Translations under genes and position numbers: made by a program | Shown: in pieces, positions 1 through 64,000 of the stretch | Position numbering within the stretch: position 1 is the stretch's first letter | Layout: each line of letters begins with the position of its first letter | Notes under the pieces: model-generated | The model's input: only the letters and a program-made list of their open reading frames with translations | Told to the model about the DNA's origin: nothing | Databases searched by the model: none | Assembly: GCA_963723785.1 (NCBI GenBank) | Contig: CAVRSB010000024.1 | Coordinates: 3,288 to 67,287 of the forward strand | Source of the DNA: an uncultured Actinomycetes bacterium | GTDB lineage: Bacteria > Actinomycetota > Thermoleophilia > Gaiellales > JAICJC01 | DNA: 64,000 nucleotides | Reading direction: 5' to 3'

Positions 1-697
1 GTCGCGGCTCATCACCCGTGCGATCACCGCATTGGTGGCGGCGGTCGGCTGAACGAACGTGCAGCCCACGATCCGCTGACCCGAATCGAACGAGGTCGTG
101 CGCGCAACCTCGATGTCCTGCTCGACAACCCCGTGCAGGAAGCGGCAGTGCAGCGCATACACGTCGCCGGGCCGAACCCGAACGTCCAGGCAGGCGATGC
201 CGATACCCGACTGCGACAGGTCAACCGCCGCCGTCTCCATCTGCGTGCCGTCCAGCAGCCGCTCGCAATCCTTGGCGGTCAGCGACACGTGCGTGGCGAC
301 CGGGACGCGCTCCTCGAACCTGCGGGTGTCGGTTGCCGACACGGCCGTGATCTGCAGCAGCAGCGCCGCTCGGGTGGGCGATCGGTATCCCGCCTCTTCC
401 ACCAGCGTCGTGACCGTGTACGGCAGACCGTTGACGAGCATCTCAGCAGAAAGCTCGATGCCTTCCCGTACGGCCAGCCGGGGGGCGGTTGCCCCGCACC
501 GCGTCACCTTCGGCGCGGATCGTCCACACCTCGACCGTTCCGCCGTCGGAGCTGCGCATGTCCAGTGCCGACTCGGCGACCAGCTGGAGCGCGGCCAGCC
601 GCATCAGCGACGGGGCTGCGTCCTCCTCCTCGTATGTCAGCATCGACTCCAAACCGCTCCAAGCATCCGCCGTTTGAGGTAGACGGACATCCCCCAA
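1..697 (-). CDS. PilZ-domain (c-di-GMP receptor-like) protein; 3' end runs off the window; one apparent frameshift near 478-486
   Basis: Reverse translation of 181-360 gives RRFEER and DLSQSGIG, the RRxxxR and DxSxxG PilZ motifs. The N-terminal part is track ORF 443..697(-). The two parts are in different frames and join at a G5 run. Confidence 0.6.
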
Positions 698-725
698 AAG
701 GGTGTCTGCCGGTTAGGCTTGGCGG

Positions 726-3700
726 GTGCGTTGCTCCAATTGCGACACTGACAACCGCGAAGGTCGCCGCTTCTGCGCCGAGTGCGGCGTGGCGCTGGTG
801 GTCTCCTGTCCGGCCTGCGGCTCGGCGAACGAGCCCGGGGAGCGGTTCTGCGGCGAGTGCGGCACCGCGCTGAGCGCTCCGGAGACGTCGCGGCGCGCCC
901 ACCGCCGCCGATCAGCGAACGCCGGGTGACATCGATTCTGTTTGCCGACCTGGTGGGGTTCACAACCCTCTCGGAGCAGCGCGACCCCGAGGACGTGCGT
1001 GAGCTGCTGGCCCGCTACTTCGACACCGCCAGCGGGATCGTCGCTCGCTACGGCGGCACCCTCGAGAAGTTCATCGGCGACGCCGTGGTCGCCGTCTGGG
1101 GCACGCCGATCGCGCTCGAAGACGACGCCGAACGGGCGGTGCGGGCCGCACTTGACCTGGTCGTCGGCGGTCGCCCAACTCGGCGACGACACCAACGGCA
1201 CGCTGCAGCTGCGAGCCGCGGTGTCGACCGGCGAGACGGCCGTCACCATCGGCGCGCTCGGCCAGGGGATGGTCGCCGGTGACGTGGTCAACACCACTGC
1301 GCGGATGCAATCCGCAGCGGAACCGGGGTCAGTGCTGATCGACGAGGCCACCCGGCGGTCGACCGAGGCCGCCATCGAAATCTCACCCGCAGGCAGCTTC
1401 ACGCTCAAAGGAAAGGCCGAGCCGGTCGAGCTGTGGACCGCGCTGCGGGTGGTCGCGGGCCGACGGCGGCGAGGGCCGATCAGCCGGGCTGGAACCACCC
1501 TTCGTCGGCCGCGACCGCGAGTTTCGGCTGATCAAGGAGGCCGCGGTGGCAACCGCCGAGGAGGGGCGCGCGCAGCTGGTCTCGATCGTCGGCATCGCCG
1601 GGATCGGCAAGAGCCGGCTGGCGTGGGAGTTCGAGAAGCACAGCGACGGCCTCGTGCGAGAGATCTGGTGGCACCAGGGGCGCTGCCTCAGCTACGGCGA
1701 CGGCGTCGCGTTCTGGGCGCTGGCCGAGATGGTGCGCGTGCGCGCCCGGATCACGGAGGACGACTCCGGAGCAGAGCATGGCCGCCAAGCTCGAGGAGAC
1801 GGTGGCGCAGTTCGTACCCGACGCCGAGGAGCGCGACTGGATCATCCCGGCACTCGGAAACCTGCTGGGGCTCGATGAGGGGGGCGAGGGCGATCGAGGG
1901 CGCCTGTTCTCGGGGTGGCGGCTGTTCTTCGAGCGGATGGCCGACAACGCCCCCACGGTGCTGGTGTTCGAGGACATCCAGTGGGCCGATCAGGGCGCTG
2001 CTCGACTTCATCGAATACCTGATGGAGTGGTCGCGCGATCATCCGCTGCTGGTGGTCACGCTGGCACGGCCCGAGCTGTTCGATCGACGAGCCGGCTGGG
2101 GAGTCGGGTCGCGCGCGTTCACGTCGCTGACATTGGAGCCGCTCGCCGCCCGAGACGATGCGCGACCTGGTCGACGGCATGGCACCCGGCCTGCCCGATT
2201 CGCTCGTCGAGCAGATCGTCGACCGGGCCGAAGGCGTGCCGCTGTACGCCGTCGAGACCGTGCGGATGCTGCTCGACCGGGGCCTTCTGGAGCGCCGTGA
2301 CGGCCAGATGGTGGCGATCGGCGAGGTGGAGTCGCTCGAGATTCCCGAGACCTTGCACGCGCTGACCGCCGCTCGGCTGGACGCCCTGGGCGAGGCTGAG
2401 CGAAAGCTCGTGCAGGACGCGGCCGTGCTCGGCAAGACGTTTCAGGTCGAGGGCCTGGCTGCCGTCAGCGGCCTCGGTGCGGCCCAGCTCGAGCCGCTCC
2501 TGGACGCGCTTGAGGCGCAAGGAGATCTTCTCCGTGACGGACGGATCCGCGGTCGCCGGAGCAAGGTCAGTACGGCTTCGTCCAGGAGCTGCTGCGTACC
2601 GTCGCCTACGAGACGCTCGGCCGGCGCGACCGCAAGGCCCGCCACCTTGCCACCGCCCGGCACCTGCGAGTCCCTGCCGGCCGGAGACGAGCTGATCGAG
2701 GTGATCGCCGCACACCAGCTGGACGCCTACCGGGCGATGCCCGACGACGGCGACGATGTGCGAGACATTGCCCGCGAGTCGCTGCTTCGCGCCGCCCAGC
2801 GGGCCGCGTCGTTGGCCGCCAAAGCCGAAGCGATGCGCCTGGTACTGCAGGCCGTGGAGCTGACCGACTCCGACCGCGACCGCGCAGAGCTCCAGCAGCG
2901 CGCCGCCCAGCTGGCGCTGTCTGCCGGGCTGGTCGAGGAATGCGAGGCCCTCGCCGGAGAGGCGATCGCGCTGCTGGAAGCCGACGGCGATCCGACAGCC
3001 GCCGCCTCCGGCCACGTCGTCCGCGCCGAGGCGCGCTTCCTGCTCCAGCGTCCGGATGAAGCTGCCGCGGAGATGGAGGACGCCTACGCCGTCATGTCCA
3101 CCCAGCCGCCCGACGCCGAGTTCGCCAACCTGGCCGCTCAGCTGGGGCGGATGCGGATGTTCATCAGCGGAGCCGAACCCGCCTTCGAGCCGATCGAACG
3201 TGCCATCGAGGTCGCGGAAGCTCTGCAATTGCCGCGGCCCCTCTCGAATGCCCTCAACACCAAGGGCTGTGCTGCTGACGAATACCCGTCCCGAGGAGGC
3301 GCGCAGCCTGCTCGAGGGCGCCCTCCGGATCGCCCTGGAAAACGACGAGCCCGAGGCTGCGATGCGCGCCTACTTCAACCTGTCGTTCGTCTCCGACTGC
3401 TGGGGGCGTCCCTCCGCTGAGTTCGACCGCGCCGGGCTCGCGCTGGCACGCCGTCTGGGGGAACGCCAGTGGGAGCGCTCCTTCCTGATGCATGAAGCGG
3501 GCGAGCTTGTTCAGGTCAGGCGAATGGGATCGCTCGATCGAGGTCGTGCGCGAGCTGCTCGACTCGACCGCCGGCCACGACGCATTCGTGGAAGCCGCGA
3601 GCGCATACCCACTCGCGTGCATCCTTGGGTATCGCGGAGACTTTGCGGCGGCCAGGCAGGCCCTCGCCGAGTCGGGAGGTTCCGAGACCAGCCCCGATGT

Positions 3701-4221
3701 GCAGAGCCGTGCGAGCTGGACGGCATCCGCGGCGGCGGTGGCCACCGCCGAGGGGGATCTTGCCGAGGGCTGTGCGGCTCTCCCGGATCGCGCACCAACT
3801 CGGGCCCGCCCTCGGACCCGTCCACAGCGCGGTGGTTTGGGGTACCACACTGCTCGCGGAAAACCTGCTGGCAACGGGTGAGACCGCCGAAGCCCGGCTG
3901 GTGCTCGAGGAGCTGGACGGGATGCCGGTCGGCCTGCGCCCACCGAGGCTCGAGGCCACTCGAGCCGAGCTGCGCGCGCGGCTCGGCGTCGGCGACGAGG
4001 ATGCCGAGTTCGGCGAAGCGATCGCGATCCTCCGGGGTATCGGCTATGTCTGGGCAGTGGCGTCCACGATCGAGGCGTACGGCCACAGCCTCGAACGCCG
4101 TGGCCGTGACGGCAGCACCCAGTTCAGCGAAGCCCGGGAAATCTACGTGCGGGTGGGAGCGGCACCCGGAATCGCCGGCATCGACGCAGCGATCGCTGCG
4201 ACAGCGGCCCGCTCAGCCTGA
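726..4221 (+). CDS. Multidomain signalling protein: double zinc ribbon, class III adenylate/guanylate cyclase, AAA/P-loop ATPase, helical TPR-like C-terminus; heavily frameshifted
   Basis: The N-terminus has CxxC pairs (MRCSNCDTD..CAECG..CPACGS..CGECG). The cyclase blocks are ILFADLVGFT, FIGDAVVAVWG and VNTTARMQS. The P-loop is GIAGIGKSRL, followed by a long Ala/Leu/Glu-rich repeat region. Continuity needs at least ten frame changes across track ORFs 726, 782, 942, 1546, 1778, 2158, 2477, 3056, 3492 and 3625. Confidence 0.75.
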
Positions 4222-4246
4222 ATCCGCTGCGGCCGGCCCGCGCGTG

Positions 4247-4789
4247 CTAGATTCGGCCAATGCGAGCGATCGCCCTGCTGGTGTTCGACCTCGGCCTGAC
4301 CACAGCCGTGCTGGTCGCGGTGACGAAAGCCCGAGGCGCTGATCCGCCGGCTGTGGGGCGACGGCTCTGATGACGGCGGGGTCGGCGGGCCGCGATGGCG
4401 TCGCGACCGATCTCCCCAGCCGCCCCGCAACGGCCCGCACACTCGCGGCGACCGGTCGACACCGCGGCCGCGGCGTCCCACGCGAAGCCGCGTCTAGCTC
4501 TCCTGGCCTCCGGCCGCTCGCCGTCACGCTCGGCGTACAGCACCTCGGCGCCCATGGTGCCGACCCGGGGCATCACTTCGAGCTCGCCCGGGTAGCTGTA
4601 GTACGTGCGCGTGCTGGCGCCGGGAATGGCGAAGGCCTCGTCCATCTCCAGCACCACGCTTCGCCCCTGGGTGCGGACGACCGTTGCCCTGGCGCCGGTG
4701 GGGATCACCCGCACGCGGTCGCCCGGCTGGACGTGGTCGGTGCGCGGCGGGTGGACGATCACGGGCGAATGCTTGGGTTTCTTGGCCAC
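4247..4789 (-). CDS. Hypothetical protein (3' end uncertain)
   Basis: GTG at 4789 is preceded by GGAG at 4797-4800. The gene lies in frame within track ORF 4247..5431(-). I recognise no domain. Confidence 0.3.
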   Translation of the reverse strand: MAKKPKHSPVIVHPPRTDHVQPGDRVRVIPTGARATVVRTQGRSVVLEMDEAFAIPGASTRTYYSYPGELEVMPRVGTMGAEVLYAERDGERPEARRARRGFAWDAAAAVSTGRRECAGRCGAAGEIGRDAIAARRPRRHQSRRPTAGGSAPRAFVTATSTAVVRPRSNTSRAIARIGRI

Positions 4790-4793
4790 CGGT

Positions 4794-5535
4794 CTACTCC
4801 CCGTTTTGGAACTCGAAGGACTTGTCAGGCTTGAAGTTGGGAGGCTCGTTGCCCACCACCAGCGTGACGGCGTCGTGCTTTTGCAAGTCGACGTCTGAGC
4901 CAGTCGGTAACGGGCTTGCCGTTGATCCAGGCCTTGATCGGCTCGTTGTAGCCACCCAGCTGATCTGAGGCCGCATACACGCCCCACACGTCGAAGAACT
5001 GCTGGAGATTCGCCCGGAAGTCCTTGCGTACCCGACTCGATGTGAATCACGCCCGGCTCCGGATCGGTCTCACGACCGTGGGTGTGGATCTCGGAGGTCG
5101 CGGAGTCGGTCATCCCACCGGCGGCGGGAAGGCCGATGTAGTCGGTAACCTGAATCTGTTTTCCGTCCACGTACAAGGTCAGATGCGCGTGGTAGTGGGT
5201 CAGGCCGGAGCTCTCGGTGCTCGGCTTCAGATCGAGCGCCTTGAACGCACACTGGAGATCGTCGTAGTTGGCCGGCCAGGTGGGACGCGACAGCGGATCG
5301 AGCGTGTCCTTGGAAAGTCTCGACTGGACGCAGGCTGCGTCCTGTCCGGTCCCGAGCTCTTGTGGAGCACAAACGCGGTGGCACCACCCACGGCGATCAG
5401 CAGCACCAGTCCCGACACGATCCACGCCCACAGCGGGATCCCGCCCGACTTGGGGGGCTTGGTGGGCGCGATTCCGGCGCCGGTTCCCAGGCGCGCGCGC
5501 TTCTGGTTGGTGATCGCTTTTTTGGACTTACTCAT
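4794..5535 (-). CDS. Membrane-anchored secreted hypothetical protein, frameshifted
   Basis: A basic N-terminus is followed by one TM helix (IPLWAWIVSGLVLLIAVGGATAFVL) and then a THYHAHLTLYVDGKQIQV block. The pieces lie in three frames (5227..5535, part of 4247..5431, and 4794..4976). Confidence 0.45.
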
Positions 5536-5633
5536 CGCGGGCTATCGTAGCGAGGGTCTCGGGTGGTCGAGTCATCGGCCAATCCGGCTGCAATGATGAG
5601 CGGACGGATTACACTGGAGGTGGTTTCTCGTCC

Positions 5634-5798
5634 GTGAACACCGAGCCTTCCACCGAGCCTGCGGTCGCCTTCTGCCCCTACTGCGGCGGGGCGCTGGGGT
5701 CGTTCTTCGGTACCCGGATCGTGACCGGAGCGCGAGTCTGCGACCGCTGCCAGGAATGTTTCCGGGTGGTGCACGTTAAAGATGATGAGGCTGCTTGA
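5634..5798 (+). CDS. Small zinc-ribbon protein (54 aa), not in ORF track
   Basis: GTG at 5634 lies 13 nt after GGAGG (5616-5620). The translation contains CPYC..(20)..CDRCQEC. It lies just upstream of trxB. Confidence 0.3.
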   Translation: MNTEPSTEPAVAFCPYCGGALGSFFGTRIVTGARVCDRCQECFRVVHVKDDEAA

Positions 5799-5835
5799 CT
5801 GAGACAGATCGAGCCTCGAGGAGACTGGAGTTTGG

Positions 5836-6806
<971 letters not shown>

Positions 6807-6818
6807 CAAGATTGGCGT

Positions 6819-6851
6819 GTGAATAAAAGGTGCCTGGCACCTTTTATTCAC
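6819..6851. repeat. AT-rich palindrome family, copy 1: GTGAATAAAAGGTGCC-T-GGCACCTTTTATTCAC (perfect 16-nt arms)
   Basis: Read directly from the sequence. It lies 13 nt after the trxB stop and 10 nt before the next gene. Confidence 0.95.
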
Positions 6852-6860
6852 TTCGCTACA

Positions 6861-7337
6861 GTGGGAATCGTGCGGTACTTCATCTGCCCTAACTGTTCCA
6901 CGAGGGCACTCGACGATGATGGTCGGGCCGGCCTGACCCACCAGCCGGTGGGCTGTGCCAAGTGCGGCTTCGGCTACCTGTTCGAGATTCTCGAGGACTA
7001 CTTCCCGCCCGCCGGAGCGGGTCTGGTCACGTGTGACCGCGATGCGCGGGTGCTGTCGTGCGGCAACGGCGTGTTCGAGCTCACCGGCTACTCGGAGGGC
7101 GACGTGATGGGCAAGCCGCTGCGCGACGCGTTCGGCCTCAGCGGCTTTGCCGACGACACCGACCCGATCCCCGTGGTGCTGGAGTGGGGAGTGCGAAAGC
7201 TCGACCAGCACATGACGCTGCGACACCGCTCCGGGATCGCCAAGCGAGTGCGGGTCGACCTCTTCCCCGCCTACGACGAGGACGGCGGCCTGCTGGCGTC
7301 GCTGGCCTCAGACAACGCCCTCTCCACCAGCGCCTGA
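6861..7337 (+). CDS. Zinc-ribbon plus PAS-like sensor domain protein
   Basis: The N-terminus has CPNC..(20)..CAKC. The PAS-like block is GVFELTGYSEGDVMGKPLRDAF. The track ORF starts at 6819 inside the palindrome, so GTG at 6861 or 6870 is more plausible. Confidence 0.5.
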   Translation: MGIVRYFICPNCSTRALDDDGRAGLTHQPVGCAKCGFGYLFEILEDYFPPAGAGLVTCDRDARVLSCGNGVFELTGYSEGDVMGKPLRDAFGLSGFADDTDPIPVVLEWGVRKLDQHMTLRHRSGIAKRVRVDLFPAYDEDGGLLASLASDNALSTSA

Positions 7338-7594
7338 TACCGCTCCACCACGGCCAGCTGCCGTACCCGCCGGTCGAGCAGCCGCCGCTCCGCCAGCTCG
7401 TCGACACCGGCGAACACCCCCAGCGCCTCGAGCACAGCCGCGTCGCGCCCGCCCAGCTCGTCCCGGGCGCCGTGCTCGAACCGCGCCCAGGTGATGCGGG
7501 TGCGGGCGCCGTCGATCTCGTCTCGCAGGCGCTCAGCGTGACGGCAGATGCGATCGGCGTAGAGTTCAAGTTCGATGCGGTGCATGGCGGGCAT
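7271..7594 (-). CDS. Hypothetical helical protein, last gene of the nth operon
   Basis: Track ORF of 107 aa, Arg/Glu/Leu-rich, starting 24 nt after the nth stop. No recognisable domain. Confidence 0.35.
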
Positions 7595-7618
7595 GATCCC
7601 GCCACCGGCCGTCGCGGA

Positions 7619-8284
7619 TCAACCCACGCGGCGTCGCGACACCGTCACGTCTGCGAACGCGGACGGGCACAGGTCGGAGACGACGCAGCCGGCGCAGTCG
7701 GGCTTTCGCGCCCGGCACACCCGCCGACCGTGGAAGATGAGCACGTCGGAGACCTGCAGCCACCGCTCGCGCGGGTAGAGGCGCATCAACACTCGCTCGA
7801 CCTTGACCGGGTCGTGCAGTCGAGTCAGCCGCAGCCGCCGCGCCAAGCCGACCGACGTGGGTGTCGACGGCGATCCCCTCCCGCACTCCGAAGGCGTTGC
7901 CCGACACCACCGCCGCGGTCTTGCGGCCCACCCCGGGGAGCGTCACCAGCTCGGCGGTGGAGCGCGGCACCTCACCGCCGAACCGCTCCAGGATGGCCGC
8001 GCAGCACCCGCGAATCGACCGCGTCTTCTGGCGAAAGAAGCCGGTCGGCCGGATCAGCTCCTCCAGCTCCTGCTCGGTCAGCGCCAGGTAGTCCTGGGGC
8101 GTGCGGCAGCGGCGGAACAGCTCGGCGGTGACCAGGTTCACCCGCACGTCGGTGCACTGGGCCGAGAGGATGGTCGCCACCAGCAGATCGAGCGGGGACG
8201 AGTAGTCAGCGCGATGCCGGCGTCCGGATGCTCCGCCGCCAACCGGTCCAGGATCTCGACCGCGCGCTCGCTGCGGGCGCTCAT
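7619..8284 (-). CDS. nth: Endonuclease III (two apparent frameshifts)
   Basis: The HhH-GPD block is [15 protein letters not shown] and DTHV is present. The C-terminal 4Fe-4S motif is [20 protein letters not shown] at 8284 overlaps the upstream stop (ATGA). Confidence 0.85.
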
Positions 8285-11200
8285 CCGCCCCACTCCAGTT
8301 GCTCGCCTGCGCACAGCAGGTTGAGCGCGGGACAGTCGCGACATTGCACGCCCGGCCGGGCCGGGAAGGTGCCCGCCCGGATCGCGTCGATGTCCGCCTG
8401 CAGCTCTGCCTCCAGCCGTGGGGCATCAGCCGCGGTGAACGATCGGATCGGGGTGACCTCGAGGTTCTCGAGAAACGCATAGGCGATCTCGACCTCGTTC
8501 GCCCCCGCCTTCAGGGCGGCCAGCGCATAGGTCGCAACCTGGACGCCGTAGGAGTCGTCCACCACCTGCTCGACCGAGCGCTCTCCCAGCTTGTTGGTCT
8601 TGAAGTCGACCACCAGCGCGGAGTCAGGCCGAGGCCGGGCGTAGATGTCGATGCGACCGTGGAACAGCACCCCGTCCACGTCGAAGACGAAGGCCAGCTC
8701 GCGCGTGATGTCGTCGATCCCGGCCAGCCTCGCAGCCAGCTCAGATCCGTTCCAGTTCTCCACCAGCCGACCGATCAACTCGGTGTTCTGGTCGGTCGCG
8801 GAGGGGTGCCGCACGCGCCAGCGGCCGTCGGGACGCTCCAGCTCCAGATGCACGGCGTCGCCCAGCTCGAGCGCGTCCAGACCGTCGCCCTCGACCACGC
8901 TCCCGCTCCGGCTCGGGCAATCCCAGCACCCGCTGGGCGAAGTAGCGGTAGCCGCACCGGCGATACAGGGCGAGCGCGCTGTAGGAGAGCCTGGGGCAGC
9001 GCCACCGCGGCGGCCGCCGGCGCCGGATCCAGCGCCGGCAACGAGACCACGCTGCGGCCGCCTTCGGAGAACAGCTCCAGCTGGGATCCGATCTCGGGCT
9101 GGGCGAACGTCGGCGACGGTCTCCAGCGGCTCGGGATGCCGGTCGCCCCACCCGGACTCGCAGCCGGGCGCCACCGACGTCGACGTCGCCGTCGGCATCC
9201 AGGCCGACGGACAGGGTGTTGCAGATCTGGGCGATGGTGGTGTCCTCGCCGGGATCGAACGCGCCCGAGATGATCAGGTGCCGGCGGGCGCGGGTCAGCG
9301 CCACGTACTGCAGCCGACGGCCCTCCTCCGCCCGGGCGGCATCCTCGGCCGCGGCCACGTCACTCCAGCCCAGTGCATGCTGCATCGATCCGTCCACCGG
9401 GCTGGGCGCCCGCAACGCCACCCGGCCCTGCGCGTCCACCAGAATGTCGCCGGCCTGGCGTGCCATCCGCTCGCGACCGGTGTCCACCAGCACCACCACA
9501 TCGAATTCGAGTCCCTTGGCGGCGTGCGTGGTCATCAGCACCACCGCCTGCTCGTCCTCCTCGGCGGTGGCCGCCTCGCCCTCGCGCGTCGCCAGCGACG
9601 GCCTGCTCGTCGCAGAACCCGATGAAGCCCTCCAGGTCGGGGCCGCGCAGGGCCTCGTAGCTTCCCGCCATGCGCGCGAGCTTGACCACGTTCGCCAGCC
9701 GGCGGTCGCCGTCGGGCTGCGCCAGACAGGCCAGGTCATAGTCGTGCTCGGCCACCACCAGGTCGATCAGCCGCTCCAGGCCGACCTCGCCCAGCCGGGT
9801 GGAGAGCCGCGCCAGCCGCTGCTTGAACGCGGCCACCAGCCGCTGCTCGTCGGGGCTCAGCCCCTCGGGCAGCTCGTCGCGCTCGAGCGCGGTGAAGATC
9901 GGCCGGCGCACCGCTCCCCGCCGCAGCGCCAACAGGCCGTCGTTGGAGATTCCCACCAGCGGCGAGGCCAGCACGCCCAGCAGGGCAAAGTCGTCGTAGC
10001 GGTTTCGCAGCAGGCGCAGGTAGCCGAGGATGTCGGCCACCTGCTGCTGGGCGTAGTAGCCGCCTCCAGTGGTGCGCACCGTGCGCAGCCCACGCCGCCG
10101 CAGCGCGCCCTCGTACAGCACCGCATCGGTACCGGCCTCGAACAGCAGCACCACCTGCCCGGGCAGGCACTCGCCGTCGGCGATCAGCTCGGCGATGCGA
10201 TCGGCCACCAGCCGCACCTCGCCGGCGCGCCAATGCTCCTGGTCGGAATCGAAGCTGCGCTTGTCGGCCAGAAGCAGCTCCACCCGGCCGCCGGCCGGGG
10301 GCTGCGGATCGAGTGGCCGAGGCCGCTTCCAGCGCGGCGTAGTGGTCGCCGAACACCCGCCCGAACAGCTCGTTCACGGTCGCCAGCACATGCTCGCTGG
10401 ATCGGTAGTTGCGGGTCAGCGTGACCACCTCGGCGCCGGCCTCGCGGCGACGCTCGCGATACACCGCCACGTCGGCGTGGCGGAACCGGTAGATGCTCTG
10501 GAACTCGTCGCCGACCAGGAACAACCGGTCGCCCGCGACCCGGTCGATCAGCGCCACCTGCAGCCGGTTGGTGTCCTGAAACTCATCCACCATCACCTCG
10601 GCGAACCGCTCCCGATACTCAGTCGCCAGCTCCGGCGAGCGTTCCAGCAGCTCGACTGCGCGCAACTCGAGATCGTTGAAGTCGACCAGCGACCGGCGGT
10701 CCTTGAGCTCCTGATAGCCGCGTGCGAACTCCTTCAAGAGCACGTCCAGCTGGGCCAAGTCGGAGACGGCCGCCGCATCGCACGCCGCCTGCACGAGATC
10801 CCGACGAGCCTGCTCGTAGTCAGCGCACGCGCCCGATCGGACCACCTTGAACGCCTTCAGGTCGACCAACTCGGCGGCATCGGGGCGGGTGTCCAGGAAC
10901 GCCACCAGGTCGGCGGCCTGCTGCTTGTCACACGCGGCAGCCGCTGTCCGTACGGCGTCGGCGGCAGCGTCCACGTCGGGCTCGCTGTGCGGACGCAGAT
11001 CCAGCGGCCGGCCCGCGCTTCGCAGCCGCTCGTAGGCCTCCAGCAGCAGCTCCCGCAACCGCCGCCGCGAATACGCCGCTAGCAGATCGAGCCTGCGCGA
11101 TCCGACCGCTCCACCCTCCGACAGGAACCGCTCCAAGGCATTGTCGAACGCCTCGGACTGGAGAATCCGAGCGCCCACCTCGTCGGTGACGGTGAACTGT

Positions 11201-11530
11201 GGGATCGAGCCCCGCGGCGATCGCGTGGTTTCGCAGAATCCGGGTGCAGAAGCGGTGAATGGTCGAGATCCAGGCCGAATCCACCGCCCGCGCTCGATCG
11301 AAGTCGCCGCGCAGCTCGAGCGCAGCCCGCACCCGCGCCTTCAGCTCGGACGCCGCCCGGTCGGTGAAGGTGATCACGAGGATGGCATCCAGCGACGTGC
11401 CGGCATCGATGCGACGCAGCACCCGCTCGACCAGCACCGCGGTCTTGCCCGTCCCGGCTCCCGCCGACACGAACACGTGGCCGTCGCGGCTGATCGCCTC
11501 GGCCTGCTCGGGATTCCAGTCTCGGCTCAC
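8281..11530 (-). CDS. addA: UvrD-type helicase / RecB-family nuclease subunit (AddA/AdnB-like), multiply frameshifted
   Basis: The Walker A motif is [13 protein letters not shown]. Helicase motifs include [23 protein letters not shown] and [11 protein letters not shown]. The C-terminal PD-(D/E)XK block is DFKTNK with QVATYALA, followed by [14 protein letters not shown] at 11530 overlaps the upstream stop. Confidence 0.8.
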
Positions 11531-14447
11531 GGCTTCGGCACCCGGCAGACGGTGAAGTAGGTGCACCACGAGGGACAGCGCCCGCCACGGGGATCATGGC
11601 GCACATCGCCCGCCCGAATCCGCCTGACGCACCTCGATCGCCATCGCCGAGGCGTCCTCCACGTGCTGCCAGAACGCCTCGGCATCCAGCCGGTCGTTCT
11701 TGTTCAGATGGGCGTCGCCGATCTCGGATGCCAGCACCATCCCGCGGGCCTCACGCTTCCCCGCGAGCGCCCGGTAGAGGCCCCCGATCGGCTCGATTCC
11801 GAGCAGATCGCGCAGCGCCATGATGTACAGCGGCAGCTGCAGCTTGCCCTGACGCGCGAGCTGTGCGGCCGAGTGCACGGTGGCGCCGGACTTGTAGTCC
11901 CACAACACCCCGCGCGGGGACATGCCGGGGTCCATGTCGATGCGGTCGATCGTGCCGGTGACCGCGAAATCGCCCAGCTTGAGTCCCTCCTTCAGCCCCG
12001 GAGGCGACGACGGCGCCGCCGAACCTGCACCTCGAACCGGCGCGGCACGAACTCGAGATTGAGGTTGGCCTCGACCCGCAGGAACGCCTCCAGGTCGCGT
12101 TCCAGCCCGCGTGCCAGCTCGCGCCCGCCGACCGTGTCCCCCACGCGCTGGCCGCCCAGCGCGTCGTGCAGGCAGCGCAGCATCACCGGCCAGGCCGCCT
12201 CCACCGTGTCGGGTGTGAGCCGATCAACTCCGACCTCGGCGGGGAGCTGCGCGAAGAACCGCGCCAGCGTGGCGTGGGCCACCGACCCGCGCAGTTTGGC
12301 GTCCAGCTCGAAGTCGATCTCGCCGGGTCGCAGCATCCGCTCCACAAACCAGATCGACGAGCAGTCACCGAACCGCTCGAGGTCGGTGACCGAGAACCGT
12401 TCGGTGGCCGCCAGGCCGGCGAGCACCTGTGGCGAGCGCAGCGCCGTGGAGCGCCGGTACGCCGACTGGGCGCGGCGCAGCTTGCGCTCCCAGCCCATCC
12501 CCCCGGCCATCGCGATCGCCCAGTCGGGGTCATCTCGCAGATCGCGTGCCAGCGCCCGCTGGCGGCTCGCGGTCGTCGGGAGCCTGCTCCAGCGGCCAGG
12601 TGCTGTCCGACAGGTTTCGGCGCCGCACGGGCGTGGCTGGGATCGAGCAGCCGCCGCACCTCGTCCAGGAACGGCGAGGGCTGCAGCGGCTTGCCGTCCT
12701 CGGTCGATGCCTGCCGCACCAGGTGAAGCCGCTTCCACGGCCGGGTACAGGCGGTCGCGAACAGGTGGCGGTCGAGCTCTGCCTGGTCGGTCCGGCGCAG
12801 GCCGATCTCGCTCGCCGCCTCCGCGCTCAACAGCCGCCGGTCGGCGGCCGCTCCCGGCAGGCTGCCCTCCTCCAGGCCCAGCACGAACACGGCCTGGAAG
12901 CGCCTGGTGCGGGCTCGGCGGAGCCCCAGGATGGCCACCCGACCGGGCTCGGCGTCGTCGCCGATCCGCACCGGAACGCGCGCCAGCAGATCGATCAGCC
13001 CGCCGCGATCGAGGTCGTCCAGGCCCAGCGCGCGGATCTCCTCGACCGCCCGCAACACCGCCCTGCAGGCGCGCACCGCCACCCGCCCGTGGGTGGGCAC
13101 AAAGCGGGCCTGCAGCGTGTTGGCGGCACGCACCATCTGGCTCGCCAGGCCGGCAGCGCCGGCCAGCGGGTCGGGCTCTGACATCAGCCGGTCGATGGCC
13201 GGGAAGAAGCCGTCGCCCACCAGCTCGACCACTCCCGCCCGCGTCTCGTCGTGGCCGAACACGCCCCGGCCGCGCAGGCGCCCCTCCACGAAGTCGATCC
13301 GCCGCCGGGCGATGCCCGAGAACGGGCTGCGCAGGTAGGCAAACAGCTCCGGCCGCTCGCCGCCCATCCAGCCGAACCGCAGCGCCCCGAGGAACGCGAC
13401 TGCCGAAGCCGGTCTGCGGCCAGCGGCACCCGCGCGTCGACCGAGAACGGGATGCCCAGCGGCGAGAACGCGTTCTCGAGCGCGAGCCGATGGCGCGCTG
13501 ACCGACGGCACGATCACCCCGATCTCGTCGGGGGCGATGCCGTGCCCGGATCAGCGCGAGCACCTCGGCGGCGACCAGCTCGGCCACGCGCCTGCGACCG
13601 GCCCCCTCCAGGTACACGACCGATCCGTCCTCGGCGGGGGCGGCGGCGCCGGGCGCGTCGGTGAACAGCGTGCGCTCGAGGTGGGCCAGCACCGGCGAGT
13701 CGAAGTGCGCAGCGGGCGGTAGCTCGATCACCTCGGGCGAGGCGCTGCTGAGCGCCTCAACCAGCGGCGAGACCGCGGCGTACGCCGGGCGGCCGACCTC
13801 GTAGGGCAGCGACACGGTCACGTCCACCCGCGCTGCCAGCGCCAGCAGCGCCCGTACCTGGGCGGTGGTCATGTCCTCGAATCCGTAGGCCAGCACCGGA
13901 CGCTCGTCCCAGGCCTCCAGCCGCTGCTCCAGCAGCTGCGCCGCCCGGGCACGCGTTCCCAGCCGGTCGCGGCCCAGCCCGAGCCGGTCGCACTCGCGCG
14001 CGGTAGGCCCGTACCAAGCCGTACAGCTCAGCCCTCGCTGCCGGCCGCCTTGCGGTGGGGTCGATCATGCCCGCCGCGAGTTCGTCCGCCATCCCGGCCA
14101 GCGCATCGGCAAAGCCCGAGAAGCGGGCCGAGACGGCCACCTGATCGAGTTCGGCGGAGGCCGCCAGGCGCCGGAAGATCAGCCGCCGCTGCACGTCGGC
14201 GAGCGTCGTTTGTGTGATCGCCGCAGCGCTCCAGCACGTCGTCGAAGAGCGTGTCGAAGGTGCCCACCCGACCGCCCAGCAGCGCGCCACGGCGGCGCAG
14301 CACGTCGTGCTCGAAGGCCTCGACGTCGGGGCGGTTGGGCACGATCAGGAACGGATCGGACCCAGCGTCCACGAAAGCCAGGAAGCGCTCCTGGAGAAAC
14401 CCGATCTTTCCGCAGTTCGCCGGCCCGAGAACGAGGGCGAGCGGCAT
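11527..14447 (-). CDS. addB: AddB-like nuclease subunit with degenerate P-loop, multiply frameshifted
   Basis: The N-terminus is [16 protein letters not shown], a degenerate Walker A. The C-terminal nuclease block is DYKSG with [10 protein letters not shown], ending in [16 protein letters not shown]. It sits immediately upstream of addA with a 4-nt overlap. Confidence 0.7.
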
Positions 14448-15783
14448 CAGGCTAATCCTAGATGTGATCTTGGCGGGTGCTGGAGCACCCGGCCGTCGAC
14501 GCCACCGGGGTCGAGCCCGAGCGCGTCCAGCACCGTTGCCGCCACGTCCTGAACGTCGGCGACGCCCTCGGGGTGACTGCCGCGCACCAGCACGAAACGC
14601 GTTGTCCCGCGTATGCATGCCGGTCAGCGGCCCCTTGCCGGTGAGCTCGGGGTTGGCCATCGCCCCCTTCAGGTCGGAGCCGTCGTGCGACACCAGCACG
14701 AGGTCAGGACCGCGGTCGGAGATACGGGCCGGCGAAGGCCTCCTCGCGCACGGCCACCTCGCTGTCACGAACGGCAGGCCTTCTGCCCACGCCCGCAGCT
14801 CGTCGCGCACCGCGTGGTACTCGGAGGCGGGCACGATGCCGCCGGGCTCGCTGCCCTCCAGGTTCAGGTAGAGCCGGCCGGGATCCATGCAGTAGGCGCG
14901 ACTGCCCGCCGGCACGATCGAGGCGATCGAACGGGCCGGCTCCTGCAGCTGGAGCCAGCCGTCGCGCTCCAGCCAGCGGTTGACGTACACCTCCTGGTCG
15001 AGGCGGCAAAAGCCGTGGTCAGAGAGCAGCACGAGGGTGCAGTCGTCCGGCAGCCGGTCGACCAGCGCCCCCACCGACCGGTCGACCAGGTCGTAGTAGG
15101 CATGGAACCGGCCTGCCCACGGCTCCTCGCCCCGCTCCATCTGCTCCCACAGGAAGTGGTGCAGCCGATCGGTGCCCGTGAAGGCGGCGAAGAAGAGGTC
15201 GCACTGCTCGCGTTCGAGCAGGTCGACACAGCACCCGCTCGCGGGCCTGGTGGTGAGCGACGAGCTGCTCCCAGAATGCCTCCAGGTCGGTGCGCCCGAG
15301 CCCCAGGTCGACGTCGATCAGATAGCCGCGCTCCTCCAGCCACGGCACCAGCTCGGGCGGCTGCACCGAGCGCTCCAGCGACGGGCGAGACGAAGCCCGA
15401 GATCAGCACCCCGTCGAGTCGGCTGGGCCGGGTAGGTGCCCGGCACATTCACCACCACCGAGCGCATGCCGGCCTCGGCCGCCCGCTGCCACACCGCCGG
15501 CTCGGCGATCGTGTGGACGTTGGTGAACTCGAGCTCCCAGGTGCCGCGGCTTGCGCTCGACGAACCCGAACACGCCGTGGCGGCCGGGATTGGTGCCGGT
15601 CGAGGCGCTCGCCCACGACACGGACGAGATCGGCGGCAGCGGAGCGCGGGCATCCATCAGCGTCCCGGCTGACGCCAGCGCCGCCAGGTGCGGCAGGTGG
15701 CCGTCCGCGATCCGGGACCGCAGGTAGCCGGCGGGCGTCCCGTCCAGCCCGATCACGGCGGCCCGAGGGCCGCGCCGCTTCAC
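14447..15783 (-). CDS. Alkaline-phosphatase-superfamily phosphodiesterase / nucleotide pyrophosphatase family protein, frameshifted
   Basis: The blocks are AVIGLDGTPAGYL, SSVSWASASTGTNPGRHGVFGF, LLSDHGF and VLVSHDG. It is a clear paralogue of 47474..48973. GTG at 15783 overlaps the fdxA stop. Confidence 0.7.
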
Positions 15784-16058
15784 GCGGGGGGCTTCGCCTC
15801 GTTCACGAGCCGGTTGATGACGTCGGCGTCGGGAAAGGCGTAGTTGATCTTGACGAACGGCTCCCACTTGTCCGGAAGCGCATCCTCGGGATAGATGGCC
15901 TCCACCGGGCACTCCGGCTCACAGGCACCGCAGTCGATGCACTCCTCGGGATCGATCACCAGCATGCGGTCGTACTCATGAATGCAGTCCACCGGGCACA
16001 CGTCGATGCAGGATTTGTCCTTCTCGTCGATGCAAGGCTCGGCGATGATGTATGTCAC
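15780..16058 (-). CDS. fdxA: 7Fe-type ferredoxin
   Basis: Intact 92-aa ORF carrying CIDEKDKSCIDVCPVDCI and CIDCGACEPECP. Confidence 0.9.
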   Translation of the reverse strand: MTYIIAEPCIDEKDKSCIDVCPVDCIHEYDRMLVIDPEECIDCGACEPECPVEAIYPEDALPDKWEPFVKINYAFPDADVINRLVNEAKPPA

Positions 16059-16116
16059 TGAAGATCCTCCGTGGAACGAACTGAGATCGCGACCGCGATT
16101 GTAGCGGCGACGCCTG

Positions 16117-16797
16117 TCACACCGCGTGCACCACCCGATCGACCATCGCGTTTGCGACCCACATGCGATCGAAGAACATGGCCAGCCCGACCAGCACCAA
16201 CAGTGCTCCGGAGACGACTCTGATGGCCTGATAGTGGTCGCGCACGGTGCGGGCCACCGACATCACCTTGCCGAAGGCTACCCCGGCCAGCAGAAACGGG
16301 ATCGCCAGCCCTGCCGAGTAGGCGGCCAGCAGCGCCGCCCCCGACGCAGCGGTGCGACTCGACCCAGCCAGCAGCAGCAGCGAGGCCAGCACCGGCCCCA
16401 CGCACGGCGTCCAGCACAGCCCGAAGGCGCCGCCCAACAGCAGGGACGAGCCGGAGAGGCGGGCGGGCTGAACGGCGGGTTGCAGCGAGCGCTCCAGGAT
16501 CGGCACCCGCAAGAGCCCCATCAGCACGAAGCCCATGGCCACGATCAGGATGCCGCCCAGATGGATCAGGCTGGTGCGGTAGTCGGCGAACCGCCCACCC
16601 AGGATGGCGGCCCCGACACCCAGCGCGATGAAGACCGACGAGAATCCGAGCACAAACGGCAGGCCGGCCCGCACCGCTGCCCGGGGCGACGCACCGCGGG
16701 CGCCGATGGCCGACAGGTAGGCCGGCACCAGGGGCAGCACGCAGGGCGTCACGAACGACACCAGCCCGGCGACGAACGCGGCCGGTGCAAGGCTCAT
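16117..16797 (-). CDS. ccdA: Cytochrome c biogenesis thiol-disulfide transporter CcdA (DsbD family)
   Basis: Intact 226-aa polytopic ORF with the two conserved Cys-Pro sites (FVTPCVLPLVP and GLCWTPCVGP). Confidence 0.9.
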   Translation of the reverse strand: MSLAPAAFVAGLVSFVTPCVLPLVPAYLSAIGARGASPRAAVRAGLPFVLGFSSVFIALGVGAAILGGRFADYRTSLIHLGGILIVAMGFVLMGLLRVPILERSLQPAVQPARLSGSSLLLGGAFGLCWTPCVGPVLASLLLLAGSSRTAASGAALLAAYSAGLAIPFLLAGVAFGKVMSVARTVRDHYQAIRVVSGALLVLVGLAMFFDRMWVANAMVDRVVHAV

Positions 16798-17258
16798 TCG
16801 AGCGCGGCCAGATCGGCGTCGATACGTCGCTCCAGCGCCGGATCGATGTCACCGCCGCCGCCACCCTCGCCGGGTGGGCCCCTCCGCGACCGCGACCACA
16901 TCACCGCCAGGCCTCCGACCACCGCCGCGCCGGCCACCAGCACGGCCGCCGGCACCAGCCAGGCCAACAGGTCGAAACCGCGCTTGGGCGGAGCCGCCAG
17001 GATCTCCGGCCCGAACTGCGACACCAGCGTCGATCGCACCCGATCACCGCTCCAACCGGCCGCACACCAGCTGTCGAGGTGGGTGCGCACCTGGTTTGCG
17101 AACGGTGAGCTGGACTGATCGAGCCGCTCATGGCAGACGATGCACATCAGCTGGGTCTGCATGTCGGTCTGGGTCCAGCCGTTGCACGCCATCGCCGCGG
17201 CCGGGAACGCGAGTGACGCACAGGCCACCAGCCCGACCGCGAGTGCGCGCAGTCTCAT
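16794..17258 (-). CDS. CcmH/NrfF-like cytochrome c maturation protein
   Basis: ATG at 17258 gives the signal peptide MRLRALAVGLVACASLAFPAAAMA. It has a CIVCHERLDQSSSPFA motif and a C-terminal TM helix. Both neighbours overlap it with ATGA. Confidence 0.7.
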   Translation of the reverse strand: MRLRALAVGLVACASLAFPAAAMACNGWTQTDMQTQLMCIVCHERLDQSSSPFANQVRTHLDSWCAAGWSGDRVRSTLVSQFGPEILAAPPKRGFDLLAWLVPAAVLVAGAAVVGGLAVMWSRSRRGPPGEGGGGGDIDPALERRIDADLAALE

Positions 17259-17872
17259 CCCTGCTCCGCCAGCAGCGGGTTCAGCACCTTGTCCAGGTCG
17301 GGGCCAGTGACGACGCCGTTGAACAGATGTCGCACGACGCCTTTGCGGTCGACCACATAGGTCACCGGCAACCCGGTGCCGTAGCCCCACCGCTGGGCGA
17401 TCGAACCGGTGTCGTGAACCAGCGTGTAGCGCTGACTGTAGGTCTTGGCGAACTCCCGCGCAGCGCCGGTGAAGTCATTCGTGTCGACCCCGATCACCCG
17501 CACGCCCCGGCGGCCGTACTCGTGCACCGCCTGGTTCAGTACCGGCGCCTCGTCCTGGCAGCCGCTGCACCACGACGCCCAGAAGTTCACCACCACAACC
17601 TTGCCGCGCATGTCGGCCAGCGACGCCTGGCCGTTGCCGTCCAAGAGCGGCGCGGTGAAGTCCGGAGCAGACGGCGAGTTGCCGTCCAGCATCTGCGCAT
17701 AGACAGTTGTTTGGTTGGCGAGCAGGCCGCGGGCGAAGAGCCCGATCATGCCGAGCAGAACGAGCGCGGCCACCACCTGGAGGATCAGTCTCACGCCCCG
17801 TGGCACAGACGGATCGTAGATGGTTTCGGCCCCGCGTTCGCGCGGTATGACCCTCAGCCCAATCCCGCCCAC
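17255..17872 (-). CDS. resA: TlpA/ResA-family thiol-disulfide oxidoreductase
   Basis: An N-terminal TM helix is followed by a thioredoxin fold with VVNFWASWCSGCQDEAP. Confidence 0.85.
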   Translation of the reverse strand: MGGIGLRVIPRERGAETIYDPSVPRGVRLILQVVAALVLLGMIGLFARGLLANQTTVYAQMLDGNSPSAPDFTAPLLDGNGQASLADMRGKVVVVNFWASWCSGCQDEAPVLNQAVHEYGRRGVRVIGVDTNDFTGAAREFAKTYSQRYTLVHDTGSIAQRWGYGTGLPVTYVVDRKGVVRHLFNGVVTGPDLDKVLNPLLAEQG

Positions 17873-17908
17873 ATACTGGGGCGGCCCACGCGTCGCCTCC
17901 CGAGGGTG

Positions 17909-18067
17909 CTATGCCCCCGGGCCGGAATTTGTGAACGAACGGCTGTATGGGCGCCACGGAACGCGCTCCCACTCAGCATGGTGGCACATCGGGCAGGACG
18001 GCAGCGACCGATACACCGTCACGCCGTATCCGCACTGCAGGCAGCGAAACTCGCCTTTTGCCCGCAT
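17909..18067 (-). CDS. Small zinc-ribbon protein (about 52 aa)
   Basis: The internal ATG of track ORF 17909..18124 gives MRAKGEFRCLQCG..(12)..CPMCHH. Confidence 0.4.
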   Translation of the reverse strand: MRAKGEFRCLQCGYGVTVYRSLPSCPMCHHAEWERVPWRPYSRSFTNSGPGA

Positions 18068-18142
18068 TCCCGCACCCCAGCCAGTACCTGCCGTCTCGTC
18101 CACGTGATTCGCAGCAGACCCCATTCGTACCCTCGTTTCCCC

Positions 18143-18165
18143 GTCCGGGCCGGAATGGCCCGGAC
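18143..18165 (-). terminator. GC-rich hairpin (9-bp stem GTCCGGGCC/GGCCCGGAC, 5-nt loop) about 50 nt downstream of the PAP2 gene; no U-tract
   Basis: The inverted repeat was read directly from the sequence. Confidence 0.3.
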
Positions 18166-18215
18166 AGGTAGATTAGCCGCGCCGGCGATTCAGCGTGCGC
18201 AAGTTCACAAGAATT

Positions 18216-18784
18216 TCAGCTCGCTTCGGATGCCTCGCTTGCGATCGGCTCAACACTCGGGCGACGGCGAGCGGCGCGTATCCGGCAACCCATGCGGAAG
18301 GCTGCATTCAGCAGCAGCCCGAGCGCCACTCCCAGAGCCGCCCGACGATCACGTCCGACGGATAGTGCACGCCCAGGTACGGCCGCGACAGCGCCACCAG
18401 ACCCGCGTACACCAGTAACGGAATCCTCCAGCGGGGTGCGAAGCCCGCGAGTACGACTGCGCAGGTGAACGACGTCAACGCGTGCCCACTGGGCATGGAC
18501 GGATCGGGCGGCAACGCGATCAGGGCGTGCACGTTGTGGTCTCCCAGCGGCGGTCGGGGCCGGTCGATGACAGCTTTGAAGACGGCGTCAAGCCGGCCCG
18601 CGAGGAACATTGCGAGCACCGTCATGATCACCGGCGAGAGCCGGCGGAGGGTGATCGTGAACACGATCGCGATCACCAGAAAGACCAGGTTGTGAGAAAA
18701 CGAGAGCAGCTTTGCGATAGGCGTGACCACCGGCCAATCGAGACCGGAGAGGGCCTCGACGCCTGCTCTATCGATCCTGTCCAC
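18216..18784 (-). CDS. PAP2-family phosphatase (membrane); probable frameshift near 18335 extends the C-terminus
   Basis: The motifs are KAVIDRPRP, PSGH and SRPYLGVHYPSDV. The alternative frame after SDVIVG continues as a TM helix (ALGVALGLLLNAAF) to a stop at 18216. Confidence 0.75.
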
Positions 18785-18809
18785 TCGCCCAGTACTCTAG
18801 GGTGGGCCC

Positions 18810-19409
18810 ATGACCGTACAGAAAGCAACGCTCAAGCCGTACCTCGAGGAGATCCGCCAGTGGGTCGCAGAGGGACGCACGGATATCTGGATCGCCCATG
18901 CCCTCAACTCGACGCCGGCCTCGATCTCGGCCTTCCGATCGGCCAACGGCATTCTGCGCCGAGAGCTGGCGGCCGAGCGGCTGGGAGCGGCGGTGCCGCC
19001 GCCGATCGCGCCGCCGGACGCCCCGCCCGAGGAGCTGCAGGTAAAGCCACGCCGACGCTCACGCGCAAAGAAGACTCCCGATCCGACGCCGCTCTCGGCG
19101 GCAGCCGAAGCGGCCGCCGGGCCACAAACCACCCCTCCGCCGGTTCCGGTCGCTGCGACGGCGAGTTCCGAGGAGGGCACCACACCGGCCCCCGCCAAGC
19201 GCCGCCGACGAGGCGGCCGCGGTCGCAACAAGAAGCCGCAGCAGGGCTTCGAGGCCACGCTCGACACGGGGGATGAGGGCTACGGCTTCTGGCTCGACGG
19301 CGCGGTCAAGGACGACCCCGTGTTCGCCGAGCACTGGGCGAGCAGGCGCGGGCTGATCGTGCGCATCGAAGCCGACCAAATCGTGATCAGAGCAGATGAC
19401 CGTGAATAA
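18810..19409 (+). CDS. Hypothetical protein: N-terminal HTH-like segment, long Pro/Ala/Arg-rich disordered centre, small C-terminal domain
   Basis: Intact 199-aa ORF. The basic run is KRRRRGGRGRNKK. Its TAA stop (19407-19409) lies inside palindrome copy 2. Confidence 0.5.
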   Translation: MTVQKATLKPYLEEIRQWVAEGRTDIWIAHALNSTPASISAFRSANGILRRELAAERLGAAVPPPIAPPDAPPEELQVKPRRRSRAKKTPDPTPLSAAAEAAAGPQTTPPPVPVAATASSEEGTTPAPAKRRRRGGRGRNKKPQQGFEATLDTGDEGYGFWLDGAVKDDPVFAEHWASRRGLIVRIEADQIVIRADDRE

Positions 19410-19433
19410 TGGTGCCAGGCACCAATTATTCAC
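19402..19433. repeat. AT-rich palindrome family, copy 2: GTGAATAAT-GGTGCC-A-GGCACCAATTATTCAC (left arm one T short)
   Basis: Read directly from the sequence. It lies between convergent genes, and both stop codons fall inside its arms. Confidence 0.95.
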
Positions 19434-19752
19434 TCGTAGTAATCGACTGCGCCGCGTGCATAGCGGTCGAAGGCGGCCGCTTGGACGAGTGAGAGGTCGT
19501 ATGCCCACGGCAGATCGGTGGTGCGCATCGCCACCTCGAGGCACCACGGGCCCGAGTCCTGGTGGAGCCGCACCAACTCCTCCAGCGTGAACGAGGCGCC
19601 GATGCGCCGACGGATCTCGGCCACGATCTCGGCGATGACGCTATCGATCACCCCACGCCGGGCGGCCGTCACCTGCAGGTCGCGAACCCGTCGTGCGCCC
19701 TCCGCCCACTCGATCAGCGCAACCTGAGTCTCGGCGGTCAGGCGCAACAGCA
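19430..19752 (-). CDS. Hypothetical protein downstream of DUF501
   Basis: This is the in-frame tail of track ORF 19430..20179. A possible TTG start at about 19752 follows GAGGAG. Its TGA stop (19430-19432) lies inside palindrome copy 2. Confidence 0.35.
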
Positions 19753-20309
19753 CTCCTCGAGCGGGTAGATCGGGGCACACTCCTCCACGATCCGCTCGCC
19801 CAGCAGCATACCCGGGCCGCGCCAGCGCGAACGCAGCATGCGCATGCAGGCACTTGATCGCACCCGCCCGGGCGGTCCCACCGATCCCCAGCTGCAGCGA
19901 GTCGCCGCCGTCGGCCATCACCGCCGCCGGCCGCCGCAGCCGCCGCTGTTCGGCCGCACCCGCCTCCCACGAGCCGCGCATCGCGGAGTCGCCCGCCACC
20001 AGCCGCTCGTAGCGGCCCACCCCTCCGCCGGCCTCGACAGCGCCCACCCGCTCGACCGCGAACGGACAGGTGAGGTAGTAGGTGGTCGGGAACGGCTCGC
20101 CGTTGGCGCAGATACGACGCCTGCTCCACCACCGCCGGGCGGCCGAACGGGCACCGCACAGCCACCCCCAAAAGACCACGCGGAGGGCGCCCCAGCTGCT
20201 TGGTCAGAGTCTCGTGATCGCCGATTCCCGCAGGGTAGATGATCGATCTAGGAGCAGATGGTGGAGATGTTCTTGACCACCAGCGGGCCGTTCCCCCGGG
20301 AAGATCCAT
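19738..20309 (-). CDS. DUF501-family protein, frameshifted; start uncertain
   Basis: The blocks are QLGRPPRG, VAVRCPFGRPAVV, PFPTTYYLTCP and IKCLHAHAA. It follows ftsB, the order eno-ftsB-DUF501 known from other Actinomycetota. Confidence 0.55.
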
Positions 20310-20555
20310 CCGCACCGGCGGGCCAACATGACCACGCCCTGCTTGGTCTCGAGCAGCGCCTTCTCGCGCCGTCAGCGCGGCATGGCGATGCTCCAGCCGA
20401 GTCAGCTCGGCCCGCTGGCTCTTGAGCTCACGCGATACCTGCAGGTACTTCTGGACGGGGCCGACGTACAGGCCGATCATCACGATCGCGACCACCAGGG
20501 CGGCGATCCGGCCGAGCCGAAGGCCGCCGGTTGCACGGGTTCGTGAGCGTGGCAC
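20248..20555 (-). CDS. ftsB: Septum formation initiator FtsB/DivIC-like, frameshifted near the C5 run 20293-20297
   Basis: A single N-terminal TM helix (IAALVVAIVMIGLYV) is followed by a coiled coil (LKSQRAELTRLEHRHAAL). After frame correction the tail reads GWIFPGERPLVVKN. Confidence 0.6.
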
Positions 20556-20601
20556 ACCCGCACCTTCTCGGCCGCCGGGCGGATCCCTGCCCGGATCGCG
20601 C

Positions 20602-23312
<2,711 letters not shown>

Positions 23313-23331
23313 CTAACTGCCAGAGCGGGTG

Positions 23332-23362
23332 GTGAATAACGGTGCCTGGCACCGTTATTTAC
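23332..23362. repeat. AT-rich palindrome family, copy 3: GTGAATAACGGTGCC-T-GGCACCGTTATTTAC (15-nt arms)
   Basis: Read directly from the sequence. It lies between the mazG 3' end and the eno start, 31 nt upstream of the eno ATG at 23300. Confidence 0.9.
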
Positions 23363-24476
23363 CACCCCGAGCAGCCCGAGGGCAGGCCTGGGCCTGTGCA
23401 AGGATGAGCCGCGGCGTGGCACCAACGTAGCTCTGCAGTGCCGCTCTTGGCTTGGCGGTACCAGGCGTCTTGGGCGTCGAGATCCAGGTCGGCCCAGTCG
23501 TCGCCGGCGTTTTCGGCCAGTCCGCGGCCAGCTCGACCCGGGTGCGGAAGCGATCTGCGGCCGCGCGCAACGCCAGCTCGGGGTCGACGTTGGCGTGGCG
23601 GGCGACGTTCACCGCCGCAAACAGAAGATCGCCCAGCTCGTGCACGACGTTGCCGTCGGGCTCGTGCTCGGCCTGCGGCGCGGGGGCGGCGATCGAGCGC
23701 CTCGCGCAGCTCCCGCAGCTCATCGGCCAGATCTCCCCAGGCGCCGTCCCAGGCATCCCAGTCAAAGCCCACCGCCGATGCCCGCCGCTGCAGCTTGCGG
23801 GCAAAGAGCAGGCCCGGCAGCACTCCCGGGACGTCGTGGAAGATGCCGTCGCGGCCCTCGTCGTCGCGCTTGATCTGCTCCCAGTTACGGCGCACCTCAC
23901 CGGCGGTGGCGGCCTCTCGCTCGCCGAACACGTGCGGGTGCCGGCGAATCAGCTTGACGGTGATCCCATCGGCGACGTCCGCCAGGTCGCCGGCGCCGGC
24001 CTCGGCGCACAGCAGTGCCAGAAAGAAGCTCTGAAACAGCAGATCGCCCAGCTCGTCGATGAGCTTCGGTCCGGGGCCATGGGCGGCCGCCTCGGCCGTC
24101 TCGTAGGCCTCCTCGATGGTGTGTGGCACGATCGTCGCCACCGTCTGCTCGCGGTCCCACGGGACAGTCGCTGCGCAGGCGCACGGTCAACTGCTGCAAC
24201 CCCACCAGCGCGTCGCACAGGAGCACCGTTGCGAAAGCGTCGCCCGCCAGGGACGGTCTCATCCCACGGATGATCGGCCCACAGCTGCCGCAGCCGCGGC
24301 CCCGACGCCGCGACCACCGGTGAATCATCCGCCAGCGCGATCCCCTTGCCCCCCAGCCAATCGCGCAGGGGCTCATCGGCAGGGGTGGAGACCGGCCCGG
24401 CGGCCTCGATCACGCGCCAGGAGGCAAGCGGGATCAGATCAGGATGGCCGGGCCCGAGAGCAACCAGCGTGGCCAT
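23359..24476 (-). CDS. mazG: Nucleoside triphosphate pyrophosphohydrolase MazG, frameshifted
   Basis: There are two MazG repeats: EEAYETAEA..ELGDLLFQ..RRHPHVF and ELGDLLFAAVNVARHANVDPELALR. The pieces lie in track ORFs 23949..24476, 23359..24141 and 23355..23900. Confidence 0.8.
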
Positions 24477-24485
24477 CAGCCGATG

Positions 24486-25559
24486 TTACGTGGTTGCGCC
24501 GGTGGACGACGTCGTCGTCGGGCTGGTGAGCGCGGCCGGAGGGGCATACCCGGTGGCGTACTCGGTCTTCTTCTTGAACGCGTCCAGCAGCGCCACGATC
24601 TTGGTGTTGACCTCTTGGTCGACCGTCTGGGCAGGTGGGTTGTACTTTCCGGCGACCATGTCCTTGAGCTTGGCGTAGGCCGCGTCGGTGCCCGCGTTCA
24701 GCGAGTCGCTGATGGGATTGATCAGGAAGTAGCACTTGGGCTTGCACTGCCCCGCCAGGTTGGTCTTGGCATAGTCCGGGTTGGCCTCGACCGGCTGTCC
24801 CCAAGCACCTGTCGGCTGCTGGAACGCGGCCTTCTGGAAGTTCGCGTCCATCAGCCCGGCGCCCGATGCGGCGGTGAACCCGGCCGTGCCGTGGGTGGTG
24901 TCGGCATCGATCGACCCGGTCGCTGCCTTGGCCTCGGCGACGCCCGAGTTGAGCTTCGCGAGGGCAGCGTCGGCCTTGGCCTTGGACGCCCACAACATGT
25001 AGTGCACATCACGCGCGTCACCGAACGTCTTTGGATTCTTCTCGTACTTTGCTTTCAACTGCGCAGGTGTAAGTGTGAGGTCATTCCTGACTGATGTTGC
25101 GACCTTGTTCTGAAGCAATCTGTTATGTGCAACAGCATTGAACTGCGCGGGCGTGAAGCCATACTTTTTCAAGTCGGCCTCGAACTTCGATTGATCACCG
25201 CCGTAGTTCTGCTTTACCAGGGAGTTAATCGCTTTGGTGACCTCTGCATCGCTGACCGAGAGCTTCATGTCCTCGGCAACCATGTTGAACTCGGCGTTCT
25301 GCACGAGCTGCTGCAAGGACGGCTGAATCACTTGCTGCTTGTACTCGGTCGACCCCGCCTTGGGTACCGGCTGGCCCTGAGCCTTGGCGCTCGCAACCAC
25401 CATTGCGATCTGCTCGTCGAGCTGCGCCTTGGTGATGTGCTGACCGTTGACGACAGCCACATCGTCGCTGGAGAGCGAGGATGAGCTCGAGGACGAGCCG
25501 CATGCAACTGCGGCCACGACCAGCACGACCAGGGGAAGGATTTTGAGAAGTCGGGTCAT
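24486..25559 (-). CDS. SurA/PrsA-like lipoprotein chaperone (peptidyl-prolyl isomerase family)
   Basis: Intact 357-aa ORF with a lipobox (LVVLVVAAVACGSS) and a Lys/Gln/Ala-rich SurA-N-like region. Its GC content is visibly lower than that of its neighbours. Confidence 0.65.
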   Translation of the reverse strand: MTRLLKILPLVVLVVAAVACGSSSSSSSLSSDDVAVVNGQHITKAQLDEQIAMVVASAKAQGQPVPKAGSTEYKQQVIQPSLQQLVQNAEFNMVAEDMKLSVSDAEVTKAINSLVKQNYGGDQSKFEADLKKYGFTPAQFNAVAHNRLLQNKVATSVRNDLTLTPAQLKAKYEKNPKTFGDARDVHYMLWASKAKADAALAKLNSGVAEAKAATGSIDADTTHGTAGFTAASGAGLMDANFQKAAFQQPTGAWGQPVEANPDYAKTNLAGQCKPKCYFLINPISDSLNAGTDAAYAKLKDMVAGKYNPPAQTVDQEVNTKIVALLDAFKKKTEYATGYAPPAALTSPTTTSSTGATT

Positions 25560-25569
25560 TTAGAACGAA

Positions 25570-28500
25570 CTACGCCGCGAGTGCGCGGCGGATTTCCACT
25601 ATAGCATCGAGAATTTCCAGTCCAACCATCATCGGCACCGGAGATGTGGAGTTAATTGGAGCGACTCTGACGGACACCTCATTCTTGGCGACCGTATACA
25701 GCGCATCGGCGTGCACATCACGCAGCGCACGCACCTCCGACGACGAGAGCCGCAGCGGCCCCACCGTGAATTTTCCGCCGCGCAGCGACACCGAGTTCGC
25801 TCCCAGATCGGCCGCCACCAGACGAGCCTCCTGGATCGCGATCAAGTTTGCGACCGGCTGGGGCACCGGCCCGAAGCGATCCGTGAGCTCCGCCAGAAGT
25901 TCGCGCAGCGACGAGCGATCGGTTGCCAGTGCGACCCGCCGGTGCAGATCGACCTTGACCGCCTCCAGCGGCACATACTCGGCGGGCACGTAGGCGTCCA
26001 CATGGGCATCCACCCGCACGGCCCGGGTCGGCGGCAGGGTCTCGCCCTGGAGCTCGGCCACCGCCTCGGCCAGCAGCTCGCAGTACAACTCAAACCCGAT
26101 CGCGGCCACGTGCCCCGACTGCTCGTCGCCCAGCAGGTTGCCGGCTCCGCGCAGCTCCAGGTCGCGCATGGCGATGCGATAGCCGGAGCCCAGCTCGGTG
26201 TAGTCGGCCAGAGTCGACAGCCGGTGCCGAGCCTCCTCGCTCAGCTCGCGCTGGTCGGGATAGAACAGGTAGGCGTGGGCGACCGCGTCCGAGCGGCCGA
26301 CCCGCCCGCGGATCTGGTACAGCTGGGCCAGGCCGAGCATGTCGGCCCGCTCCACCACCAGCGTATTGGCCTGGGGGATGTCGAGTCCCGACTCGATGAT
26401 GGTGGTCGACACCAGCACGTCGAAGTCGCCCGCGCAGGAACTTCATCATCACGCCCTCCAGGGAGCGCTCGGTCATCTGCCCGTGGGCGACGCCCACACG
26501 CAGCTCCGGCACCCAGCTGCGCACCCGCTCGGCCGCCTCGTCGATCGTTTCGACCCGGTTGTGCAGGTAGAACGACTGGCCCTCCCGCGCGGCCTCGCGC
26601 CGCAGCGCGGTGGCGATCAGCTCGGGGTCGAACTCGCCCACGTGCGTCTTGATGGGGTGGCGGCCGCGCGGCGGGGTCGTGATCACGGTGATGTCGCGGA
26701 GGCCGGAAAGGCTCATGTGCAGCGTTCGCGGGATCGGCGTGGCCGACATCGACAGCACGTCCACCTCCAACCGCAGCTGCCGCAGAAGCTCCTTCTGGGC
26801 GACGCCGAAGCGCTGCTCCTCGTCCACGATCACCAGCCCCAGGTTCTGCGGCACGACGTCGCGCGACAGCACCCGGTGGGTGCCGACCAGCACGTCCACC
26901 TTGCCTTCGGCGTACTCCGCCAGCACCTTCTTGACCTCGCCCGCCGAGCGGAACCGCGACACCATCTCGACCCGCACCGGGAAGTCGCGAAACCGATCCC
27001 GGAAGGTGGCGGCGTGCTGCTGGGCGAGGATCGTGGTCGGCACCAGCATCAGCACCTGGCGGCCGGCGGTGGCCACCTTGAACGCCGCCCGCAGGGCGAC
27101 CTCGGTCTTGCCGAAACCGACGTCCCCGCACACCAGCCGGTCCATCGGCCGGTCGGACTCGAGCTCCTCGAACACGATGTCGATGGCGGTGCGCTGATCG
27201 TCGGTCTCCTCGAACGGGAAGCCCTCCTCCAGCCGCGCCATCCATTCGCTCTCGGATTCGATCGGGGCCTTGGTCACATGCTGGCGACGGGCGTACAGGG
27301 CCAGCAGCTCGCCGGCCAGCTCGCGCACCGCCACCCGAGCTCTCGTCTTGAGCGTCTGCCACGCCTTGCCACCAAGCTTGCTCAGCGCCGGAGCGCGGCC
27401 GTCGGAGCCGACGTAGCGGCTGACCTTGGCCAGCTGGTCGTGCGGCACATACAGCCGGTCCTCGCCCTTGAACTCGAGGTACAGGTAGTCGCGGACGACC
27501 CCTGCCACCTCCTTGGTGTCGAAGCGGACGAACCGGCCGACGCCGTGATCCTCATGCACCACGTAGTCGCCGGCGCGGAGATCCGAGACGGTGGCCAGCG
27601 CCCGCCCGATGCGGGCCGGGCCGCGAGCACCCCGTCGCCGGAACAGCTGCACCGACGGCAGCACCGCCACCCCCAGCGACGGCGCGACGAACCCGTGGCG
27701 GAGATTCGAGAGCACGAACCGCACTCCCGGCTCGGTGAACGCGCCGCCCTCGCCCGGCGGCTCGGCCTCCACCCGGCGAAGCGCCAGCCGAGTGCGTTCG
27801 GCTTCGCCGGGATGCGGGAAGCACACGAGCACGCGGTAGCCGGCGCGCACCAGCGCGCGCAGCTCGTTCTCGGCCTCGGCGATCCCCACCGAGGCCAGCG
27901 CCGGCGGCTGGGCCTCGAAGCTCACCGGCTGCCCCAGCGGCATCTCCTCCAACGCCGCGCAGGACTCGATCAGAGTCGCCACCCGATCGGCCGAGACGTA
28001 TCCGCGGGCGCGCACCTGCGTCGTCGCGCAGGCGATCGGCCACCTCCTGCTGGGCCTCGTTGACCTCCGCCACCAGCGCGTCGGGATTCCACGCCACCAC
28101 CCCGGCCCGTGCCACCAACTCCTCGGTCAGCGGCCACCATGCCGGCCGGGATCTCAGGCTCATCCCCCTGCCCCCAGCCGGCGGGGCGGTCGCTCTGCTC
28201 TGCGGCGGGATACAGCTCGATCCGCCCGAGATCGCGCAGCGAGCGCTGGGTGAACAGCGAGAACGCCGACACCCGCTCCACCTGATCGCCGAACAGTTCG
28301 ATCCGGATCGGCTCGCGTCCGGTGGACGCGAACACGTCGATCAGCCCACCCCGCACCGAGAACTCTCCCCGCTCCTGGACGTTGTGCGTGCGCTCGTAGC
28401 CCGCGCCGGAGAGCGCGTGCACCAGGCCGTCGAAGTCGACCTCCTCGCCGGCGCTGACGACGATCGGCGCCGGCCGGTCGGCCGCGGACGCCACCCGCTC

Positions 28501-28913
28501 GATCAGCGCGTCGGCCGATACCGCCACCAGCCCACCGCGAGACAGCACCTGCAGCGCCCGGTGGCGCTCGCCCACCAGGTGGGCCGCCGGCTCGAGGCCG
28601 CTGCCGTAGATCGCTCCCCGAGACGGGAGGTAGCCCACCGGAACGCCCGGAAGGTACTGCCCTGGCATCCTCCGCCAGCGACCGGGCGGCGTCGTCGTCA
28701 GAGACCAGCACCGCCAGCGCCCGGGCGTCCTCGGACGTCGCGCAGCTTCCACAGCGCAGCCGCCAGCGCCGGCATCAACGCGGCCGATACCCGGGCTCGG
28801 GTGACCTCGGTTGCAGTGCGACGGCCGAAGGCCTCGACCTCCGGGCTCGCCAGCAAGAGCTCGAGCGCCAGGTCGGCGCCCACCGGCGCGGGGGTACGTG
28901 CGGTGATGTCCAT
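25570..28913 (-). CDS. mfd: Transcription-repair coupling factor, multiply frameshifted
   Basis: The RNAP-interaction block is DYVVHEDHGVGRF. The helicase motifs are GDVGFGKTEVA, VIVDEEQRFGV and SATPIPRTL. Also present are TRG-type QLYQIRGRVGR and a C-terminal D7 region. Confidence 0.9.
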
Positions 28914-28958
28914 CCTCCGCAGGATGGTAGGCTCCCTGCCGCATCATCGACGGAGGTC

Positions 28959-29195
28959 TTGCCCGTGCGCCGTGTTCTCGTCCTTGTGTATGTCGTCGTC
29001 CTCTCGCTGGCCCTGCCGGTGGCTGCGTTTGCTGCGACCAGCACCGCCGCGGAGACCAGCGAAGCCCCGACCGGGCACGACGGCACCCTGACCTCGATCT
29101 TCATCGTCGCGCTCGGCATCCCGCTGGTGCTGACCGTGCTGACGCTGATCGACATCGCCCGTGGCAAGCACACCCAGAGCCACGCCGATCACTGA
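28959..29195 (+). CDS. Small membrane protein (signal peptide plus one TM helix)
   Basis: Track ORF of 78 aa: VLVLVYVVVLSLALPVAAFA, then IFIVALGIPLVLTVLTLI. Confidence 0.3.
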   Translation: MPVRRVLVLVYVVVLSLALPVAAFAATSTAAETSEAPTGHDGTLTSIFIVALGIPLVLTVLTLIDIARGKHTQSHADH

Positions 29196-30479
29196 GGCGC
29201 AGCTCCAGCAGCTCAGCGAGCTGCTGCGGATCGAGTCGATCTCGAGCGACGGCGCGCATCCCAGCGAGCTGCGGGCGGCCGCCGATTGGGTGGCGCGGCT
29301 GATCGGGGATGCGCGGGTGCTGTGCGAGTACCGCAACCCGATCGTGGACGGCACCATCCCCGCCGAGCGTCGGCGGACGCCCCCACCGTGATCGTGTACG
29401 GCCACTACGACGTACAGTCGCCGGGCGATCCTGATCTGTGGACGAGCCCTGCGTTTGAGCCGACCGTGCGGGACGGGTGGCTGTACGCCCGCGGCGTCTC
29501 CGACGACAAGGGCAACTTCTATGCCCTGATCCGCGCGGCGCTCGACCTGGCCGAGGCCGGCCAGCTGCCCGTCAACGTGCGGGTGCTGTGCGACGGCGAG
29601 GAGGAGATCGGAGGCGGCTCGGTGGTCGACCACCTGGCCACCATCGAGGGTGAGTTCGCCGCCGCCATCGTCTTCGACGGCCACATGGTCGACTCCCACC
29701 GCCCGGCGATCACCACCGGGCTGCGAGGGCTGGTGGGATTCCAGCTGCACGTCCGCAGCGGCGAGCGAGAGCTGCACTCGGGCCTGTACGGCGGGGCGGC
29801 GGCGAACGCTGTCGATGACCTCACCACGATTTTGAACGCGGTGATCGGCAAAGAGTCCGAATTCGCCGACGGCACCGCAGCGGTCAGCGCCGAGGAGCGA
29901 GCCGGATGGGCCGAGCTTCCCTCGGGCGCGGAGCTGCTGGCAGAGGCCGGTGCACGACCGCGCGACCCCCAAGCCACCAGTGAGGCGTACGAACGCATCT
30001 GGGCGCGGCCGTCGTTGACCGTGCACTCTGTCGGTGCCGGCGATCCGACCATCATCAAGACGTCGATCTCGGTCGAGGCGCGGGCCTCCGTGACGCTGCG
30101 ACTGGCGCCTGGGCAGGAGCCCGAGCCGATGTTCGAACGGCTGCAGCAGCGGCTGCAGGCGGCCTGCCCGGACCACGCCACACTCCAGCTCGATCCCTGG
30201 CCGATGGCCCGTCCCGCCTACGTCGACCCCAACGGGCCGGTACTGCAGGCCGCCTTCGCCGCGATCGAGAGCGCCACCGGCGTGCGCCCGCTGGCGATCC
30301 GCAGTGGCGGCTCGATCCCCATCGGCGCGGCCCTGGTCGCCCGTGGGATTCCCACCATCCTAAGCGGGTTCGGCACGGCCGAAGACAACATCCATTCGCC
30401 CAATGAGGGCATGGAGTTGCGCCGTCTCGAGTGGGCGCTGGGGTCGGCCCGCGAGTTGTATCTCGCACTTGGTGGTTGA
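29161..30479 (+). CDS. M20-family dipeptidase/peptidase (one frameshift near 29380)
   Basis: The blocks are LLRIESISS, VIVYGHYDVQ, ARGVSDDKG and DGEEEIGG. Track ORFs 29161..29391 and 29286..30479 join to give the gene. Confidence 0.8.
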
Positions 30480-30736
30480 GTCCGGCCGCAGATGGGTTTA
30501 GGCTTCGCTCTTCGTGAAGCGGCGGCCCCGAGGGATGAGTGAGCACCAGGTTCGTACTCGACTGTACGACCCGCCGGAGGCTGTCCGCAGAATTGACTCG
30601 ATGATGGCCTGCTGGAAACTGACCTCAGGCCCGACAGTCAAAGGCGAGGATGTGCGCAAGGCGTTCGAGCAGCGCCTCGACCATCGCGCCCCCGATGTGG
30701 TGGCCGCTCCGGTTCAGTCCGACAGCGGTCCGCGCA

Positions 30737-31300
30737 TCAGGCTGATCGCCTAAGCAGCTCGAGGGTGCGGCCGGTCGCGCGCTCGACCAGGTCGTCCACA
30801 TCGACCTCGGGCTCAAACGGCGTCAGCACCCAATCCACCACCGGCCGTCGGTCCCCCCGCTCAGGCCGCCCCACGCCGATGCGCACGCGCGTGAAGTCGG
30901 GCGTGCCCAGGTGGTCAACGATCGAGCGCAGGCCGTTGTGCCCGGCCAGCCCGCCGCCGGTCTTGACCCGGATATCCCCGAGCGTGAGATCGATCTCGTC
31001 GTGCACCACCACCAGCGCCGCCGGTTCGAGCTTGTAGAACCGCATGGCAGCGGCCACCGAGCGGCCGGAGTCGTTCATCATCGTCTCGGGCTCCAGCAGC
31101 GCGAGTCGGGCGTCACCGTCGCGCACCTCGCACAGCCGGCCGTTGAACTTGCCGCGCCACGAACCGCCGAGCTCAGCGGCCAGCCGATCGGCCACCCGAA
31201 ACCCGATGTTGTGGCGCGTCAGCTCGTACTTGCGACCGGGGTTGCCGAGGCCGGCGACCAGATGGTCGAGCGACGATCCACGCCCACCGAACAACCGCAC
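30737..31300 (-). CDS. pth: Peptidyl-tRNA hydrolase
   Basis: Intact ORF with GLGNPG..Y..TRHNIGF, NDSGRSV and GGLAGHNGLRS. Confidence 0.95.
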   Translation of the reverse strand: MRLFGGRGSSLDHLVAGLGNPGRKYELTRHNIGFRVADRLAAELGGSWRGKFNGRLCEVRDGDARLALLEPETMMNDSGRSVAAAMRFYKLEPAALVVVHDEIDLTLGDIRVKTGGGLAGHNGLRSIVDHLGTPDFTRVRIGVGRPERGDRRPVVDWVLTPFEPEVDVDDLVERATGRTLELLRRSA

Positions 31301-31998
31301 TAGTCGGACTCGGCCGGTGCTTCCTCGGAGGCCTCGCCGTCCTCGCCTTCGCCCTCGCCCTCGACGCCCTCGCCCTCGACGCCCTCTTCGCCTTCCTCGC
31401 CCTCTTCGCCCTCGACCGGCTCGCCCTCGAGCTCGGCTTCGGAGATCGGCGCGGTCACGATCGCGAGCACTGTCCCATCAGGGTCGTCGAGAAACTCGAC
31501 GCCCTCGGGAACGGGCACGTCGGCCAACCGCAGCGAAGTGCCGATCTCGAGCTCCGACACGTCCACCAAGATCGACTCGGGGATCGCTGTGGGCAGCACT
31601 GAGATCTGGACTTCGTGGGACGGCTGCGACAGCACACCGCCCATCTCGACGCCATGAGGGATGCCCTCCAGGTGCACCGCCACCACCGTCTGGATCTTGC
31701 GGTCGAGCGGAATCTCGTGGAAGTCGACGTGAACGACACGGTCGCGCACCGGGTCGAGCTGCATGTCCTTGATGATCGCCGGGCGGGCCTTGGTGCCGTC
31801 GACGGTGACGTCCAGCAGGGCATAGAGGCCACCCGGGCCGGTCACGGCAGTGCGCAGCGCCCGGGCGTCCACGGTGACCGCGGTCGACTCAGCCCCCCGC
31901 GCATAGATCACAGCGGGAATCTCCCCGGCCGCACGCAGCGCCCGCACATCCTTGCCACGTTCCGTGCGTGAGCGCACTTCGAGTTTTACGCGATCCAT
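31300..31998 (-). CDS. rplY: 50S ribosomal protein L25 / general stress protein Ctc, with long acidic Gly-Glu tail
   Basis: Intact 232-aa ORF containing RTERGKDVRALRAAGEIPAVIY. It sits between prs and pth. Confidence 0.9.
   Translation of the reverse strand: MDRVKLEVRSRTERGKDVRALRAAGEIPAVIYARGAESTAVTVDARALRTAVTGPGGLYALLDVTVDGTKARPAIIKDMQLDPVRDRVVHVDFHEIPLDRKIQTVVAVHLEGIPHGVEMGGVLSQPSHEVQISVLPTAIPESILVDVSELEIGTSLRLADVPVPEGVEFLDDPDGTVLAIVTAPISEAELEGEPVEGEEGEEGEEGVEGEGVEGEGEGEDGEASEEAPAESD
31331..31430 (-). repeat. Low-complexity GCC/CTC tandem repeats encoding the (G/E)n tail of L25
   Basis: Repeated gccctc/gacgccctc units are visible in the sequence. Confidence 0.7.
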
Positions 31999-32027
31999 CG
32001 TTTCGGCTCCTGGGAAGAGATCCGCGT

Positions 32028-32981
32028 CTAGAAGAGCTGGTTACCACCGTGGAACAGCTCGGACACGGAATCATCGTTGAAAACGTTGGAGATCGTATCA
32101 GCCAGGATCGGTGCGACCGACAGCACCCTCACGTTGTCGGGCCGGCGGATGGGGTCGACCGGGATGGTGTCGGTGACCACGACCTGCTTGAACACGCTCG
32201 ACTCCAGCCGCTCATTGGCCGGCCCCGAGAAGACCGCGTGGGTGGCACAGGCATACACCTCGGTGGCGCCCCGCTCCATCAGCGAGTCGCCGCCGGCGCA
32301 GAGCGTTCCGGCGGTATCGATCATGTCGTCGATGACGATGCAGATCTTGCCCTTGACCCGGCCGATCACGTCGGTCACGACCGCCACCTGCTGCTCGGGG
32401 CGGTCCTTGGAGATGATCGCCAGGCCCGCACCCAGCATCTCGGAGAACTTCTTCGCCAGCTTCGTCCGGCCCGCGTCGCCGGCCACCACCACGATGTCGT
32501 CGGGATCGGCGGCGATGATGTCCTTGAAATGGTCGGCGAGCATCGGCACGGCGGTCATGTGGTCGACCGGAGTTGTGAAAAATCCCTGCACCTGACCGGC
32601 GTGCAGGTCCATCGTCAGCACCCGGTCGACCCCTGCGGCCTCGAGCATGTCGGCCACCAGCTTGGCCGTGATCGGCTCGCGCGGCATGCCCTTCTTGTCC
32701 TGGCGCACGTACGGATACCACGGCATCACGGCGGTCACCCGCTTGGCCGAAGCCAGCCGAGCCGCCTGCACCATGATCAGCAGCTCGACCAGCGAATCGT
32801 TGGGGCTGGGAGTCGAGCACGACTGCACCAGGAACACGTCCGCTCCGCGGATCGACTCCTCATAGCGGGCGTACACCTCGCCGTTGGTGAAGGTCTTGAG
32901 CGTGACCTCGGCCAGGCTCACGCCGAGCTGCTCGGCGATGCGCTCGCCCAACTCGGGGTTCGACCTGCCGGAGAACAGCAT
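32028..32981 (-). CDS. prs: Ribose-phosphate pyrophosphokinase
   Basis: Intact 317-aa ORF with DLHAGQVQGFF and IVIDDMIDTAGT. Confidence 0.95.
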   Translation of the reverse strand: MLFSGRSNPELGERIAEQLGVSLAEVTLKTFTNGEVYARYEESIRGADVFLVQSCSTPSPNDSLVELLIMVQAARLASAKRVTAVMPWYPYVRQDKKGMPREPITAKLVADMLEAAGVDRVLTMDLHAGQVQGFFTTPVDHMTAVPMLADHFKDIIAADPDDIVVVAGDAGRTKLAKKFSEMLGAGLAIISKDRPEQQVAVVTDVIGRVKGKICIVIDDMIDTAGTLCAGGDSLMERGATEVYACATHAVFSGPANERLESSVFKQVVVTDTIPVDPIRRPDNVRVLSVAPILADTISNVFNDDSVSELFHGGNQLF

Positions 32982-33088
32982 CAGCCGCTTATTGGGCGTG
33001 CGCTCGACCCAGGTGGACGGGAGATCCCTGGTTCACCGCGCGGGCCGCCATGCCACTCGAGGCGAACATCGGAATCGTCGTCTCGACA

Positions 33089-34419
33089 CTAACGACGCTT
33101 TCGCTTTCCATATCCCTCGATGTTCTTTTGACGGGCACGCGCAACCCCCAGGGCGTCGGGTGGAACGTCGTCTGTGATAACGGAACCGGCCGCAGTCCAC
33201 GCGCGGTCTCCAATGGTCACCGGCGCAACGAACACATTGTCGCAGCTGGTGTGGACGCCCTCTCCGATCACCGTCCGCTGCTTGGTCTCGCCGTCGTAGT
33301 TGGCGGTGATCCCGCCGGCCCCGATGTTCGTGCCGGCGCCGATCTCGGCATCGCCGATGTAGGACAGGTGCGGCACCTTCGCGTCCTCGCCGATGTGGGA
33401 GTTCTTGATCTCCACGTAGGTTCCGGCCTTGGCCCTGGCTGCCAACTCGGCGCCCGGTCGCAGGTAGCAGAACGGCCCCACCAACGCCGACTCGCCGATG
33501 ATCGCGTCGACCGCGACCACGTGCGGCCCCACCTCGGCGCCGGTGGCGATGCTGGTGTCGCCGCGCAGCACGGTGAAGGGATGGATGGTGACGTCGGCCT
33601 CGATCTGGACGCTGTCGTCGATCATGGTGGAGGCCGGGTCGATCAAGGTGACACCGGCCAGCATGTGGCGATGGTTGATGCGCGCCCGCAGCAGCCGCGC
33701 AGCCTCCGCCAGGTCGGCGCGGTGGTTGACCCCGACGGCGATGGTGGGATCGGCGTGGGTGTGGGCGATCACCCGGTCGCCGTCGCCGCGCAGGATCTCG
33801 ATCACGTCGGTGAGATACAGCTCGCCCTGGGCGTTGTCGGAGTCGAGCCGTCCCAGCGCCGGCCACAGCGAGGCCGCGTCGAAGGCGAAGATTCCGGTGC
33901 TGACCTCGGTGATCGCGCGCTGCTCGGCGTGGCGTCGCGCACCTCCACGATCCGCTCGAACTCACCGTCTGGCCCGCGCACGATGCGGCCGAAGGCCTCG
34001 CCGATCTCGTCGGTGCGACGCAGCGCAATCACGCTGGCGCGGGCATCCGCCTCGGTGTGGGCGGCCACCAGGTCGCGCAGCGACTGAGGATCGGTGAGCG
34101 GATGATCGGCGTTCAGGACGACCACGACGCCCTCGAATCCCTCCAGCGCCGGGCCGGCACAGGACACCGCGTCGCCGGTACCGCGCGCCACCGGCTGGAC
34201 TGCGGGCGTTGCCCACTCCGGCAGGCTGGCCACCAGCTCGGGATCGTCGGGCGGGACGACCACGACCACCCGCTGCGGATCGAACTCGGCCACCGCTCCC
34301 AGCGTCCAGTCCAGCAACGTGCGACCACACGCCTGGTGCAGCAACTTGGGCAGCGACGATTTCATCCGGGTGCCTTTGCCTCCGGCGAGTATCACGCATG
34401 CGAGCGGTGCGATGGTCAT
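33089..34419 (-). CDS. glmU: Bifunctional UDP-GlcNAc pyrophosphorylase / GlcN-1-P acetyltransferase (frameshift near 33850-33900)
   Basis: The N-terminus has LAGGKGTRMKS. The C-terminal left-handed beta-helix carries hexapeptide repeats, including NYDGETKQRTVIG. Confidence 0.9.
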
Positions 34420-34444
34420 CGGTATGTGGACGATGTGATCGAAG

Positions 34445-34515
34445 CTGGGGCGCCTGGATTCGAACCAGGGATCACGGGACCAAAACCCGTTGCCTTACCA
34501 CTTGGCCACGCCCCA
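34445..34515 (-). tRNA. tRNA-Gln (anticodon UUG), CCA not encoded
   Basis: It folds by hand into a cloverleaf. The acceptor stem is TGGGGCG/CGCCCCA, the anticodon stem ACGGG/CCCGT with loop TTTTGGT, and the T-arm CCTGG-TTCGAAT-CCAGG. Confidence 0.9.
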
Positions 34516-34586
34516 TCGCAAACGAGGCGCCGCACGAGTATACGGCGTGCGCCCAGGGCTCGCGCCGCGGTTGGTAGGTGAAGCGC

Positions 34587-34963
34587 TCAGCGCCGCCGGT
34601 CGCCCAGCATCACGAGCACCAACACGATCAGCAGCCCGACCGCCAGGATCGAAGCGATGAAGAAGCCGACGGTGATCGCAGGAAGCAGCAGCCCGGCGAT
34701 CGCCTGGGCCATGACCACGATCCACAGCGGGCGCCGGACGCGCACCGGAATCCGATGGCGGAGATTCAGATACGACGATCACCGACACGATCCCGATCAC
34801 GGTCATCAGCAGCGCGTGGCCGCGTGACGTAGGCCACCACGGCCTCGATCAGCCCGGCCACCACCGCGATCTTCAAGCCGTTCTGGCGCAGCCACCGAGA
34901 CGGGGAGCGTCCAGGGCTCTGTTCGACCGTTATCGCGTCGGAGGAGATGTTCCACTTGGCCAT
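34587..34963 (-). CDS. Small integral membrane protein, frameshifted
   Basis: It starts MAKWNISSD (ATG at 34963) and contains hydrophobic segments in three frames (IAVVAGLIEAVVAYV, MTVIGIVSVIV, ITVGFFIASILAVGLLIVLVLV). Confidence 0.4.
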
Positions 34964-34970
34964 GCCTGAA

Positions 34971-35753
34971 TCATAGAGGGGAGGCGGCGATCGCCCCTGC
35001 GATTTCCCCCGCGATCCGCTCCGCGCTGGGTCGGTCCTGGAACACTCCAAACACCGTCGGGCCGCTGCCGGAGACCGCGACTCCCAGCGCTCCCGCCGCC
35101 CGCAACCGCTCCAGGTTCTGGGCCAGCTCGGGTCGCAGCTCGAGCGCCGCCGGCTCCAGGTCGTTGACCAGCAGGGCGCCCACCTCGGCGGGGGTGCGGG
35201 TGATGTGCACCGCCCGGATCAGATCTCCCCGAACGGCCGGGAAGAGCTCGTTGGGCGTGGCCCGGCCGAACACCTCGGCGGTGGAGAGACCGGGCTCGGC
35301 GGGCAGCAGCACGAAGGCGTGGCTGCGGGGGAAATCGACTGCCGGCTCGATCCGGTCGCCGCGGCCGGAACCGAATGCCGTCTCACACCCGCTCAGGAAG
35401 AACGGCACGTCGGCGCCCAGATCCCGAGCGATCGCGTACAGGTCGTTGACGTCGCGGTCGCCGCGCAGCGCGCGCAGCACCGCGGCGGCGTCGGACGAGC
35501 CGCCACCGAGGCCGGCAGCGACCGGGATGCGCTTGGTCAGCGTCACCCGGCGGGTCTCACCCAGCGCCGCCAGCGCGGCGGTCACCAGCGAGTCGTCGAA
35601 GCCGTCCACGGTGGTCTCCTCGGCCTGCTCCAACTCGAGCTCGTCGAACAGGTCGATGGCCTGAAACAGCGTCGCCAGCCGGTGGTAGCCGTCCTCCCGC
35701 AGCGGCCCCACCCGCAGCACCAGATTGACCTTGGCCGGAGCCCGGACGATCAC
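34971..35753 (-). CDS. ispE: 4-diphosphocytidyl-2-C-methyl-D-erythritol kinase
   Basis: The blocks are APAKVNL..L.V and the GHMP motif IPVAAGLGGGSSDAAA. The GTG start overlaps the rsmA stop. Confidence 0.9.
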   Translation of the reverse strand: MIVRAPAKVNLVLRVGPLREDGYHRLATLFQAIDLFDELELEQAEETTVDGFDDSLVTAALAALGETRRVTLTKRIPVAAGLGGGSSDAAAVLRALRGDRDVNDLYAIARDLGADVPFFLSGCETAFGSGRGDRIEPAVDFPRSHAFVLLPAEPGLSTAEVFGRATPNELFPAVRGDLIRAVHITRTPAEVGALLVNDLEPAALELRPELAQNLERLRAAGALGVAVSGSGPTVFGVFQDRPSAERIAGEIAGAIAASPL

Positions 35754-36536
35754 CGCAACTGCTCCGCCAGGGAGAGGAACCGCTGCGGCGGGAGCTGCTC
35801 TGCGCGCAGGCCGGCCACATCTGCCGGAGGGGCCGGCAGCTCGGCCAGCTTGAATGCGTTTGCCAGCGTCTTTCGGCGATAGCCGAAGGCGGCATGCACG
35901 ACCCGGGAGAGCCACTCCCACTCCGGGCCGAACCGAAACTCGCTCGCGGCGCGAGAAGGCCACCAGCGCGGAGTCGACGTTGGGCTCGGGCACAAACACC
36001 GTGCGCGAGACCTTGCGCAGGCCGCGCCGCTCGCAGGCGATCTGGATCAGCACCGACGATGCCCCGTAGGCCTTGGTACCGGGTGACGCGAAGAACCGAT
36101 CGGCCAGCTCGCGCTGCACCATCACGCAGAACCGCGGCACCAGCGGCAGCGCGGTCATCACCACCGGCGTGGCCACCGCGTAGGGCAGGTTTGCGACCAT
36201 CGCCGTGGGCGCCGGGTCGAGGCCGGCGATGTCGACGTCGAGCGCGTCGGCGATCTGCAGCCGCACGTTGGCGCGCTCACCGATGGTGGCGCGCAGCGCC
36301 GGCTCCAGCCGGCGGTCGATCTCGATCGCATGCACCACCGAGACGCGCTCGGCCAGCCACTCGGTCAGCACCCCCACGCCGGCACCGACCTCCAGCACGA
36401 CGTCGCTTGGGTCGAGTTCGATCAGCCTGCCGGCCACATCCAAGACGTTGGAGTCGATCAGGAAGTGCTGCCCCAGATCACGGTCCGGGGTGATCCCGAA
36501 CTCCCGCAGCCGCGCCAGCGAAACCTGGGCCGTCAC
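35750..36536 (-). CDS. rsmA: 16S rRNA (adenine1518/1519-N6)-dimethyltransferase (one frameshift)
   Basis: The blocks are LGQHFL, VLEVGAGVGVLT and VANLPY. The GTG start overlaps the tatD stop. Confidence 0.9.
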
Positions 36537-37258
36537 AGCCCGAACAGACGCTCGGCGTTTCGCTCGATCCGGTCGCCCAGCTCGCTCGCAGAGACGCCCC
36601 GCACCTCGCGCCAGCCGCTCCAGCGTGACGGCCACGTGGGCGGGGCGGTTGGGGGTGCCGCGGTGCGGTATCGGCGAGAGATAGGGGCAGTCGGTCTCGG
36701 CCAGGATGCGTTCCGCCGGGATCCGCGCGGCCGCCTCACGCAGCGGCTCGGCGGACGGGTAGGTGACGTTGCCGGCAAACGAGAACAGATAGCCGCGATC
36801 GATCGCCTCGTCGGTCAGATCGACCGACGAGAAGCAGTGCAACACCACCGGGACACGGGCCGACTGCGAGCACCGCGAAGGTGTCCTGCGTCGGCCTCGC
36901 GGGTGTGGATCACCAGCGGTTTCCCCACCCTGTTGGCGATCTCGACCTGCGCGCGGAAGACGCGCATCTGGTCGTCGCGGGGCGCGTAGTCGCGGTAGTA
37001 GTCGAGCCCACATTCGCCGACGGCCACGACCTGGGGATGGTCGAGCAGCGGCTCGATCGCCGACACGTCGCCCACCACCTCGGCTTCATGGGGATGCCAG
37101 CCGACGATGGCCGAGACCCCCTCGAACTGCTCGGCCAGCTCGACCGCCTGCTCGCGGCCGACCGTGAGGATTCGCCCCACTCCCGCCGCCGCCGCCTCGG
37201 TCACGAGCTGCTCGGCGGGCTCCCGGCACGCGTCCAGGTGCGCATGGGTGTCGATCAT
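36533..37258 (-). CDS. tatD: TatD-family metal-dependent DNase/hydrolase, frameshifted
   Basis: The blocks are MIDTHAHLD, AVGECGLDY, PLVIHTREA, VLHCFS and ETDCPYL. The ATG overlaps the metG stop. Confidence 0.85.
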
Positions 37259-38754
37259 TCTGCCGCGACGCGGGGAAACAGCGGCTGCGGCTGGGTGACC
37301 ACAGCGCCGGGTTCGAGCAGGTTCAGCCCGGCCCGATCCCACCCGGTCGCCCCGGGATCGCCGATCGCTTCGAGCATGGCCGCAGAGGCGCGGGGTATGT
37401 ATGGGGTGAGCAGTACGCCCAGGCTGCGGACGGTGTCGGCCAGTGTGTACAGCGTCTCGTCCAGGCGGACGGCGTCGGCCGGGTCGTCGGACTTGGCCAG
37501 CGCCCACGGCGCGCGTTCCTCGACAAACCGGTTAGCCGACCGGATCAGCACCCAGATCTGCTCCAGCGCGCCGGTCAGGTCGACCGCGTCCAGCCGAGCC
37601 GAGACGTCGTCGGCGACGGAATCGAGCACGTTCTCACCGGCCGGGACGCGCCCGTCGCGGTAGCGGCCGATCATGTTGGTGGCCCGCGAGATCAGGTTGC
37701 CCAGATCGTTGGCCAACTCGCCCTCGTAGCGGCGGTGCAGACCCTCCCAGGTGACATCCCCGTCCTGCCCCCACTGCACCTCTCGCATCAGGTAGAACCG
37801 CAGCGCATCGGAGCCCAGCCGGTCGACCACCTCGAACGGGTCGATCACGTTGCCCAGCGTCTTGGACATCTTCTGGCCGCCGGAGGTGAAGTAGCCGTGG
37901 ACGAACAGACCCTGCGGCACCTCGTAGCCCGCGGCCATCAACATCGCCGGCCAGATGATGCCGTGCAGGCGCAGGATGTCCTTGGCCATCACATGCAGCG
38001 AGGTCGGCCAGAACTCGGCCGTCACGTCGCGGCCGAGCCCGTACTCGAGTGCGGTGCGGTAGTTGAGCAGGGCGTCCACCCATACGTAGATGGTCTGCGA
38101 CGGGTCCCACGGCAGCGGCACCCCCCAGCTGACTGTGGCGCGGCTGAAGGACACGTCTTCGAGCCCACCGGCAATCAGCGAACGGGCCTCGTTGTAGCGG
38201 GTGTGGGGCCTGACGAAATCCGGATTCTGGTCGTACAGCTCGAGCAGCTTGGGCGCCCACTTGGTGAGCGGGAAGAACCAGTTGGACTCCTCCAGCCACT
38301 CGGTCGGCCGGTTGTGGATCGGGCACACATTTCCGGGCTGGACGAGGTCTGACTCGGCGTAGAACACCTCACAGCTGGAGCAGTAAAACCCGGCATAGAC
38401 GCCCTCGTACAACTCGCCCAGATCGCGCAGCCGCTGCACGAAGGCCTGCACCCGCAGCTCGTGCTCGGGGTCGGTGGTGCGGATGAAGAAGTCGTGGGTG
38501 GAATCCATCGCCTCGGCCAGCGCCCGAAAGCGAGCCGACACCTGATCACAGAAGGCCTTTGGCTCCATCCCGGCCGCCTCCGCTGCCCGAGCGACGTTGC
38601 CGCCGTGCTCGTCAGTGCCGGTCAGAAAAAACACCGATTCGCCGCGGGCGCGCTTGTATCGGGCCAGCACGTCGGTGGCGACGGTCGTGTACGCGTGCCC
38701 CAGATGGGGATCGGAGTTCACGTAGTAGATCGGTGTGGTGACAGAGTAAGACAT
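37255..38754 (-). CDS. metG: Methionine--tRNA ligase (short form)
   Basis: Intact 499-aa ORF with the HIGH-type motif PHLGHAYT and the KMSKS-type motif KMSKT. Confidence 0.95.
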   Translation of the reverse strand: MSYSVTTPIYYVNSDPHLGHAYTTVATDVLARYKRARGESVFFLTGTDEHGGNVARAAEAAGMEPKAFCDQVSARFRALAEAMDSTHDFFIRTTDPEHELRVQAFVQRLRDLGELYEGVYAGFYCSSCEVFYAESDLVQPGNVCPIHNRPTEWLEESNWFFPLTKWAPKLLELYDQNPDFVRPHTRYNEARSLIAGGLEDVSFSRATVSWGVPLPWDPSQTIYVWVDALLNYRTALEYGLGRDVTAEFWPTSLHVMAKDILRLHGIIWPAMLMAAGYEVPQGLFVHGYFTSGGQKMSKTLGNVIDPFEVVDRLGSDALRFYLMREVQWGQDGDVTWEGLHRRYEGELANDLGNLISRATNMIGRYRDGRVPAGENVLDSVADDVSARLDAVDLTGALEQIWVLIRSANRFVEERAPWALAKSDDPADAVRLDETLYTLADTVRSLGVLLTPYIPRASAAMLEAIGDPGATGWDRAGLNLLEPGAVVTQPQPLFPRVAAE

Positions 38755-38839
38755 GTGTTTGACAACTTCCGTGGCAATTCATCGCTGCAACCTGTATGGT
38801 CGCCCAGAGCAGTCATCCTAACGGGCAAAGGGGTGGGCG

Positions 38840-39139
38840 ATGGCCAGCGGCAGGCAGGTGGGGCCGCCGAAGGCGCGATCAGCGATCGGCGCTGGAGGCG
38901 TCGTACGACGGATCGATGAACTGGGGCGGATCGTGATCCCCGTGGAGATCCGACGGCGGCTGGGGATCGAGGTCCACGATCCCCTCGAAATCGGGGTACG
39001 GGGGGACACCATCACCCTCTCGACCCCACACGATGTGTGCGTGTTTTGCGGAACGCGTTCCGGCCTGACCGAGTATCACGGTCGGCATGTGTGCGCGGGC
39101 TGCAGGATCGAGCTGGCCGGCGGCGTCATCTCCCGGTGA
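38840..39139 (+). CDS. AbrB/SpoVT-family DNA-binding protein with C-terminal four-Cys zinc-ribbon-like tail
   Basis: The SpoVT-AbrB signature is VVRRIDELGRIVIPVEIRRRLGI, followed by CVFCG..(13)..CAGC. It sits between rsmI and metG on the opposite strand. Confidence 0.75.
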   Translation: MASGRQVGPPKARSAIGAGGVVRRIDELGRIVIPVEIRRRLGIEVHDPLEIGVRGDTITLSTPHDVCVFCGTRSGLTEYHGRHVCAGCRIELAGGVISR

Positions 39140-39932
39140 GCGTGCGATAAAGCTGGTTGCGCGGCGCGCCGGTAAGGCGTGCGCCCAGCTCCGCCGCTCG
39201 CCGCACCCCGATCGTCCCGGCCAGCTCGGAAAGCGCATCCAGGGGCACCTGCGCCGCCGGTGCATCGACGGCCTGCAGCACCAGTGTGATCTCGCCCCGG
39301 GGGGCGACGCGAAACTGCTCGGCCAGTTCCGCCAGCGTCCCGCGGGCGACCTCCTGGTGCAGCTTGGTGAGCTCACGGCAGACAGCGGCGCGGCGCTCGG
39401 GGTCACGCTCGCTGAGCGCGCGCAGCGTAGCCGGCAGCCTCCGCGGCGACTCGAACACCACCACCGGTAGCCCAGCCACGTCGAAACGCTGCAGGGCGGT
39501 CTCGCGTGCCGCGGCCGACCGCGGCAGGAACCCCGCAAAAACGAACCCGCCTCCGGCCAGACCCGAAGTGGCGATTGCGGTGGTCACGGCCGAGGCCCCC
39601 GGAAGCACATCCAGCTCCAGCCCGGCATCGAGCACCGCCGCCACCAGCCGCGCGCCGGGGTCGGAGACGAGCGGCATCCCCGCGTCGGACACCAGTGCCA
39701 CCTGCCCGCCGGCGGCGATCCGCTCCACCAGCTCCGGCGCTCGGGCCTGCTCGTTGTGCTCGTGCAGCGACATCATGCGAGTGGAGATCCCGTGGGCCGC
39801 GCACAGGGTGGCGGTGCGACGGGTGTCCTCGCAGGCGATCACGTCAGCCGCACGGAGCGCCTCGATCACACGCACGGTGATGTCGCCCAGGTTCCCGATC
39901 GGCGTCGGGCACACCGTCAGGCGACCGCTCAC
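39126..39932 (-). CDS. rsmI: 16S rRNA (cytidine1402-2'-O)-methyltransferase
   Basis: The blocks are TPIGNLGDIT, IACEDTR and SDAGMPLVSDPG. The GTG start overlaps the glucokinase stop. Confidence 0.9.
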   Translation of the reverse strand: MSGRLTVCPTPIGNLGDITVRVIEALRAADVIACEDTRRTATLCAAHGISTRMMSLHEHNEQARAPELVERIAAGGQVALVSDAGMPLVSDPGARLVAAVLDAGLELDVLPGASAVTTAIATSGLAGGGFVFAGFLPRSAAARETALQRFDVAGLPVVVFESPRRLPATLRALSERDPERRAAVCRELTKLHQEVARGTLAELAEQFRVAPRGEITLVLQAVDAPAAQVPLDALSELAGTIGVRRAAELGARLTGAPRNQLYRTLTGR

Positions 39933-40933
39933 GACAGGATCAGCGCGGCGGCACCCAGCACACCGGCGGTGTTGCCGAGCTTGGCCGGCGCGATCGTGGC
40001 CTCGTGCAACGGCGCCGGCAGCGCCCGCCGCCCGGCCTCGTCGCGCGCCGGGCCGAGGATCAGCTCTCCCGCGGCGGAGATGCCGCCGCCAACCACCACA
40101 GCCTGGGGATTGAAGATGTTGATGTAGTTGGAGATACCCACGCCCAGGTGCCGCCCCACCACCGCCAGCGCCTCGATGCACTCCGCCTCGCCGGCGAGGC
40201 CCCGCTCGATCACATGGTGCACGTCCAGCGTCCCGGCGGTGCGGGCGGTGGCCAGGGTGCCGTCGGGCTGCCGATCGGCGATCGCCTGAGCCGCGTGCAT
40301 CACGCCCACCGCCGAGGCCATCACCTCGAGACATCCGTGGTTGGGGCAGTGGCCCTGACACCGCGGCCCGTCCTCAGCCACCACCATGTGGCCGAGCTCC
40401 CCGCCATAGCCGGTCGCGCCCCGGTAGATCTGGCCATCGATCACGATCCCGCCGCCCACCCCGGTGCCAAGCGTGAGCATGATCACGTGGCTGAGCCCGC
40501 GGGCCACGCCGACCAGCGCTTCGGCCAGGCAGGCGACGTTGGCGTCGTTGTCGATCTCCACAGGGAGCCCCAGTCGCTGGGTCATCTCCTCTTTGAAGGC
40601 GATGTCTGCAATCGGCACGTTGGTGGAGTCGATCACTCGCCCGGTCATCTGGTTCACCTGCGACGGCAGGCCGAATCCGACTCCCTGAACTTCGGTCCCG
40701 CTGCGCACCGTCTCCACCAGCCCGACGATCGATTCGAGCAGCGCATGCTGGCTCGACACGTCGGTTGGGACGGAGTCGTGAGCGACCACCTCGAGCGTCG
40801 GTGAGACCAGCGCTGCCTTGATCGACGTGCCGCCCAGATCGATGCCGACCGCAGGAATCTTGGAGGATTTCAACACACCGGTGGCTAACATACCGGGCGT
40901 GCCGGCATCGAAACAGGGCAAGGGGTTCCGCAC
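39929..40933 (-). CDS. ROK-family glucokinase (start uncertain: 40933 or ATG at 40891)
   Basis: The blocks are GIDLGGTSIK and LTLGTGVGGGIV, with the ROK zinc motif GHMVV..CQGHCPNHGCLE. Confidence 0.85.
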   Translation of the reverse strand: MRNPLPCFDAGTPGMLATGVLKSSKIPAVGIDLGGTSIKAALVSPTLEVVAHDSVPTDVSSQHALLESIVGLVETVRSGTEVQGVGFGLPSQVNQMTGRVIDSTNVPIADIAFKEEMTQRLGLPVEIDNDANVACLAEALVGVARGLSHVIMLTLGTGVGGGIVIDGQIYRGATGYGGELGHMVVAEDGPRCQGHCPNHGCLEVMASAVGVMHAAQAIADRQPDGTLATARTAGTLDVHHVIERGLAGEAECIEALAVVGRHLGVGISNYINIFNPQAVVVGGGISAAGELILGPARDEAGRRALPAPLHEATIAPAKLGNTAGVLGAAALILS

Positions 40934-42101
40934 CTATCGAGGGGGTCGCTCAGGCAACGACCCGGAAGCCGCACGATTTGAGTTCGGAGCGGCCGCAGGC
41001 GCCACCGCAGCACCGCCGCGACCGACGCCAGAGGGCATGCCGGCACCCGAAATGGCTCCCCCGGGCGCCCCGCCCGACCGGCCGATCGTGGCTGCCCCGG
41101 GGCGTCCCAAGCCGCCTTCTCGGCCCCGCCGGATCGGCTGGAAGCGCGGTATTCTGCTGGCCGCGGCCGCGATCATGGTGGTCTTGGGAGTATGGGTGTT
41201 CCTGGGGTACCGCGCGTTCTCCAACGAGGTCGCGAAGGCCAACGCCCGCCTGGACAAACGCACCAAGTCGGCGCTGGCACCCAGCGGAAGCGTGCTGTTC
41301 AACAGTCAGAACACGCTGGTGATGGGCTCCGACAGCCGCGGGTCAAACGCGGTGTCCGGCGCGCGCGCCGACTCGATCCTGATCTTTCGCACCGACCCCG
41401 GCAAGCATCTGATCTCGATGCTCTCGATCCCCCGCGACCTGAGTGTGCCGATTCCCGGTCATGGCGTGAACAAGATCAACGCCGCCTTCGCCTACGGCGG
41501 TCCGAAGCTTTTGATCCGCACTGTCAACCACCTCACCGGGCTCAAGATCAACCACGTGGTGCTGGTCGATTTCCAAGGATTCCGTGAGCTGATCGACTCA
41601 CTCGGCGGGGTCACGATCCAGAACCCGACCAAGGTGATCTCGTCACAGCCCTTCGACGGGCACGGGTGGCGGTTCGAGAAGGGCACGATCACGCTGGACG
41701 GCCGGCATGCACTGGCCTACTCGCGGATCCGCCACACCACCAACCCGCGTGACTCCGATATCACCCGCACCCAGCGACAGCAGCGGGTCATGACCGCGCT
41801 CGGCCATCAGCTGGTCAGCCCGTGGAACATCTTCAACCTGCCCGACATCGGCCGCGCGATCGCCAAGCCGCTGGCGACCGACCTGACCGCAAACGACTTC
41901 CTCGAGCTGGGTTGGGTCAAGTTCCGCGCGAGCCGCACCTTGCAGTGCCACCTGGGCGGCAGCCCGCAGGTGATCGGCGGCCAGGACGTGCTCGTCTCCA
42001 GCCCGCAGAACGCCGCGGTGCTGGGCATGTTCCTCGGCAAGCAGGCCCCCCAGCACACCGCCAGGGGCTCACTCTACGGCCCCGGCTGCTCCGTGCACTA
42101 G
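40818..42101 (+). CDS. LytR-CpsA-Psr (LCP) family cell-envelope phosphotransferase (start uncertain; GTG at 40881 or 40899 is also possible)
   Basis: A Pro-rich cytoplasmic tail is followed by one TM helix. The LCP core has RADSILIFRTDP and SIPRDL, then INAAFAYGGP. Confidence 0.85.
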   Translation: MIDVPPRSMPTAGILEDFNTPVANIPGVPASKQGKGFRTYRGGRSGNDPEAARFEFGAAAGATAAPPRPTPEGMPAPEMAPPGAPPDRPIVAAPGRPKPPSRPRRIGWKRGILLAAAAIMVVLGVWVFLGYRAFSNEVAKANARLDKRTKSALAPSGSVLFNSQNTLVMGSDSRGSNAVSGARADSILIFRTDPGKHLISMLSIPRDLSVPIPGHGVNKINAAFAYGGPKLLIRTVNHLTGLKINHVVLVDFQGFRELIDSLGGVTIQNPTKVISSQPFDGHGWRFEKGTITLDGRHALAYSRIRHTTNPRDSDITRTQRQQRVMTALGHQLVSPWNIFNLPDIGRAIAKPLATDLTANDFLELGWVKFRASRTLQCHLGGSPQVIGGQDVLVSSPQNAAVLGMFLGKQAPQHTARGSLYGPGCSVH

Positions 42102-42116
42102 CTCGGGCGCCTCGAG

Positions 42117-42149
42117 ATGAATAATTGGTGCCTGGCACCAATTCTTCAG
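42117..42149. repeat. AT-rich palindrome family, copy 4 (most degenerate): ATGAATAATTGGTGCC-T-GGCACCAATTCTTCAG
   Basis: Read directly from the sequence. It lies between the convergent LCP and FmdB-like genes. Confidence 0.9.
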
Positions 42150-42470
42150 CCCTCGGCAGCTTTTTTCTTGTCCCCGCTGGAGCTCGGAGTCGGACTTCTT
42201 GGAGTCGCCACTCGAGTTGCTGCCCGAGGAGGAGTCCGAGCTCGACTTGGACTCGCCCCCGCCCTCGCTCTTGGAGTCGGACGGCTTCTTTTTGCCCTTG
42301 CCGTAGTCAGTGTTGTAGAACCCTGAGCCCTTGAAGTGAATCGCCACCGGGTGCAACACGCGCACGGCAGGAGCGCCGCACACCTCGCACACCTCGATCG
42401 GATCATCCGAAAACCGTTGCAGCACCTCGAATCGGTGATCGTTGGTGCAGCGATACTCGTAAATGGGCAT
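42146..42470 (-). CDS. FmdB-family putative regulatory zinc-ribbon protein with Ser/Lys-rich tail; 3' end depends on a probable indel
   Basis: It starts MPIYEYRC..(20)..CEVCG. The listed frame reads through the palindrome to 42069. The alternative frame ends ..GDKKKAAEG with a TGA at 42146-42148 inside the palindrome arm. Confidence 0.65.
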
Positions 42471-42544
42471 AGCACCTAGAGTATACCGGTGGTGTGTAGC
42501 GCCCCGGGAAGGCCGGAAACCCCGTCCGATACCATCACCGCCGT

Positions 42545-43732
42545 ATGCGCATCGCAATCGTGACTGACTTCTACTACCCGGCGCTGGGCGGGATCTCAGA
42601 GCACGTCGACGGCCAGGCCCGGGCACTCACCGCGATGGGCCACGAGGTGACTGTGATCACCGGCAACCACATCGTGCAGCCGTCTGCCAAAGACGACGAT
42701 CTACCACCTCCCGAGCCCACCTTCGAGCTGCTGCGGATCGGCACCATCATTCCCGTGTACGTCCCCGGTTGGGGCAACAACGCGCAGACACAGCACGTGA
42801 TCGGGCCGTGGCTGGGCCAGCGCCTGGGCCGCCTGTTTCGCGAGCGGGGATTCGACGTGGTGCACGTGCACGCGCCCTACAACCCGCCGATGCCGGCCTG
42901 GGCGATCGAGCACACCCCCTACGACGCGCTCTCGGTCGCAACCTTCCACAGCGTGTTTCCGCCGACCACCGGGATGGACATCCTGGCCGCCTGGACACGT
43001 CCGCTGATCGAGCGCCTGGACGGCCGCATCTGCGTGTCGGAAGCGTGCATCGGTTCGCTCACGCCGTACTTCCCCTTTGCCTACCACGTGATCCCCAACG
43101 GCATCGACACGGAGCTGTTCTCGCCCCAAGCCGAGCCCGTAGCCGAGCTGATGGGCGATCACCAGAACATCGTCTTTGTGGGTCGCTTCGACCCCCGCAA
43201 CGGCCTCGATACGATGATCGACGCGTTCAAGCTGCTGTATGCCGAGCGTGGGTCATCGGTGCGCCTGGTGGTGGTCGGAGACGGCCCGCTGCGCAAGAAG
43301 TACGAACACCAGCTGGGCGAGCTGCGCGGCAGTGCCCACTTCGCCGGGCGGTTGAACCGCAGCCGGCCCAACCACCTGGTCAGCGGCGACGTCTTCTGTA
43401 CCCCCTGTAACCGGGCGTCGTTCGGCATGGTGCTGCTGGAAGCGATGAGCTGCGGCCGCCCCGTGGTGGCCAGCCGGATCTCCGGCTTCCAGCTGGTCAT
43501 GCGCGACGGCGTACACGGATACATGATCGAGCCGGCCGACTCGGCGGAGTTGTTTGCTGCCGCGCTGGGCCGTCTGCTGGACAGTGAGGCCGACCGTGTG
43601 CGGATGGGAGCTGCGGGGCGCCGGGAAGCCCTCGAGCGCTACTCGTGGTCACGGGTCGGCGCCCAGCTCGAGACCTATTACACCGACCTGATCGCCGGCC
43701 GGCAGCCGTCATGGGCAAACGCCAGACACTGA
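42545..43732 (+). CDS. GT4-family glycosyltransferase
   Basis: Intact 395-aa ORF. The N-terminus is MRIAIVTDFYYPALGGISEHV. The C-terminal EX7E-type region is FGMVLLEAMSCGRPVVAS. Confidence 0.85.
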   Translation: MRIAIVTDFYYPALGGISEHVDGQARALTAMGHEVTVITGNHIVQPSAKDDDLPPPEPTFELLRIGTIIPVYVPGWGNNAQTQHVIGPWLGQRLGRLFRERGFDVVHVHAPYNPPMPAWAIEHTPYDALSVATFHSVFPPTTGMDILAAWTRPLIERLDGRICVSEACIGSLTPYFPFAYHVIPNGIDTELFSPQAEPVAELMGDHQNIVFVGRFDPRNGLDTMIDAFKLLYAERGSSVRLVVVGDGPLRKKYEHQLGELRGSAHFAGRLNRSRPNHLVSGDVFCTPCNRASFGMVLLEAMSCGRPVVASRISGFQLVMRDGVHGYMIEPADSAELFAAALGRLLDSEADRVRMGAAGRREALERYSWSRVGAQLETYYTDLIAGRQPSWANARH

Positions 43733-45594
43733 CCATCTACGGGGCTTGTGCGGCGGTCGTGATCGTGATCGCGGCGATCGTCGGCGAGCAGCTGGAGAAG
43801 TCTCACGGAAAGACGCTGGTGGCGGTGATCGTGCTGGGCCTGATGGCGTGGACATGGGGCACGTTCACCCCCAACTCGCGCGTGTTCGGCAAGGTCATCG
43901 GACGGGGATTCACGCCCAGTCCGGTGGTGGCGATCACCTTCGACGACGGCCCCACCGAAGAGTTCACTCCCGGAGTGCTGGACGCACTGCGCCAGGCCGG
44001 CGTCAAAGCCACATTCTTCTGCCTGGGTCGTAACGTGCACGCCCACCCCGAGCTCGCCCGCCGGATCGTGGACGAGGGCCACGAGCTTGCCAGCCACGGC
44101 TATGACCACGGCATCATGGCGTTCGCCCGACCCAAGGAGATCGCTCGTCAGCTGCGCTCCACCGAGGCCGAGATCGAGACTGCGGTCGGGCCCCACGGGG
44201 TTCACCTGTTTCGCACTCCCCACGGCTTTCGCAGCATCTTCGTGGTGCGAGTCGCCCGCGAACTGGGATACCGGGTGGTGGGCTGGACCGGCAGCGTCTT
44301 CGACACCGCCAAGCCCGGCACCGAGGTGATCGTGGCGCGCTGCGCCAAGCACCTGCACCCGGGCGCGATCCTGTTGCTGCACGATGGCGACGGCAGCGGC
44401 GCGGGCGACGACCGCTCCCAGACCGTGGCGGCGCTCCCGGGGATCTTCGCCGCCGCCCGAGAGCGGGAGCTCGAGTTCGTGACCGTGACCGAGCTCTCCC
44501 ATCAGCTGCGCCCGCACCCGCGCATGGTGCTCAAGTCGATCGCGGTGGCGGCGGTGCTGGTGGCGGTGGTGGTGGCGGTGTCACAACGGTTCAGCTTCGG
44601 TGTGGTGGCCGACGTCTTCACCGAGGCCAAGTTCGGCTTCGTGGCGCTGGCGCTGCTCGCCAACCTGGCATCGGTCGGCGCCAAGGCGCTCACCTGGCAG
44701 GCGGCGCTGGCGGCGGTGGACAAGGTTGAGGGTGAGGAGCGGGTGAACGCCCGCCTGTCGGACGTCGTCCCGGCCATCTTCATCGGCTTCCTCATGAACA
44801 CGATCCTGTTCGCACGCCTGGGTGAGGTCGCCCGCGTGTCGGTGCTGCGCCGCAAGCTGCACGCCCGGGGTATCCATCTCCCGGTCTCGACCGCCGTTGG
44901 CACGCTGGTGACCGAGCAGATCCTGTCGGGCATCACGCTGGTGCTGGTGCTGGTCGGGGTGGTCGCCTACGTGCCGGTTCCCCGGCAGGCGATCAACCTG
45001 CTGGCGGTGCTGTCGGCGGTGGTGCTCTCGATCGCGCTGGCGGCCGCGATCATCGAGCTGTGGGCGCGCTTCCGGCGCAACCGCGTTCCCCACGACCCGG
45101 CCGATTACGTGGAGCGCTGGTGGCACCTGATGGGGATCAGCTTCACCGCGGTGTTTGTGTCGATGCGCCAAGGGCAGGCCATCTTCCGTCAGCCGCGGCT
45201 GCTGGTGTGGGGGCTGTTCGTTTCCACGCTGTCGTGGTTGGCGCAGCTCTTGGGCATCTACTGGACGCTCAAGGCGTACTCGATCCCGGTGGGCGTGGGG
45301 GCCGCCGGCGTCGTCTTCCTGGCGTCCAACCTGGTGCAACTCTTCCCCATCACTCCGGGTAATCTGGGAGTGTTTCAGGCCGCGACTGCAACCTTGCTGG
45401 CGCGGCTGTATTCGGTACCTGCACGGGCTGCCGTGACGTTCTCGATCGGCCTCCAGCTGATCGAAGCGCTGCTCGGCGTCGGTGTCGGCTTCGTGTTTCT
45501 GTCGCTGGAAGGATTGTCCGTGGGCGCACTGAGGACGGAAATGGAAGAGGAGGGAGAGGCGACATCCGCCGCATCGCCGCAACTGCTCTCGTGA
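43711..45594 (+). CDS. Fusion protein: NodB-type polysaccharide deacetylase plus a polytopic flippase-like domain resembling the lysylphosphatidylglycerol-synthase TM region
   Basis: The NodB motifs are ITFDDGP, ASHGYDH and LLLHDG. They are followed by about 8 predicted TM helices. The ORF is intact, and ATG at 43711 overlaps the GT4 3' end. Confidence 0.7.
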   Translation: MGKRQTLTIYGACAAVVIVIAAIVGEQLEKSHGKTLVAVIVLGLMAWTWGTFTPNSRVFGKVIGRGFTPSPVVAITFDDGPTEEFTPGVLDALRQAGVKATFFCLGRNVHAHPELARRIVDEGHELASHGYDHGIMAFARPKEIARQLRSTEAEIETAVGPHGVHLFRTPHGFRSIFVVRVARELGYRVVGWTGSVFDTAKPGTEVIVARCAKHLHPGAILLLHDGDGSGAGDDRSQTVAALPGIFAAARERELEFVTVTELSHQLRPHPRMVLKSIAVAAVLVAVVVAVSQRFSFGVVADVFTEAKFGFVALALLANLASVGAKALTWQAALAAVDKVEGEERVNARLSDVVPAIFIGFLMNTILFARLGEVARVSVLRRKLHARGIHLPVSTAVGTLVTEQILSGITLVLVLVGVVAYVPVPRQAINLLAVLSAVVLSIALAAAIIELWARFRRNRVPHDPADYVERWWHLMGISFTAVFVSMRQGQAIFRQPRLLVWGLFVSTLSWLAQLLGIYWTLKAYSIPVGVGAAGVVFLASNLVQLFPITPGNLGVFQAATATLLARLYSVPARAAVTFSIGLQLIEALLGVGVGFVFLSLEGLSVGALRTEMEEEGEATSAASPQLLS

Positions 45595-46097
45595 TCGCCG
45601 CGACGGCTGCGGCCTGCTCGGGAGGATCCGGGAGCGGATCCAGCGCGCCCACCGCCTCCTCCAGCGGCCCGGCCCAGCCCACCTACACGATCGCCAAGCC
45701 CGGCACCGAGCTGCACCTGGGCGATATCTCGGTGCGGATCATGAAGATCGAGTGGCGCCGCCACGTGGATGTCCAAGTCGAGCTTCCCGGCACCCGTGTG
45801 TACGCGATCGTGCGCCTGCGGGTGGCGAACACCGGCGACACGCCGGGGACGATCACGCCCACCCAGTTCTGGCTCCTGGACAGCAACCGTCGCGAGTTCC
45901 TGAGCGCACTCAAGCCCGACGTGCCCGATCCGCTGGTGGGACGCACGGTCAAGCCGGGCGCCGCGGTGGCCGGACAGCTCGTGTTCGGCGTCCCCCACCG
46001 AATCCTGTCAGGCTCGGTGCTCGTGTATCAGTTCAAGGACGCCCGCGCGATCGCCGCCGCCACCCACGTCGGCCTCGTCCAATTCGTCCCGAAATGA
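45591..46097 (+). CDS. DUF4352-like secreted lipoprotein (true start probably upstream of 45591)
   Basis: The lipobox is IAATAAACSGG, and the in-frame upstream sequence RRIAATALV would complete a signal peptide. The beta-rich body contains VYAIVRLRVANTG. Confidence 0.55.
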   Translation: MIAATAAACSGGSGSGSSAPTASSSGPAQPTYTIAKPGTELHLGDISVRIMKIEWRRHVDVQVELPGTRVYAIVRLRVANTGDTPGTITPTQFWLLDSNRREFLSALKPDVPDPLVGRTVKPGAAVAGQLVFGVPHRILSGSVLVYQFKDARAIAAATHVGLVQFVPK

Positions 46098-46100
46098 CCG

Positions 46101-46133
46101 GTGAATAATTGGTGCCTGGCACCAATTATTCAT
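46101..46133. repeat. AT-rich palindrome family, copy 5 (near consensus): GTGAATAATTGGTGCC-T-GGCACCAATTATTCAT
   Basis: Read directly from the sequence. It lies between the convergent DUF4352 gene and lysA, and the lysA TAA stop (46126-46128) is inside the right arm. Confidence 0.95.
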
Positions 46134-47407
46134 CTCTGCTGAGGAGGTCGGCGATGGTTTCGCGGCGGACGATCTGGCGGGCGGTGCCGTCCTCAACCAT
46201 GACCGCGGCCGGACGGGGGATGGCGTTGTAGTTGGAGGCCATGCTGGCCGTGTAGGCCCCGGTGGCCGCCACCGCCAGCACATCGCCGGCCGTCAGCCGG
46301 GGCAGCTCCGCCTCCTCAATCAGCACGTCGCCGGTCTCGCAGTGCTTGCCCGCGATCGCGTACGTGACCTGCGCGGGGGCATCGGCCCGGTCGGCCACCA
46401 GCGCCTGGTACTTGGCGGCGTACAGCGTCGGCCGGGGGTTGTCGGACATGCCGCCGTCGACGGCGGCGTAGGTGGTGCCGCTTTCCACCTGCTTGATCGC
46501 ACCGACCGAGTACAGCGTGATCCCGGTCGGGCCGACGATCGAACGGCCCGGCTCCAGCACCAGCTCGGGCAGTGGCAGTCCCCTGGCAGCCATCGCCTCG
46601 GCCACCGACAGCACGATCTCGGTCACCCCGGTGGCGATGTCCGGCACCTGCTCACCGGTCGTGTGTGCTACCGCCAGCCCGCCGCCGAGGTCGAGCACCT
46701 CCAGCTCTCCCAGACCGTTCTGGTCGATCAGGTTGGCCAGCCACCCGACCGCCGCCAGATACGTCCGCAGGTCGCGAATCTGAGAGCCCAGATGCACGTG
46801 CAGGCCGGCCGGCGCCAGATGGTCGAGGGTGGCCGCCCGGTCGAGCGCATCCAAGGCGTCTGCCGGCGCGAAACCGAACTTGGAGTCGCTGTGGCCGGTC
46901 ACGATCTTCTTGTGGGTGTCGGCGGTGATGCCGGGGGTGACCCGCACCAGCACCCGCTGCACCACCCCGTGGGCGGCGGCGATCCGATCGAGTTGGTCGA
47001 GCTCCCCCGGGTGATCCAGCACCACCAGGCCGCAACCCACCCGCACCGCCGCATCCAAATCGGCATCGGACTTGTTGTTTCCGTGCACGATCACCGACGC
47101 CGGATCGGCACCGGCGGCCAGCGCAGCGGCCAGCTCCCCCTCGGAGGCGACGTCGGCACCGATGCCCTGAGCCAGCACCTCGCGCAGCACCCCGACGGTC
47201 GAGTTGGCCTTGCAGGCAAACACCGCCCGGGCAGTTCCCGGGTAGGCATCCAGCGCACTCGACATATGCCCGTGCACGAGCCCGCAGAGCGTCGCGGTCA
47301 TACACCTGTAGCGGTGTGCCGTACTCCTCGGCCAGGTCGGCCATGTCCACCCCACCGACGCGCAGGCGGCCGTCCACGACCTCGGCTGTTTGGGGCAGGA
47401 TCTCCAT
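46126..47407 (-). CDS. lysA: Diaminopimelate decarboxylase (one frameshift near 47300)
   Basis: The blocks are FACKANS, HVHLGSQ, DLGGGL, EPGRSIVG and CETGD. The N-terminus MEILPQTAEVVDGRLRVGG lies in another frame (ATG at 47407). Confidence 0.9.
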
Positions 47408-47473
47408 CACCGCGATGCTATCCGCCGCCGGGGCAGGGGCGCTCCACGGTGGTCGCCGGGTATTCTCCTCGCC

Positions 47474-48973
47474 GTGTCCAAGCGAGTACTCATCGTCGGT
47501 TGGGACGGAGCCGATTGGGAGATCCTCGACCCGATGCTCGAGGCCGGAGCGCTCCCCAACCTGGCCGCATTGATCGCCCGCGGCCATCGCGGCGTGTCGC
47601 GATCGTGTATCCCCTCCCATTCCTGGGCGGCCTGGCCGACCTTCCTGACGGGTGTTGATCCCGCCGGCCACGGAGTGTTCGACATCCTCGAGCACAAGCC
47701 GGGCGCGAGCCGGCGGCTGCCGGTGTCGTCCCACTCGATTCTGGCGCCCACATGGCCGCAGCGGATGACCGAGGCCGACCGCACGACGCTGCTCGTGAAC
47801 GTGCCGCTGACCTATCCGGCGCCCGAGATCAAGGGCGTCGCCATCGCCGGCGGGGTGATTCCCGGTAATACCGCGTTCAGCCACCCGCCCGAGGCCGGCC
47901 CGGCTGTCGACTGGCCGATCAACGGCGGTTCCTGGACGACCTTCCGCGGCCGCCCGGTGGAACTCGTCGACGACGTCGAGCGCGTCACCCAGGCACGGGC
48001 AAAGGCGATGCGCACGCTGATGGACACCAACGAGTGGGACGTGGCCTGCATGGTGTTCGTCTCGCCCGACCGCATCCAGCACTGCCTGATGGAGTACGTC
48101 CACCCCGGCCACCCCGACTTCGCCGAAGCGTCACAGACGCCCACCGCCGACCGTGTCCGGGGCGTGTACCGGTTGCTCGACCGTGAGCTGGGTACGCTGG
48201 TCGAGCGCACCGGGCCGGACGACCTGATCATGCTGATGTCGGACCACGGCCACCAACCGGTCACCCGGGCGCTGAATATGAATCGCGTGCTGCAGGAGCT
48301 CGGCTACCTCAAGCTGGCCCGCGGCTCGGGCCTGGTCGGATTGCTGGCCTGGGGCCGCCTGCGGTCGATCGCGCGAGTCGTGTACGACAAGCTGGGGCTG
48401 CACGGCAAGGTGGCGGTGCCCACGCCCGCCCCCGACTGGGCACACACCCGCGCCTACACCAGCGTCGTTTCGACCGGCGAGGGCGTCTCGATCGCCCTGC
48501 AGGGGCGCGAGCCCGAGGGGATCGTGCCGCCCGAGCAGTACGAGCAGGTGCGTGACCAGCTGGCCGAGGCACTGCTGGCATTCACCGACCCCGACACCGG
48601 CGCACACCCGATCAAGTCGGTGCGCCGGCGCGAGGAGGTGCTCCACGGCGCCTACCTCGACCGCGCCCCGGACCTGCTGCTGGAGGCCGCCCCGCTGTAT
48701 TCGCTCACCCACGCCCGGTCGCTGGTGGAGCCGGCCGACTGGCTGTCGGGCGATCACCGTCCCGAGGGCGTGTACGTCGCTACCGAGTCCAGCCTGACCA
48801 CCGCCCGCGGTGAGGAGATCTCGCTGCAGGACTTCGCCGCGATGATCCTGGCCGAAGCCGGCGTGGGATCCGAGCATTCGGCCGAATCCGAAAGCAGCGG
48901 GGATCCCGTCTACAGCGATGAAGAGCAGGCCGAAGTGGAGCAGCGCCTGCGCGAGCTCGGATACCTCGAGTGA
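47474..48973 (+). CDS. Alkaline-phosphatase-superfamily phosphodiesterase / nucleotide pyrophosphatase family protein
   Basis: Intact from GTG at 47474, with LIVGWDGADWEIL, SHSWAAWPTFLTGVDPAGHGVF and LMSDHGH. It is a paralogue of 14447..15783. Confidence 0.75.
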   Translation: MSKRVLIVGWDGADWEILDPMLEAGALPNLAALIARGHRGVSRSCIPSHSWAAWPTFLTGVDPAGHGVFDILEHKPGASRRLPVSSHSILAPTWPQRMTEADRTTLLVNVPLTYPAPEIKGVAIAGGVIPGNTAFSHPPEAGPAVDWPINGGSWTTFRGRPVELVDDVERVTQARAKAMRTLMDTNEWDVACMVFVSPDRIQHCLMEYVHPGHPDFAEASQTPTADRVRGVYRLLDRELGTLVERTGPDDLIMLMSDHGHQPVTRALNMNRVLQELGYLKLARGSGLVGLLAWGRLRSIARVVYDKLGLHGKVAVPTPAPDWAHTRAYTSVVSTGEGVSIALQGREPEGIVPPEQYEQVRDQLAEALLAFTDPDTGAHPIKSVRRREEVLHGAYLDRAPDLLLEAAPLYSLTHARSLVEPADWLSGDHRPEGVYVATESSLTTARGEEISLQDFAAMILAEAGVGSEHSAESESSGDPVYSDEEQAEVEQRLRELGYLE

Positions 48974-50457
48974 CCGCGCCCCGCTCCGGGGGCGACCATC
49001 GCACGATCCTGACCGGCACGATCGCCAACGTCGTCGGCCTGTTGGTCGGAGTGGCGGCCGCCTTCGGCGTGCAGGCACTGCTCGGGCGAGGGCTGCCGTC
49101 CGGCGGGCTGGGTGTGGTCACACTGGCGGTTCAGGTCGCGTTCGTGGCCTCGGCCGGCGGCCGATTCGGCATGGACATGACCGCCATCCGCCGAGTCGCA
49201 ATCGACTCCTCCGAGGACCAGACCGCCTACCTGCGCAGCCTGATCGACCGAGCGACCTTGATCGCGATCGCGGCCTCCACCCTGCTGGCCGTAGTGGTGG
49301 CCGCCGCAGCGCTTGCCAGCGACCAGTACCACACGGTCGCTGTGGCGGCCACGGCCATCCCTGCGATCGCCGCCGCCAACGTGTATCTGGGAGCCAGCCG
49401 AGGCCTTCGCCTGATGAAGCCCACGCTGTGGGTGTTCTGGATCGGCCAGCCGGTGCTGTGGATTGCCACCGCGGGTGTGGCGATCGCGCTGGGTGGAGGA
49501 GTCAACGCCGCCGCCGCCTCCTACACGGTCTCCTGGGTGGTGGCCGCGATCGCCGCGCGCATCTGGTGGATGCGCCTGTCTGCCGGCATGGGCGATCAGC
49601 GGGCGACCCGCGAGCAGGTGCGCGAGGCGCTGCGCTACGGCCTGCCGCGAGCGCCGTCGGCACTGTTCGCGCAGGCGCTGTTCTGGGCCGACCTGTTCGT
49701 CCTGGGGCACTACATCCGCGGCCAGAAGCTTGACGCCTATGCCGCCGCGGGCCGCGTGTCCCAGGTGCTGCTGCTGTTCGTGGTCTCGACCAGCCTGATC
49801 TTCTCGCCGTTTGCGGCCGAGCTCCACGCCCGCGGTGATACCGAGCGGCTCGACCATCTGTTCAAGGACGCCACCCGGTGGGCGGTGGCCGCCACCCTGC
49901 CGATCCTGATCATCCTGTTCGTGGCCGCCGACGACGTCCTGCGGGTGTTCGGATCGGGCCTGCAGGTCGGCTCGACGCCGCTTCGGATCATGCTGGTCGG
50001 CCAGGCCGTGAATGTCGCCACCGGAAGCGTCGCAGCGGTGCTCATCATCGTGGGCCGCACCGGCCTCGATCTGGTCGACAACCTGGTCGCGAACATCCTG
50101 CTGGTGGGGATCGCACTGCTGCTGGTGTCCAAGTACGGGCCGACCGGCGCCGCGATCGCCTCGGCGGTGGCAATCGCGGGCGTCAACCTGCTGCGGGTCG
50201 CCCAGGTGAACCGGCACGTCAAGATCCAGCCGTTCGCCCGCTCGCAGCTACCGCTGGCGGTGCCGGCCGTGGTGTGCCTGGCGGTGGCGCTGGCGGTGCA
50301 CTGGCTGACGGGCGATTTGGTGTGGTGGGTGACGCTTCTGGCGACCGCCGGTTCTGGCATGATCGCCTACGCACTCTTGATCGTGCCCGCCCTCCCGGCA
50401 AACGAACGAACGGTGATCCGGCGGCGACTGCGCGCCGTCGGCCGCACCTCCCCGTAG
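48970..50457 (+). CDS. MOP-superfamily (Wzx/polysaccharide biosynthesis protein) flippase
   Basis: Intact 495-aa ORF with about 12-14 predicted TM helices. The GTG start overlaps the upstream stop. Confidence 0.7.
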   Translation: MTAPRSGGDHRTILTGTIANVVGLLVGVAAAFGVQALLGRGLPSGGLGVVTLAVQVAFVASAGGRFGMDMTAIRRVAIDSSEDQTAYLRSLIDRATLIAIAASTLLAVVVAAAALASDQYHTVAVAATAIPAIAAANVYLGASRGLRLMKPTLWVFWIGQPVLWIATAGVAIALGGGVNAAAASYTVSWVVAAIAARIWWMRLSAGMGDQRATREQVREALRYGLPRAPSALFAQALFWADLFVLGHYIRGQKLDAYAAAGRVSQVLLLFVVSTSLIFSPFAAELHARGDTERLDHLFKDATRWAVAATLPILIILFVAADDVLRVFGSGLQVGSTPLRIMLVGQAVNVATGSVAAVLIIVGRTGLDLVDNLVANILLVGIALLLVSKYGPTGAAIASAVAIAGVNLLRVAQVNRHVKIQPFARSQLPLAVPAVVCLAVALAVHWLTGDLVWWVTLLATAGSGMIAYALLIVPALPANERTVIRRRLRAVGRTSP

Positions 50458-50495
50458 TATCTGCCACAACCAATCGACCTTTGGAGCACCTGAAC

Positions 50496-51678
50496 ATGCG
50501 TGTACTCATCCTCGGTGGCGACGGGTATCTCGGCTGGCCCACCGCAATGCGATTCTCCGGCAAGGGCCACGATGTCGCCGTCGTCGACAATTTCAACAGG
50601 CGCCGCTGGGTCGAGGGTCAGGGCGGCGATTCGCTGACGCCGATCGCGACGCTGACCGAGCGAGTGGCGGCATGGCGCGAGGTGTCGGGGAAGACCATCG
50701 ACGTGCACGTGGGCGACATCGCCGAGGGCACCTTCGTAGCCGACATCGTGCGCGACTATGCCCCCGACACGATCATCCACTACGGCGAGCAGCCGTCGGC
50801 GCCGTGGTCGATGCAGTCGCATCGACAACGCCGTCGAGACGCAGCAGGACAACGTGATCGGCACGCTCAAGCTGCTGTGGGCGATGCGCGAGCACGCGCC
50901 CGACGCGCACCTGATCAAGCTCGGGACGATGGGCGAGTACGGCACGCCCAACATCGACATCGAAGAGGGCTTCATCGAGATCGAGCACAACGGCCGCCGC
51001 GACGTGCTGCCGTTCCCCAAGGTACCGGGCTCGCTCTACCACCTGTCCAAGGTGCACGACTCGCACAACATGCACTTCGGCTGCCGCGTGTGGGGCCTGC
51101 GGGCGACCGACCTCAACCAGGGCGTGGTGTACGGCATCGAGACGCCCGAAACCAAGCTGGACGACCGGCTGGCGACCCGATTCGACTATGACGAGTCGTT
51201 CGGCACCGCACTCAACCGGTTCTGCGTGCAGGCCGTGATCGGACACCCACTGACGGTGTACGGCAAGGGCGGCCAGACCCGCGGGTTCCTCAACATCGTC
51301 GACACGCTGCAGTGCGTGGAGCTGACCGCGGACAACCCGGCCGGGCGCCGGCGAGTACCGGGTGTTCAACCAGTTCACCGAGGTAGTTCACCGTCGGCCG
51401 ACCTGGCCGAGAAGGTGCGGCATGCGGGCGGAGAGATCGGGATCGAGGTGCAGGTGCAGAACCTCACCAACCCGCGGTTCGAGGCCGAGGAGCACTACTA
51501 CAACCCGACCCACACGCGGCTGCCCTCGCTGGGGCTTCAGCCGACCCTGCTTTCGGAGACGCTGATCGAATCCACCCTGGGCGTCATCGACCGATACAAG
51601 TCGCGCGTGATCGCCGGCGTGATCGACCCGTCCACCCGGTGGCAGTCGTCGCCGCTGGCAGGTCAGCCGGCTCGGTAG
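50496..51678 (+). CDS. sqdB: UDP-sulfoquinovose synthase (SQD1/SqdB type), frameshifted near 50800 and twice near 51350-51400
   Basis: Long near-identical blocks to plant and cyanobacterial SQD1, from memory: GGDGYLGWPTA, SLTPIA, KLGTMGEYGTPNIDIEEG, YHLSKVHDS, ATDLNQGVVYG, FGTALNRFCVQA, TVYGKGGQTRGF, VFNQFTE and NPRFEAEEHYYN. GGAG lies 9 nt before the ATG. Confidence 0.9.
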
Positions 51679-51682
51679 CTCC

Positions 51683-52735
51683 GTGGGGTTGACGCCACTT
51701 CGATGGGTGGGCCTGATCGTAGCGATCGTGTTCGCCGTGTTGTCGATCCGCTCCTACCGTCAGGGCAAGATCGGAAACGGCGACCTGCTGGTGCGGATGG
51801 TCGTGTTCGTGCTCCCGCTGCTGGTGCTGTCGTTGGTGCCCGGCGCGCTCAGCTGGGTGTTCGACGAGCTGTCGTTCCGCAAGGGCGGCGGCCGCCAGAT
51901 CATCGGCGCCACGGTGCTCGCGGTCGGCATCCTGTACCTGTTTGCCTTCACTCTGGCCGGCCGCAACGAGCGCGTCCGGCGCGATCTCACGCGCCTGATC
52001 GAGAACCTCGCACTGGAGCAGTTCCGCGGTACCGGCCACCCCGAGCAGTTCGCCGAAGGGGTGGCGGTGGTGGTGCCGGCCTACAACGAGGCCGACAACA
52101 TCGGCCACGTGCTGTCGGCGCTGCCGGAAGAGGTGTGCGGCAAGGCGCTGCATGTGATCGTGATCGATGACGGCTCGTCCGACGACACCACCGACCGGGC
52201 GCGGGCAGCGGGCGCGGCGGCGGTGCGGCTGCCGCTCAACCGCGGCCAGGGCGCAGCGCTTCGCACCGGGTATCGGCTGGCGCTGATCACCGGGGCCGAC
52301 GTGGTGGTGACCATGGACGCTGACGGCCAGCATCAACCGTCGGAGCTGTCGCGGCTGGTCGCCCCGATCGTGGCCGACGAGGCCGACGTGGTCAACGGCT
52401 CACGGGTGCTGGGCGATGCCGATCCGTCTCACGCCGCCAGGGAGATGGGCATCAAGCTGTTCGCCCAGCTGCTGTCGCTGCTGACGTGGAGCAAGATCAC
52501 CGACCCGGCCTGCGGGTATCGCGCGGTGCGCACCGAGGCCCTGCGCGGCCTGGAGTTCCGCCAGGATCAGTTCCACAACTCGGAGTTCATCATCGAGGCC
52601 TCCAAGCAGAAGCTGCGCATGATCGAGGTGCCGGTCACCGTCGCCCGGCGGCTGTCGGGCACGTCCAAGAAGCCGGCGCACTTCCGCTACGGGATGGGCT
52701 TTGCCAATGCGCTGGTGCGAGCGTGGCTCCGGTAG
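51683..52735 (+). CDS. GT2-family glycosyltransferase with N-terminal 3-TM (DUF2304-like) extension
   Basis: Intact 350-aa ORF with VVVPAYNEADNI, VIDDGSSDDT and TMDADGQH. Confidence 0.85.
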   Translation: MGLTPLRWVGLIVAIVFAVLSIRSYRQGKIGNGDLLVRMVVFVLPLLVLSLVPGALSWVFDELSFRKGGGRQIIGATVLAVGILYLFAFTLAGRNERVRRDLTRLIENLALEQFRGTGHPEQFAEGVAVVVPAYNEADNIGHVLSALPEEVCGKALHVIVIDDGSSDDTTDRARAAGAAAVRLPLNRGQGAALRTGYRLALITGADVVVTMDADGQHQPSELSRLVAPIVADEADVVNGSRVLGDADPSHAAREMGIKLFAQLLSLLTWSKITDPACGYRAVRTEALRGLEFRQDQFHNSEFIIEASKQKLRMIEVPVTVARRLSGTSKKPAHFRYGMGFANALVRAWLR

Positions 52736-53661
52736 CTCGCGGTCCGGTCGTCCACTGGGACGACGTCACCCCGCGCACGCGTGAGGTCGGCTACATCAAG
52801 GCCGACTGGTCGGCATCTCGGCTACAAGGCGGGCAGCGTCACCGTCGGCGCCAACCGGCTGCAGATCCCACCCGGCCGCATGCCCAACCCGCCCCACCTG
52901 CACGGAGCCGAGGAAGAGATCTTCTACGTGCTGTCCGGATCGGGGCTCTCATGGCAGGACGGCGAGACGTTCGAGGTGCGGGCCGGCGACTGCATCGTGC
53001 ACGTGGCCAACACCAAGGCGCACACGCTCCGCGGCGGTGACGACGGTCTGGACGTGCTGGTGTTCGGTCAGCGGGTGCCGGTGGAGCTGTGCAACCTGCC
53101 CAGGGCGGAGACCGGCTGGCTGGGTCCCCGCTGGGTGCCGACAGCGGGGCCCGATCCCTGGCACGCAGACGCCGAGCTCGGGCCGCCCGACTTCCCCGCG
53201 CCCAGCCCTCGGCCCAGCAACATCGTGAACGTCGCCGATGCACACGGTGACCGACGATCAGCGCGAGACGGTGGGCCGGAAGGTCAGGCGGCTCGGGAGC
53301 CGAGGCAGGGTCGGCCAAAACCGGGCTGCGGCACGTCGAGGTGACCCCGGCAAGCTCAACGGCCCGCCCCACTGCCACTCGGCGGAGGAGGAGCTGATGG
53401 TCGTGCTGGGCGGGGAGGGAACACTGCTTCTGGGCGACGACGAGATCGCGGTGCGCGCCGGCAGCGTGGTGTCGCGGCCGGCCGGCACCGGGCGTCGCCC
53501 ATGCCTTCCGCGGCGGCGAGCAGGGACTCGAGCTGCTGCTGTACGGCACCCGCGATACCAACGACATCGCCTACTTCCCCCGCTCCGGCAAGATCTCGCT
53601 GCGCGGGATCGGCATCACCGGCCGGATCGAGCCGCTCGGCTACTGGGACGGCGAGGAATGA
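52723..53661 (+). CDS. Bicupin protein, frameshifted
   Basis: There are two cupin cores: PPHLHGAEEEIFYVLSGSG..VRAGDCIV and PPHCHSAEEELMVVLGGEG..VRAGSVV. It ends ..GYWDGEE with a TGA at 53659-53661. Confidence 0.6.
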
Positions 53662-53685
53662 GTAGCGCGCTCGAGAGCGCTACTC
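53660..53685. terminator. Unique GC-rich hairpin (9-bp arms GAGTAGCGC/GCGCTACTC) between convergent genes, containing both stop codons
   Basis: The inverted repeat was read directly. TGA 53659-53661 on the plus strand and TAG 53680-53682 on the minus strand fall in or at the arms. Confidence 0.4.
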
Positions 53686-54591
53686 GGTGAAGTACTCCCA
53701 GGTGGCCCGCAGCCCGTCGGCGAGCTGCACCTGCGGCCGGTAGCCGAGCCGCTCGAAGGCCTTGTCGACCAGCGAGTAGTTGCGCTGGATCTCCCCCGCC
53801 CGCGGTGGCTCACGCCGCACATTGGGCTCGCGCCCCGAAACCTCGCCGAGCTTTGCCACCAGCTCGTTCAGGCTGGTCTCCACGCCGCTTGCGAGCTGGA
53901 ACACCTCGCCGCCGATGCCGGGCGTCACGGCGGCCCGCACCAGGCCGTCGGCGAGATCGGTGACGAACACGAAGTCACGCGTCTGGGTGCCGTCGCCGTA
54001 CACCACCAGCTCCTCTCCAGCCAGGATCCGGCGGATGAACAGCGGGATCACGTTGCCCTTGTGGGCCGACCGCGGCCCGAATGCGTTCGAGAACCGCACC
54101 GCCACCGCCTCCAGCCCATAGGCGCCGTGGAAGGCGGAGCAGTAGGCCTCGCCCACCGCCTTGGAGGCGCCGTAGGGGGAGAGCGGCGCGGTCGGCTTGT
54201 CCTCGCTGGCGGGGTAGGCGCCCGCGCCCAGCGGCGCGTTGGAGGACGAGAACACGAACCGGGGCACTCCCGCGCGGTGGGCAGCCCACAGCGCGGTCAC
54301 GGTGCCGCGGGCGTTCACGTCGAAGTTCGCCAGCGGGTCTTCGACCGACTCGATCACACCGGCGCCCGCCGCCAGGTGAAACATGGCGTCGCACCCGTGG
54401 GCGGCCGCGACCAGCGCGTCGAGGTCGCGCACGTCGCCCTGCACGATCTCGGCTCCGGTGCCGTCCAGCAGACCTGCGCCGGCGCTCGACAGGTCGTCGA
54501 ACACCCGCACCTCGTAGCCCCGCTCGGCCAGCAGCCTGACCAGCGTTGACCCAATGAACCCGGCCCCGCCGGTAACCAGCGCTTGACTCAC
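53680..54591 (-). CDS. NAD-dependent sugar epimerase/dehydratase (SDR, UDP-glucose 4-epimerase-like)
   Basis: Intact 303-aa ORF with TGGAGFIGS and YGASK. Confidence 0.85.
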   Translation of the reverse strand: MSQALVTGGAGFIGSTLVRLLAERGYEVRVFDDLSSAGAGLLDGTGAEIVQGDVRDLDALVAAAHGCDAMFHLAAGAGVIESVEDPLANFDVNARGTVTALWAAHRAGVPRFVFSSSNAPLGAGAYPASEDKPTAPLSPYGASKAVGEAYCSAFHGAYGLEAVAVRFSNAFGPRSAHKGNVIPLFIRRILAGEELVVYGDGTQTRDFVFVTDLADGLVRAAVTPGIGGEVFQLASGVETSLNELVAKLGEVSGREPNVRREPPRAGEIQRNYSLVDKAFERLGYRPQVQLADGLRATWEYFTE

Positions 54592-54791
54592 CTACCACCT
54601 CCATCGTGTTCACGGTCGTACTCCCAGCACGGCGCGTTCTCGAACGCCTCGAGGCCGTCGCCGTCCTGTGCCCCAGGCTGCAGCCCGCGTCGCAGCCGAG
54701 GAGCGGCCACTGCGATCACGCCGCCGACCAGCGTGCCGAACGCGAACGTCCGCGCCGCCCGGCCGCGCTTCTTCTGCGTCGGCGGGCTCAC
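54588..54791 (-). CDS. Small hypothetical protein (67 aa) coupled to both neighbours by GTGA overlaps
   Basis: The GTG at 54791 overlaps the upstream stop, and its own TGA overlaps the epimerase GTG. It has one hydrophobic segment (FAFGTLVGGVIAVAA). Confidence 0.3.
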   Translation of the reverse strand: MSPPTQKKRGRAARTFAFGTLVGGVIAVAAPRLRRGLQPGAQDGDGLEAFENAPCWEYDREHDGGGR

Positions 54792-55270
54792 GACGACTCG
54801 CGATAGGCGATGAATCCCGCCAGCAGCAGGCCGAGCACCTGCACGTACAGCCGCGGGTTGCCGCCGACGTGGGCAGCGATCACGATCGCGGCGCAGATGT
54901 ACGACCAGGCCGCGCCCGAGGCGGCGATCCAGCCGGTGGAGTTGGCGCGGTAGTAGCCGCTGAAGCGAAGCGTCACCCGACCGACCACCAGCCCCACGAT
55001 GTACGCCACGATCAGCGTGAAAAACCCAAGCCCCTGATATCCCGCGTACGCCAGCAGGATTCCCAGCCCGGAGCCGGTCAGAAGCGCTGCGGCAACCGCC
55101 CTGGCGGCCTTGTCCGGGCGCAGCGTGACACGGGCCGATCGCGGCTGGCGAGCGCAGTCGCGGCACTTGATGCCGACCGGCGCCATCACCATGCAGTCAG
55201 GACAGATGGGCTTGCCGCAATTCGAGCACGACACCGCCGTCTCGACCTTGGGATGGTTGGCGCAATACAT
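54788..55270 (-). CDS. B-box-type zinc-finger membrane protein
   Basis: It starts MYCANHP..CSNCGKPICPDC..CRDC and continues with about 4 TM helices. ATG at 55270 lies within track ORF 54788..55309. Confidence 0.5.
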   Translation of the reverse strand: MYCANHPKVETAVSCSNCGKPICPDCMVMAPVGIKCRDCARQPRSARVTLRPDKAARAVAAALLTGSGLGILLAYAGYQGLGFFTLIVAYIVGLVVGRVTLRFSGYYRANSTGWIAASGAAWSYICAAIVIAAHVGGNPRLYVQVLGLLLAGFIAYRESS

Positions 55271-55335
55271 GGGTGAGGTGGTCTGGGACACCGTTTGCGA
55301 GTGTAACACCGGCCCCCGCGGCAGCCTTCACCTGG

Positions 55336-56646
55336 TCATGCCGCCCGAGCGCGCACCGCGAGGTGGAGGGCAAGCCGCTGATCGGGATCGTCCAGATCGA
55401 CGCCGAGCGTCGCCACGATCCGCTTGATCCGGTAGGCGACCGCGTTTCGGTGCAGGTGCAGCTCGCGACCTGCCGCCACCAGCGACCCGCCGTGGTCGAG
55501 GTAGGAGCGCAGGGTGCGGACGGCCTCGGCCGCTCGCCGGCCGCCGAGTGCATCCAACGGCGCCAGCAGCTGCTCCACCGACGCCCGAGCAGCATCGTTG
55601 GCATACCACTCGACCAGCATCCGCTGGAGCCCGGCCGGGTCGAACGCGTTGACCACGCCCGCCGGGCCGGAGTCAAGCGCCGAGCGGGCCTCCGCGTCGG
55701 AGCTGCGAAGACCGGCAAGGCCTGCGTGCGGCGTTCCGACACCGCACCTGATCTCTCCGGCCGGTGGCAGCGCCGCGATCACACGGCGGGCCGTGTCGGC
55801 CACGGCAGCCGTCCTGCGCTGCCCCGGCTCGGCCCGGTCCATCCGCACCAGCACGATGGCGGAGTCAAGCAGGGCTGCGTGCCACACCCCTCCACCGGCC
55901 CGTGCGGTCTCCAGCGCCGCTCGCACCACATCCTCGTCCGAGGCCTCCAGCTCGAGCCGCACCACGGTGTGCCAGCCGTCCACCGGCAATCCCAGCGTAC
56001 GTGCCCGATCGGCCACCAGGCTGGTGCGATGCGGGGAGGCCAACAAGAGCTCGGTCAGCACAACTCCCCGCGACCGGATCGGTGCGTCGACCCGGCGCCG
56101 CTCCTCCTGCTCCCAGCGGGCGCTGATCTCACCGGCGGTGACCAGTGCGAGCTGTCGCGCAACACCCGGCGCGCCGTGCGCGGGCGCATCCGCGGCCATC
56201 AGATCGCGCGCCAGCTCGGCCACTCGTCGGGGAGATCGATCATCGGACGAGCGCAGCGCAGTGACGAACGCCGAGGCGTCCATCAGTGCCTGGGCGGCGC
56301 CGGCGTCGATCACGCGGGTCACGTGCATGCACAGGGCGCCGACGTCCACGTCCGCGCCCGCAGCCAGCACTGCAGGCCCCGCCCGCCCGGCGATCGCGTG
56401 AACGGTCGGCGACAGCGGCCGCGGCGGGTCGATCAACACCAGCGCCGCCGCCCCGCGTTCCGAAAGCGTGCGAGTGGCGGAGTCGAGCCGGTAACCGGAG
56501 ACGTCGACCGCCCGGGCCAGCACCACTGCCATCCCGGCGGATACCTGCTCGAGGTGGCTGACCTGCTCGACCACCGACACCCCGGAGAGTTCGACCGCCG
56601 GTGCGTCAATCAGCCGCTCCAGCCCGAGATCAGAGGCCAACGCCAT
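55336..56646 (-). CDS. PucR/CdaR-family transcriptional regulator
   Basis: Intact 436-aa ORF. The C-terminal PucR HTH is LRSYLDHGGSLVAAGRELHLHRNAVAYRIKRI. Confidence 0.8.
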   Translation of the reverse strand: MALASDLGLERLIDAPAVELSGVSVVEQVSHLEQVSAGMAVVLARAVDVSGYRLDSATRTLSERGAAALVLIDPPRPLSPTVHAIAGRAGPAVLAAGADVDVGALCMHVTRVIDAGAAQALMDASAFVTALRSSDDRSPRRVAELARDLMAADAPAHGAPGVARQLALVTAGEISARWEQEERRRVDAPIRSRGVVLTELLLASPHRTSLVADRARTLGLPVDGWHTVVRLELEASDEDVVRAALETARAGGGVWHAALLDSAIVLVRMDRAEPGQRRTAAVADTARRVIAALPPAGEIRCGVGTPHAGLAGLRSSDAEARSALDSGPAGVVNAFDPAGLQRMLVEWYANDAARASVEQLLAPLDALGGRRAAEAVRTLRSYLDHGGSLVAAGRELHLHRNAVAYRIKRIVATLGVDLDDPDQRLALHLAVRARAA

Positions 56647-56652
56647 CCGGTA

Positions 56653-56669
56653 TTGTGCTCATAGCACAA
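56653..56669. promoter_or_regulatory. Inverted repeat TTGTGCT-CAT-AGCACAA in the 51-bp divergent intergenic region; candidate operator
   Basis: Read directly from the sequence. It lies in an AT-rich patch between the PucR regulator start (56646) and the DUF917 start (56698). Confidence 0.3.
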
Positions 56670-56697
56670 CTTCTCTGTCAAATTTGGCGTTTTCTCC

Positions 56698-57809
56698 ATG
56701 CCGGCATCGAGGAACCGCCTACGCTGCCTGGTGCAGCTCGACCACTCCAACCTCCCGCGCTTCGCCCGCGGCTGCGCCGTGCTCGGCGCCGGCGGCGGTG
56801 GGGACACCTACGTCGGAGCTGCTCGGCGCGCTGCAGGCCGTCGGGGACTTCGGCCCGGTGCCGGTGTCGACCTGGACGAACTGCCCGACGACGCCCTGGT
56901 GATGCCGTGCGGCAGGCATCGGCGCGCCCACCGTGTCGATCGAGAAGATCGGCGACGGACGACGAGGGCGTCGAGCCTGCTCGAGCAGCTGGAGCGCTTC
57001 ACCGGGGCGCCGGTGGCCGCGCTGATGGCCGCCGAGATCGGCGGCTCGAACGGCATGCTCCCGGTCGCCTGGGCGCGCGCATGCCGGGCTCCCCGTCGTC
57101 GATGCCGACGGCATGGGCCGCGCCTTCCCCGAGGTCCCGCAGGTGACGATGGAGCTGGCCGGCATCTCGCCGAACCCGGCCGTGATGACCGACGAGCGCG
57201 GCAACGTGGTCGTCTTCGAGCGATCCCGGCGACTGGACCGAGCGGCTGGAGCGCGCCGCGCGGTCGAGTTCGGCGGCAGCGCGTCCTCGGCCGAGTACCT
57301 GATGACGCGCGGCGGAGGCCCGCCGGCGCGACCGTCGCGGCATCGTCTCGCTGGCGCTCGGGATCGGCGAGGCGGTCGAGGCGCGCCGAGCGCGACCCGG
57401 TCGAGGCCCTGGTCGCCGAGCTCGGCGCCGTCGCCTGATCGCGGCAAGGTCGTCGACGTCGAGCGGCGGACGACCGGCGGGTTCGCCCGCGGCTCGGCGA
57501 TCGTCGAGGGCCTGGGCGCCGACGCCGGGCGGCTGCTCCGGCTGGAGATCCAGAACGAGAACCTGGTGGCGCTCGAGGACGGGCTGCGTGCTCGCCTCGG
57601 TGCCCGACCTGATCACGGTGCTCGACTCCGAGACGGCCGACGCGATCGCGACCGAGCGGCTCGCGCTACGGCCAGCGGGTCACCGTGATCGCCTTCGCCT
57701 GCGACCCGATCTGGCGGACCGCCGCGGGCATCGAGGTCGCCGGGCCGCGGGCGTTCGGCTACGACTTCGACTACGTGCCCGTGGAGGAGCTCATGCCGGC
57801 CGCGCCTGA
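56698..57809 (+). CDS. DUF917-family protein (hydantoinase-associated), multiply frameshifted; 3' end uncertain
   Basis: The blocks are GCAVLGAGGGGDTY, AAEIGGSNG and the hallmark VVDADGMGRAFPEVPQVTM, recovered across several frames. Confidence 0.6.
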
Positions 57810-59370
57810 CCTCCGTCTCGGCATCGACGTCGGCGGCACGAACACCGACGCGGTCGTGCTCGACCGCGACGACCGCGTGCTCGCCAGGGCCAAGGCGCCG
57901 ACGACGGCCGACGTCACCGCGGCATCGCGAGGCGATCGACGCGGTGCTCGCACGCGCCGGCGGTGGACGCGCGATCGCATCACCCACGTGATGCTCGGCA
58001 CCACCCACGCCACCAACGCGGTGCTCGAGCGGCGCCACCTGCAGCGGGTCGCGGTGCTGCGGATCGGCGCGCCCGGCCACCCGTCGGTGCGGCCGCTGTT
58101 CGGCCTGGCCCGACGACCTGCGCGCCGCGGTCTCGGCGGGCGAGGCGATCGTCGGCGGCGGGATCGAGTTCGACGGCCGCGAGCATCGTCGCCTTCGACC
58201 CCGAGGCCATCGCCCGGTTCCTCGAGACGCGTCGCCGGCACGGCCGAGGCGGTCGCGATCACCGGCGTGTTCTCGCCGGTCTCGCCGCGCACGAGCTGGC
58301 CGCGCCGCGAGGTCGCGCGCAAGAAGCTCGGCGACGACGTGCACGATCTCGCTCAGCCACGAGATCGGCTCGATCGGCCTGCTCGAGCGCGAGAACGCCA
58401 CCGTGCTCAACGCCGCCCTGACCGGCGTGGCCCGCGACGTGGCCGGCGCGCTGCAGGAGGCGCTCGCCGCGCCACGGGCTGCGACGCCGGTCACGTTCTT
58501 CGCCCAGAACGACGGCACGCTGATGGCCCTGGACTACGCGCTGCGCTACCCGGTGCTCACGATCGGCTGCGGCCCGGCCAACAGCTCCGCGGCGCCGCGT
58601 TCCTCACCGGGCCACGCGACGCGCTGGTGGCCGACGTCGGCGGCACGTCGACCGACGTCGGCGTGCTCGTCGGCGGGTTCCCGCGCGAGTCCGCCGCGGC
58701 GGTCGAGATCGGCGGCATCCGCACCAACTTCCGCATGCCCGACCTGGTCACGATCGCGCTCGGCGGCGGCACCGTGGTCGCGTCGCGACGCCGACGGGGT
58801 CCGGGTCGGCCCGCGAGAGCGTCGGCTACCGGCTCGCGCGAGCGAGGCGCTGATGTTCGGCGGGCGACACCCCACGCTGACCGACGCCGCCGTCGCCGGC
58901 GGGCCGCACCGACCTGGGCACGCTGCCGGCCGGCGCCGACACGAGCCTGCTGCGCGGCGGGCCTCGAGCGCGGCCGACGCGATGCTCGCCGACGCGATCG
59001 ACCGGGTGAAGACCGTCAGCCGGCGAGCCGCCGCTGATCGTCGTCGGCGGCGGCAGCGTGCTCGTGCCCGACCGGCTGCCCGGGCGTGAGCGAGATCCTG
59101 CGCCCCGAGCACTTCGACGTGGCCAACGCGATCGGCGCGGCCATCGCCTCGGTCAGCGGCCAGGTCGACCGGGTGTACGCCCTCAACGGCCGCGGCCGGC
59201 GAGCGGTGCTCGACGAGGCGCCGGACAGAGGCGCGCGAGCGCGCCGTGCAGGCCGGTGCCGACTCCACCCGGTCGAGATCGTGGAGCTGGAAGAGGTGCC
59301 GCTGGCCTACCTGACAACCCCCGCAATCCGCGTCCGCGCAAAAGCAGTGGGCCCGCTCTCGAGCGTCTGA
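57793..59370 (+). CDS. Hydantoinase/oxoprolinase (HyuA-like) family protein, multiply frameshifted
   Basis: GGAGGAG precedes the ATG at 57793. The blocks are LRLGIDVGGTNTDAVVLD, GTTHATNAVLER and DVGGTSTDVGV. The C-terminus comes from track ORF 59086..59370. Confidence 0.7.
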
Positions 59371-59380
59371 GGAGGAACCG

Positions 59381-61032
59381 ATGACCCGCCACACCATTCG
59401 TTCAAGGATCCTGGCCACCGCCGCCGTGGCGCTCCGTGGTTGCTGTCGCCGGCGCCTGCGGCGGCAGCTCCACCGGCGGCAGCTCGTCGGGCTCCGGCGG
59501 GATCCTGCGGATCGGCACCACCAACTCGGTCGACTCACTCAACCCGTTCGTGGCGATCAACCCCCAGGCCGTAGAACGCATTCAGCATGGAGTACCCCCA
59601 GCTGGTGCAGTACTCGCGCGATCTCAAGCTGGAGGGCGACTGGGCCAAGTCGTGGTCACACTCCGCCGACGGGCTCACCTGGACGTTCCATCTGATCCCG
59701 AACACCACCTGGTCGGACGGCACGCCGATGACCGCCGCCGACGCGGTCTGGAGCGGCGAGACGGTGTTGAAGTACGCCGCCGGAGCCACCGCTCTGCGGG
59801 CGGGGGCGCTGGAAGGCGTCAAGAGCGTCGACCGCCCCCAATCCCGACCACCGTGGTCATCACCTACAAGCAGCCGGTTGGAAACGCGCTCTCGCAGCTG
59901 CAGCAGTTCTACATCTATCCAAAGCATGTGTGGGCGTCCCACACCGGAAACGACGGCAAAGACCTCAAGGCCTACCAGGTGCAGGAGCGACCTGCCCACT
60001 GTCGCCGGCGGCCCGTACGTGATCTCGAAGTACGACGCCAAGGGCGTGACGGTGTTCAAGCCCAATCCGCAACTTCTACGGGCCGGCTCGCACGCCCAGG
60101 CGGTGGCGCTCTCGTGGTACACCAACCCGACCTCGCTGGTGGCCGACATGGACTCCGGCAACCTGGACTTCATCGACCAGGTGCCGTTCGGGGCCGCCGA
60201 CAGCCTCAAGAGCCAGCCGGGCGTCGCGGTGCAGCTGGGAGAAAACGGCGAGCTGCCCAGCATCACCTTCAACTCCAACCCGGCCAAGCCCAAGAACCGC
60301 GAGCTGCTGAACCTCAAGGTGAAGGAGGCGCTGGAGTACGCAACTCCCCGTGAGCAGATCGCGAACGTCGTCTTCAGCGGCTATGCCACCCCGTACGCGA
60401 ACCTGATCTCATCCCAGTCAAAGGGCGACGGGTGGGTGAACCCGGCGGTGCAGCCGCTGCCGCTGGACGTCGAGCAAGGCCAACCAGATCCTGGACGGGC
60501 TGGGGTATGCGAAAGGCTCCGACGGGATCCGTGAGGTACCGGCAACCGGCGGCAAGTACCCGCAGGCTGCGCACGAGATGAGCTACGGCGTGATCGTGCC
60601 GGGCCGGGCACGCTCGACTTCAACGGCAGCCGCCAGTTCCAGATCCTGGCCACTGCCTGGGCGCAGGTGGGGGTCAAGCTGCACGAGATCCCGGGCGGCG
60701 ACGCCAACCAGGCGGTGGCGATGGAGACGGCGGGGAACTACACCAAGTTCGACCTCGCCACCTGGTACTGGATCGGCTACATCGACCCCAACTTCATGCT
60801 CTCGATCCTGACCAAGGATCAGTGGGGCGGCTGGAGCGACACCGGGTACGACGACCCCGCCTACGACGCCCAGTACCGAGAGCAGGCGGCCACCATCGAC
60901 GAACAGGCGCGACGCGCACTGGTGTGGAAGATGGAGGCCGAGATCGCAGCCACGCGCCCATACATCCAGCTGGTGGAGGAGCGCCTGATCACGGCGCACT
61001 CCACCGGCTGGACGGACTTCGCGCCCAAGTGA
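59381..61032 (+). CDS. ABC-transporter solute-binding protein, family 5 (peptide/nickel type), lipoprotein, multiply frameshifted
   Basis: GGAGG precedes the ATG. After frame correction the signal peptide and lipobox read ..VVAVAGACGGSS. Other blocks are LRIGTTNSVDSLNPF, WSDGTPMTAADAV and WYWIGYIDPNFML. Confidence 0.8.
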
Positions 61033-61120
61033 ACGGGTACTGCAAGGTGCTATTACACCGACCCCCACCAGGTGGGCTCATCGCTGCCGTATTCTCCCGG
61101 GGTCGAATGAGTACCACCCC

Positions 61121-62045
61121 GTGACCCGCCAACCCTCGGGACTCCTCGTGATCGCTCCCGAGGTTCAGCGAGCGCTGACCCGCTCCGAACCCGTGGTGGG
61201 GCTGGAGTCGTCGCTGATCGCCCACAACCTGCCGGCAGCCGTCGGGCCGGATGTCGCCCGCGAGTGCGAGCAGCGGGTGCGAGACGCGGGAGCGATGCCG
61301 GCCACGATCGCGGTGATCGACGGCCAGATTCACGTCGGCATCGACAGCGAGCAGATGGAACGGCTCGCGGTCGAGCCGCAGGTGCGCAAGGTCGGCCCGC
61401 GCGACCTGGGCGCGCGTCACGATCTCGGGCATGTGCGGCGCGACCACGGTCGCCGGCACGATGGCGGTGTGCCGGGTTGCCGGCGTGCACTTCATGGCGA
61501 CCGCGGGCATCGGCGGCGCTCATCGCGGCTGGGCAACGTCGGGTGACGTCTCCGCCGACGTGCTGGAGCTCGGCACCTCACCGGTGTGCGTGGTGTGCTC
61601 GGGCGCCCGCTCGTTTCTGGACACCGCGGCCACGCTCGAGCTGCTCGAGACCTACGGCGTGCCGGTGATCGGCTACGGCATCGACCACTTCCCGCTCTAC
61701 TACGCCCGCTCCAGCGGTCGCGAGCTGGTCGACCGGGCCGACGACCCCGAGACGCTGGCGGCCGTCACCGCCGCCCACTGGGCGCTCTCGCGTTCATCGG
61801 CGATCATCGTGGCAAACGCGATCGCAGAGGAGGCGGCGCTGTCCGCCGACGAGCTCGAGCCGCTGATCGCCGAGGCGATGGCCGCCGCCGCCTCGGCCGG
61901 TGTGGACGGCATCGACCTGACGCCGTTCGTGCTGCAGCGCCTGCACCTGGAGACCGATGGGCGCACGCTGGCCGCCCACCGCCGGCTGGTGGCCGACAAC
62001 GCAGAGCTGGCCGCACAGATCGCCGCCGCCTACTACACGCGCTGA
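61121..62045 (+). CDS. psuG: Pseudouridine-5'-phosphate glycosidase (one or two frameshifts near 61400-61440)
   Basis: The blocks are VVGLESSLIAH, ATIAVIDGQIHVG, TTVAGTMAV, FATAGIGGAHRG and DVSADL-type DVSADVLEL. Confidence 0.8.
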
Positions 62046-62046
62046 G

Positions 62047-63330
62047 CTACCCCCGCGGCTTGAGCACGTACAGCCGCCCGAACCCGACCACCACCAGCCG
62101 CCCCGCGGCGGCGATCGCCGGCGAGTACTTGCCGTCGTGGAACTGCCACACCAGCCGCCCGTTGCCGGGGTTGTAGCCATACACATGGCCGGAGACGCTG
62201 CCGCTGGCGCCACGGTCGGCGACGTACACCAGCGGTCCGATCACGACCGGCGAGGACAGCGTGTTGTAGGCCAGTTGGTGACGCCACAGCTCGCTGCCGG
62301 TGCGGGCGTCGAGGGCGACGAACGTGCCCAGCGACGAGGTGGCGAACACCCGGCCATCGGCAACGGCGGGAGAGCCGTACGCCCAGCCGGGCAGAGTGGT
62401 CGACCAGGCCTCTTCGCCGGAGTTCGCGTCGAACGAGTACACCTTGCCGTCGGTGTTGCCGACATACACGCGGCCGTAGGCGACCGCCGGTGTGGAGTAG
62501 AAGCCGCCGGAGCGATAGCCGCTGGAAAGACCGGCTGTCTGCTTGCGCCAGATCAGCCCGCCGGTGGTCGCGTTTAGGCAGTACATCACTCCCGCGTAGT
62601 CGCCGAAGTAGAGCCGGCCGTTGACCAGCGCCGGGCCATGCTTGACCGCCCCTGAGGTCGCGTACGTCCACTTGACGCGGCCGGTGTCGGCGGACACCGC
62701 CACCATCGCGCCCGACAGCTTGCCGATGTAGACGGTGCCGTGCCACACCGCCGGGGAGCCCTCGAGGGCGCTATTGGTCTGAAGCCTCCATACCTGGCTG
62801 CCATTTGAGCGGCGCAACTTGAGCAGGCCCGATCCCGAAGGCAGGTACACGAACTTGCCGGCCACCGCCGGCGAACCCAGCGCGGGCAGGCTCGATCCGG
62901 CGCGTAGGTGACGATGCCACAACACCGTGCCCTTGAACACGTCGAAGGCGGTGGCGTTGCCGGCGTCCGACAGCTCGTAGAGGACGCCGTCGGCATAGCC
63001 CGGCGGGTACTCCAGAAGCCCGCCGCCGCGGGCCGACCAGCTGGTCTTGTACGGCGGGTGGATGCTTGCCAGATCGGTGGCGTCGCGGGTGCGCGCGAGG
63101 GTGCGCCCGTAGAACGGCCACGGCTGGCCGACCTGGGGCACCGCAGGGTTGGTTGCCGTGGACGTGGGAGGGGGCGGAAGCGGGTCGGCGGTGCTGGTGA
63201 ACGGCACTTTGTCGCCGTTTCGCACATCCCCCACCCGCTGGGTGGCGACCCAGTAGCCGACGATGGACAGGCCGATGCCAACGACCAGCACCGCGGCACC
63301 GCAGATCAACCAGATTTTTCGTCGCGACAT
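62047..63330 (-). CDS. PQQ-like beta-propeller repeat protein with N-terminal membrane anchor
   Basis: ATG at 63330 gives MSRRKIWLICGAAVLVVGIGLSIVGYWV. Repeated ..G.V(Y/F)....G.L.A.D..TG...W motifs follow. The track ORF extends to 63387, next to palindrome copy 6. Confidence 0.75.
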   Translation of the reverse strand: MSRRKIWLICGAAVLVVGIGLSIVGYWVATQRVGDVRNGDKVPFTSTADPLPPPPTSTATNPAVPQVGQPWPFYGRTLARTRDATDLASIHPPYKTSWSARGGGLLEYPPGYADGVLYELSDAGNATAFDVFKGTVLWHRHLRAGSSLPALGSPAVAGKFVYLPSGSGLLKLRRSNGSQVWRLQTNSALEGSPAVWHGTVYIGKLSGAMVAVSADTGRVKWTYATSGAVKHGPALVNGRLYFGDYAGVMYCLNATTGGLIWRKQTAGLSSGYRSGGFYSTPAVAYGRVYVGNTDGKVYSFDANSGEEAWSTTLPGWAYGSPAVADGRVFATSSLGTFVALDARTGSELWRHQLAYNTLSSPVVIGPLVYVADRGASGSVSGHVYGYNPGNGRLVWQFHDGKYSPAIAAAGRLVVVGFGRLYVLKPRG

Positions 63331-63388
63331 CGCGCCGCAGACTACCCGCCGCTGGTTGGAGAGCGGCTGGACCCCGCACGCCGCCACC

Positions 63389-63421
63389 GTGAATAATTCG
63401 TGCCTGGCACCAATTATTCAC
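63389..63421. repeat. AT-rich palindrome family, copy 6: GTGAATAATTCGTGCC-T-GGCACCAATTATTCAC (one arm mismatch)
   Basis: Read directly from the sequence. It lies between two co-directional minus-strand genes, and the upstream gene's TAG stop (63421-63423) abuts the right arm. Confidence 0.95.
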
Positions 63422-64000
63422 TACACGGTTCTATCCTCGGCGGCGAGGACTCTGCGGCCGGTGAGGTCGCCGTAGAGGGCGCGGATGAAGAGTGCCGAGA
63501 ACGGCCACACGATCGGCACCGAGCAGGCTAGCGCCAGGATCTGCGCCGCCATACCGCCGGAGAACGCCGACACCACCAGGAACATCGAGATCATCACCGG
63601 CGCCGAGAAGACCATGATCACCAGCCACACCGCCCAGGTGCGCTGGAAGTTGGAAAGCGCCAGCGTGAATCCCCGGCCCAGCCCACCCGCGGGGGAGCGA
63701 TCTCCGGCCGCCACGGCCGGCACCGCCAGCAGAAAGAACGGGATCACGATCACCACGAACGGCTGCAGGAACAGCAGCAGCAGGCCGGTGACCAGGCCGA
63801 TCACGGTGGCGGTGACAAACGTCCCCAGCACCTGCGCCCGGGGTGCGGCCACGGGCAGCCCGCGCAACACCACAAACCCCACGAAGGCGAAGTAGGCGAC
63901 GCCGTAGGCCAGCGCCGTCACGACATACACCGTCGTTGCCGGCCGGCCGTTGGCGTGCAGGATCACCGCCGGCAGTCCGGCCAGCACGGTGCCGATCACC
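63421..64000 (-). CDS. Polytopic membrane protein, 5' end off window
   Basis: Track ORF 63421..63999 with about 5 hydrophobic helices. No recognisable motif. Confidence 0.4.
   Translation of the reverse strand, partial: VIGTVLAGLPAVILHANGRPATTVYVVTALAYGVAYFAFVGFVVLRGLPVAAPRAQVLGTFVTATVIGLVTGLLLLFLQPFVVIVIPFFLLAVPAVAAGDRSPAGGLGRGFTLALSNFQRTWAVWLVIMVFSAPVMISMFLVVSAFSGGMAAQILALACSVPIVWPFSALFIRALYGDLTGRRVLAAEDRTV

Follow-up and report, generated by a model that had tools for sequence, protein, structure and literature searches.

Six short palindromes lie at gene ends within the window, i.e. the whole stretch of 64 000 nucleotides that was analyzed. Their positions, given in an earlier note on this DNA, were borne out: dinucleotide shuffles of the window returned 0 matches (chance expectation 0), a profile HMM trained on 121 members of the family recovered exactly these six at E ≤ 10, and the core GGTGCCWGGCACC, with one mismatch allowed, was confined to them within the window. 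The palindromes are the sole genuine repeat family there, in line with the same note, as is the high G+C content (claimed to be about 70%, measured at 0.64–0.74). Units are composed of an outer arm (GTGAATAA, with TGA in one reading frame and TAA in another), a linker of 1–2 nt, the GC core GGTGCC and one central A or T; the consensus ends (GTGAATAA...TTATTCAC) are paired and symmetric, the unit length varies from 31 to 33 nt, and a variant core, GGGGCC/GGCCCC, occurs. Subtypes are distinguished solely by the linker, which is complementary between the arms. The CCWGG centre was present in 6/6 copies, with T as the central base in five of them and A in copy 2. Perfect or near-perfect arms around one central base had also been described; copy 1 is indeed perfect, whereas the linkers of copy 2 are unequal and copies 3, 4, 5 and 6 carry 1–3 arm mismatches each.

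The gene-end context was likewise as described before, with copies 2, 4 and 5 in convergent and copies 1, 3 and 6 in co-directional gaps. Copy 1 (6819–6851; AA/TT subtype, 16+1+16 palindrome) follows a trxB-like stop (6804–6806) at a distance of 12 nt, and a −10-like TACAGT (6857–6862) begins 5 nt downstream. Copy 2 (19402–19433; 1-nt linker T on the left, 2-nt linker AA on the right) holds both flanking stops in its arms, TAA at 19407–19409 (plus strand) and TGA at 19430–19432 (minus strand). Copy 3 (23332–23362; 31-nt C/G subtype) is situated between mazG and eno (ATG 23300), its arm containing the mazG stop TAA (23359–23361, minus strand), with a −10-like TAGTAT (23310–23315, minus strand) between the copy and eno. 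A seventh copy survives as a vestige at 23413–23431, where the core half TTGGTGCCA alone is left; it was the upstream member of a doublet, and its element is intact in locus L110 and truncated in L109. Copy 4 (42117–42149; TT/AA subtype, 3 arm mismatches) separates a lytR_cpsA_psr gene, whose stop (42099–42101) lies 15 nt upstream, from a Zn-ribbon gene whose stop is the arm TGA (window 42146–42148) by the gene call on a 98.4%-identical contig. Copy 5 (46101–46133; TT/AA subtype) lies 3 nt behind the stop of a DUF4352 gene (46095–46097), and the TAA of the converging PLP-decarboxylase gene (46126–46128) is within the arm. The last base of copy 6 (63389–63421; TT/AA subtype, 1 core mismatch) is overlapped by TAG 63421–63423, the 3′ end of a minus-strand gene; the other flank is the start of a PQQ/BamB-like gene (ATG 63330), with a −10-like TAGTCT at 63339–63344 (minus strand). 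A TANNNT hexamer was found 7–9 nt ahead of the start codon downstream of each co-directional window copy (n = 3).

The six palindromes are very probably members of a dispersed REP-like repeat family. A scan using one genome per species yielded at least 107 loci, almost all of which belong to MAGs of uncultured Actinomycetes, Gaiellales or Thermoleophilia, and together with the window these comprise 147 copies in 0.9 Mb. Two of the MAGs contain at least 37 and at least 28 copies, respectively; these are lower bounds, and the hundreds of copies per genome put forward in the earlier note are still an extrapolation. Subtype C/G was found 49 times, AA/TT 21, AT/AT 12, CC/GG 11, TT/AA 8 and AC/GT 4 times, each lineage having its own subtype set. 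The octamers GTGAATAA/TTATTCAC were located inside elements in 192 of 197 cases, the remaining 5 being edge or variant copies. Rfam covariance models matched the window at the gathering threshold solely in a tRNA, and matches over copy 5 were at chance level (E ≥ 0.48, far below gathering scores); a literature search on the element sequence and searches of plasmid and viral collections gave no match to the element. Actinomycetota are absent among the hosts in a 2013 survey of tagged REPs (PMC3733652), which together with the Rfam and literature results is consistent with the earlier view that the family had not been described. The family is limited to one clade of soil Actinomycetota, uncultured, high in G+C and allied to Gaiellales, and apparently constitutes a large, undescribed group of small hairpin repeats in these organisms.

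Stop-codon distances and the orientation of flanking genes were tabulated across a locus set chosen for motif presence, with home-made gene calls on assemblies containing frameshifts. Convergent gaps held 67 copies vs. 17.7 expected from intergenic bp (approximately 4-fold enrichment) and divergent gaps 8 copies vs. 44 expected (approximately 5-fold depletion). Coding regions make up 85% of the DNA, though just 5 of the 133 classifiable copies were inside genes and 128/133 were extragenic. Of 187 adjacent gene ends, 77 take their stop codon, TGA or TAA, from the arm GTGAATAA. The element keeps a fixed relation to the stop upstream of it, whereas the following start is a median of 75 nt away. 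Convergent stop codons in element-free relatives are 1–4 nt apart. The mazG|eno junction is conserved: the stop there is immediately followed in L113, a relative without the element, by an unrelated GC hairpin (CCGGGCC-GCC-GGCCCGG), L115 carries a core-only palindrome, and a −10-like TATCAT/TAGTAT, 9–10 nt ahead of the eno ATG, is kept in all lineages compared. Because an unrelated hairpin holds the same position in an element-free relative, a host-level functional niche is suggested at this junction.

In single-stranded form, a hairpin of 15–16 bp, GC-rich at the top and A/U-rich at the base, is predicted on either strand, with RNA folds of −20 to −35 kcal mol−1 and z-scores of −3 to −6. The architecture agrees with the bidirectional-terminator layout proposed earlier, in which, on both strands, a GC stem with triloop is preceded by an A-rich arm and followed by a U-rich one. 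Across the aligned copies 95.4% of cells are paired, and the linker columns covary (AU/CG/UA in 37/13/11 and AU/UA/CG in 21/21/20 sequences), a level reached by 0 of 500 shuffles. The linker covariation, the variant core, the 31–33 nt length and the predicted folding thus point to recognition as a hairpin rather than as a duplex. The core stem alone (5 bp + triloop) is weak at −5.6 kcal mol−1; the full hairpin reaches −20 to −24 kcal mol−1. Among the 8 nt after the core, 6 are U in AA/TT, 5 in AT/AT and 4 in C/G, TT/AA and CC/GG, so that at least 5 U are found in the AA/TT and AT/AT subtypes only, and the commonest subtype, C/G, has a weak U-tract. Element copies were not flagged in a consensus terminator scan, and element-free gene ends folded no better than coding controls. 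Mismatches of the G·U and A·C type numbered 4 vs. 10, without bias towards the sense strand, and hence give no strand-specific hint that selection acts on the RNA; the arm symmetry could be maintained by hairpin-templated correction at the DNA level instead of by selection. Where the stop codon lies within the stem, the ribosome would sit on the 5′ arm as it terminates translation, which counts against a role as terminator, and the primary sequence is conserved far beyond what a terminator requires, which counts against a plain terminator.

Turnover was observed by comparison of orthologous sites, which differ by unit-sized indels of 24–33 nt. Empty and filled states were found in L013/L064 and L107/L028, and the site of copy 2 is empty in L114, L115 and L116 and filled in L110, L109 and the window. 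Between identical flanks the subtype is switched in L016/L105, L038/L086 and window/L102, the latter locus having a C/G-type copy at the site orthologous to copy 5, and L073/L090 differ in having a single unit or a doublet. Close pairs (n = 18) mostly combine a C/G type with a 33-nt type, approximately 46–48 nt from centre to centre, and the spacer between them is weakly conserved; L042, L101 and L003 contain composite tandem units of 159/228 nt. No target-site duplication was seen at filled vs. empty sites (L013/L064; L114, L115 and L116 vs. L109 and the window). None of the genes bracketed by two elements is a transposase, and none was found in approximately 1.1 Mb of sampled DNA, a weak test covering a few percent of each genome. 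RAYT/IS200-like ORFs were sought by phmmer, with E. coli RayT and IS200 TnpA as queries, among all six-frame ORFs in 0.9 Mb, which represents a few percent of each genome; no match was better than E = 0.34. No IS bearing the element ends was seen in the sampled DNA; an IS-derived MITE was ruled against by the absence of target-site duplication, the 31–33 bp unit and the lack of an IS with these ends in that DNA.

The proposal of the earlier note, that the motif is either a REP/MITE-like dispersed element or the target site of a protein, is strongly supported by the at least 107 loci in related MAGs and by the subtypes, doublets, empty/filled sites and subtype switching. Taking the family, its taxonomic range, location bias, stop overlap and arm covariation together with these, we consider it somewhat probable that a REP/BIME-like mobile palindrome serves in the role of a gene-end hairpin. 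Units have been inserted at gene 3′ ends, singly or as doublets of unlike subtypes, preferably between convergent genes whose ancestral stops were 1–4 nt apart; the arm is often superimposed on the stop codon, so that the element supplies the stop, and the turnover of units is much more rapid than that of the genes beside them. For the host, the most likely role of the element is that of a portable gene-end hairpin, which would act as a bidirectional terminator/insulator between transcription units and/or as a barrier protecting mRNA 3′ ends; such a function as terminator or stabilizer is evenly poised between right and wrong. Propagation would be in trans, with the hairpin recognized by an enzyme or in a recombination process, and a HUH/RAYT-type enzyme is a possible but tentative candidate for it.

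That the repeats are purely selfish REP/REPIN-type DNA, copied by a single-copy RAYT-like HUH tyrosine transposase whose gene lies elsewhere in the genome, biased to gene ends by purging elsewhere and devoid of host function, appears doubtful, even though much of the record would suit it: discrete and lineage-specific subtypes, doublets, composite arrays, rapid turnover, empty/filled sites without target-site duplication, and a sequence conserved well past structural need. The termini of GTAG REPs are known to supply stop codons as well (PMC3733652), and an approximately 2:1 bias of the centre base vs. the G-rich strand and the sense strand would fit a replication-tied mechanism on single-stranded DNA. 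However, the units have no GTAG/CGTC tag and are symmetric, so there is no obvious oriented cleavage site; no RAYT/IS200-like ORF turned up in the DNA that was sampled, although this test is weak; unrelated hairpins at the same mazG|eno position in element-free relatives speak for a host-level niche; and the enrichment in convergent gaps is approximately 4-fold over the available intergenic space.

Recognition by a host protein would take one of two forms. A dedicated RNA-binding or -processing protein (e.g. RNase III-type cleavage or a 3′-end-binding protein), with a role other than termination, is improbable: the long perfect duplex of 15–16 bp, the arm and core conserved past the need for pairing and the position immediately 3′ of coding regions would suit it, but no candidate protein is known, wobble pairs show no sense-strand bias and recognition at the DNA level fits the same data. 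Strict dyad symmetry and strongly conserved outer octamers could also mark a duplex-DNA site for a dimeric protein, be it nucleoid-associated, a regulator or a roadblock, and the joined outer arms would read TGAATAATTATTCA, which we take to resemble the ARG-box consensus. This reading is very improbable, given that the distance between outer half-sites varies (31 vs. 33 bp), that linker covariation is not required by a duplex-binding protein, that the copies are located at 3′ ends and depleted from promoter-bearing divergent gaps, and that solo arms are absent (192/197 octamers within elements). Least credible are paired DNA-uptake sequences, or terminators that arose independently at each site without mobility. 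In Neisseria, DUS form inverted pairs at gene ends, and the inverted short conserved motif of the element resembles such pairs, but the arm octamer is essentially never solo or inside genes, and core and linker are conserved too; the unit-sized indels of 24–33 nt and the subtype switches between identical flanks cannot be explained by an independent point-mutational origin.

The preferred reading of a mobile palindrome in the role of gene-end hairpin can be extended, speculatively and with little expectation of its being correct in full, to a self-spreading gene-end cassette: a perfectly symmetric palindrome providing stops for both flanking genes and a bidirectional terminator/insulator, domesticated as the main structured 3′-end signal of a high-G+C actinobacterial lineage and spread by a route other than RAYT-GTAG (an enzyme of a new kind specific for the hairpin, or gene conversion among copies with the hairpin as template). 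If the hairpins end or insulate transcripts, a genome with almost no convergent intergenic space would gain gene-end signals wholesale from a mobile repeat that also imports its own stop codons. The family would extend REP-like elements to an abundant uncultured soil actinobacterial order and, being symmetric and without a tag, would run counter to the GTAG/RAYT model of spread. The motif marks the lineage of these MAGs, and gene and stop-codon calling in them should mask or model it.

Among known systems, Correia elements are about 100–150 bp long and have a TA duplication and IHF or promoter features, all of which are missing from the present element; like these and DUS pairs it is a dispersed repeat forming hairpins at gene ends that may affect transcript ends, but unlike DUS, which are abundant as single motifs and also within coding DNA, its arm motif is essentially never solo or in coding DNA. 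Bidirectional intrinsic terminators between convergent genes have been described genome-wide in E. coli, and the element shares with them the A-tract, GC stem-loop and U-tract layout on both strands and the position between convergent genes or transcription units; it differs in its short core stem, the interrupted U-tract (UUAUU), the stop codons inside the stem and its near-identity at hundreds of unrelated sites. REP/BIME sequences of Enterobacteria and Pseudomonas are extragenic palindromes of 20–40 bp in high copy number at gene 3′ ends, for which termination and mRNA stabilization have been proposed (PMC3733652, PMC3337134). With these and the REPIN-RAYT system the element has in common the short extragenic palindrome, high copy number and gene 3′ ends, the occurrence as singles, unlike-type pairs and mosaic arrays, subfamilies within a genome, and rapid turnover without target-site duplication. 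Unlike them, it is a near-perfect symmetric palindrome whose sole asymmetry is the centre base, with AT-rich arms in a genome of approximately 70% G+C. The cognate RAYT gene of such systems encodes a Y1 HUH transposase and is usually single-copy with REPs on its flanks; for the present element no RAYT has so far come to light in the DNA sampled, which covers a few percent of each genome. The GTAG REP superfamily is defined by an unpaired GTAG (GT[AG]G) tetranucleotide tag at one palindrome end (PMC3733652); an unpaired tail or GTAG tag, as in REP/REPIN, is present in 0/147 copies, and the CGTC tag of CGTC-tagged REPs/RPE-like repeats is absent from consensus and copies. As in GTAG/CGTC REPs (Di Nocera et al. 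2013), the repeat is a stem-loop whose terminus often supplies the stop of the flanking ORF, and some members lie inside ORFs; unlike in those REPs, both arms carry TGA and TAA, so that a reading frame on either flank and either strand can be closed.

Pattern searches of the window recovered six copies of the AT-armed palindrome, at positions 6819–6851 (copy 1), 19402–19433 (copy 2), 23332–23362 (copy 3), 42117–42149 (copy 4), 46101–46133 (copy 5) and 63389–63421 (copy 6), with no match in 100 dinucleotide-preserving shuffles. The core GGTGCCWGGCACC, at up to one mismatch, occurred at six places only, which are the six copies, and a profile HMM trained on 121 members of the family returned exactly these six at E ≤ 10. 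A general repeat search yielded no other true repeat family. The six-copy observation is real and far beyond chance, and the claims of the earlier note on the positions and on the lack of anything else in the window repeated at such a level were both borne out. Its inverted-repeat description needed minor correction: a perfect 16+1+16 palindrome is seen in copy 1 alone, and the remaining copies carry 1–3 arm mismatches or a difference in linker length. Since the G+C of the window is 0.64–0.74, the A/T-rich arms are conspicuous.

Gene context in the window was assigned using our own codon-usage gene caller, Pfam scans and the genes called on a contig of 98.4% identity. These agreed with the proposed three convergent and three co-directional settings, each copy touching a gene 3′ end. 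Copy 1 is located downstream of a trxB-like gene (stop at 6804–6806, 12 nt upstream of the copy) and upstream of a PAS-domain gene, copy 3 in the mazG/eno gap with the mazG stop TAA within its arm, and copy 6 between the 3′ end of a minus-strand gene, whose TAG overlaps the last base of the copy, and the start of a BamB/PQQ-like gene. The convergent pairs are an unnamed gene and a DUF501 operon (copy 2, both stops within the arms), a lytR-like and a Zn-ribbon gene (copy 4, the latter ending at the arm TGA according to the gene call of the near-identical contig), and a DUF4352 and a PLP decarboxylase gene (copy 5, decarboxylase stop TAA within the arm). A −10-like TANNNT hexamer is present 7–9 nt before the next start codon after each of the co-directional copies 1, 3 and 6: TACAGT at 6857–6862 (+), TAGTAT at 23310–23315 (−, before eno) and TAGTCT at 63339–63344 (−). 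The hexamer preceding eno is kept as TATCAT/TAGTAT at the same position in relatives with 64–99% MazG identity (L109–L115, loci selected via their proteins). A −10-like hexamer just before the start codon is the layout of leaderless actinobacterial promoters, and the hexamers would fit leaderless or near-leaderless promoters. As they lie between copy and next start, copies 1, 3 and 6 probably separate transcription units rather than being operon-internal.

Frameshifts split or fuse several core genes of the window, i.e. the trxB-like gene (5863–6806), pyk (20602–22018), eno (22406–23300), mazG (23359–24141) and tatD/ksgA/ispE (34971–37258), all of which are whole in the 98.4%-identical contig (L108/L109); conversely, the decarboxylase gene is split there and whole in the window. 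Long-read assembly indel error seems a likelier cause than pseudogene formation, and the ORF-based assignment of stop positions is affected by it. Also annotated were a tRNA-Gln(UUG) gene at 34444–34515 (−) and, at ~38840–39140 (+) beside the metG-tatD-ksgA-ispE cluster, a small gene resembling MazE/AbrB-type antitoxins (called as PF04014 in the near-identical contig).

One genome per GTDB species was scanned with the pattern TGAATAAN{1,3}GTGCCWGGCACC, which matched at least 107 loci; among the loci listed, almost all belong to MAGs of uncultured Actinomycetes, Gaiellales or Thermoleophilia, many of which a single Danish soil survey had produced. One MAG of the scan shares 94% identity with window positions 44763–52736, and MazG homologues at 58–63% identity are labelled Gaiellales by their sources. 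The 107 listed loci and the window together contain 147 copies, both arms being present in 133; copy numbers per genome are lower bounds, and all loci were motif-selected except L108–L117, which were selected via proteins. The arm octamer GTGAATAA/TTATTCAC occurred 197 times in the sampled DNA, in 192 cases within elements, and so is not an independent motif. Hairpins with the GGTGCCWGGCACC core and A/T-rich flanks, e.g. AATAAGGTGCCAGGCACCTTATTC, were also seen in unrelated MAGs (L046 5026–5101, from a Planctomycetota MAG; L032 890–940, from an unclassified MAG; L060 1342–1363), which may reflect convergence, contamination or a wider family.

Each unit consists of GTGAATAA, a linker, GGTGCC-W-GGCACC, the complementary linker and TTATTCAC, and subtypes are distinguished by the linker only, which is complementary on both arms: C/G (49 copies), AA/TT (21), AT/AT (12), CC/GG (11), TT/AA (8) and AC/GT (4). 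Subtype sets are lineage-specific, one MAG having C/G and AT/AT, another C/G and AA/TT, and more distant MAGs CC/GG. For 69 distinct 33-nt copies, 95.4% of cells were paired; the linker column pairs were AU/CG/UA in 37/13/11 and AU/UA/CG in 21/21/20 sequences, a covariation reached in none of 500 shuffles. This covariation, together with a variant core (GGGGCC/GGCCCC) in more distant MAGs and an arm length varying over 31–33 nt, favours a hairpin, whether of RNA or of single-stranded DNA, rather than a duplex bound by a dimeric protein. Predicted RNA folding energies were −20 to −35 kcal/mol when flanks were included (z-scores −3 to −6) and −20 to −24 kcal/mol for bare units. The centre base is always A or T and, being the only asymmetry of the unit, marks its orientation. 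Both orientations are common, with a weak excess of A over T of about 2:1 (p about 0.01, several tests having been run); over all loci (147 copies), A:T was 37:16 on the sense strand of co-directional flanking genes and 43:22 on the locally G-rich strand. This bias may reflect a replication-linked mechanism.

Core-only palindromes lacking AT-rich arms, such as GGTGCCTGGCACC-GGTAC-GGTGCCAGGCACC and the 28-nt CCGGTGCCAGGCAC|GTGCCTGGCACCGG, are found in relatives, likewise at gene ends (L112 11162–11194; L115 3650–3675 and 11272–11297), so the GC core may be older than the AT arms. One arm is tandemly duplicated by 10–11 nt at L073 ~1963–1995 and L074 ~5890–5925 (CACCATTTATTCAC-CATTTATTCAG; GTGAATAACG-GTGAATAACG), which suggests replication slippage at the hairpin.

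Based on own gene calls in motif-selected loci from assemblies with frameshifts, 67 copies were located in convergent gaps (17.7 expected from intergenic bp), 53 in co-directional gaps (66 expected) and 8 in divergent gaps (44 expected; chi-square p ~1e-37), and only 5 of 133 copies were inside genes, although coding DNA makes up 85%. At 77 of 187 gene 3′ ends facing an element, the stop codon is the arm's own TGA (44) or TAA (33), and only about three genes use the third frame, which has no stop, to read through the element. Elements in co-directional gaps are anchored to the upstream stop, which lies in the arm in 24 of 53 cases and at most 20 nt away in 11 more; the next start lies a median of 75 nt away. 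At L038 ~5100 a protein end Q-Y-E-stop is encoded as TAC GAG TAG with the element following it, and at L086 ~400 the same end is TAT GAA TAA, built from the element's own arm; an 8-nt deletion would turn one into the other, a hint that older element arms may have given rise to some gene C-termini.

Comparison of relatives revealed turnover at individual sites. The convergent stops TGA-G-CTA of the empty site L064 are matched in the filled site L013 by an element with its TGA and TCA on those positions, and L028 and L107 form a second empty and filled pair. At the copy-2 site, outgroups (58–67% MazG identity) have convergent stops 1–4 nt apart (TAG-G-TCA, TAG-AGTT-CTA, TGA-CCG-CTA), L110 has the native TGA followed after 10 nt by a C/G-type element, and in the window and its 98.4% relative the arm TGA lies exactly over the native TGA, the protein end YYE* being kept; no target-site duplication was visible there when the window and L109 were compared with L114, L115 and L116, nor in L013 against L064. 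Subtypes switched within identical flanks at 92–94% genome identity (L016/L105, L038/L086, and window copy 5 vs L102), and L090 carries a single copy where L073 carries a doublet. Doublets typically combine a C/G-type with a 33-nt unit across a weakly conserved spacer of ~14 nt. Of the ancestral doublet at mazG|eno, L110 retains the upstream member complete and L109 in truncated form, and the window has a vestige of it, a seventh copy of which only the core half TTGGTGCCA is left (23413–23431); the mazG ORF now passes through the vestige and terminates in copy 3. In more distant MAGs the palindrome is contained in 159/228-nt tandem composite units (L042 1989–2580; L101 199–830; L003 4390–4945; L100 4900–5190). 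The palindromes in these units are of CC/GG or AC/GT type, and additional flanking sequence, e.g. CCAGGGTGG and GGCCGCAGGCCGT, is conserved with them. Since the units also contain other hairpins, the arrays are BIME-like mosaics. With at least 107 loci, subtypes and turnover between relatives, the suggested dispersed REP-like element is strongly supported, and all of these comparisons match REP/BIME/REPIN behaviour.

On both strands the unit reads as A-rich arm, triloop-capped GC stem and U-rich arm, which is the form of a bidirectional intrinsic terminator, as the earlier note had it; that it works as a terminator or other gene-end signal is an inference. Gene ends with an element were predicted to fold ~6 kcal/mol better despite lower G+C, and those without one no better than coding controls. 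At the syntenic mazG|eno junction, the element-free L113 has an unrelated GC hairpin (CCGGGCC-GCC-GGCCCGG) directly 3′ of the mazG stop, L115 a core-only palindrome and the ingroup the AT-armed element, and a −10-like hexamer precedes the eno ATG by 9–10 nt in all lineages compared; a hairpin followed by a promoter is thus a conserved arrangement, with the ingroup element taking the hairpin position. Against a canonical terminator, the core stem alone amounts to −5.6 kcal/mol, at least 5 U in the 8 nt after the core occur in two subtypes only, and a stop codon within the stem would place the terminating ribosome on the 5′ arm. A consensus terminator scan of window positions 1–20000 did not call the elements; it returned 10 other sites (5.6 ± 2.3 expected), none convincing. 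A G·U wobble asymmetry test for RNA-level selection was negative, with no sense-strand bias. A role as 3′-exonuclease barrier, as proposed for REPs, or as partial attenuator would fit equally well. The arm symmetry might be kept by hairpin-templated correction during replication, in the manner of quasipalindrome mutagenesis, instead of by selection.

Among known motifs, a sigma-54 −24 element (TGGCAC) was rejected for its wrong −12 spacing, and the phylum is not known to have sigma-54. Integron attC sites were rejected as GTTRRRY/RYYYAAC boxes are lacking and housekeeping genes lie on either side, dif/Xer sites for wrong spacing, CRISPR for the lack of a regular 60–75 nt period, and CRP, Rex and ARG boxes for wrong or variable half-site spacing. 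In line with the view that this is not a described family, no Rfam family matched the elements at gathering and E-value thresholds, a viral contig scan gave 0 matches, PLSDB plasmid blastn with the C/G consensus gave none, and literature queries returned only unrelated papers on the core sequence, none on palindromic repeats in Gaiellales and none on REP and RAYT in Actinobacteria (a looser query on RAYTs and Actinobacteria was off-topic). A RAYT/IS200 search with E. coli RayT and IS200 TnpA protein queries against 10,060 six-frame ORFs, sampling a few percent of each genome, found nothing significant, so that the family may still belong to the RAYT system. In the sampled loci, genes bracketed by two elements, a REPtron-like layout, were ordinary (e.g. 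gluconolactonase-like, two-component system). It seems to us rather unlikely that the element is a mobile gene-end cassette which the host has domesticated and which spreads by a mechanism other than RAYT.

The closest known kind is REP/BIME/REPIN. In a survey of tagged REPs (PMC3733652), these are stem-loops of 20–40 bp whose defining feature is an unpaired tag, GTAG or CGTC; single or clustered, they were found in eight phyla, Actinobacteria not among them. They frequently give flanking ORFs a TAG stop, and GTAG REPs are linked to RAYT transposases. The present family shares with them size, copy number, location, clustering and stop-codon donation. Unlike tagged REPs, it lacks the GTAG and CGTC tags, has a symmetric unit and, in a high-G+C host, AT-rich arms, and bears two stop codons in each arm. 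The family is new and robust, with clear comparative evidence, and the general phenomenon is already familiar; we class it as a REP-like family of Gaiellales-related Actinomycetota that is untagged and symmetric and carries stop codons.

Follow-up and report, generated by a model that had tools for sequence, protein, structure and literature searches.

This locus raises the question of where sulfoquinovose goes in an uncultured, non-phototrophic soil actinobacterium (Gaiellales), whose sqdB gene shares a plus-strand unit with the genes of a flippase and a GT2 glycosyltransferase. The analysis covered a window of 64 kb, i.e., the whole stretch of DNA available, and homologous loci of related genomes. 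The sulfoquinovose is probably destined for the cell surface, a prediction drawn from gene content, and with a probability of roughly 0.6 the locus is predicted to cover donor synthesis and flipping, i.e., one half of a three-component glycosylation system that uses sulfoquinovose and depends on a lipid carrier.

Gene content and reading frames of the sqdB locus

Gene order and strands, checked in the window, are those given by the first-pass annotation, namely an alkaline-phosphatase-family phosphodiesterase (PDE), a MOP flippase, sqdB, a GT2 with a 3-TM extension, a bicupin and a convergent epimerase (Table 1), and they are backed by Pfam matches for the PDE, flippase, GT2 and epimerase and by the SQD1 match for sqdB. 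The GTGA overlap of the PDE stop with the flippase start is real, and soil metatranscriptome contigs, of low depth and possibly containing DNA, bridge the PDE/flippase and the GT2/bicupin junctions. The operon is bordered on its left by the housekeeping gene lysA, whose N-terminal part is frame-broken near 47256.

Table 1. Features of the sqdB locus and its flanks, in window coordinates.
Feature	Position	Strand	Basis or remark
Upstream envelope-glycopolymer context	40818..46097	+	NCBIfam, Pfam
LCP-family ligase	40818..42101	+	NCBIfam/Pfam
GT4	42545..43732	+	
Polysaccharide deacetylase fused to UPF0104/LPG_synthase_TM flippase-like domain	43645..45594	+	NCBIfam/Pfam
DUF4352 protein	45591..46097	+	NCBIfam/Pfam
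lysA, diaminopimelate decarboxylase	46126..47355	-	NCBIfam lysA, 390 bits (cut-off 297.9)
Alkaline-phosphatase-superfamily PDE (PF01663)	47474..48973	+	Pfam Phosphodiest 2e-32; first gene of plus-strand unit
MOP-superfamily (Wzx/GacK-like) flippase	48970..50457	+	Pfam Polysacc_synt 8.5e-12, MatE 1.7e-7
sqdB, UDP-sulfoquinovose synthase	50496..51678	+	SQD1 match; four single-base insertions in assembly
DUF2304-GT2 fusion protein	51683..52735	+	Pfam DUF2304 and Glycos_transf_2
Bicupin, two Cupin_2 domains	52723..53661	+	Pfam Cupin_2 in two fragments; several 1-nt indels
GC-rich short inverted repeat, GAGTAGCGC ... GCGCTACTC	53660..53685	.	Direct sequence reading
GalE-like NAD-dependent sugar-nucleotide epimerase/dehydratase	53680..54591	-	Pfam Epimerase 4.3e-61; convergent on operon
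Small membrane protein, 3 TM segments, N-terminal zinc-finger-like motif	54788..55309	-	Upstream of epimerase

The PDE start at 47474 is supported by alignment to the homologue in the relative L002, and the sole PDB relative of the protein is phosphonoacetate hydrolase (E 8e-4). Neither a signal peptide nor a TM segment was found in it and hence it is probably cytoplasmic. The flippase has 12 predicted TM segments and forms a single frame when compared with its L002 homologue. PDE and flippase are kept together in the Gaiellales loci L001-L015 and also in L081 and L084.

The SQD1 signature noted earlier in sqdB holds over the full length of its read-through product, which matches plant SQD1 (1qrr) over residues 2-384 with E 4.6e-151 and an identity of approximately 63%. 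The motifs GGDGYLG, GTMGEYG and YHLSK are kept, and both the NAD motif and the catalytic residues T/Y/H/K align with their counterparts in SQD1. The score against the NCBIfam UDP-sulfoquinovose synthase model is 482 bits, which is under its cut-off of 575.

Contrary to the initial annotation, neither sqdB nor the bicupin gene is an open frame in the deposited sequence. sqdB, with 1183 nt and hence no multiple of 3, is split over two frames by four 1-nt insertions (50820, 51341, 51385 and 51395), without which it measures 1179 nt and encodes 392 amino acids, and the bicupin gene contains three in-frame stops and is scattered over three frames. Taken at face value, these four insertions and the several bicupin indels would mean that both are true pseudogenes of a locus decaying in its host, or that sqdB relies on programmed frameshifting; both readings are highly improbable, as every sqdB insertion is missing from near-identical contigs of independent public runs (one of them a metatranscriptome). 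Such contigs also contradict the bicupin indels at 52813/4, 53245, 53294/8, 53348 and 53488/93. Apart from the four bases, the sqdB product has 98% protein identity to that of the sister assembly L001 with a pN/pS of 0.05, and the gene is intact in all 20 relatives checked. The same type of 1-nt error breaks the housekeeping genes mfd, glmU, lysA and a psuG-like gene in the window as well as other genes in L001, and 152 single-base indels separate the two assemblies over 17 kb. Programmed frameshifting at four separate sites in one gene is, to our knowledge, without precedent. Thus, the frame breaks are assembly errors rather than gene decay, and sqdB and the bicupin gene are intact in nature.

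An intact bicupin homologue of 307 amino acids with two Cupin_2 domains is encoded in L002 (10238-11161); the bicupin is an accessory gene, since it is limited to the closest relatives L001 and L002. The inverted repeat where the bicupin and epimerase genes converge may end transcripts from both directions; a consensus terminator scan did not pick it up. Indel differences between the window and L001 fall at this repeat. The epimerase scores 168 bits against NCBIfam GalE, under the cut-off of 262, and in 13 of 15 Gaiellales loci it adjoins the module. The small membrane protein, with a weak zf-B_box match, is likewise kept in Gaiellales loci.

The glycosyltransferase partner of sqdB

The 3-TM extension of the GT2, already recognized in the first reading, is an N-terminal DUF2304 domain of the GacJ/Rv3632-like type (approximately residues 6-112; 38.2 bits, cut-off 25.5), followed by a catalytic domain of the polyprenol-phosphate glycosyltransferase type (approximately residues 126-330; Glycos_transf_2, 4.4e-25), and the fusion protein lacks C-terminal TM helices. 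The best NCBIfam matches of the GT2 domain, i.e., PpgS (1.8e-32), AglJ (8e-29), Dol-P hexose transferase (5e-22) and ArnC (1e-17), are without exception synthases of polyprenol- or dolichol-phosphate sugars, with scores under every equivalog cut-off. PDB sequence matches comprise DPMS (8e-17) and ArnC, with the motifs DDGSSD, MDADGQH and R..G.SK aligned, and the AF2 model (pLDDT 81) has ArnC, DPMS and GtrB as top fold matches, with the retaining, soluble GpgS enzymes also among its near fold matches. DUF2304 proteins are known only as partners of Und-P sugar synthases: binding to, or stimulation of, Und-P-HexNAc synthases is described for GacJ and Rv3632, along with fusions of GacJ to GacI (bioRxiv 10.1101/180810). 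The GT2 is accordingly predicted to be a polyprenyl-phosphate sulfoquinovose synthase, with sulfoquinovose as the presumed donor sugar and polyprenyl phosphate as the presumed acceptor.

Among 80 related loci, 62 carry the GT2 gene next to sqdB, the two genes running in the same direction in Gaiellales and diverging in Solirubrobacterales, in which the pair lies amid housekeeping genes with neither a flippase nor a GT-C gene nearby. The adjacency thus spans at least two orders, two gene arrangements and changing flanks, and all GT2 partners have approximately 350 residues with invariant catalytic motifs. Because flippase linkage to sqdB is limited to Gaiellales, the conserved and diagnostic partner of sqdB is the GT2 and not the flippase. 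Of the flippase and GT2 context that had been proposed for sqdB, the neighbourhood comparison therefore upholds the GT2 in general and the flippase within Gaiellales.

These comparisons bear on whether SqdB instead feeds a classical SQDG pathway with a GT4 or GT8 synthase encoded elsewhere in the genome, the GT2 and flippase handling another sugar, e.g., Glc, GlcNAc or GalNAc, and the adjacency to sqdB being incidental or merely regulatory. Consistent with such an arrangement are the GT2 equivalog scores, all under cut-off, and the GT4 gene located 6.8 kb upstream. However, this GT4 is found only in L001 among the relatives, loci without the GT2 show no GT4 or GT8 gene adjoining sqdB, and an adjacency that persists across orders and arrangements would be difficult to account for if the two genes were not functionally coupled, which renders a classical pathway quite unlikely. 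The earlier contrast with classical sulfolipid loci stands, with no SqdX/SQD2-type or SqdD-type gene adjoining it.

Predicted route of sulfoquinovose to the cell surface

In the proposed lipid-carrier route, SqdB would form UDP-sulfoquinovose from UDP-glucose and sulfite, as suggested by its identity to SQD1 and its intact catalytic residues. The DUF2304-GT2 protein would then move sulfoquinovose onto polyprenyl phosphate at the cytoplasmic face, yielding polyprenyl-phosphate-beta-sulfoquinovose, a step assigned because of GT2 family membership and the GacJ-type domain, which serves this enzyme class in GacI/GacJ and PpgS/Rv3632. By analogy with GacK, the MOP flippase would translocate the loaded carrier to the outer side of the membrane, where a GT-C transferase would place the sugar on a wall glycopolymer, a lipoglycan or a protein. 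If true, the cell would gain a phosphate-free anionic (sulfonate) surface decoration. The literature searched yielded neither an earlier description of such a route nor any biochemical or compositional data that place sulfoquinovose in the envelope of a Thermoleophilia member.

The last step concerns a gene that is absent from the window, since no GT-C candidate was found in its 64 kb. The closest relatives, L001-L003 and L005, likewise gave no candidate at distances of up to 8 kb from sqdB. In Gaiellaceae relatives a predicted GT-C-fold protein sits between flippase and sqdB, giving an operon PDE-flippase-GT-C-sqdB-GT2 in L081/L082 and L084, and a member of the same family immediately precedes sqdB in L014 and L015. 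The model of this 668-residue protein (pLDDT 90, pTM 0.92) has exclusively GT-C structures among its top 19 PDB fold matches, including STT3, DPY19, ArnT, AglB, AftA and ALG9/12; the family lacks a Pfam match and, in the comparisons made, shows no sequence relationship to GacL.

The absence of a GT-C gene here and near sqdB in the closest relatives, together with the isolated sqdB-GT2 modules of Solirubrobacterales and many other loci with no nearby flippase or GT-C, would fit an alternative in which the GT2 product is an end product without onward transfer, i.e., a sulfolipid that spares phosphate and is formed by a non-classical synthase. Candidates are polyprenyl-phosphate-sulfoquinovose retained as an anionic lipid and beta-sulfoquinovosyl diacylglycerol made by an inverting GT2; GT2 enzymes are known to act on DAG acceptors, as the cyanobacterial GT2 MgdA forms beta-glucosyl-DAG. 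However, polyprenol-phosphate enzymes rank first by both sequence and fold, DUF2304 has its only known role with Und-P sugar synthases, and a purely inner-leaflet lipid would need neither the co-operonic flippase of Gaiellales nor the predicted GT-C-fold protein of Gaiellaceae. A membrane lipid as end product is thus considered unlikely, and transfer to a surface acceptor via the lipid carrier is preferred.

Comparison with known systems

Gene context supports the earlier proposal of an exported, lipid-carrier-linked use of sulfoquinovose, but its analogies have been replaced. A Wzx-flipped repeat unit was dropped as the closest analogue in view of a GT2 of the polyprenol-phosphate monosaccharide synthase type, and the archaeal Agl3 N-glycan route was dropped as GT2 type and DUF2304 fusion fit bacterial three-component systems. 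Since the GT2 is of the polyprenol-phosphate type and fused to a GacJ-like DUF2304, the predicted route is likened to GacI/J/K/L, PpgS/Rv3632/Rv3779 and ArnC/ArnT.

In Streptococcus pyogenes, GacI/GacJ/GacK/GacL attach GlcNAc side chains to the group A carbohydrate (Rush et al., bioRxiv 10.1101/180810). Shared with this system are a GT2 charging undecaprenyl phosphate with a monosaccharide (predicted here), a membrane partner with three helices and a DUF2304 domain, a flippase of the Wzx/MOP family within the cluster, an LCP ligase in the wider locus and, in relatives, a predicted GT-C. In contrast, the adjacent gene here is predicted to supply UDP-sulfoquinovose in place of UDP-GlcNAc, the GT2 carries DUF2304 as an N-terminal fusion and the window contains no GT-C gene. 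The actinobacterial system PpgS (Rv3631)/Rv3632/Rv3779 of Mycobacterium tuberculosis, which places galactosamine on arabinogalactan, offers three points of comparison: no NCBIfam model matches the GT2 domain better than PpgS, Rv3632 is a DUF2304 homologue that stimulates PpgS, and a GT-C enzyme acting on the outer side of the membrane consumes a polyprenyl-P-sugar. However, with 112.6 bits, far under the equivalog cut-off of 370, the GT2 belongs to a different subfamily; the predicted donor sugar differs as well, and DUF2304 and GT2 are fused here.

With the three-component periplasmic glycosylation systems ArnC/ArnE-F/ArnT and GtrA/GtrB/GtrV, the locus shares its fold relationship, ArnC being the top match of the modelled GT2 ahead of DPMS and GtrB, and the predicted sequence of a carrier charged inside, flipped and used for GT-C transfer. 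Unlike ArnC and GtrB, which are anchored by C-terminal TM helices, the GT2 is anchored by the N-terminal DUF2304, and the flippase is of the MOP family and not small multidrug-resistance-like or of the GtrA family. Classical sulfolipid pathways (SqdB-SqdX in cyanobacteria, SQD1-SQD2 in plants, sqdBDC/sqdA in Rhodobacter and Sinorhizobium) begin with the same enzyme, whereas here its partner is an inverting polyprenol-phosphate-type GT2 rather than a retaining GT4 (SqdX/SQD2) or a GT8 (SqdD), the flippase is co-operonic and the host is a non-phototrophic soil actinobacterium. Finally, as in the Agl3-dependent N-glycosylation of Sulfolobus acidocaldarius, sulfoquinovose made by a SqdB homologue is predicted to reach a surface glycoconjugate via a lipid-linked pathway. 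However, in Sulfolobus it is joined at the cytoplasmic face to a dolichol-pyrophosphate-linked oligosaccharide and AglB transfers the whole glycan, whereas this bacterial host is predicted to flip a single, monophosphate-linked sugar before using it.

The sqdB operon and its reading frames

In the window, whose G+C content is about 69%, the gene order proposed by the first-pass annotation for the plus strand at 47.4-53.7 kb is borne out by the ORF listing and Pfam matches (see the table below), and the tight coupling of these genes by the distances at their junctions. The GTGA overlap of the stop of the phosphodiesterase gene (PDE) with the flippase start, likewise proposed at first pass, is seen in the sequence, flippase and sqdB are separated by 38 nt and sqdB and the GT2 gene by 4 nt, while the GT2 and bicupin genes overlap by 13 nt. 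Since the left-hand gene is lysA on the minus strand, the operon starts at the PDE gene, whose start agrees with the alignment start of the homologue from L002, a close relative carrying the bicupin gene. A consensus scan of 46000-55500 returned no promoters or terminators. Contigs of two soil metatranscriptomes match the cluster at 95-100% identity and span both the PDE/flippase junction (48905-49112 and 48888-49250) and the GT2/bicupin junction (52583-53076), which is consistent with co-transcription, although as weak evidence, because metatranscriptome coverage is thin and some DNA may have been carried over. Family searches yielded for the PDE only the generic family PF01663 and a weak PhnA-like N-terminus; the bicupin matched only cupin sugar-phosphate isomerases of unknown function, and these weakly. 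Left of the operon, a 33-nt AT-rich perfect palindrome (GTGAATAATTGGTGCCTGGCACCAATTATTCAT) is located at 46101-46133 between lysA and a convergent DUF4352 gene, and the depth of public-run contigs rises 10-fold to 50-fold over 46000-46300, as expected of a dispersed repeat.

Features of the sqdB region in the window, with sqdB and bicupin limits as annotated at first pass
Feature	Coordinates	Strand	Position	Basis
lysA	46126-47355	-	left of operon	390 bits vs cut-off 297.9
AlkP-superfamily phosphodiesterase (PDE)	47474-48973	+	first gene of operon	PF01663, 2e-32
MOP/Wzx-type flippase	48970-50457	+	between PDE and sqdB	Polysacc_synt + MatE; 12 predicted TM segments
sqdB	50496-51678	+	after flippase	match to SQD1
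GT2 with N-terminal 3-TM extension	51683-52735	+	after sqdB	extension matches Pfam DUF2304, 38.2 bits vs cut-off 25.5
Bicupin	52723-53661	+	after GT2	Pfam, two Cupin_2 domains
GalE-like epimerase	53680-54591	-	convergent on operon	Pfam

The sqdB gene had been annotated as one gene frame, yet its 1183 nt do not form a single open frame: as deposited, the first 108 codons lie in one frame and the remainder in another, with a garbled stretch near 51341-51395. The frame assigned to the bicupin gene fails as well, as it contains three stops and the coding is spread over three frames. Relative to L001, the nearest public locus and a long-read soil MAG with 92% DNA identity to the window, sqdB carries extra single bases at 50820, 51341, 51385 and 51395, and the two loci differ overall by 166 indels in 17 kb, 152 of them single-base. 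Assembler contigs placed on the window came from plant and soil metagenomes (DNA runs with no library type recorded) and from the two soil metatranscriptomes; all four extra sqdB bases are missing from these public-run contigs, five more window positions in the bicupin gene are contradicted by them, and they side with the window at sites where L001 carries indels of its own. When scored against the intact L002 proteins, the window is broken in sqdB, bicupin and lysA, and L001 in the flippase (five or more breaks), GT2, PDE, lysA and bicupin. Removal of the four bases, for analysis only, gives a gene of 1179 nt whose protein is 98% identical to that of L001, with a pN/pS of 0.05, and sqdB is intact in 20/20 relatives checked (about 391-458 aa, most 391-396).

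Because of the public-run contigs, the L002-based scoring, the broken housekeeping genes, and the intact relatives together with the pN/pS, it is concluded that, in all probability, the breaks in sqdB and bicupin are errors in the consensus of a long-read assembly with low coverage, and sqdB is intact in nature. A pseudogene or a programmed frameshift in sqdB is rejected in view of the public-run contigs, the relatives, the pN/pS and the window-wide errors, and a true decay of the locus in the organism, with the frame breaks being real, is highly improbable. As the breaks are most probably assembly errors, an automated annotation pipeline would misclassify sqdB in this genome as a pseudogene, and with single-base indel errors at roughly one per few hundred bases of the window assembly, any 'pseudogene' in this genome needs a read-level check. 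Broken or merged ORFs are also found at 25570-28015, 33089-34419, 34971-37013, 47237-47419 and 61121-62045; mfd and glmU each occupy two ORFs, a single ORF of 680 aa holds the tatD, ksgA and ispE domains, lysA is frame-shifted at its N-terminus and a psuG-like (Indigoidine_A) gene is in two pieces.

The SQD1 signature recognized at first pass was upheld. Translated through the breaks, with X at each join, the product aligns with Arabidopsis SQD1 (1qrr) at 506.8 bits (E 4.6e-151) over nearly the full length (query 2-384 on chain 3-384); GGDGYLG, GTMGEYG and YHLSK align with identical SQD1 segments, and the NAD-binding GxxGxxG and the catalytic Thr and Tyr-His-x-x-Lys positions of SQD1 are present, the aligned catalytic segments presumably corresponding to SQD1 T145/Y182/H183/K186. 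The product remains below the NCBIfam equivalog cut-off of NF041015 (482 bits vs 575; alignment 1-384/384), and since the intact L001 protein likewise scores 482 bits, the frame breaks are not the cause; the gap reflects the composition of the model. [quoted passage not shown]

A scan of species-representative genomes gave 580 relatives, whose best 80 loci, mostly from MAGs of Gaiellales, Solirubrobacterales and other Actinomycetota, were retained for neighbourhood comparison. Within these best 80 of 580, a homologue of the window GT2 adjoins sqdB in 62/80 loci, directly downstream on the same strand in Gaiellales and divergently, about 50-150 nt upstream, in Solirubrobacterales. The GT2 partners are nearly all of about 350 aa with invariant catalytic motifs, and from this length the N-terminal membrane domain would be carried by all. 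Of the operon context suggested at first pass, the link of sqdB to GT2 extends over at least two orders, but the link to the flippase stands only in part: it accompanies sqdB in 14/15 Gaiellales loci and is absent from the Solirubrobacterales loci compared, where the sqdB-GT2 pair is flanked by housekeeping genes (gatA, gatB, ilvB, menF, menD, menC, menA). The PDE and the epimerase are each linked to sqdB in 13/15 Gaiellales loci and only within this order, and the bicupin gene is confined to L001 and L002 among the compared loci. In 29 loci with the Solirubrobacterales-type arrangement (L016-L044 etc.), a gene convergent with the DUF2304-GT2 gene (e.g. L044 6487-6780) encodes 97 aa with a zinc ribbon at the C-terminus and two TM helices, and its product is a possible small accessory subunit.

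The earlier remark that a classical partner is lacking proved correct, as neither a GT4 (SqdX/SQD2) nor a GT8 (SqdD) gene is located next to sqdB. This bears on the alternative that GT2 and flippase are unrelated to SqdB and that SqdB feeds a classical SQDG synthase encoded elsewhere: the sole GT4 gene of the window is situated 6.8 kb upstream of sqdB, beyond lysA, and is shared only with L001 among the compared relatives, and in loci without GT2 none of the nine neighbouring proteins scanned (from 7 of 10 such loci) is a GT4 or GT8. This alternative is considered unlikely. One Solirubrobacterales locus without DUF2304-GT2 (L064 6090-10289) combines sqdB with a 636-aa GT2/GT21-type enzyme, resembling processive glycolipid synthases, and a polysaccharide deacetylase, and is a second non-classical context for sqdB.

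Concerning the type of the GT2 enzyme, its best NCBIfam matches are PpgS (1.8e-32), AglJ (8e-29), a haloarchaeal Dol-P hexose transferase (5e-22) and ArnC (1e-17), all scores against equivalogs being under the cut-offs (PpgS 112.6 vs 370 bits, AglJ 100.9 vs 325, ArnC 63.8 vs 529), which by sequence places it in a subfamily separate from the PpgS, AglJ and ArnC equivalogs. Sequence matches in the PDB are Pyrococcus DPMS (8e-17) and ArnC, and the motifs DDGSSD, MDADGQH and R..G.SK align with their counterparts in both, MDADGQH corresponding to DADLQH of DPMS and DADLQN of ArnC and providing the DxD motif of the polyprenyl-phosphate GT2 group. The AF2 model (47 sequences, pLDDT 81) consists of N-terminal helices followed by a GT-A domain with no C-terminal TM helices, and its fold matches are ArnC at ranks 1-7, DPMS at rank 8 and GtrB later, with the soluble GpgS interspersed. 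Membrane association, as in the polyprenyl-phosphate GT2 group, would be provided by the DUF2304 domain with its 3 TM segments. GacJ and Rv3632 are DUF2304 proteins; GacJ forms a complex with the Und-P-GlcNAc synthase GacI, lowering the Km of GacI for Und-P, PpgS is stimulated by Rv3632, and GacJ-GacI fusions exist (bioRxiv 10.1101/180810). Motifs and modelled fold together predict that GT2 is of the polyprenol-phosphate glycosyltransferase type (DPMS/GtrB/ArnC/PpgS/GacI/AglJ group).

Predicted membrane transferases and a possible acceptor polymer

Under the reading best supported by the homologies and models, with a probability of about 0.6, the locus serves a three-component lipid-carrier glycosylation with sulfoquinovose, in which SqdB would synthesize UDP-sulfoquinovose, GT2 would transfer the sugar to give polyprenyl-P-sulfoquinovose, and the product would then be flipped and transferred by a membrane glycosyltransferase of the GT-C fold. 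What the computations gave are the homologies, the sqdB-GT2 pairing and, for relatives, a predicted GT-C fold; from these we infer every chemical step. In the window, the dedicated flippase is encoded two genes upstream of GT2 in the same strand run. A GT-C gene was found neither among the GC3-supported ORFs of the 64 kb screened for TM segments, nor by tblastn with nine large membrane proteins of relatives, nor by Pfam at the right-hand end, where a partial 5-TM ORF (63421-63999) was checked. The window is regarded as an incomplete, error-laden example of this predicted sulfoquinovose lipid-carrier system.

Relatives encode a polytopic protein of 668 aa that matches no Pfam family; its gene lies directly upstream of sqdB in L014 and L015, is part of a co-directional PDE-flippase-[sulfotransferase]-668-aa protein-sqdB-GT2 operon in L081/L082 and L084, and has a family member at most 4 kb away in L085. 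The protein model, from a 38-sequence alignment, reaches a pLDDT of 90 and a pTM of 0.92, and ranks 1-19 of its PDB fold matches are occupied by GT-C enzymes alone, including STT3, DPY19, ArnT, AglB, AftA, ALG12, ALG9, AftB and Pmt4, which predicts a GT-C fold for this protein between flippase and sqdB. Distant members of the family (at most 39% identity) are not linked to sqdB. The alternative that the GT2 product is itself a terminal sulfoquinovosyl lipid, needing no further transferase, would accord with the GT-C searches of the window and less with the GT-C-type proteins of these relatives; it has perhaps one chance in five. In seven Gaiellales loci (L004, L006, L007, L009, L010, L011 and L013), the gene between flippase and sqdB is divergently transcribed and encodes a second conserved membrane protein (703 aa, 13 TM segments; e.g. 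L006 5746-7857, minus strand), for which Pfam and NCBIfam gave no match and whose profile aligned to that of the GT-C family with a probability of 18%. This protein could be a polymerase or a further transferase.

As to the destination of a transferred sulfoquinovose, an LCP ligase and a deacetylase-UPF0104 fusion are encoded upstream in the window, and some relatives' clusters additionally contain genes for an ABC-2 exporter and for a TagF-like Glyphos_transf enzyme, so that the neighbouring genes fit a wall glycopolymer, as a candidate acceptor class only. In L081, an 1183-aa protein (1-3511) with GT2 domains and a TagF-type CDP-glycerol glycerophosphotransferase domain is encoded immediately upstream of the PDE-flippase-GT-C-sqdB-GT2 operon, with ABC-2 exporter genes close by, which suggests a teichoic-acid-like acceptor in relatives. 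Sulfotransferases (Sulfotransfer_1/3) occur in or beside Gaiellaceae sqdB/GT-C operons (L081 6931-8004, L084 10589-11509, L085 15372-16001, L086 9079-9969), and hence the envelopes of these relatives may bear both sulfonate (C-S) and sulfate-ester modifications; a sulfotransferase of this kind is absent from the window. In the window fusion (43645-45594), a 'flippase-like' UPF0104/LPG_synthase_TM domain is joined to a polysaccharide deacetylase; Gaiellales loci conserve this fusion upstream of the module (L006 2-772), and L012 has a stand-alone UPF0104 gene (12103-13206) after a DUF2079-like membrane protein. The UPF0104 domain could translocate the lipid-linked sugar, beside the MOP flippase or in its place.

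Predicted sulfoquinovose use outside phototrophs, and known systems

To our knowledge, sulfoquinovose is regarded, a few archaeal N-glycans apart, almost exclusively as the head group of SQDG, the sulfolipid of phototrophs. A literature search, with most subscription-journal papers outside its range, did not turn up sulfoquinovose in Thermoleophilia, attached to polyprenyl or undecaprenyl phosphate, or paired with a bacterial GT2, and for SQDG synthesis a 2026 review on the cycling of sulfoquinovose gives the SqdB-SqdX/SQD1-SQD2 route alone (PMC13436972). The conserved pairing of sqdB with a glycosyltransferase of the polyprenyl-phosphate type, in actinobacteria abundant in soil, predicts that bacteria make a new lipid intermediate and a new type of sulfonated glycoconjugate on their surface, and that non-phototrophs are an overlooked soil source of sulfoquinovose. 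A more far-reaching proposal, to which slightly less than even odds are given, is that polyprenyl-P-sulfoquinovose is a real, hitherto undescribed lipid-linked sugar donor made by a dedicated DUF2304-GT2 family, and that soil Thermoleophilia and allied Actinomycetota use new GT-C families to decorate surface proteins or wall polymers with an anionic sugar that carries a sulfonate and no phosphate. If true, this would provide a functional counterpart of teichoic-acid charge without the phosphorus cost, and, as Gaiellales, Solirubrobacterales and allied Actinomycetota are abundant in soil, a large non-phototrophic sulfoquinovose source for the soil sulfur cycle.

Among known systems, the classical SQDG locus, with sqdB next to a GT4 (SqdX/SQD2) or GT8 (SqdD) gene, differs from the window, where sqdB adjoins DUF2304-GT2. 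The likeness to ArnC and DPMS lies in the modelled GT2 fold and the motifs, that to GtrB in the modelled fold. The GacI/GacJ pathway is completed by the Wzx-type GacK and the GT-C enzyme GacL (bioRxiv 10.1101/180810), and the sqdB locus resembles this GacI/GacJ/GacK/GacL system in the DUF2304 domain, the Und-P-type GT2 and the Wzx-type flippase, with a predicted GT-C counterpart in relatives rather than in the window.
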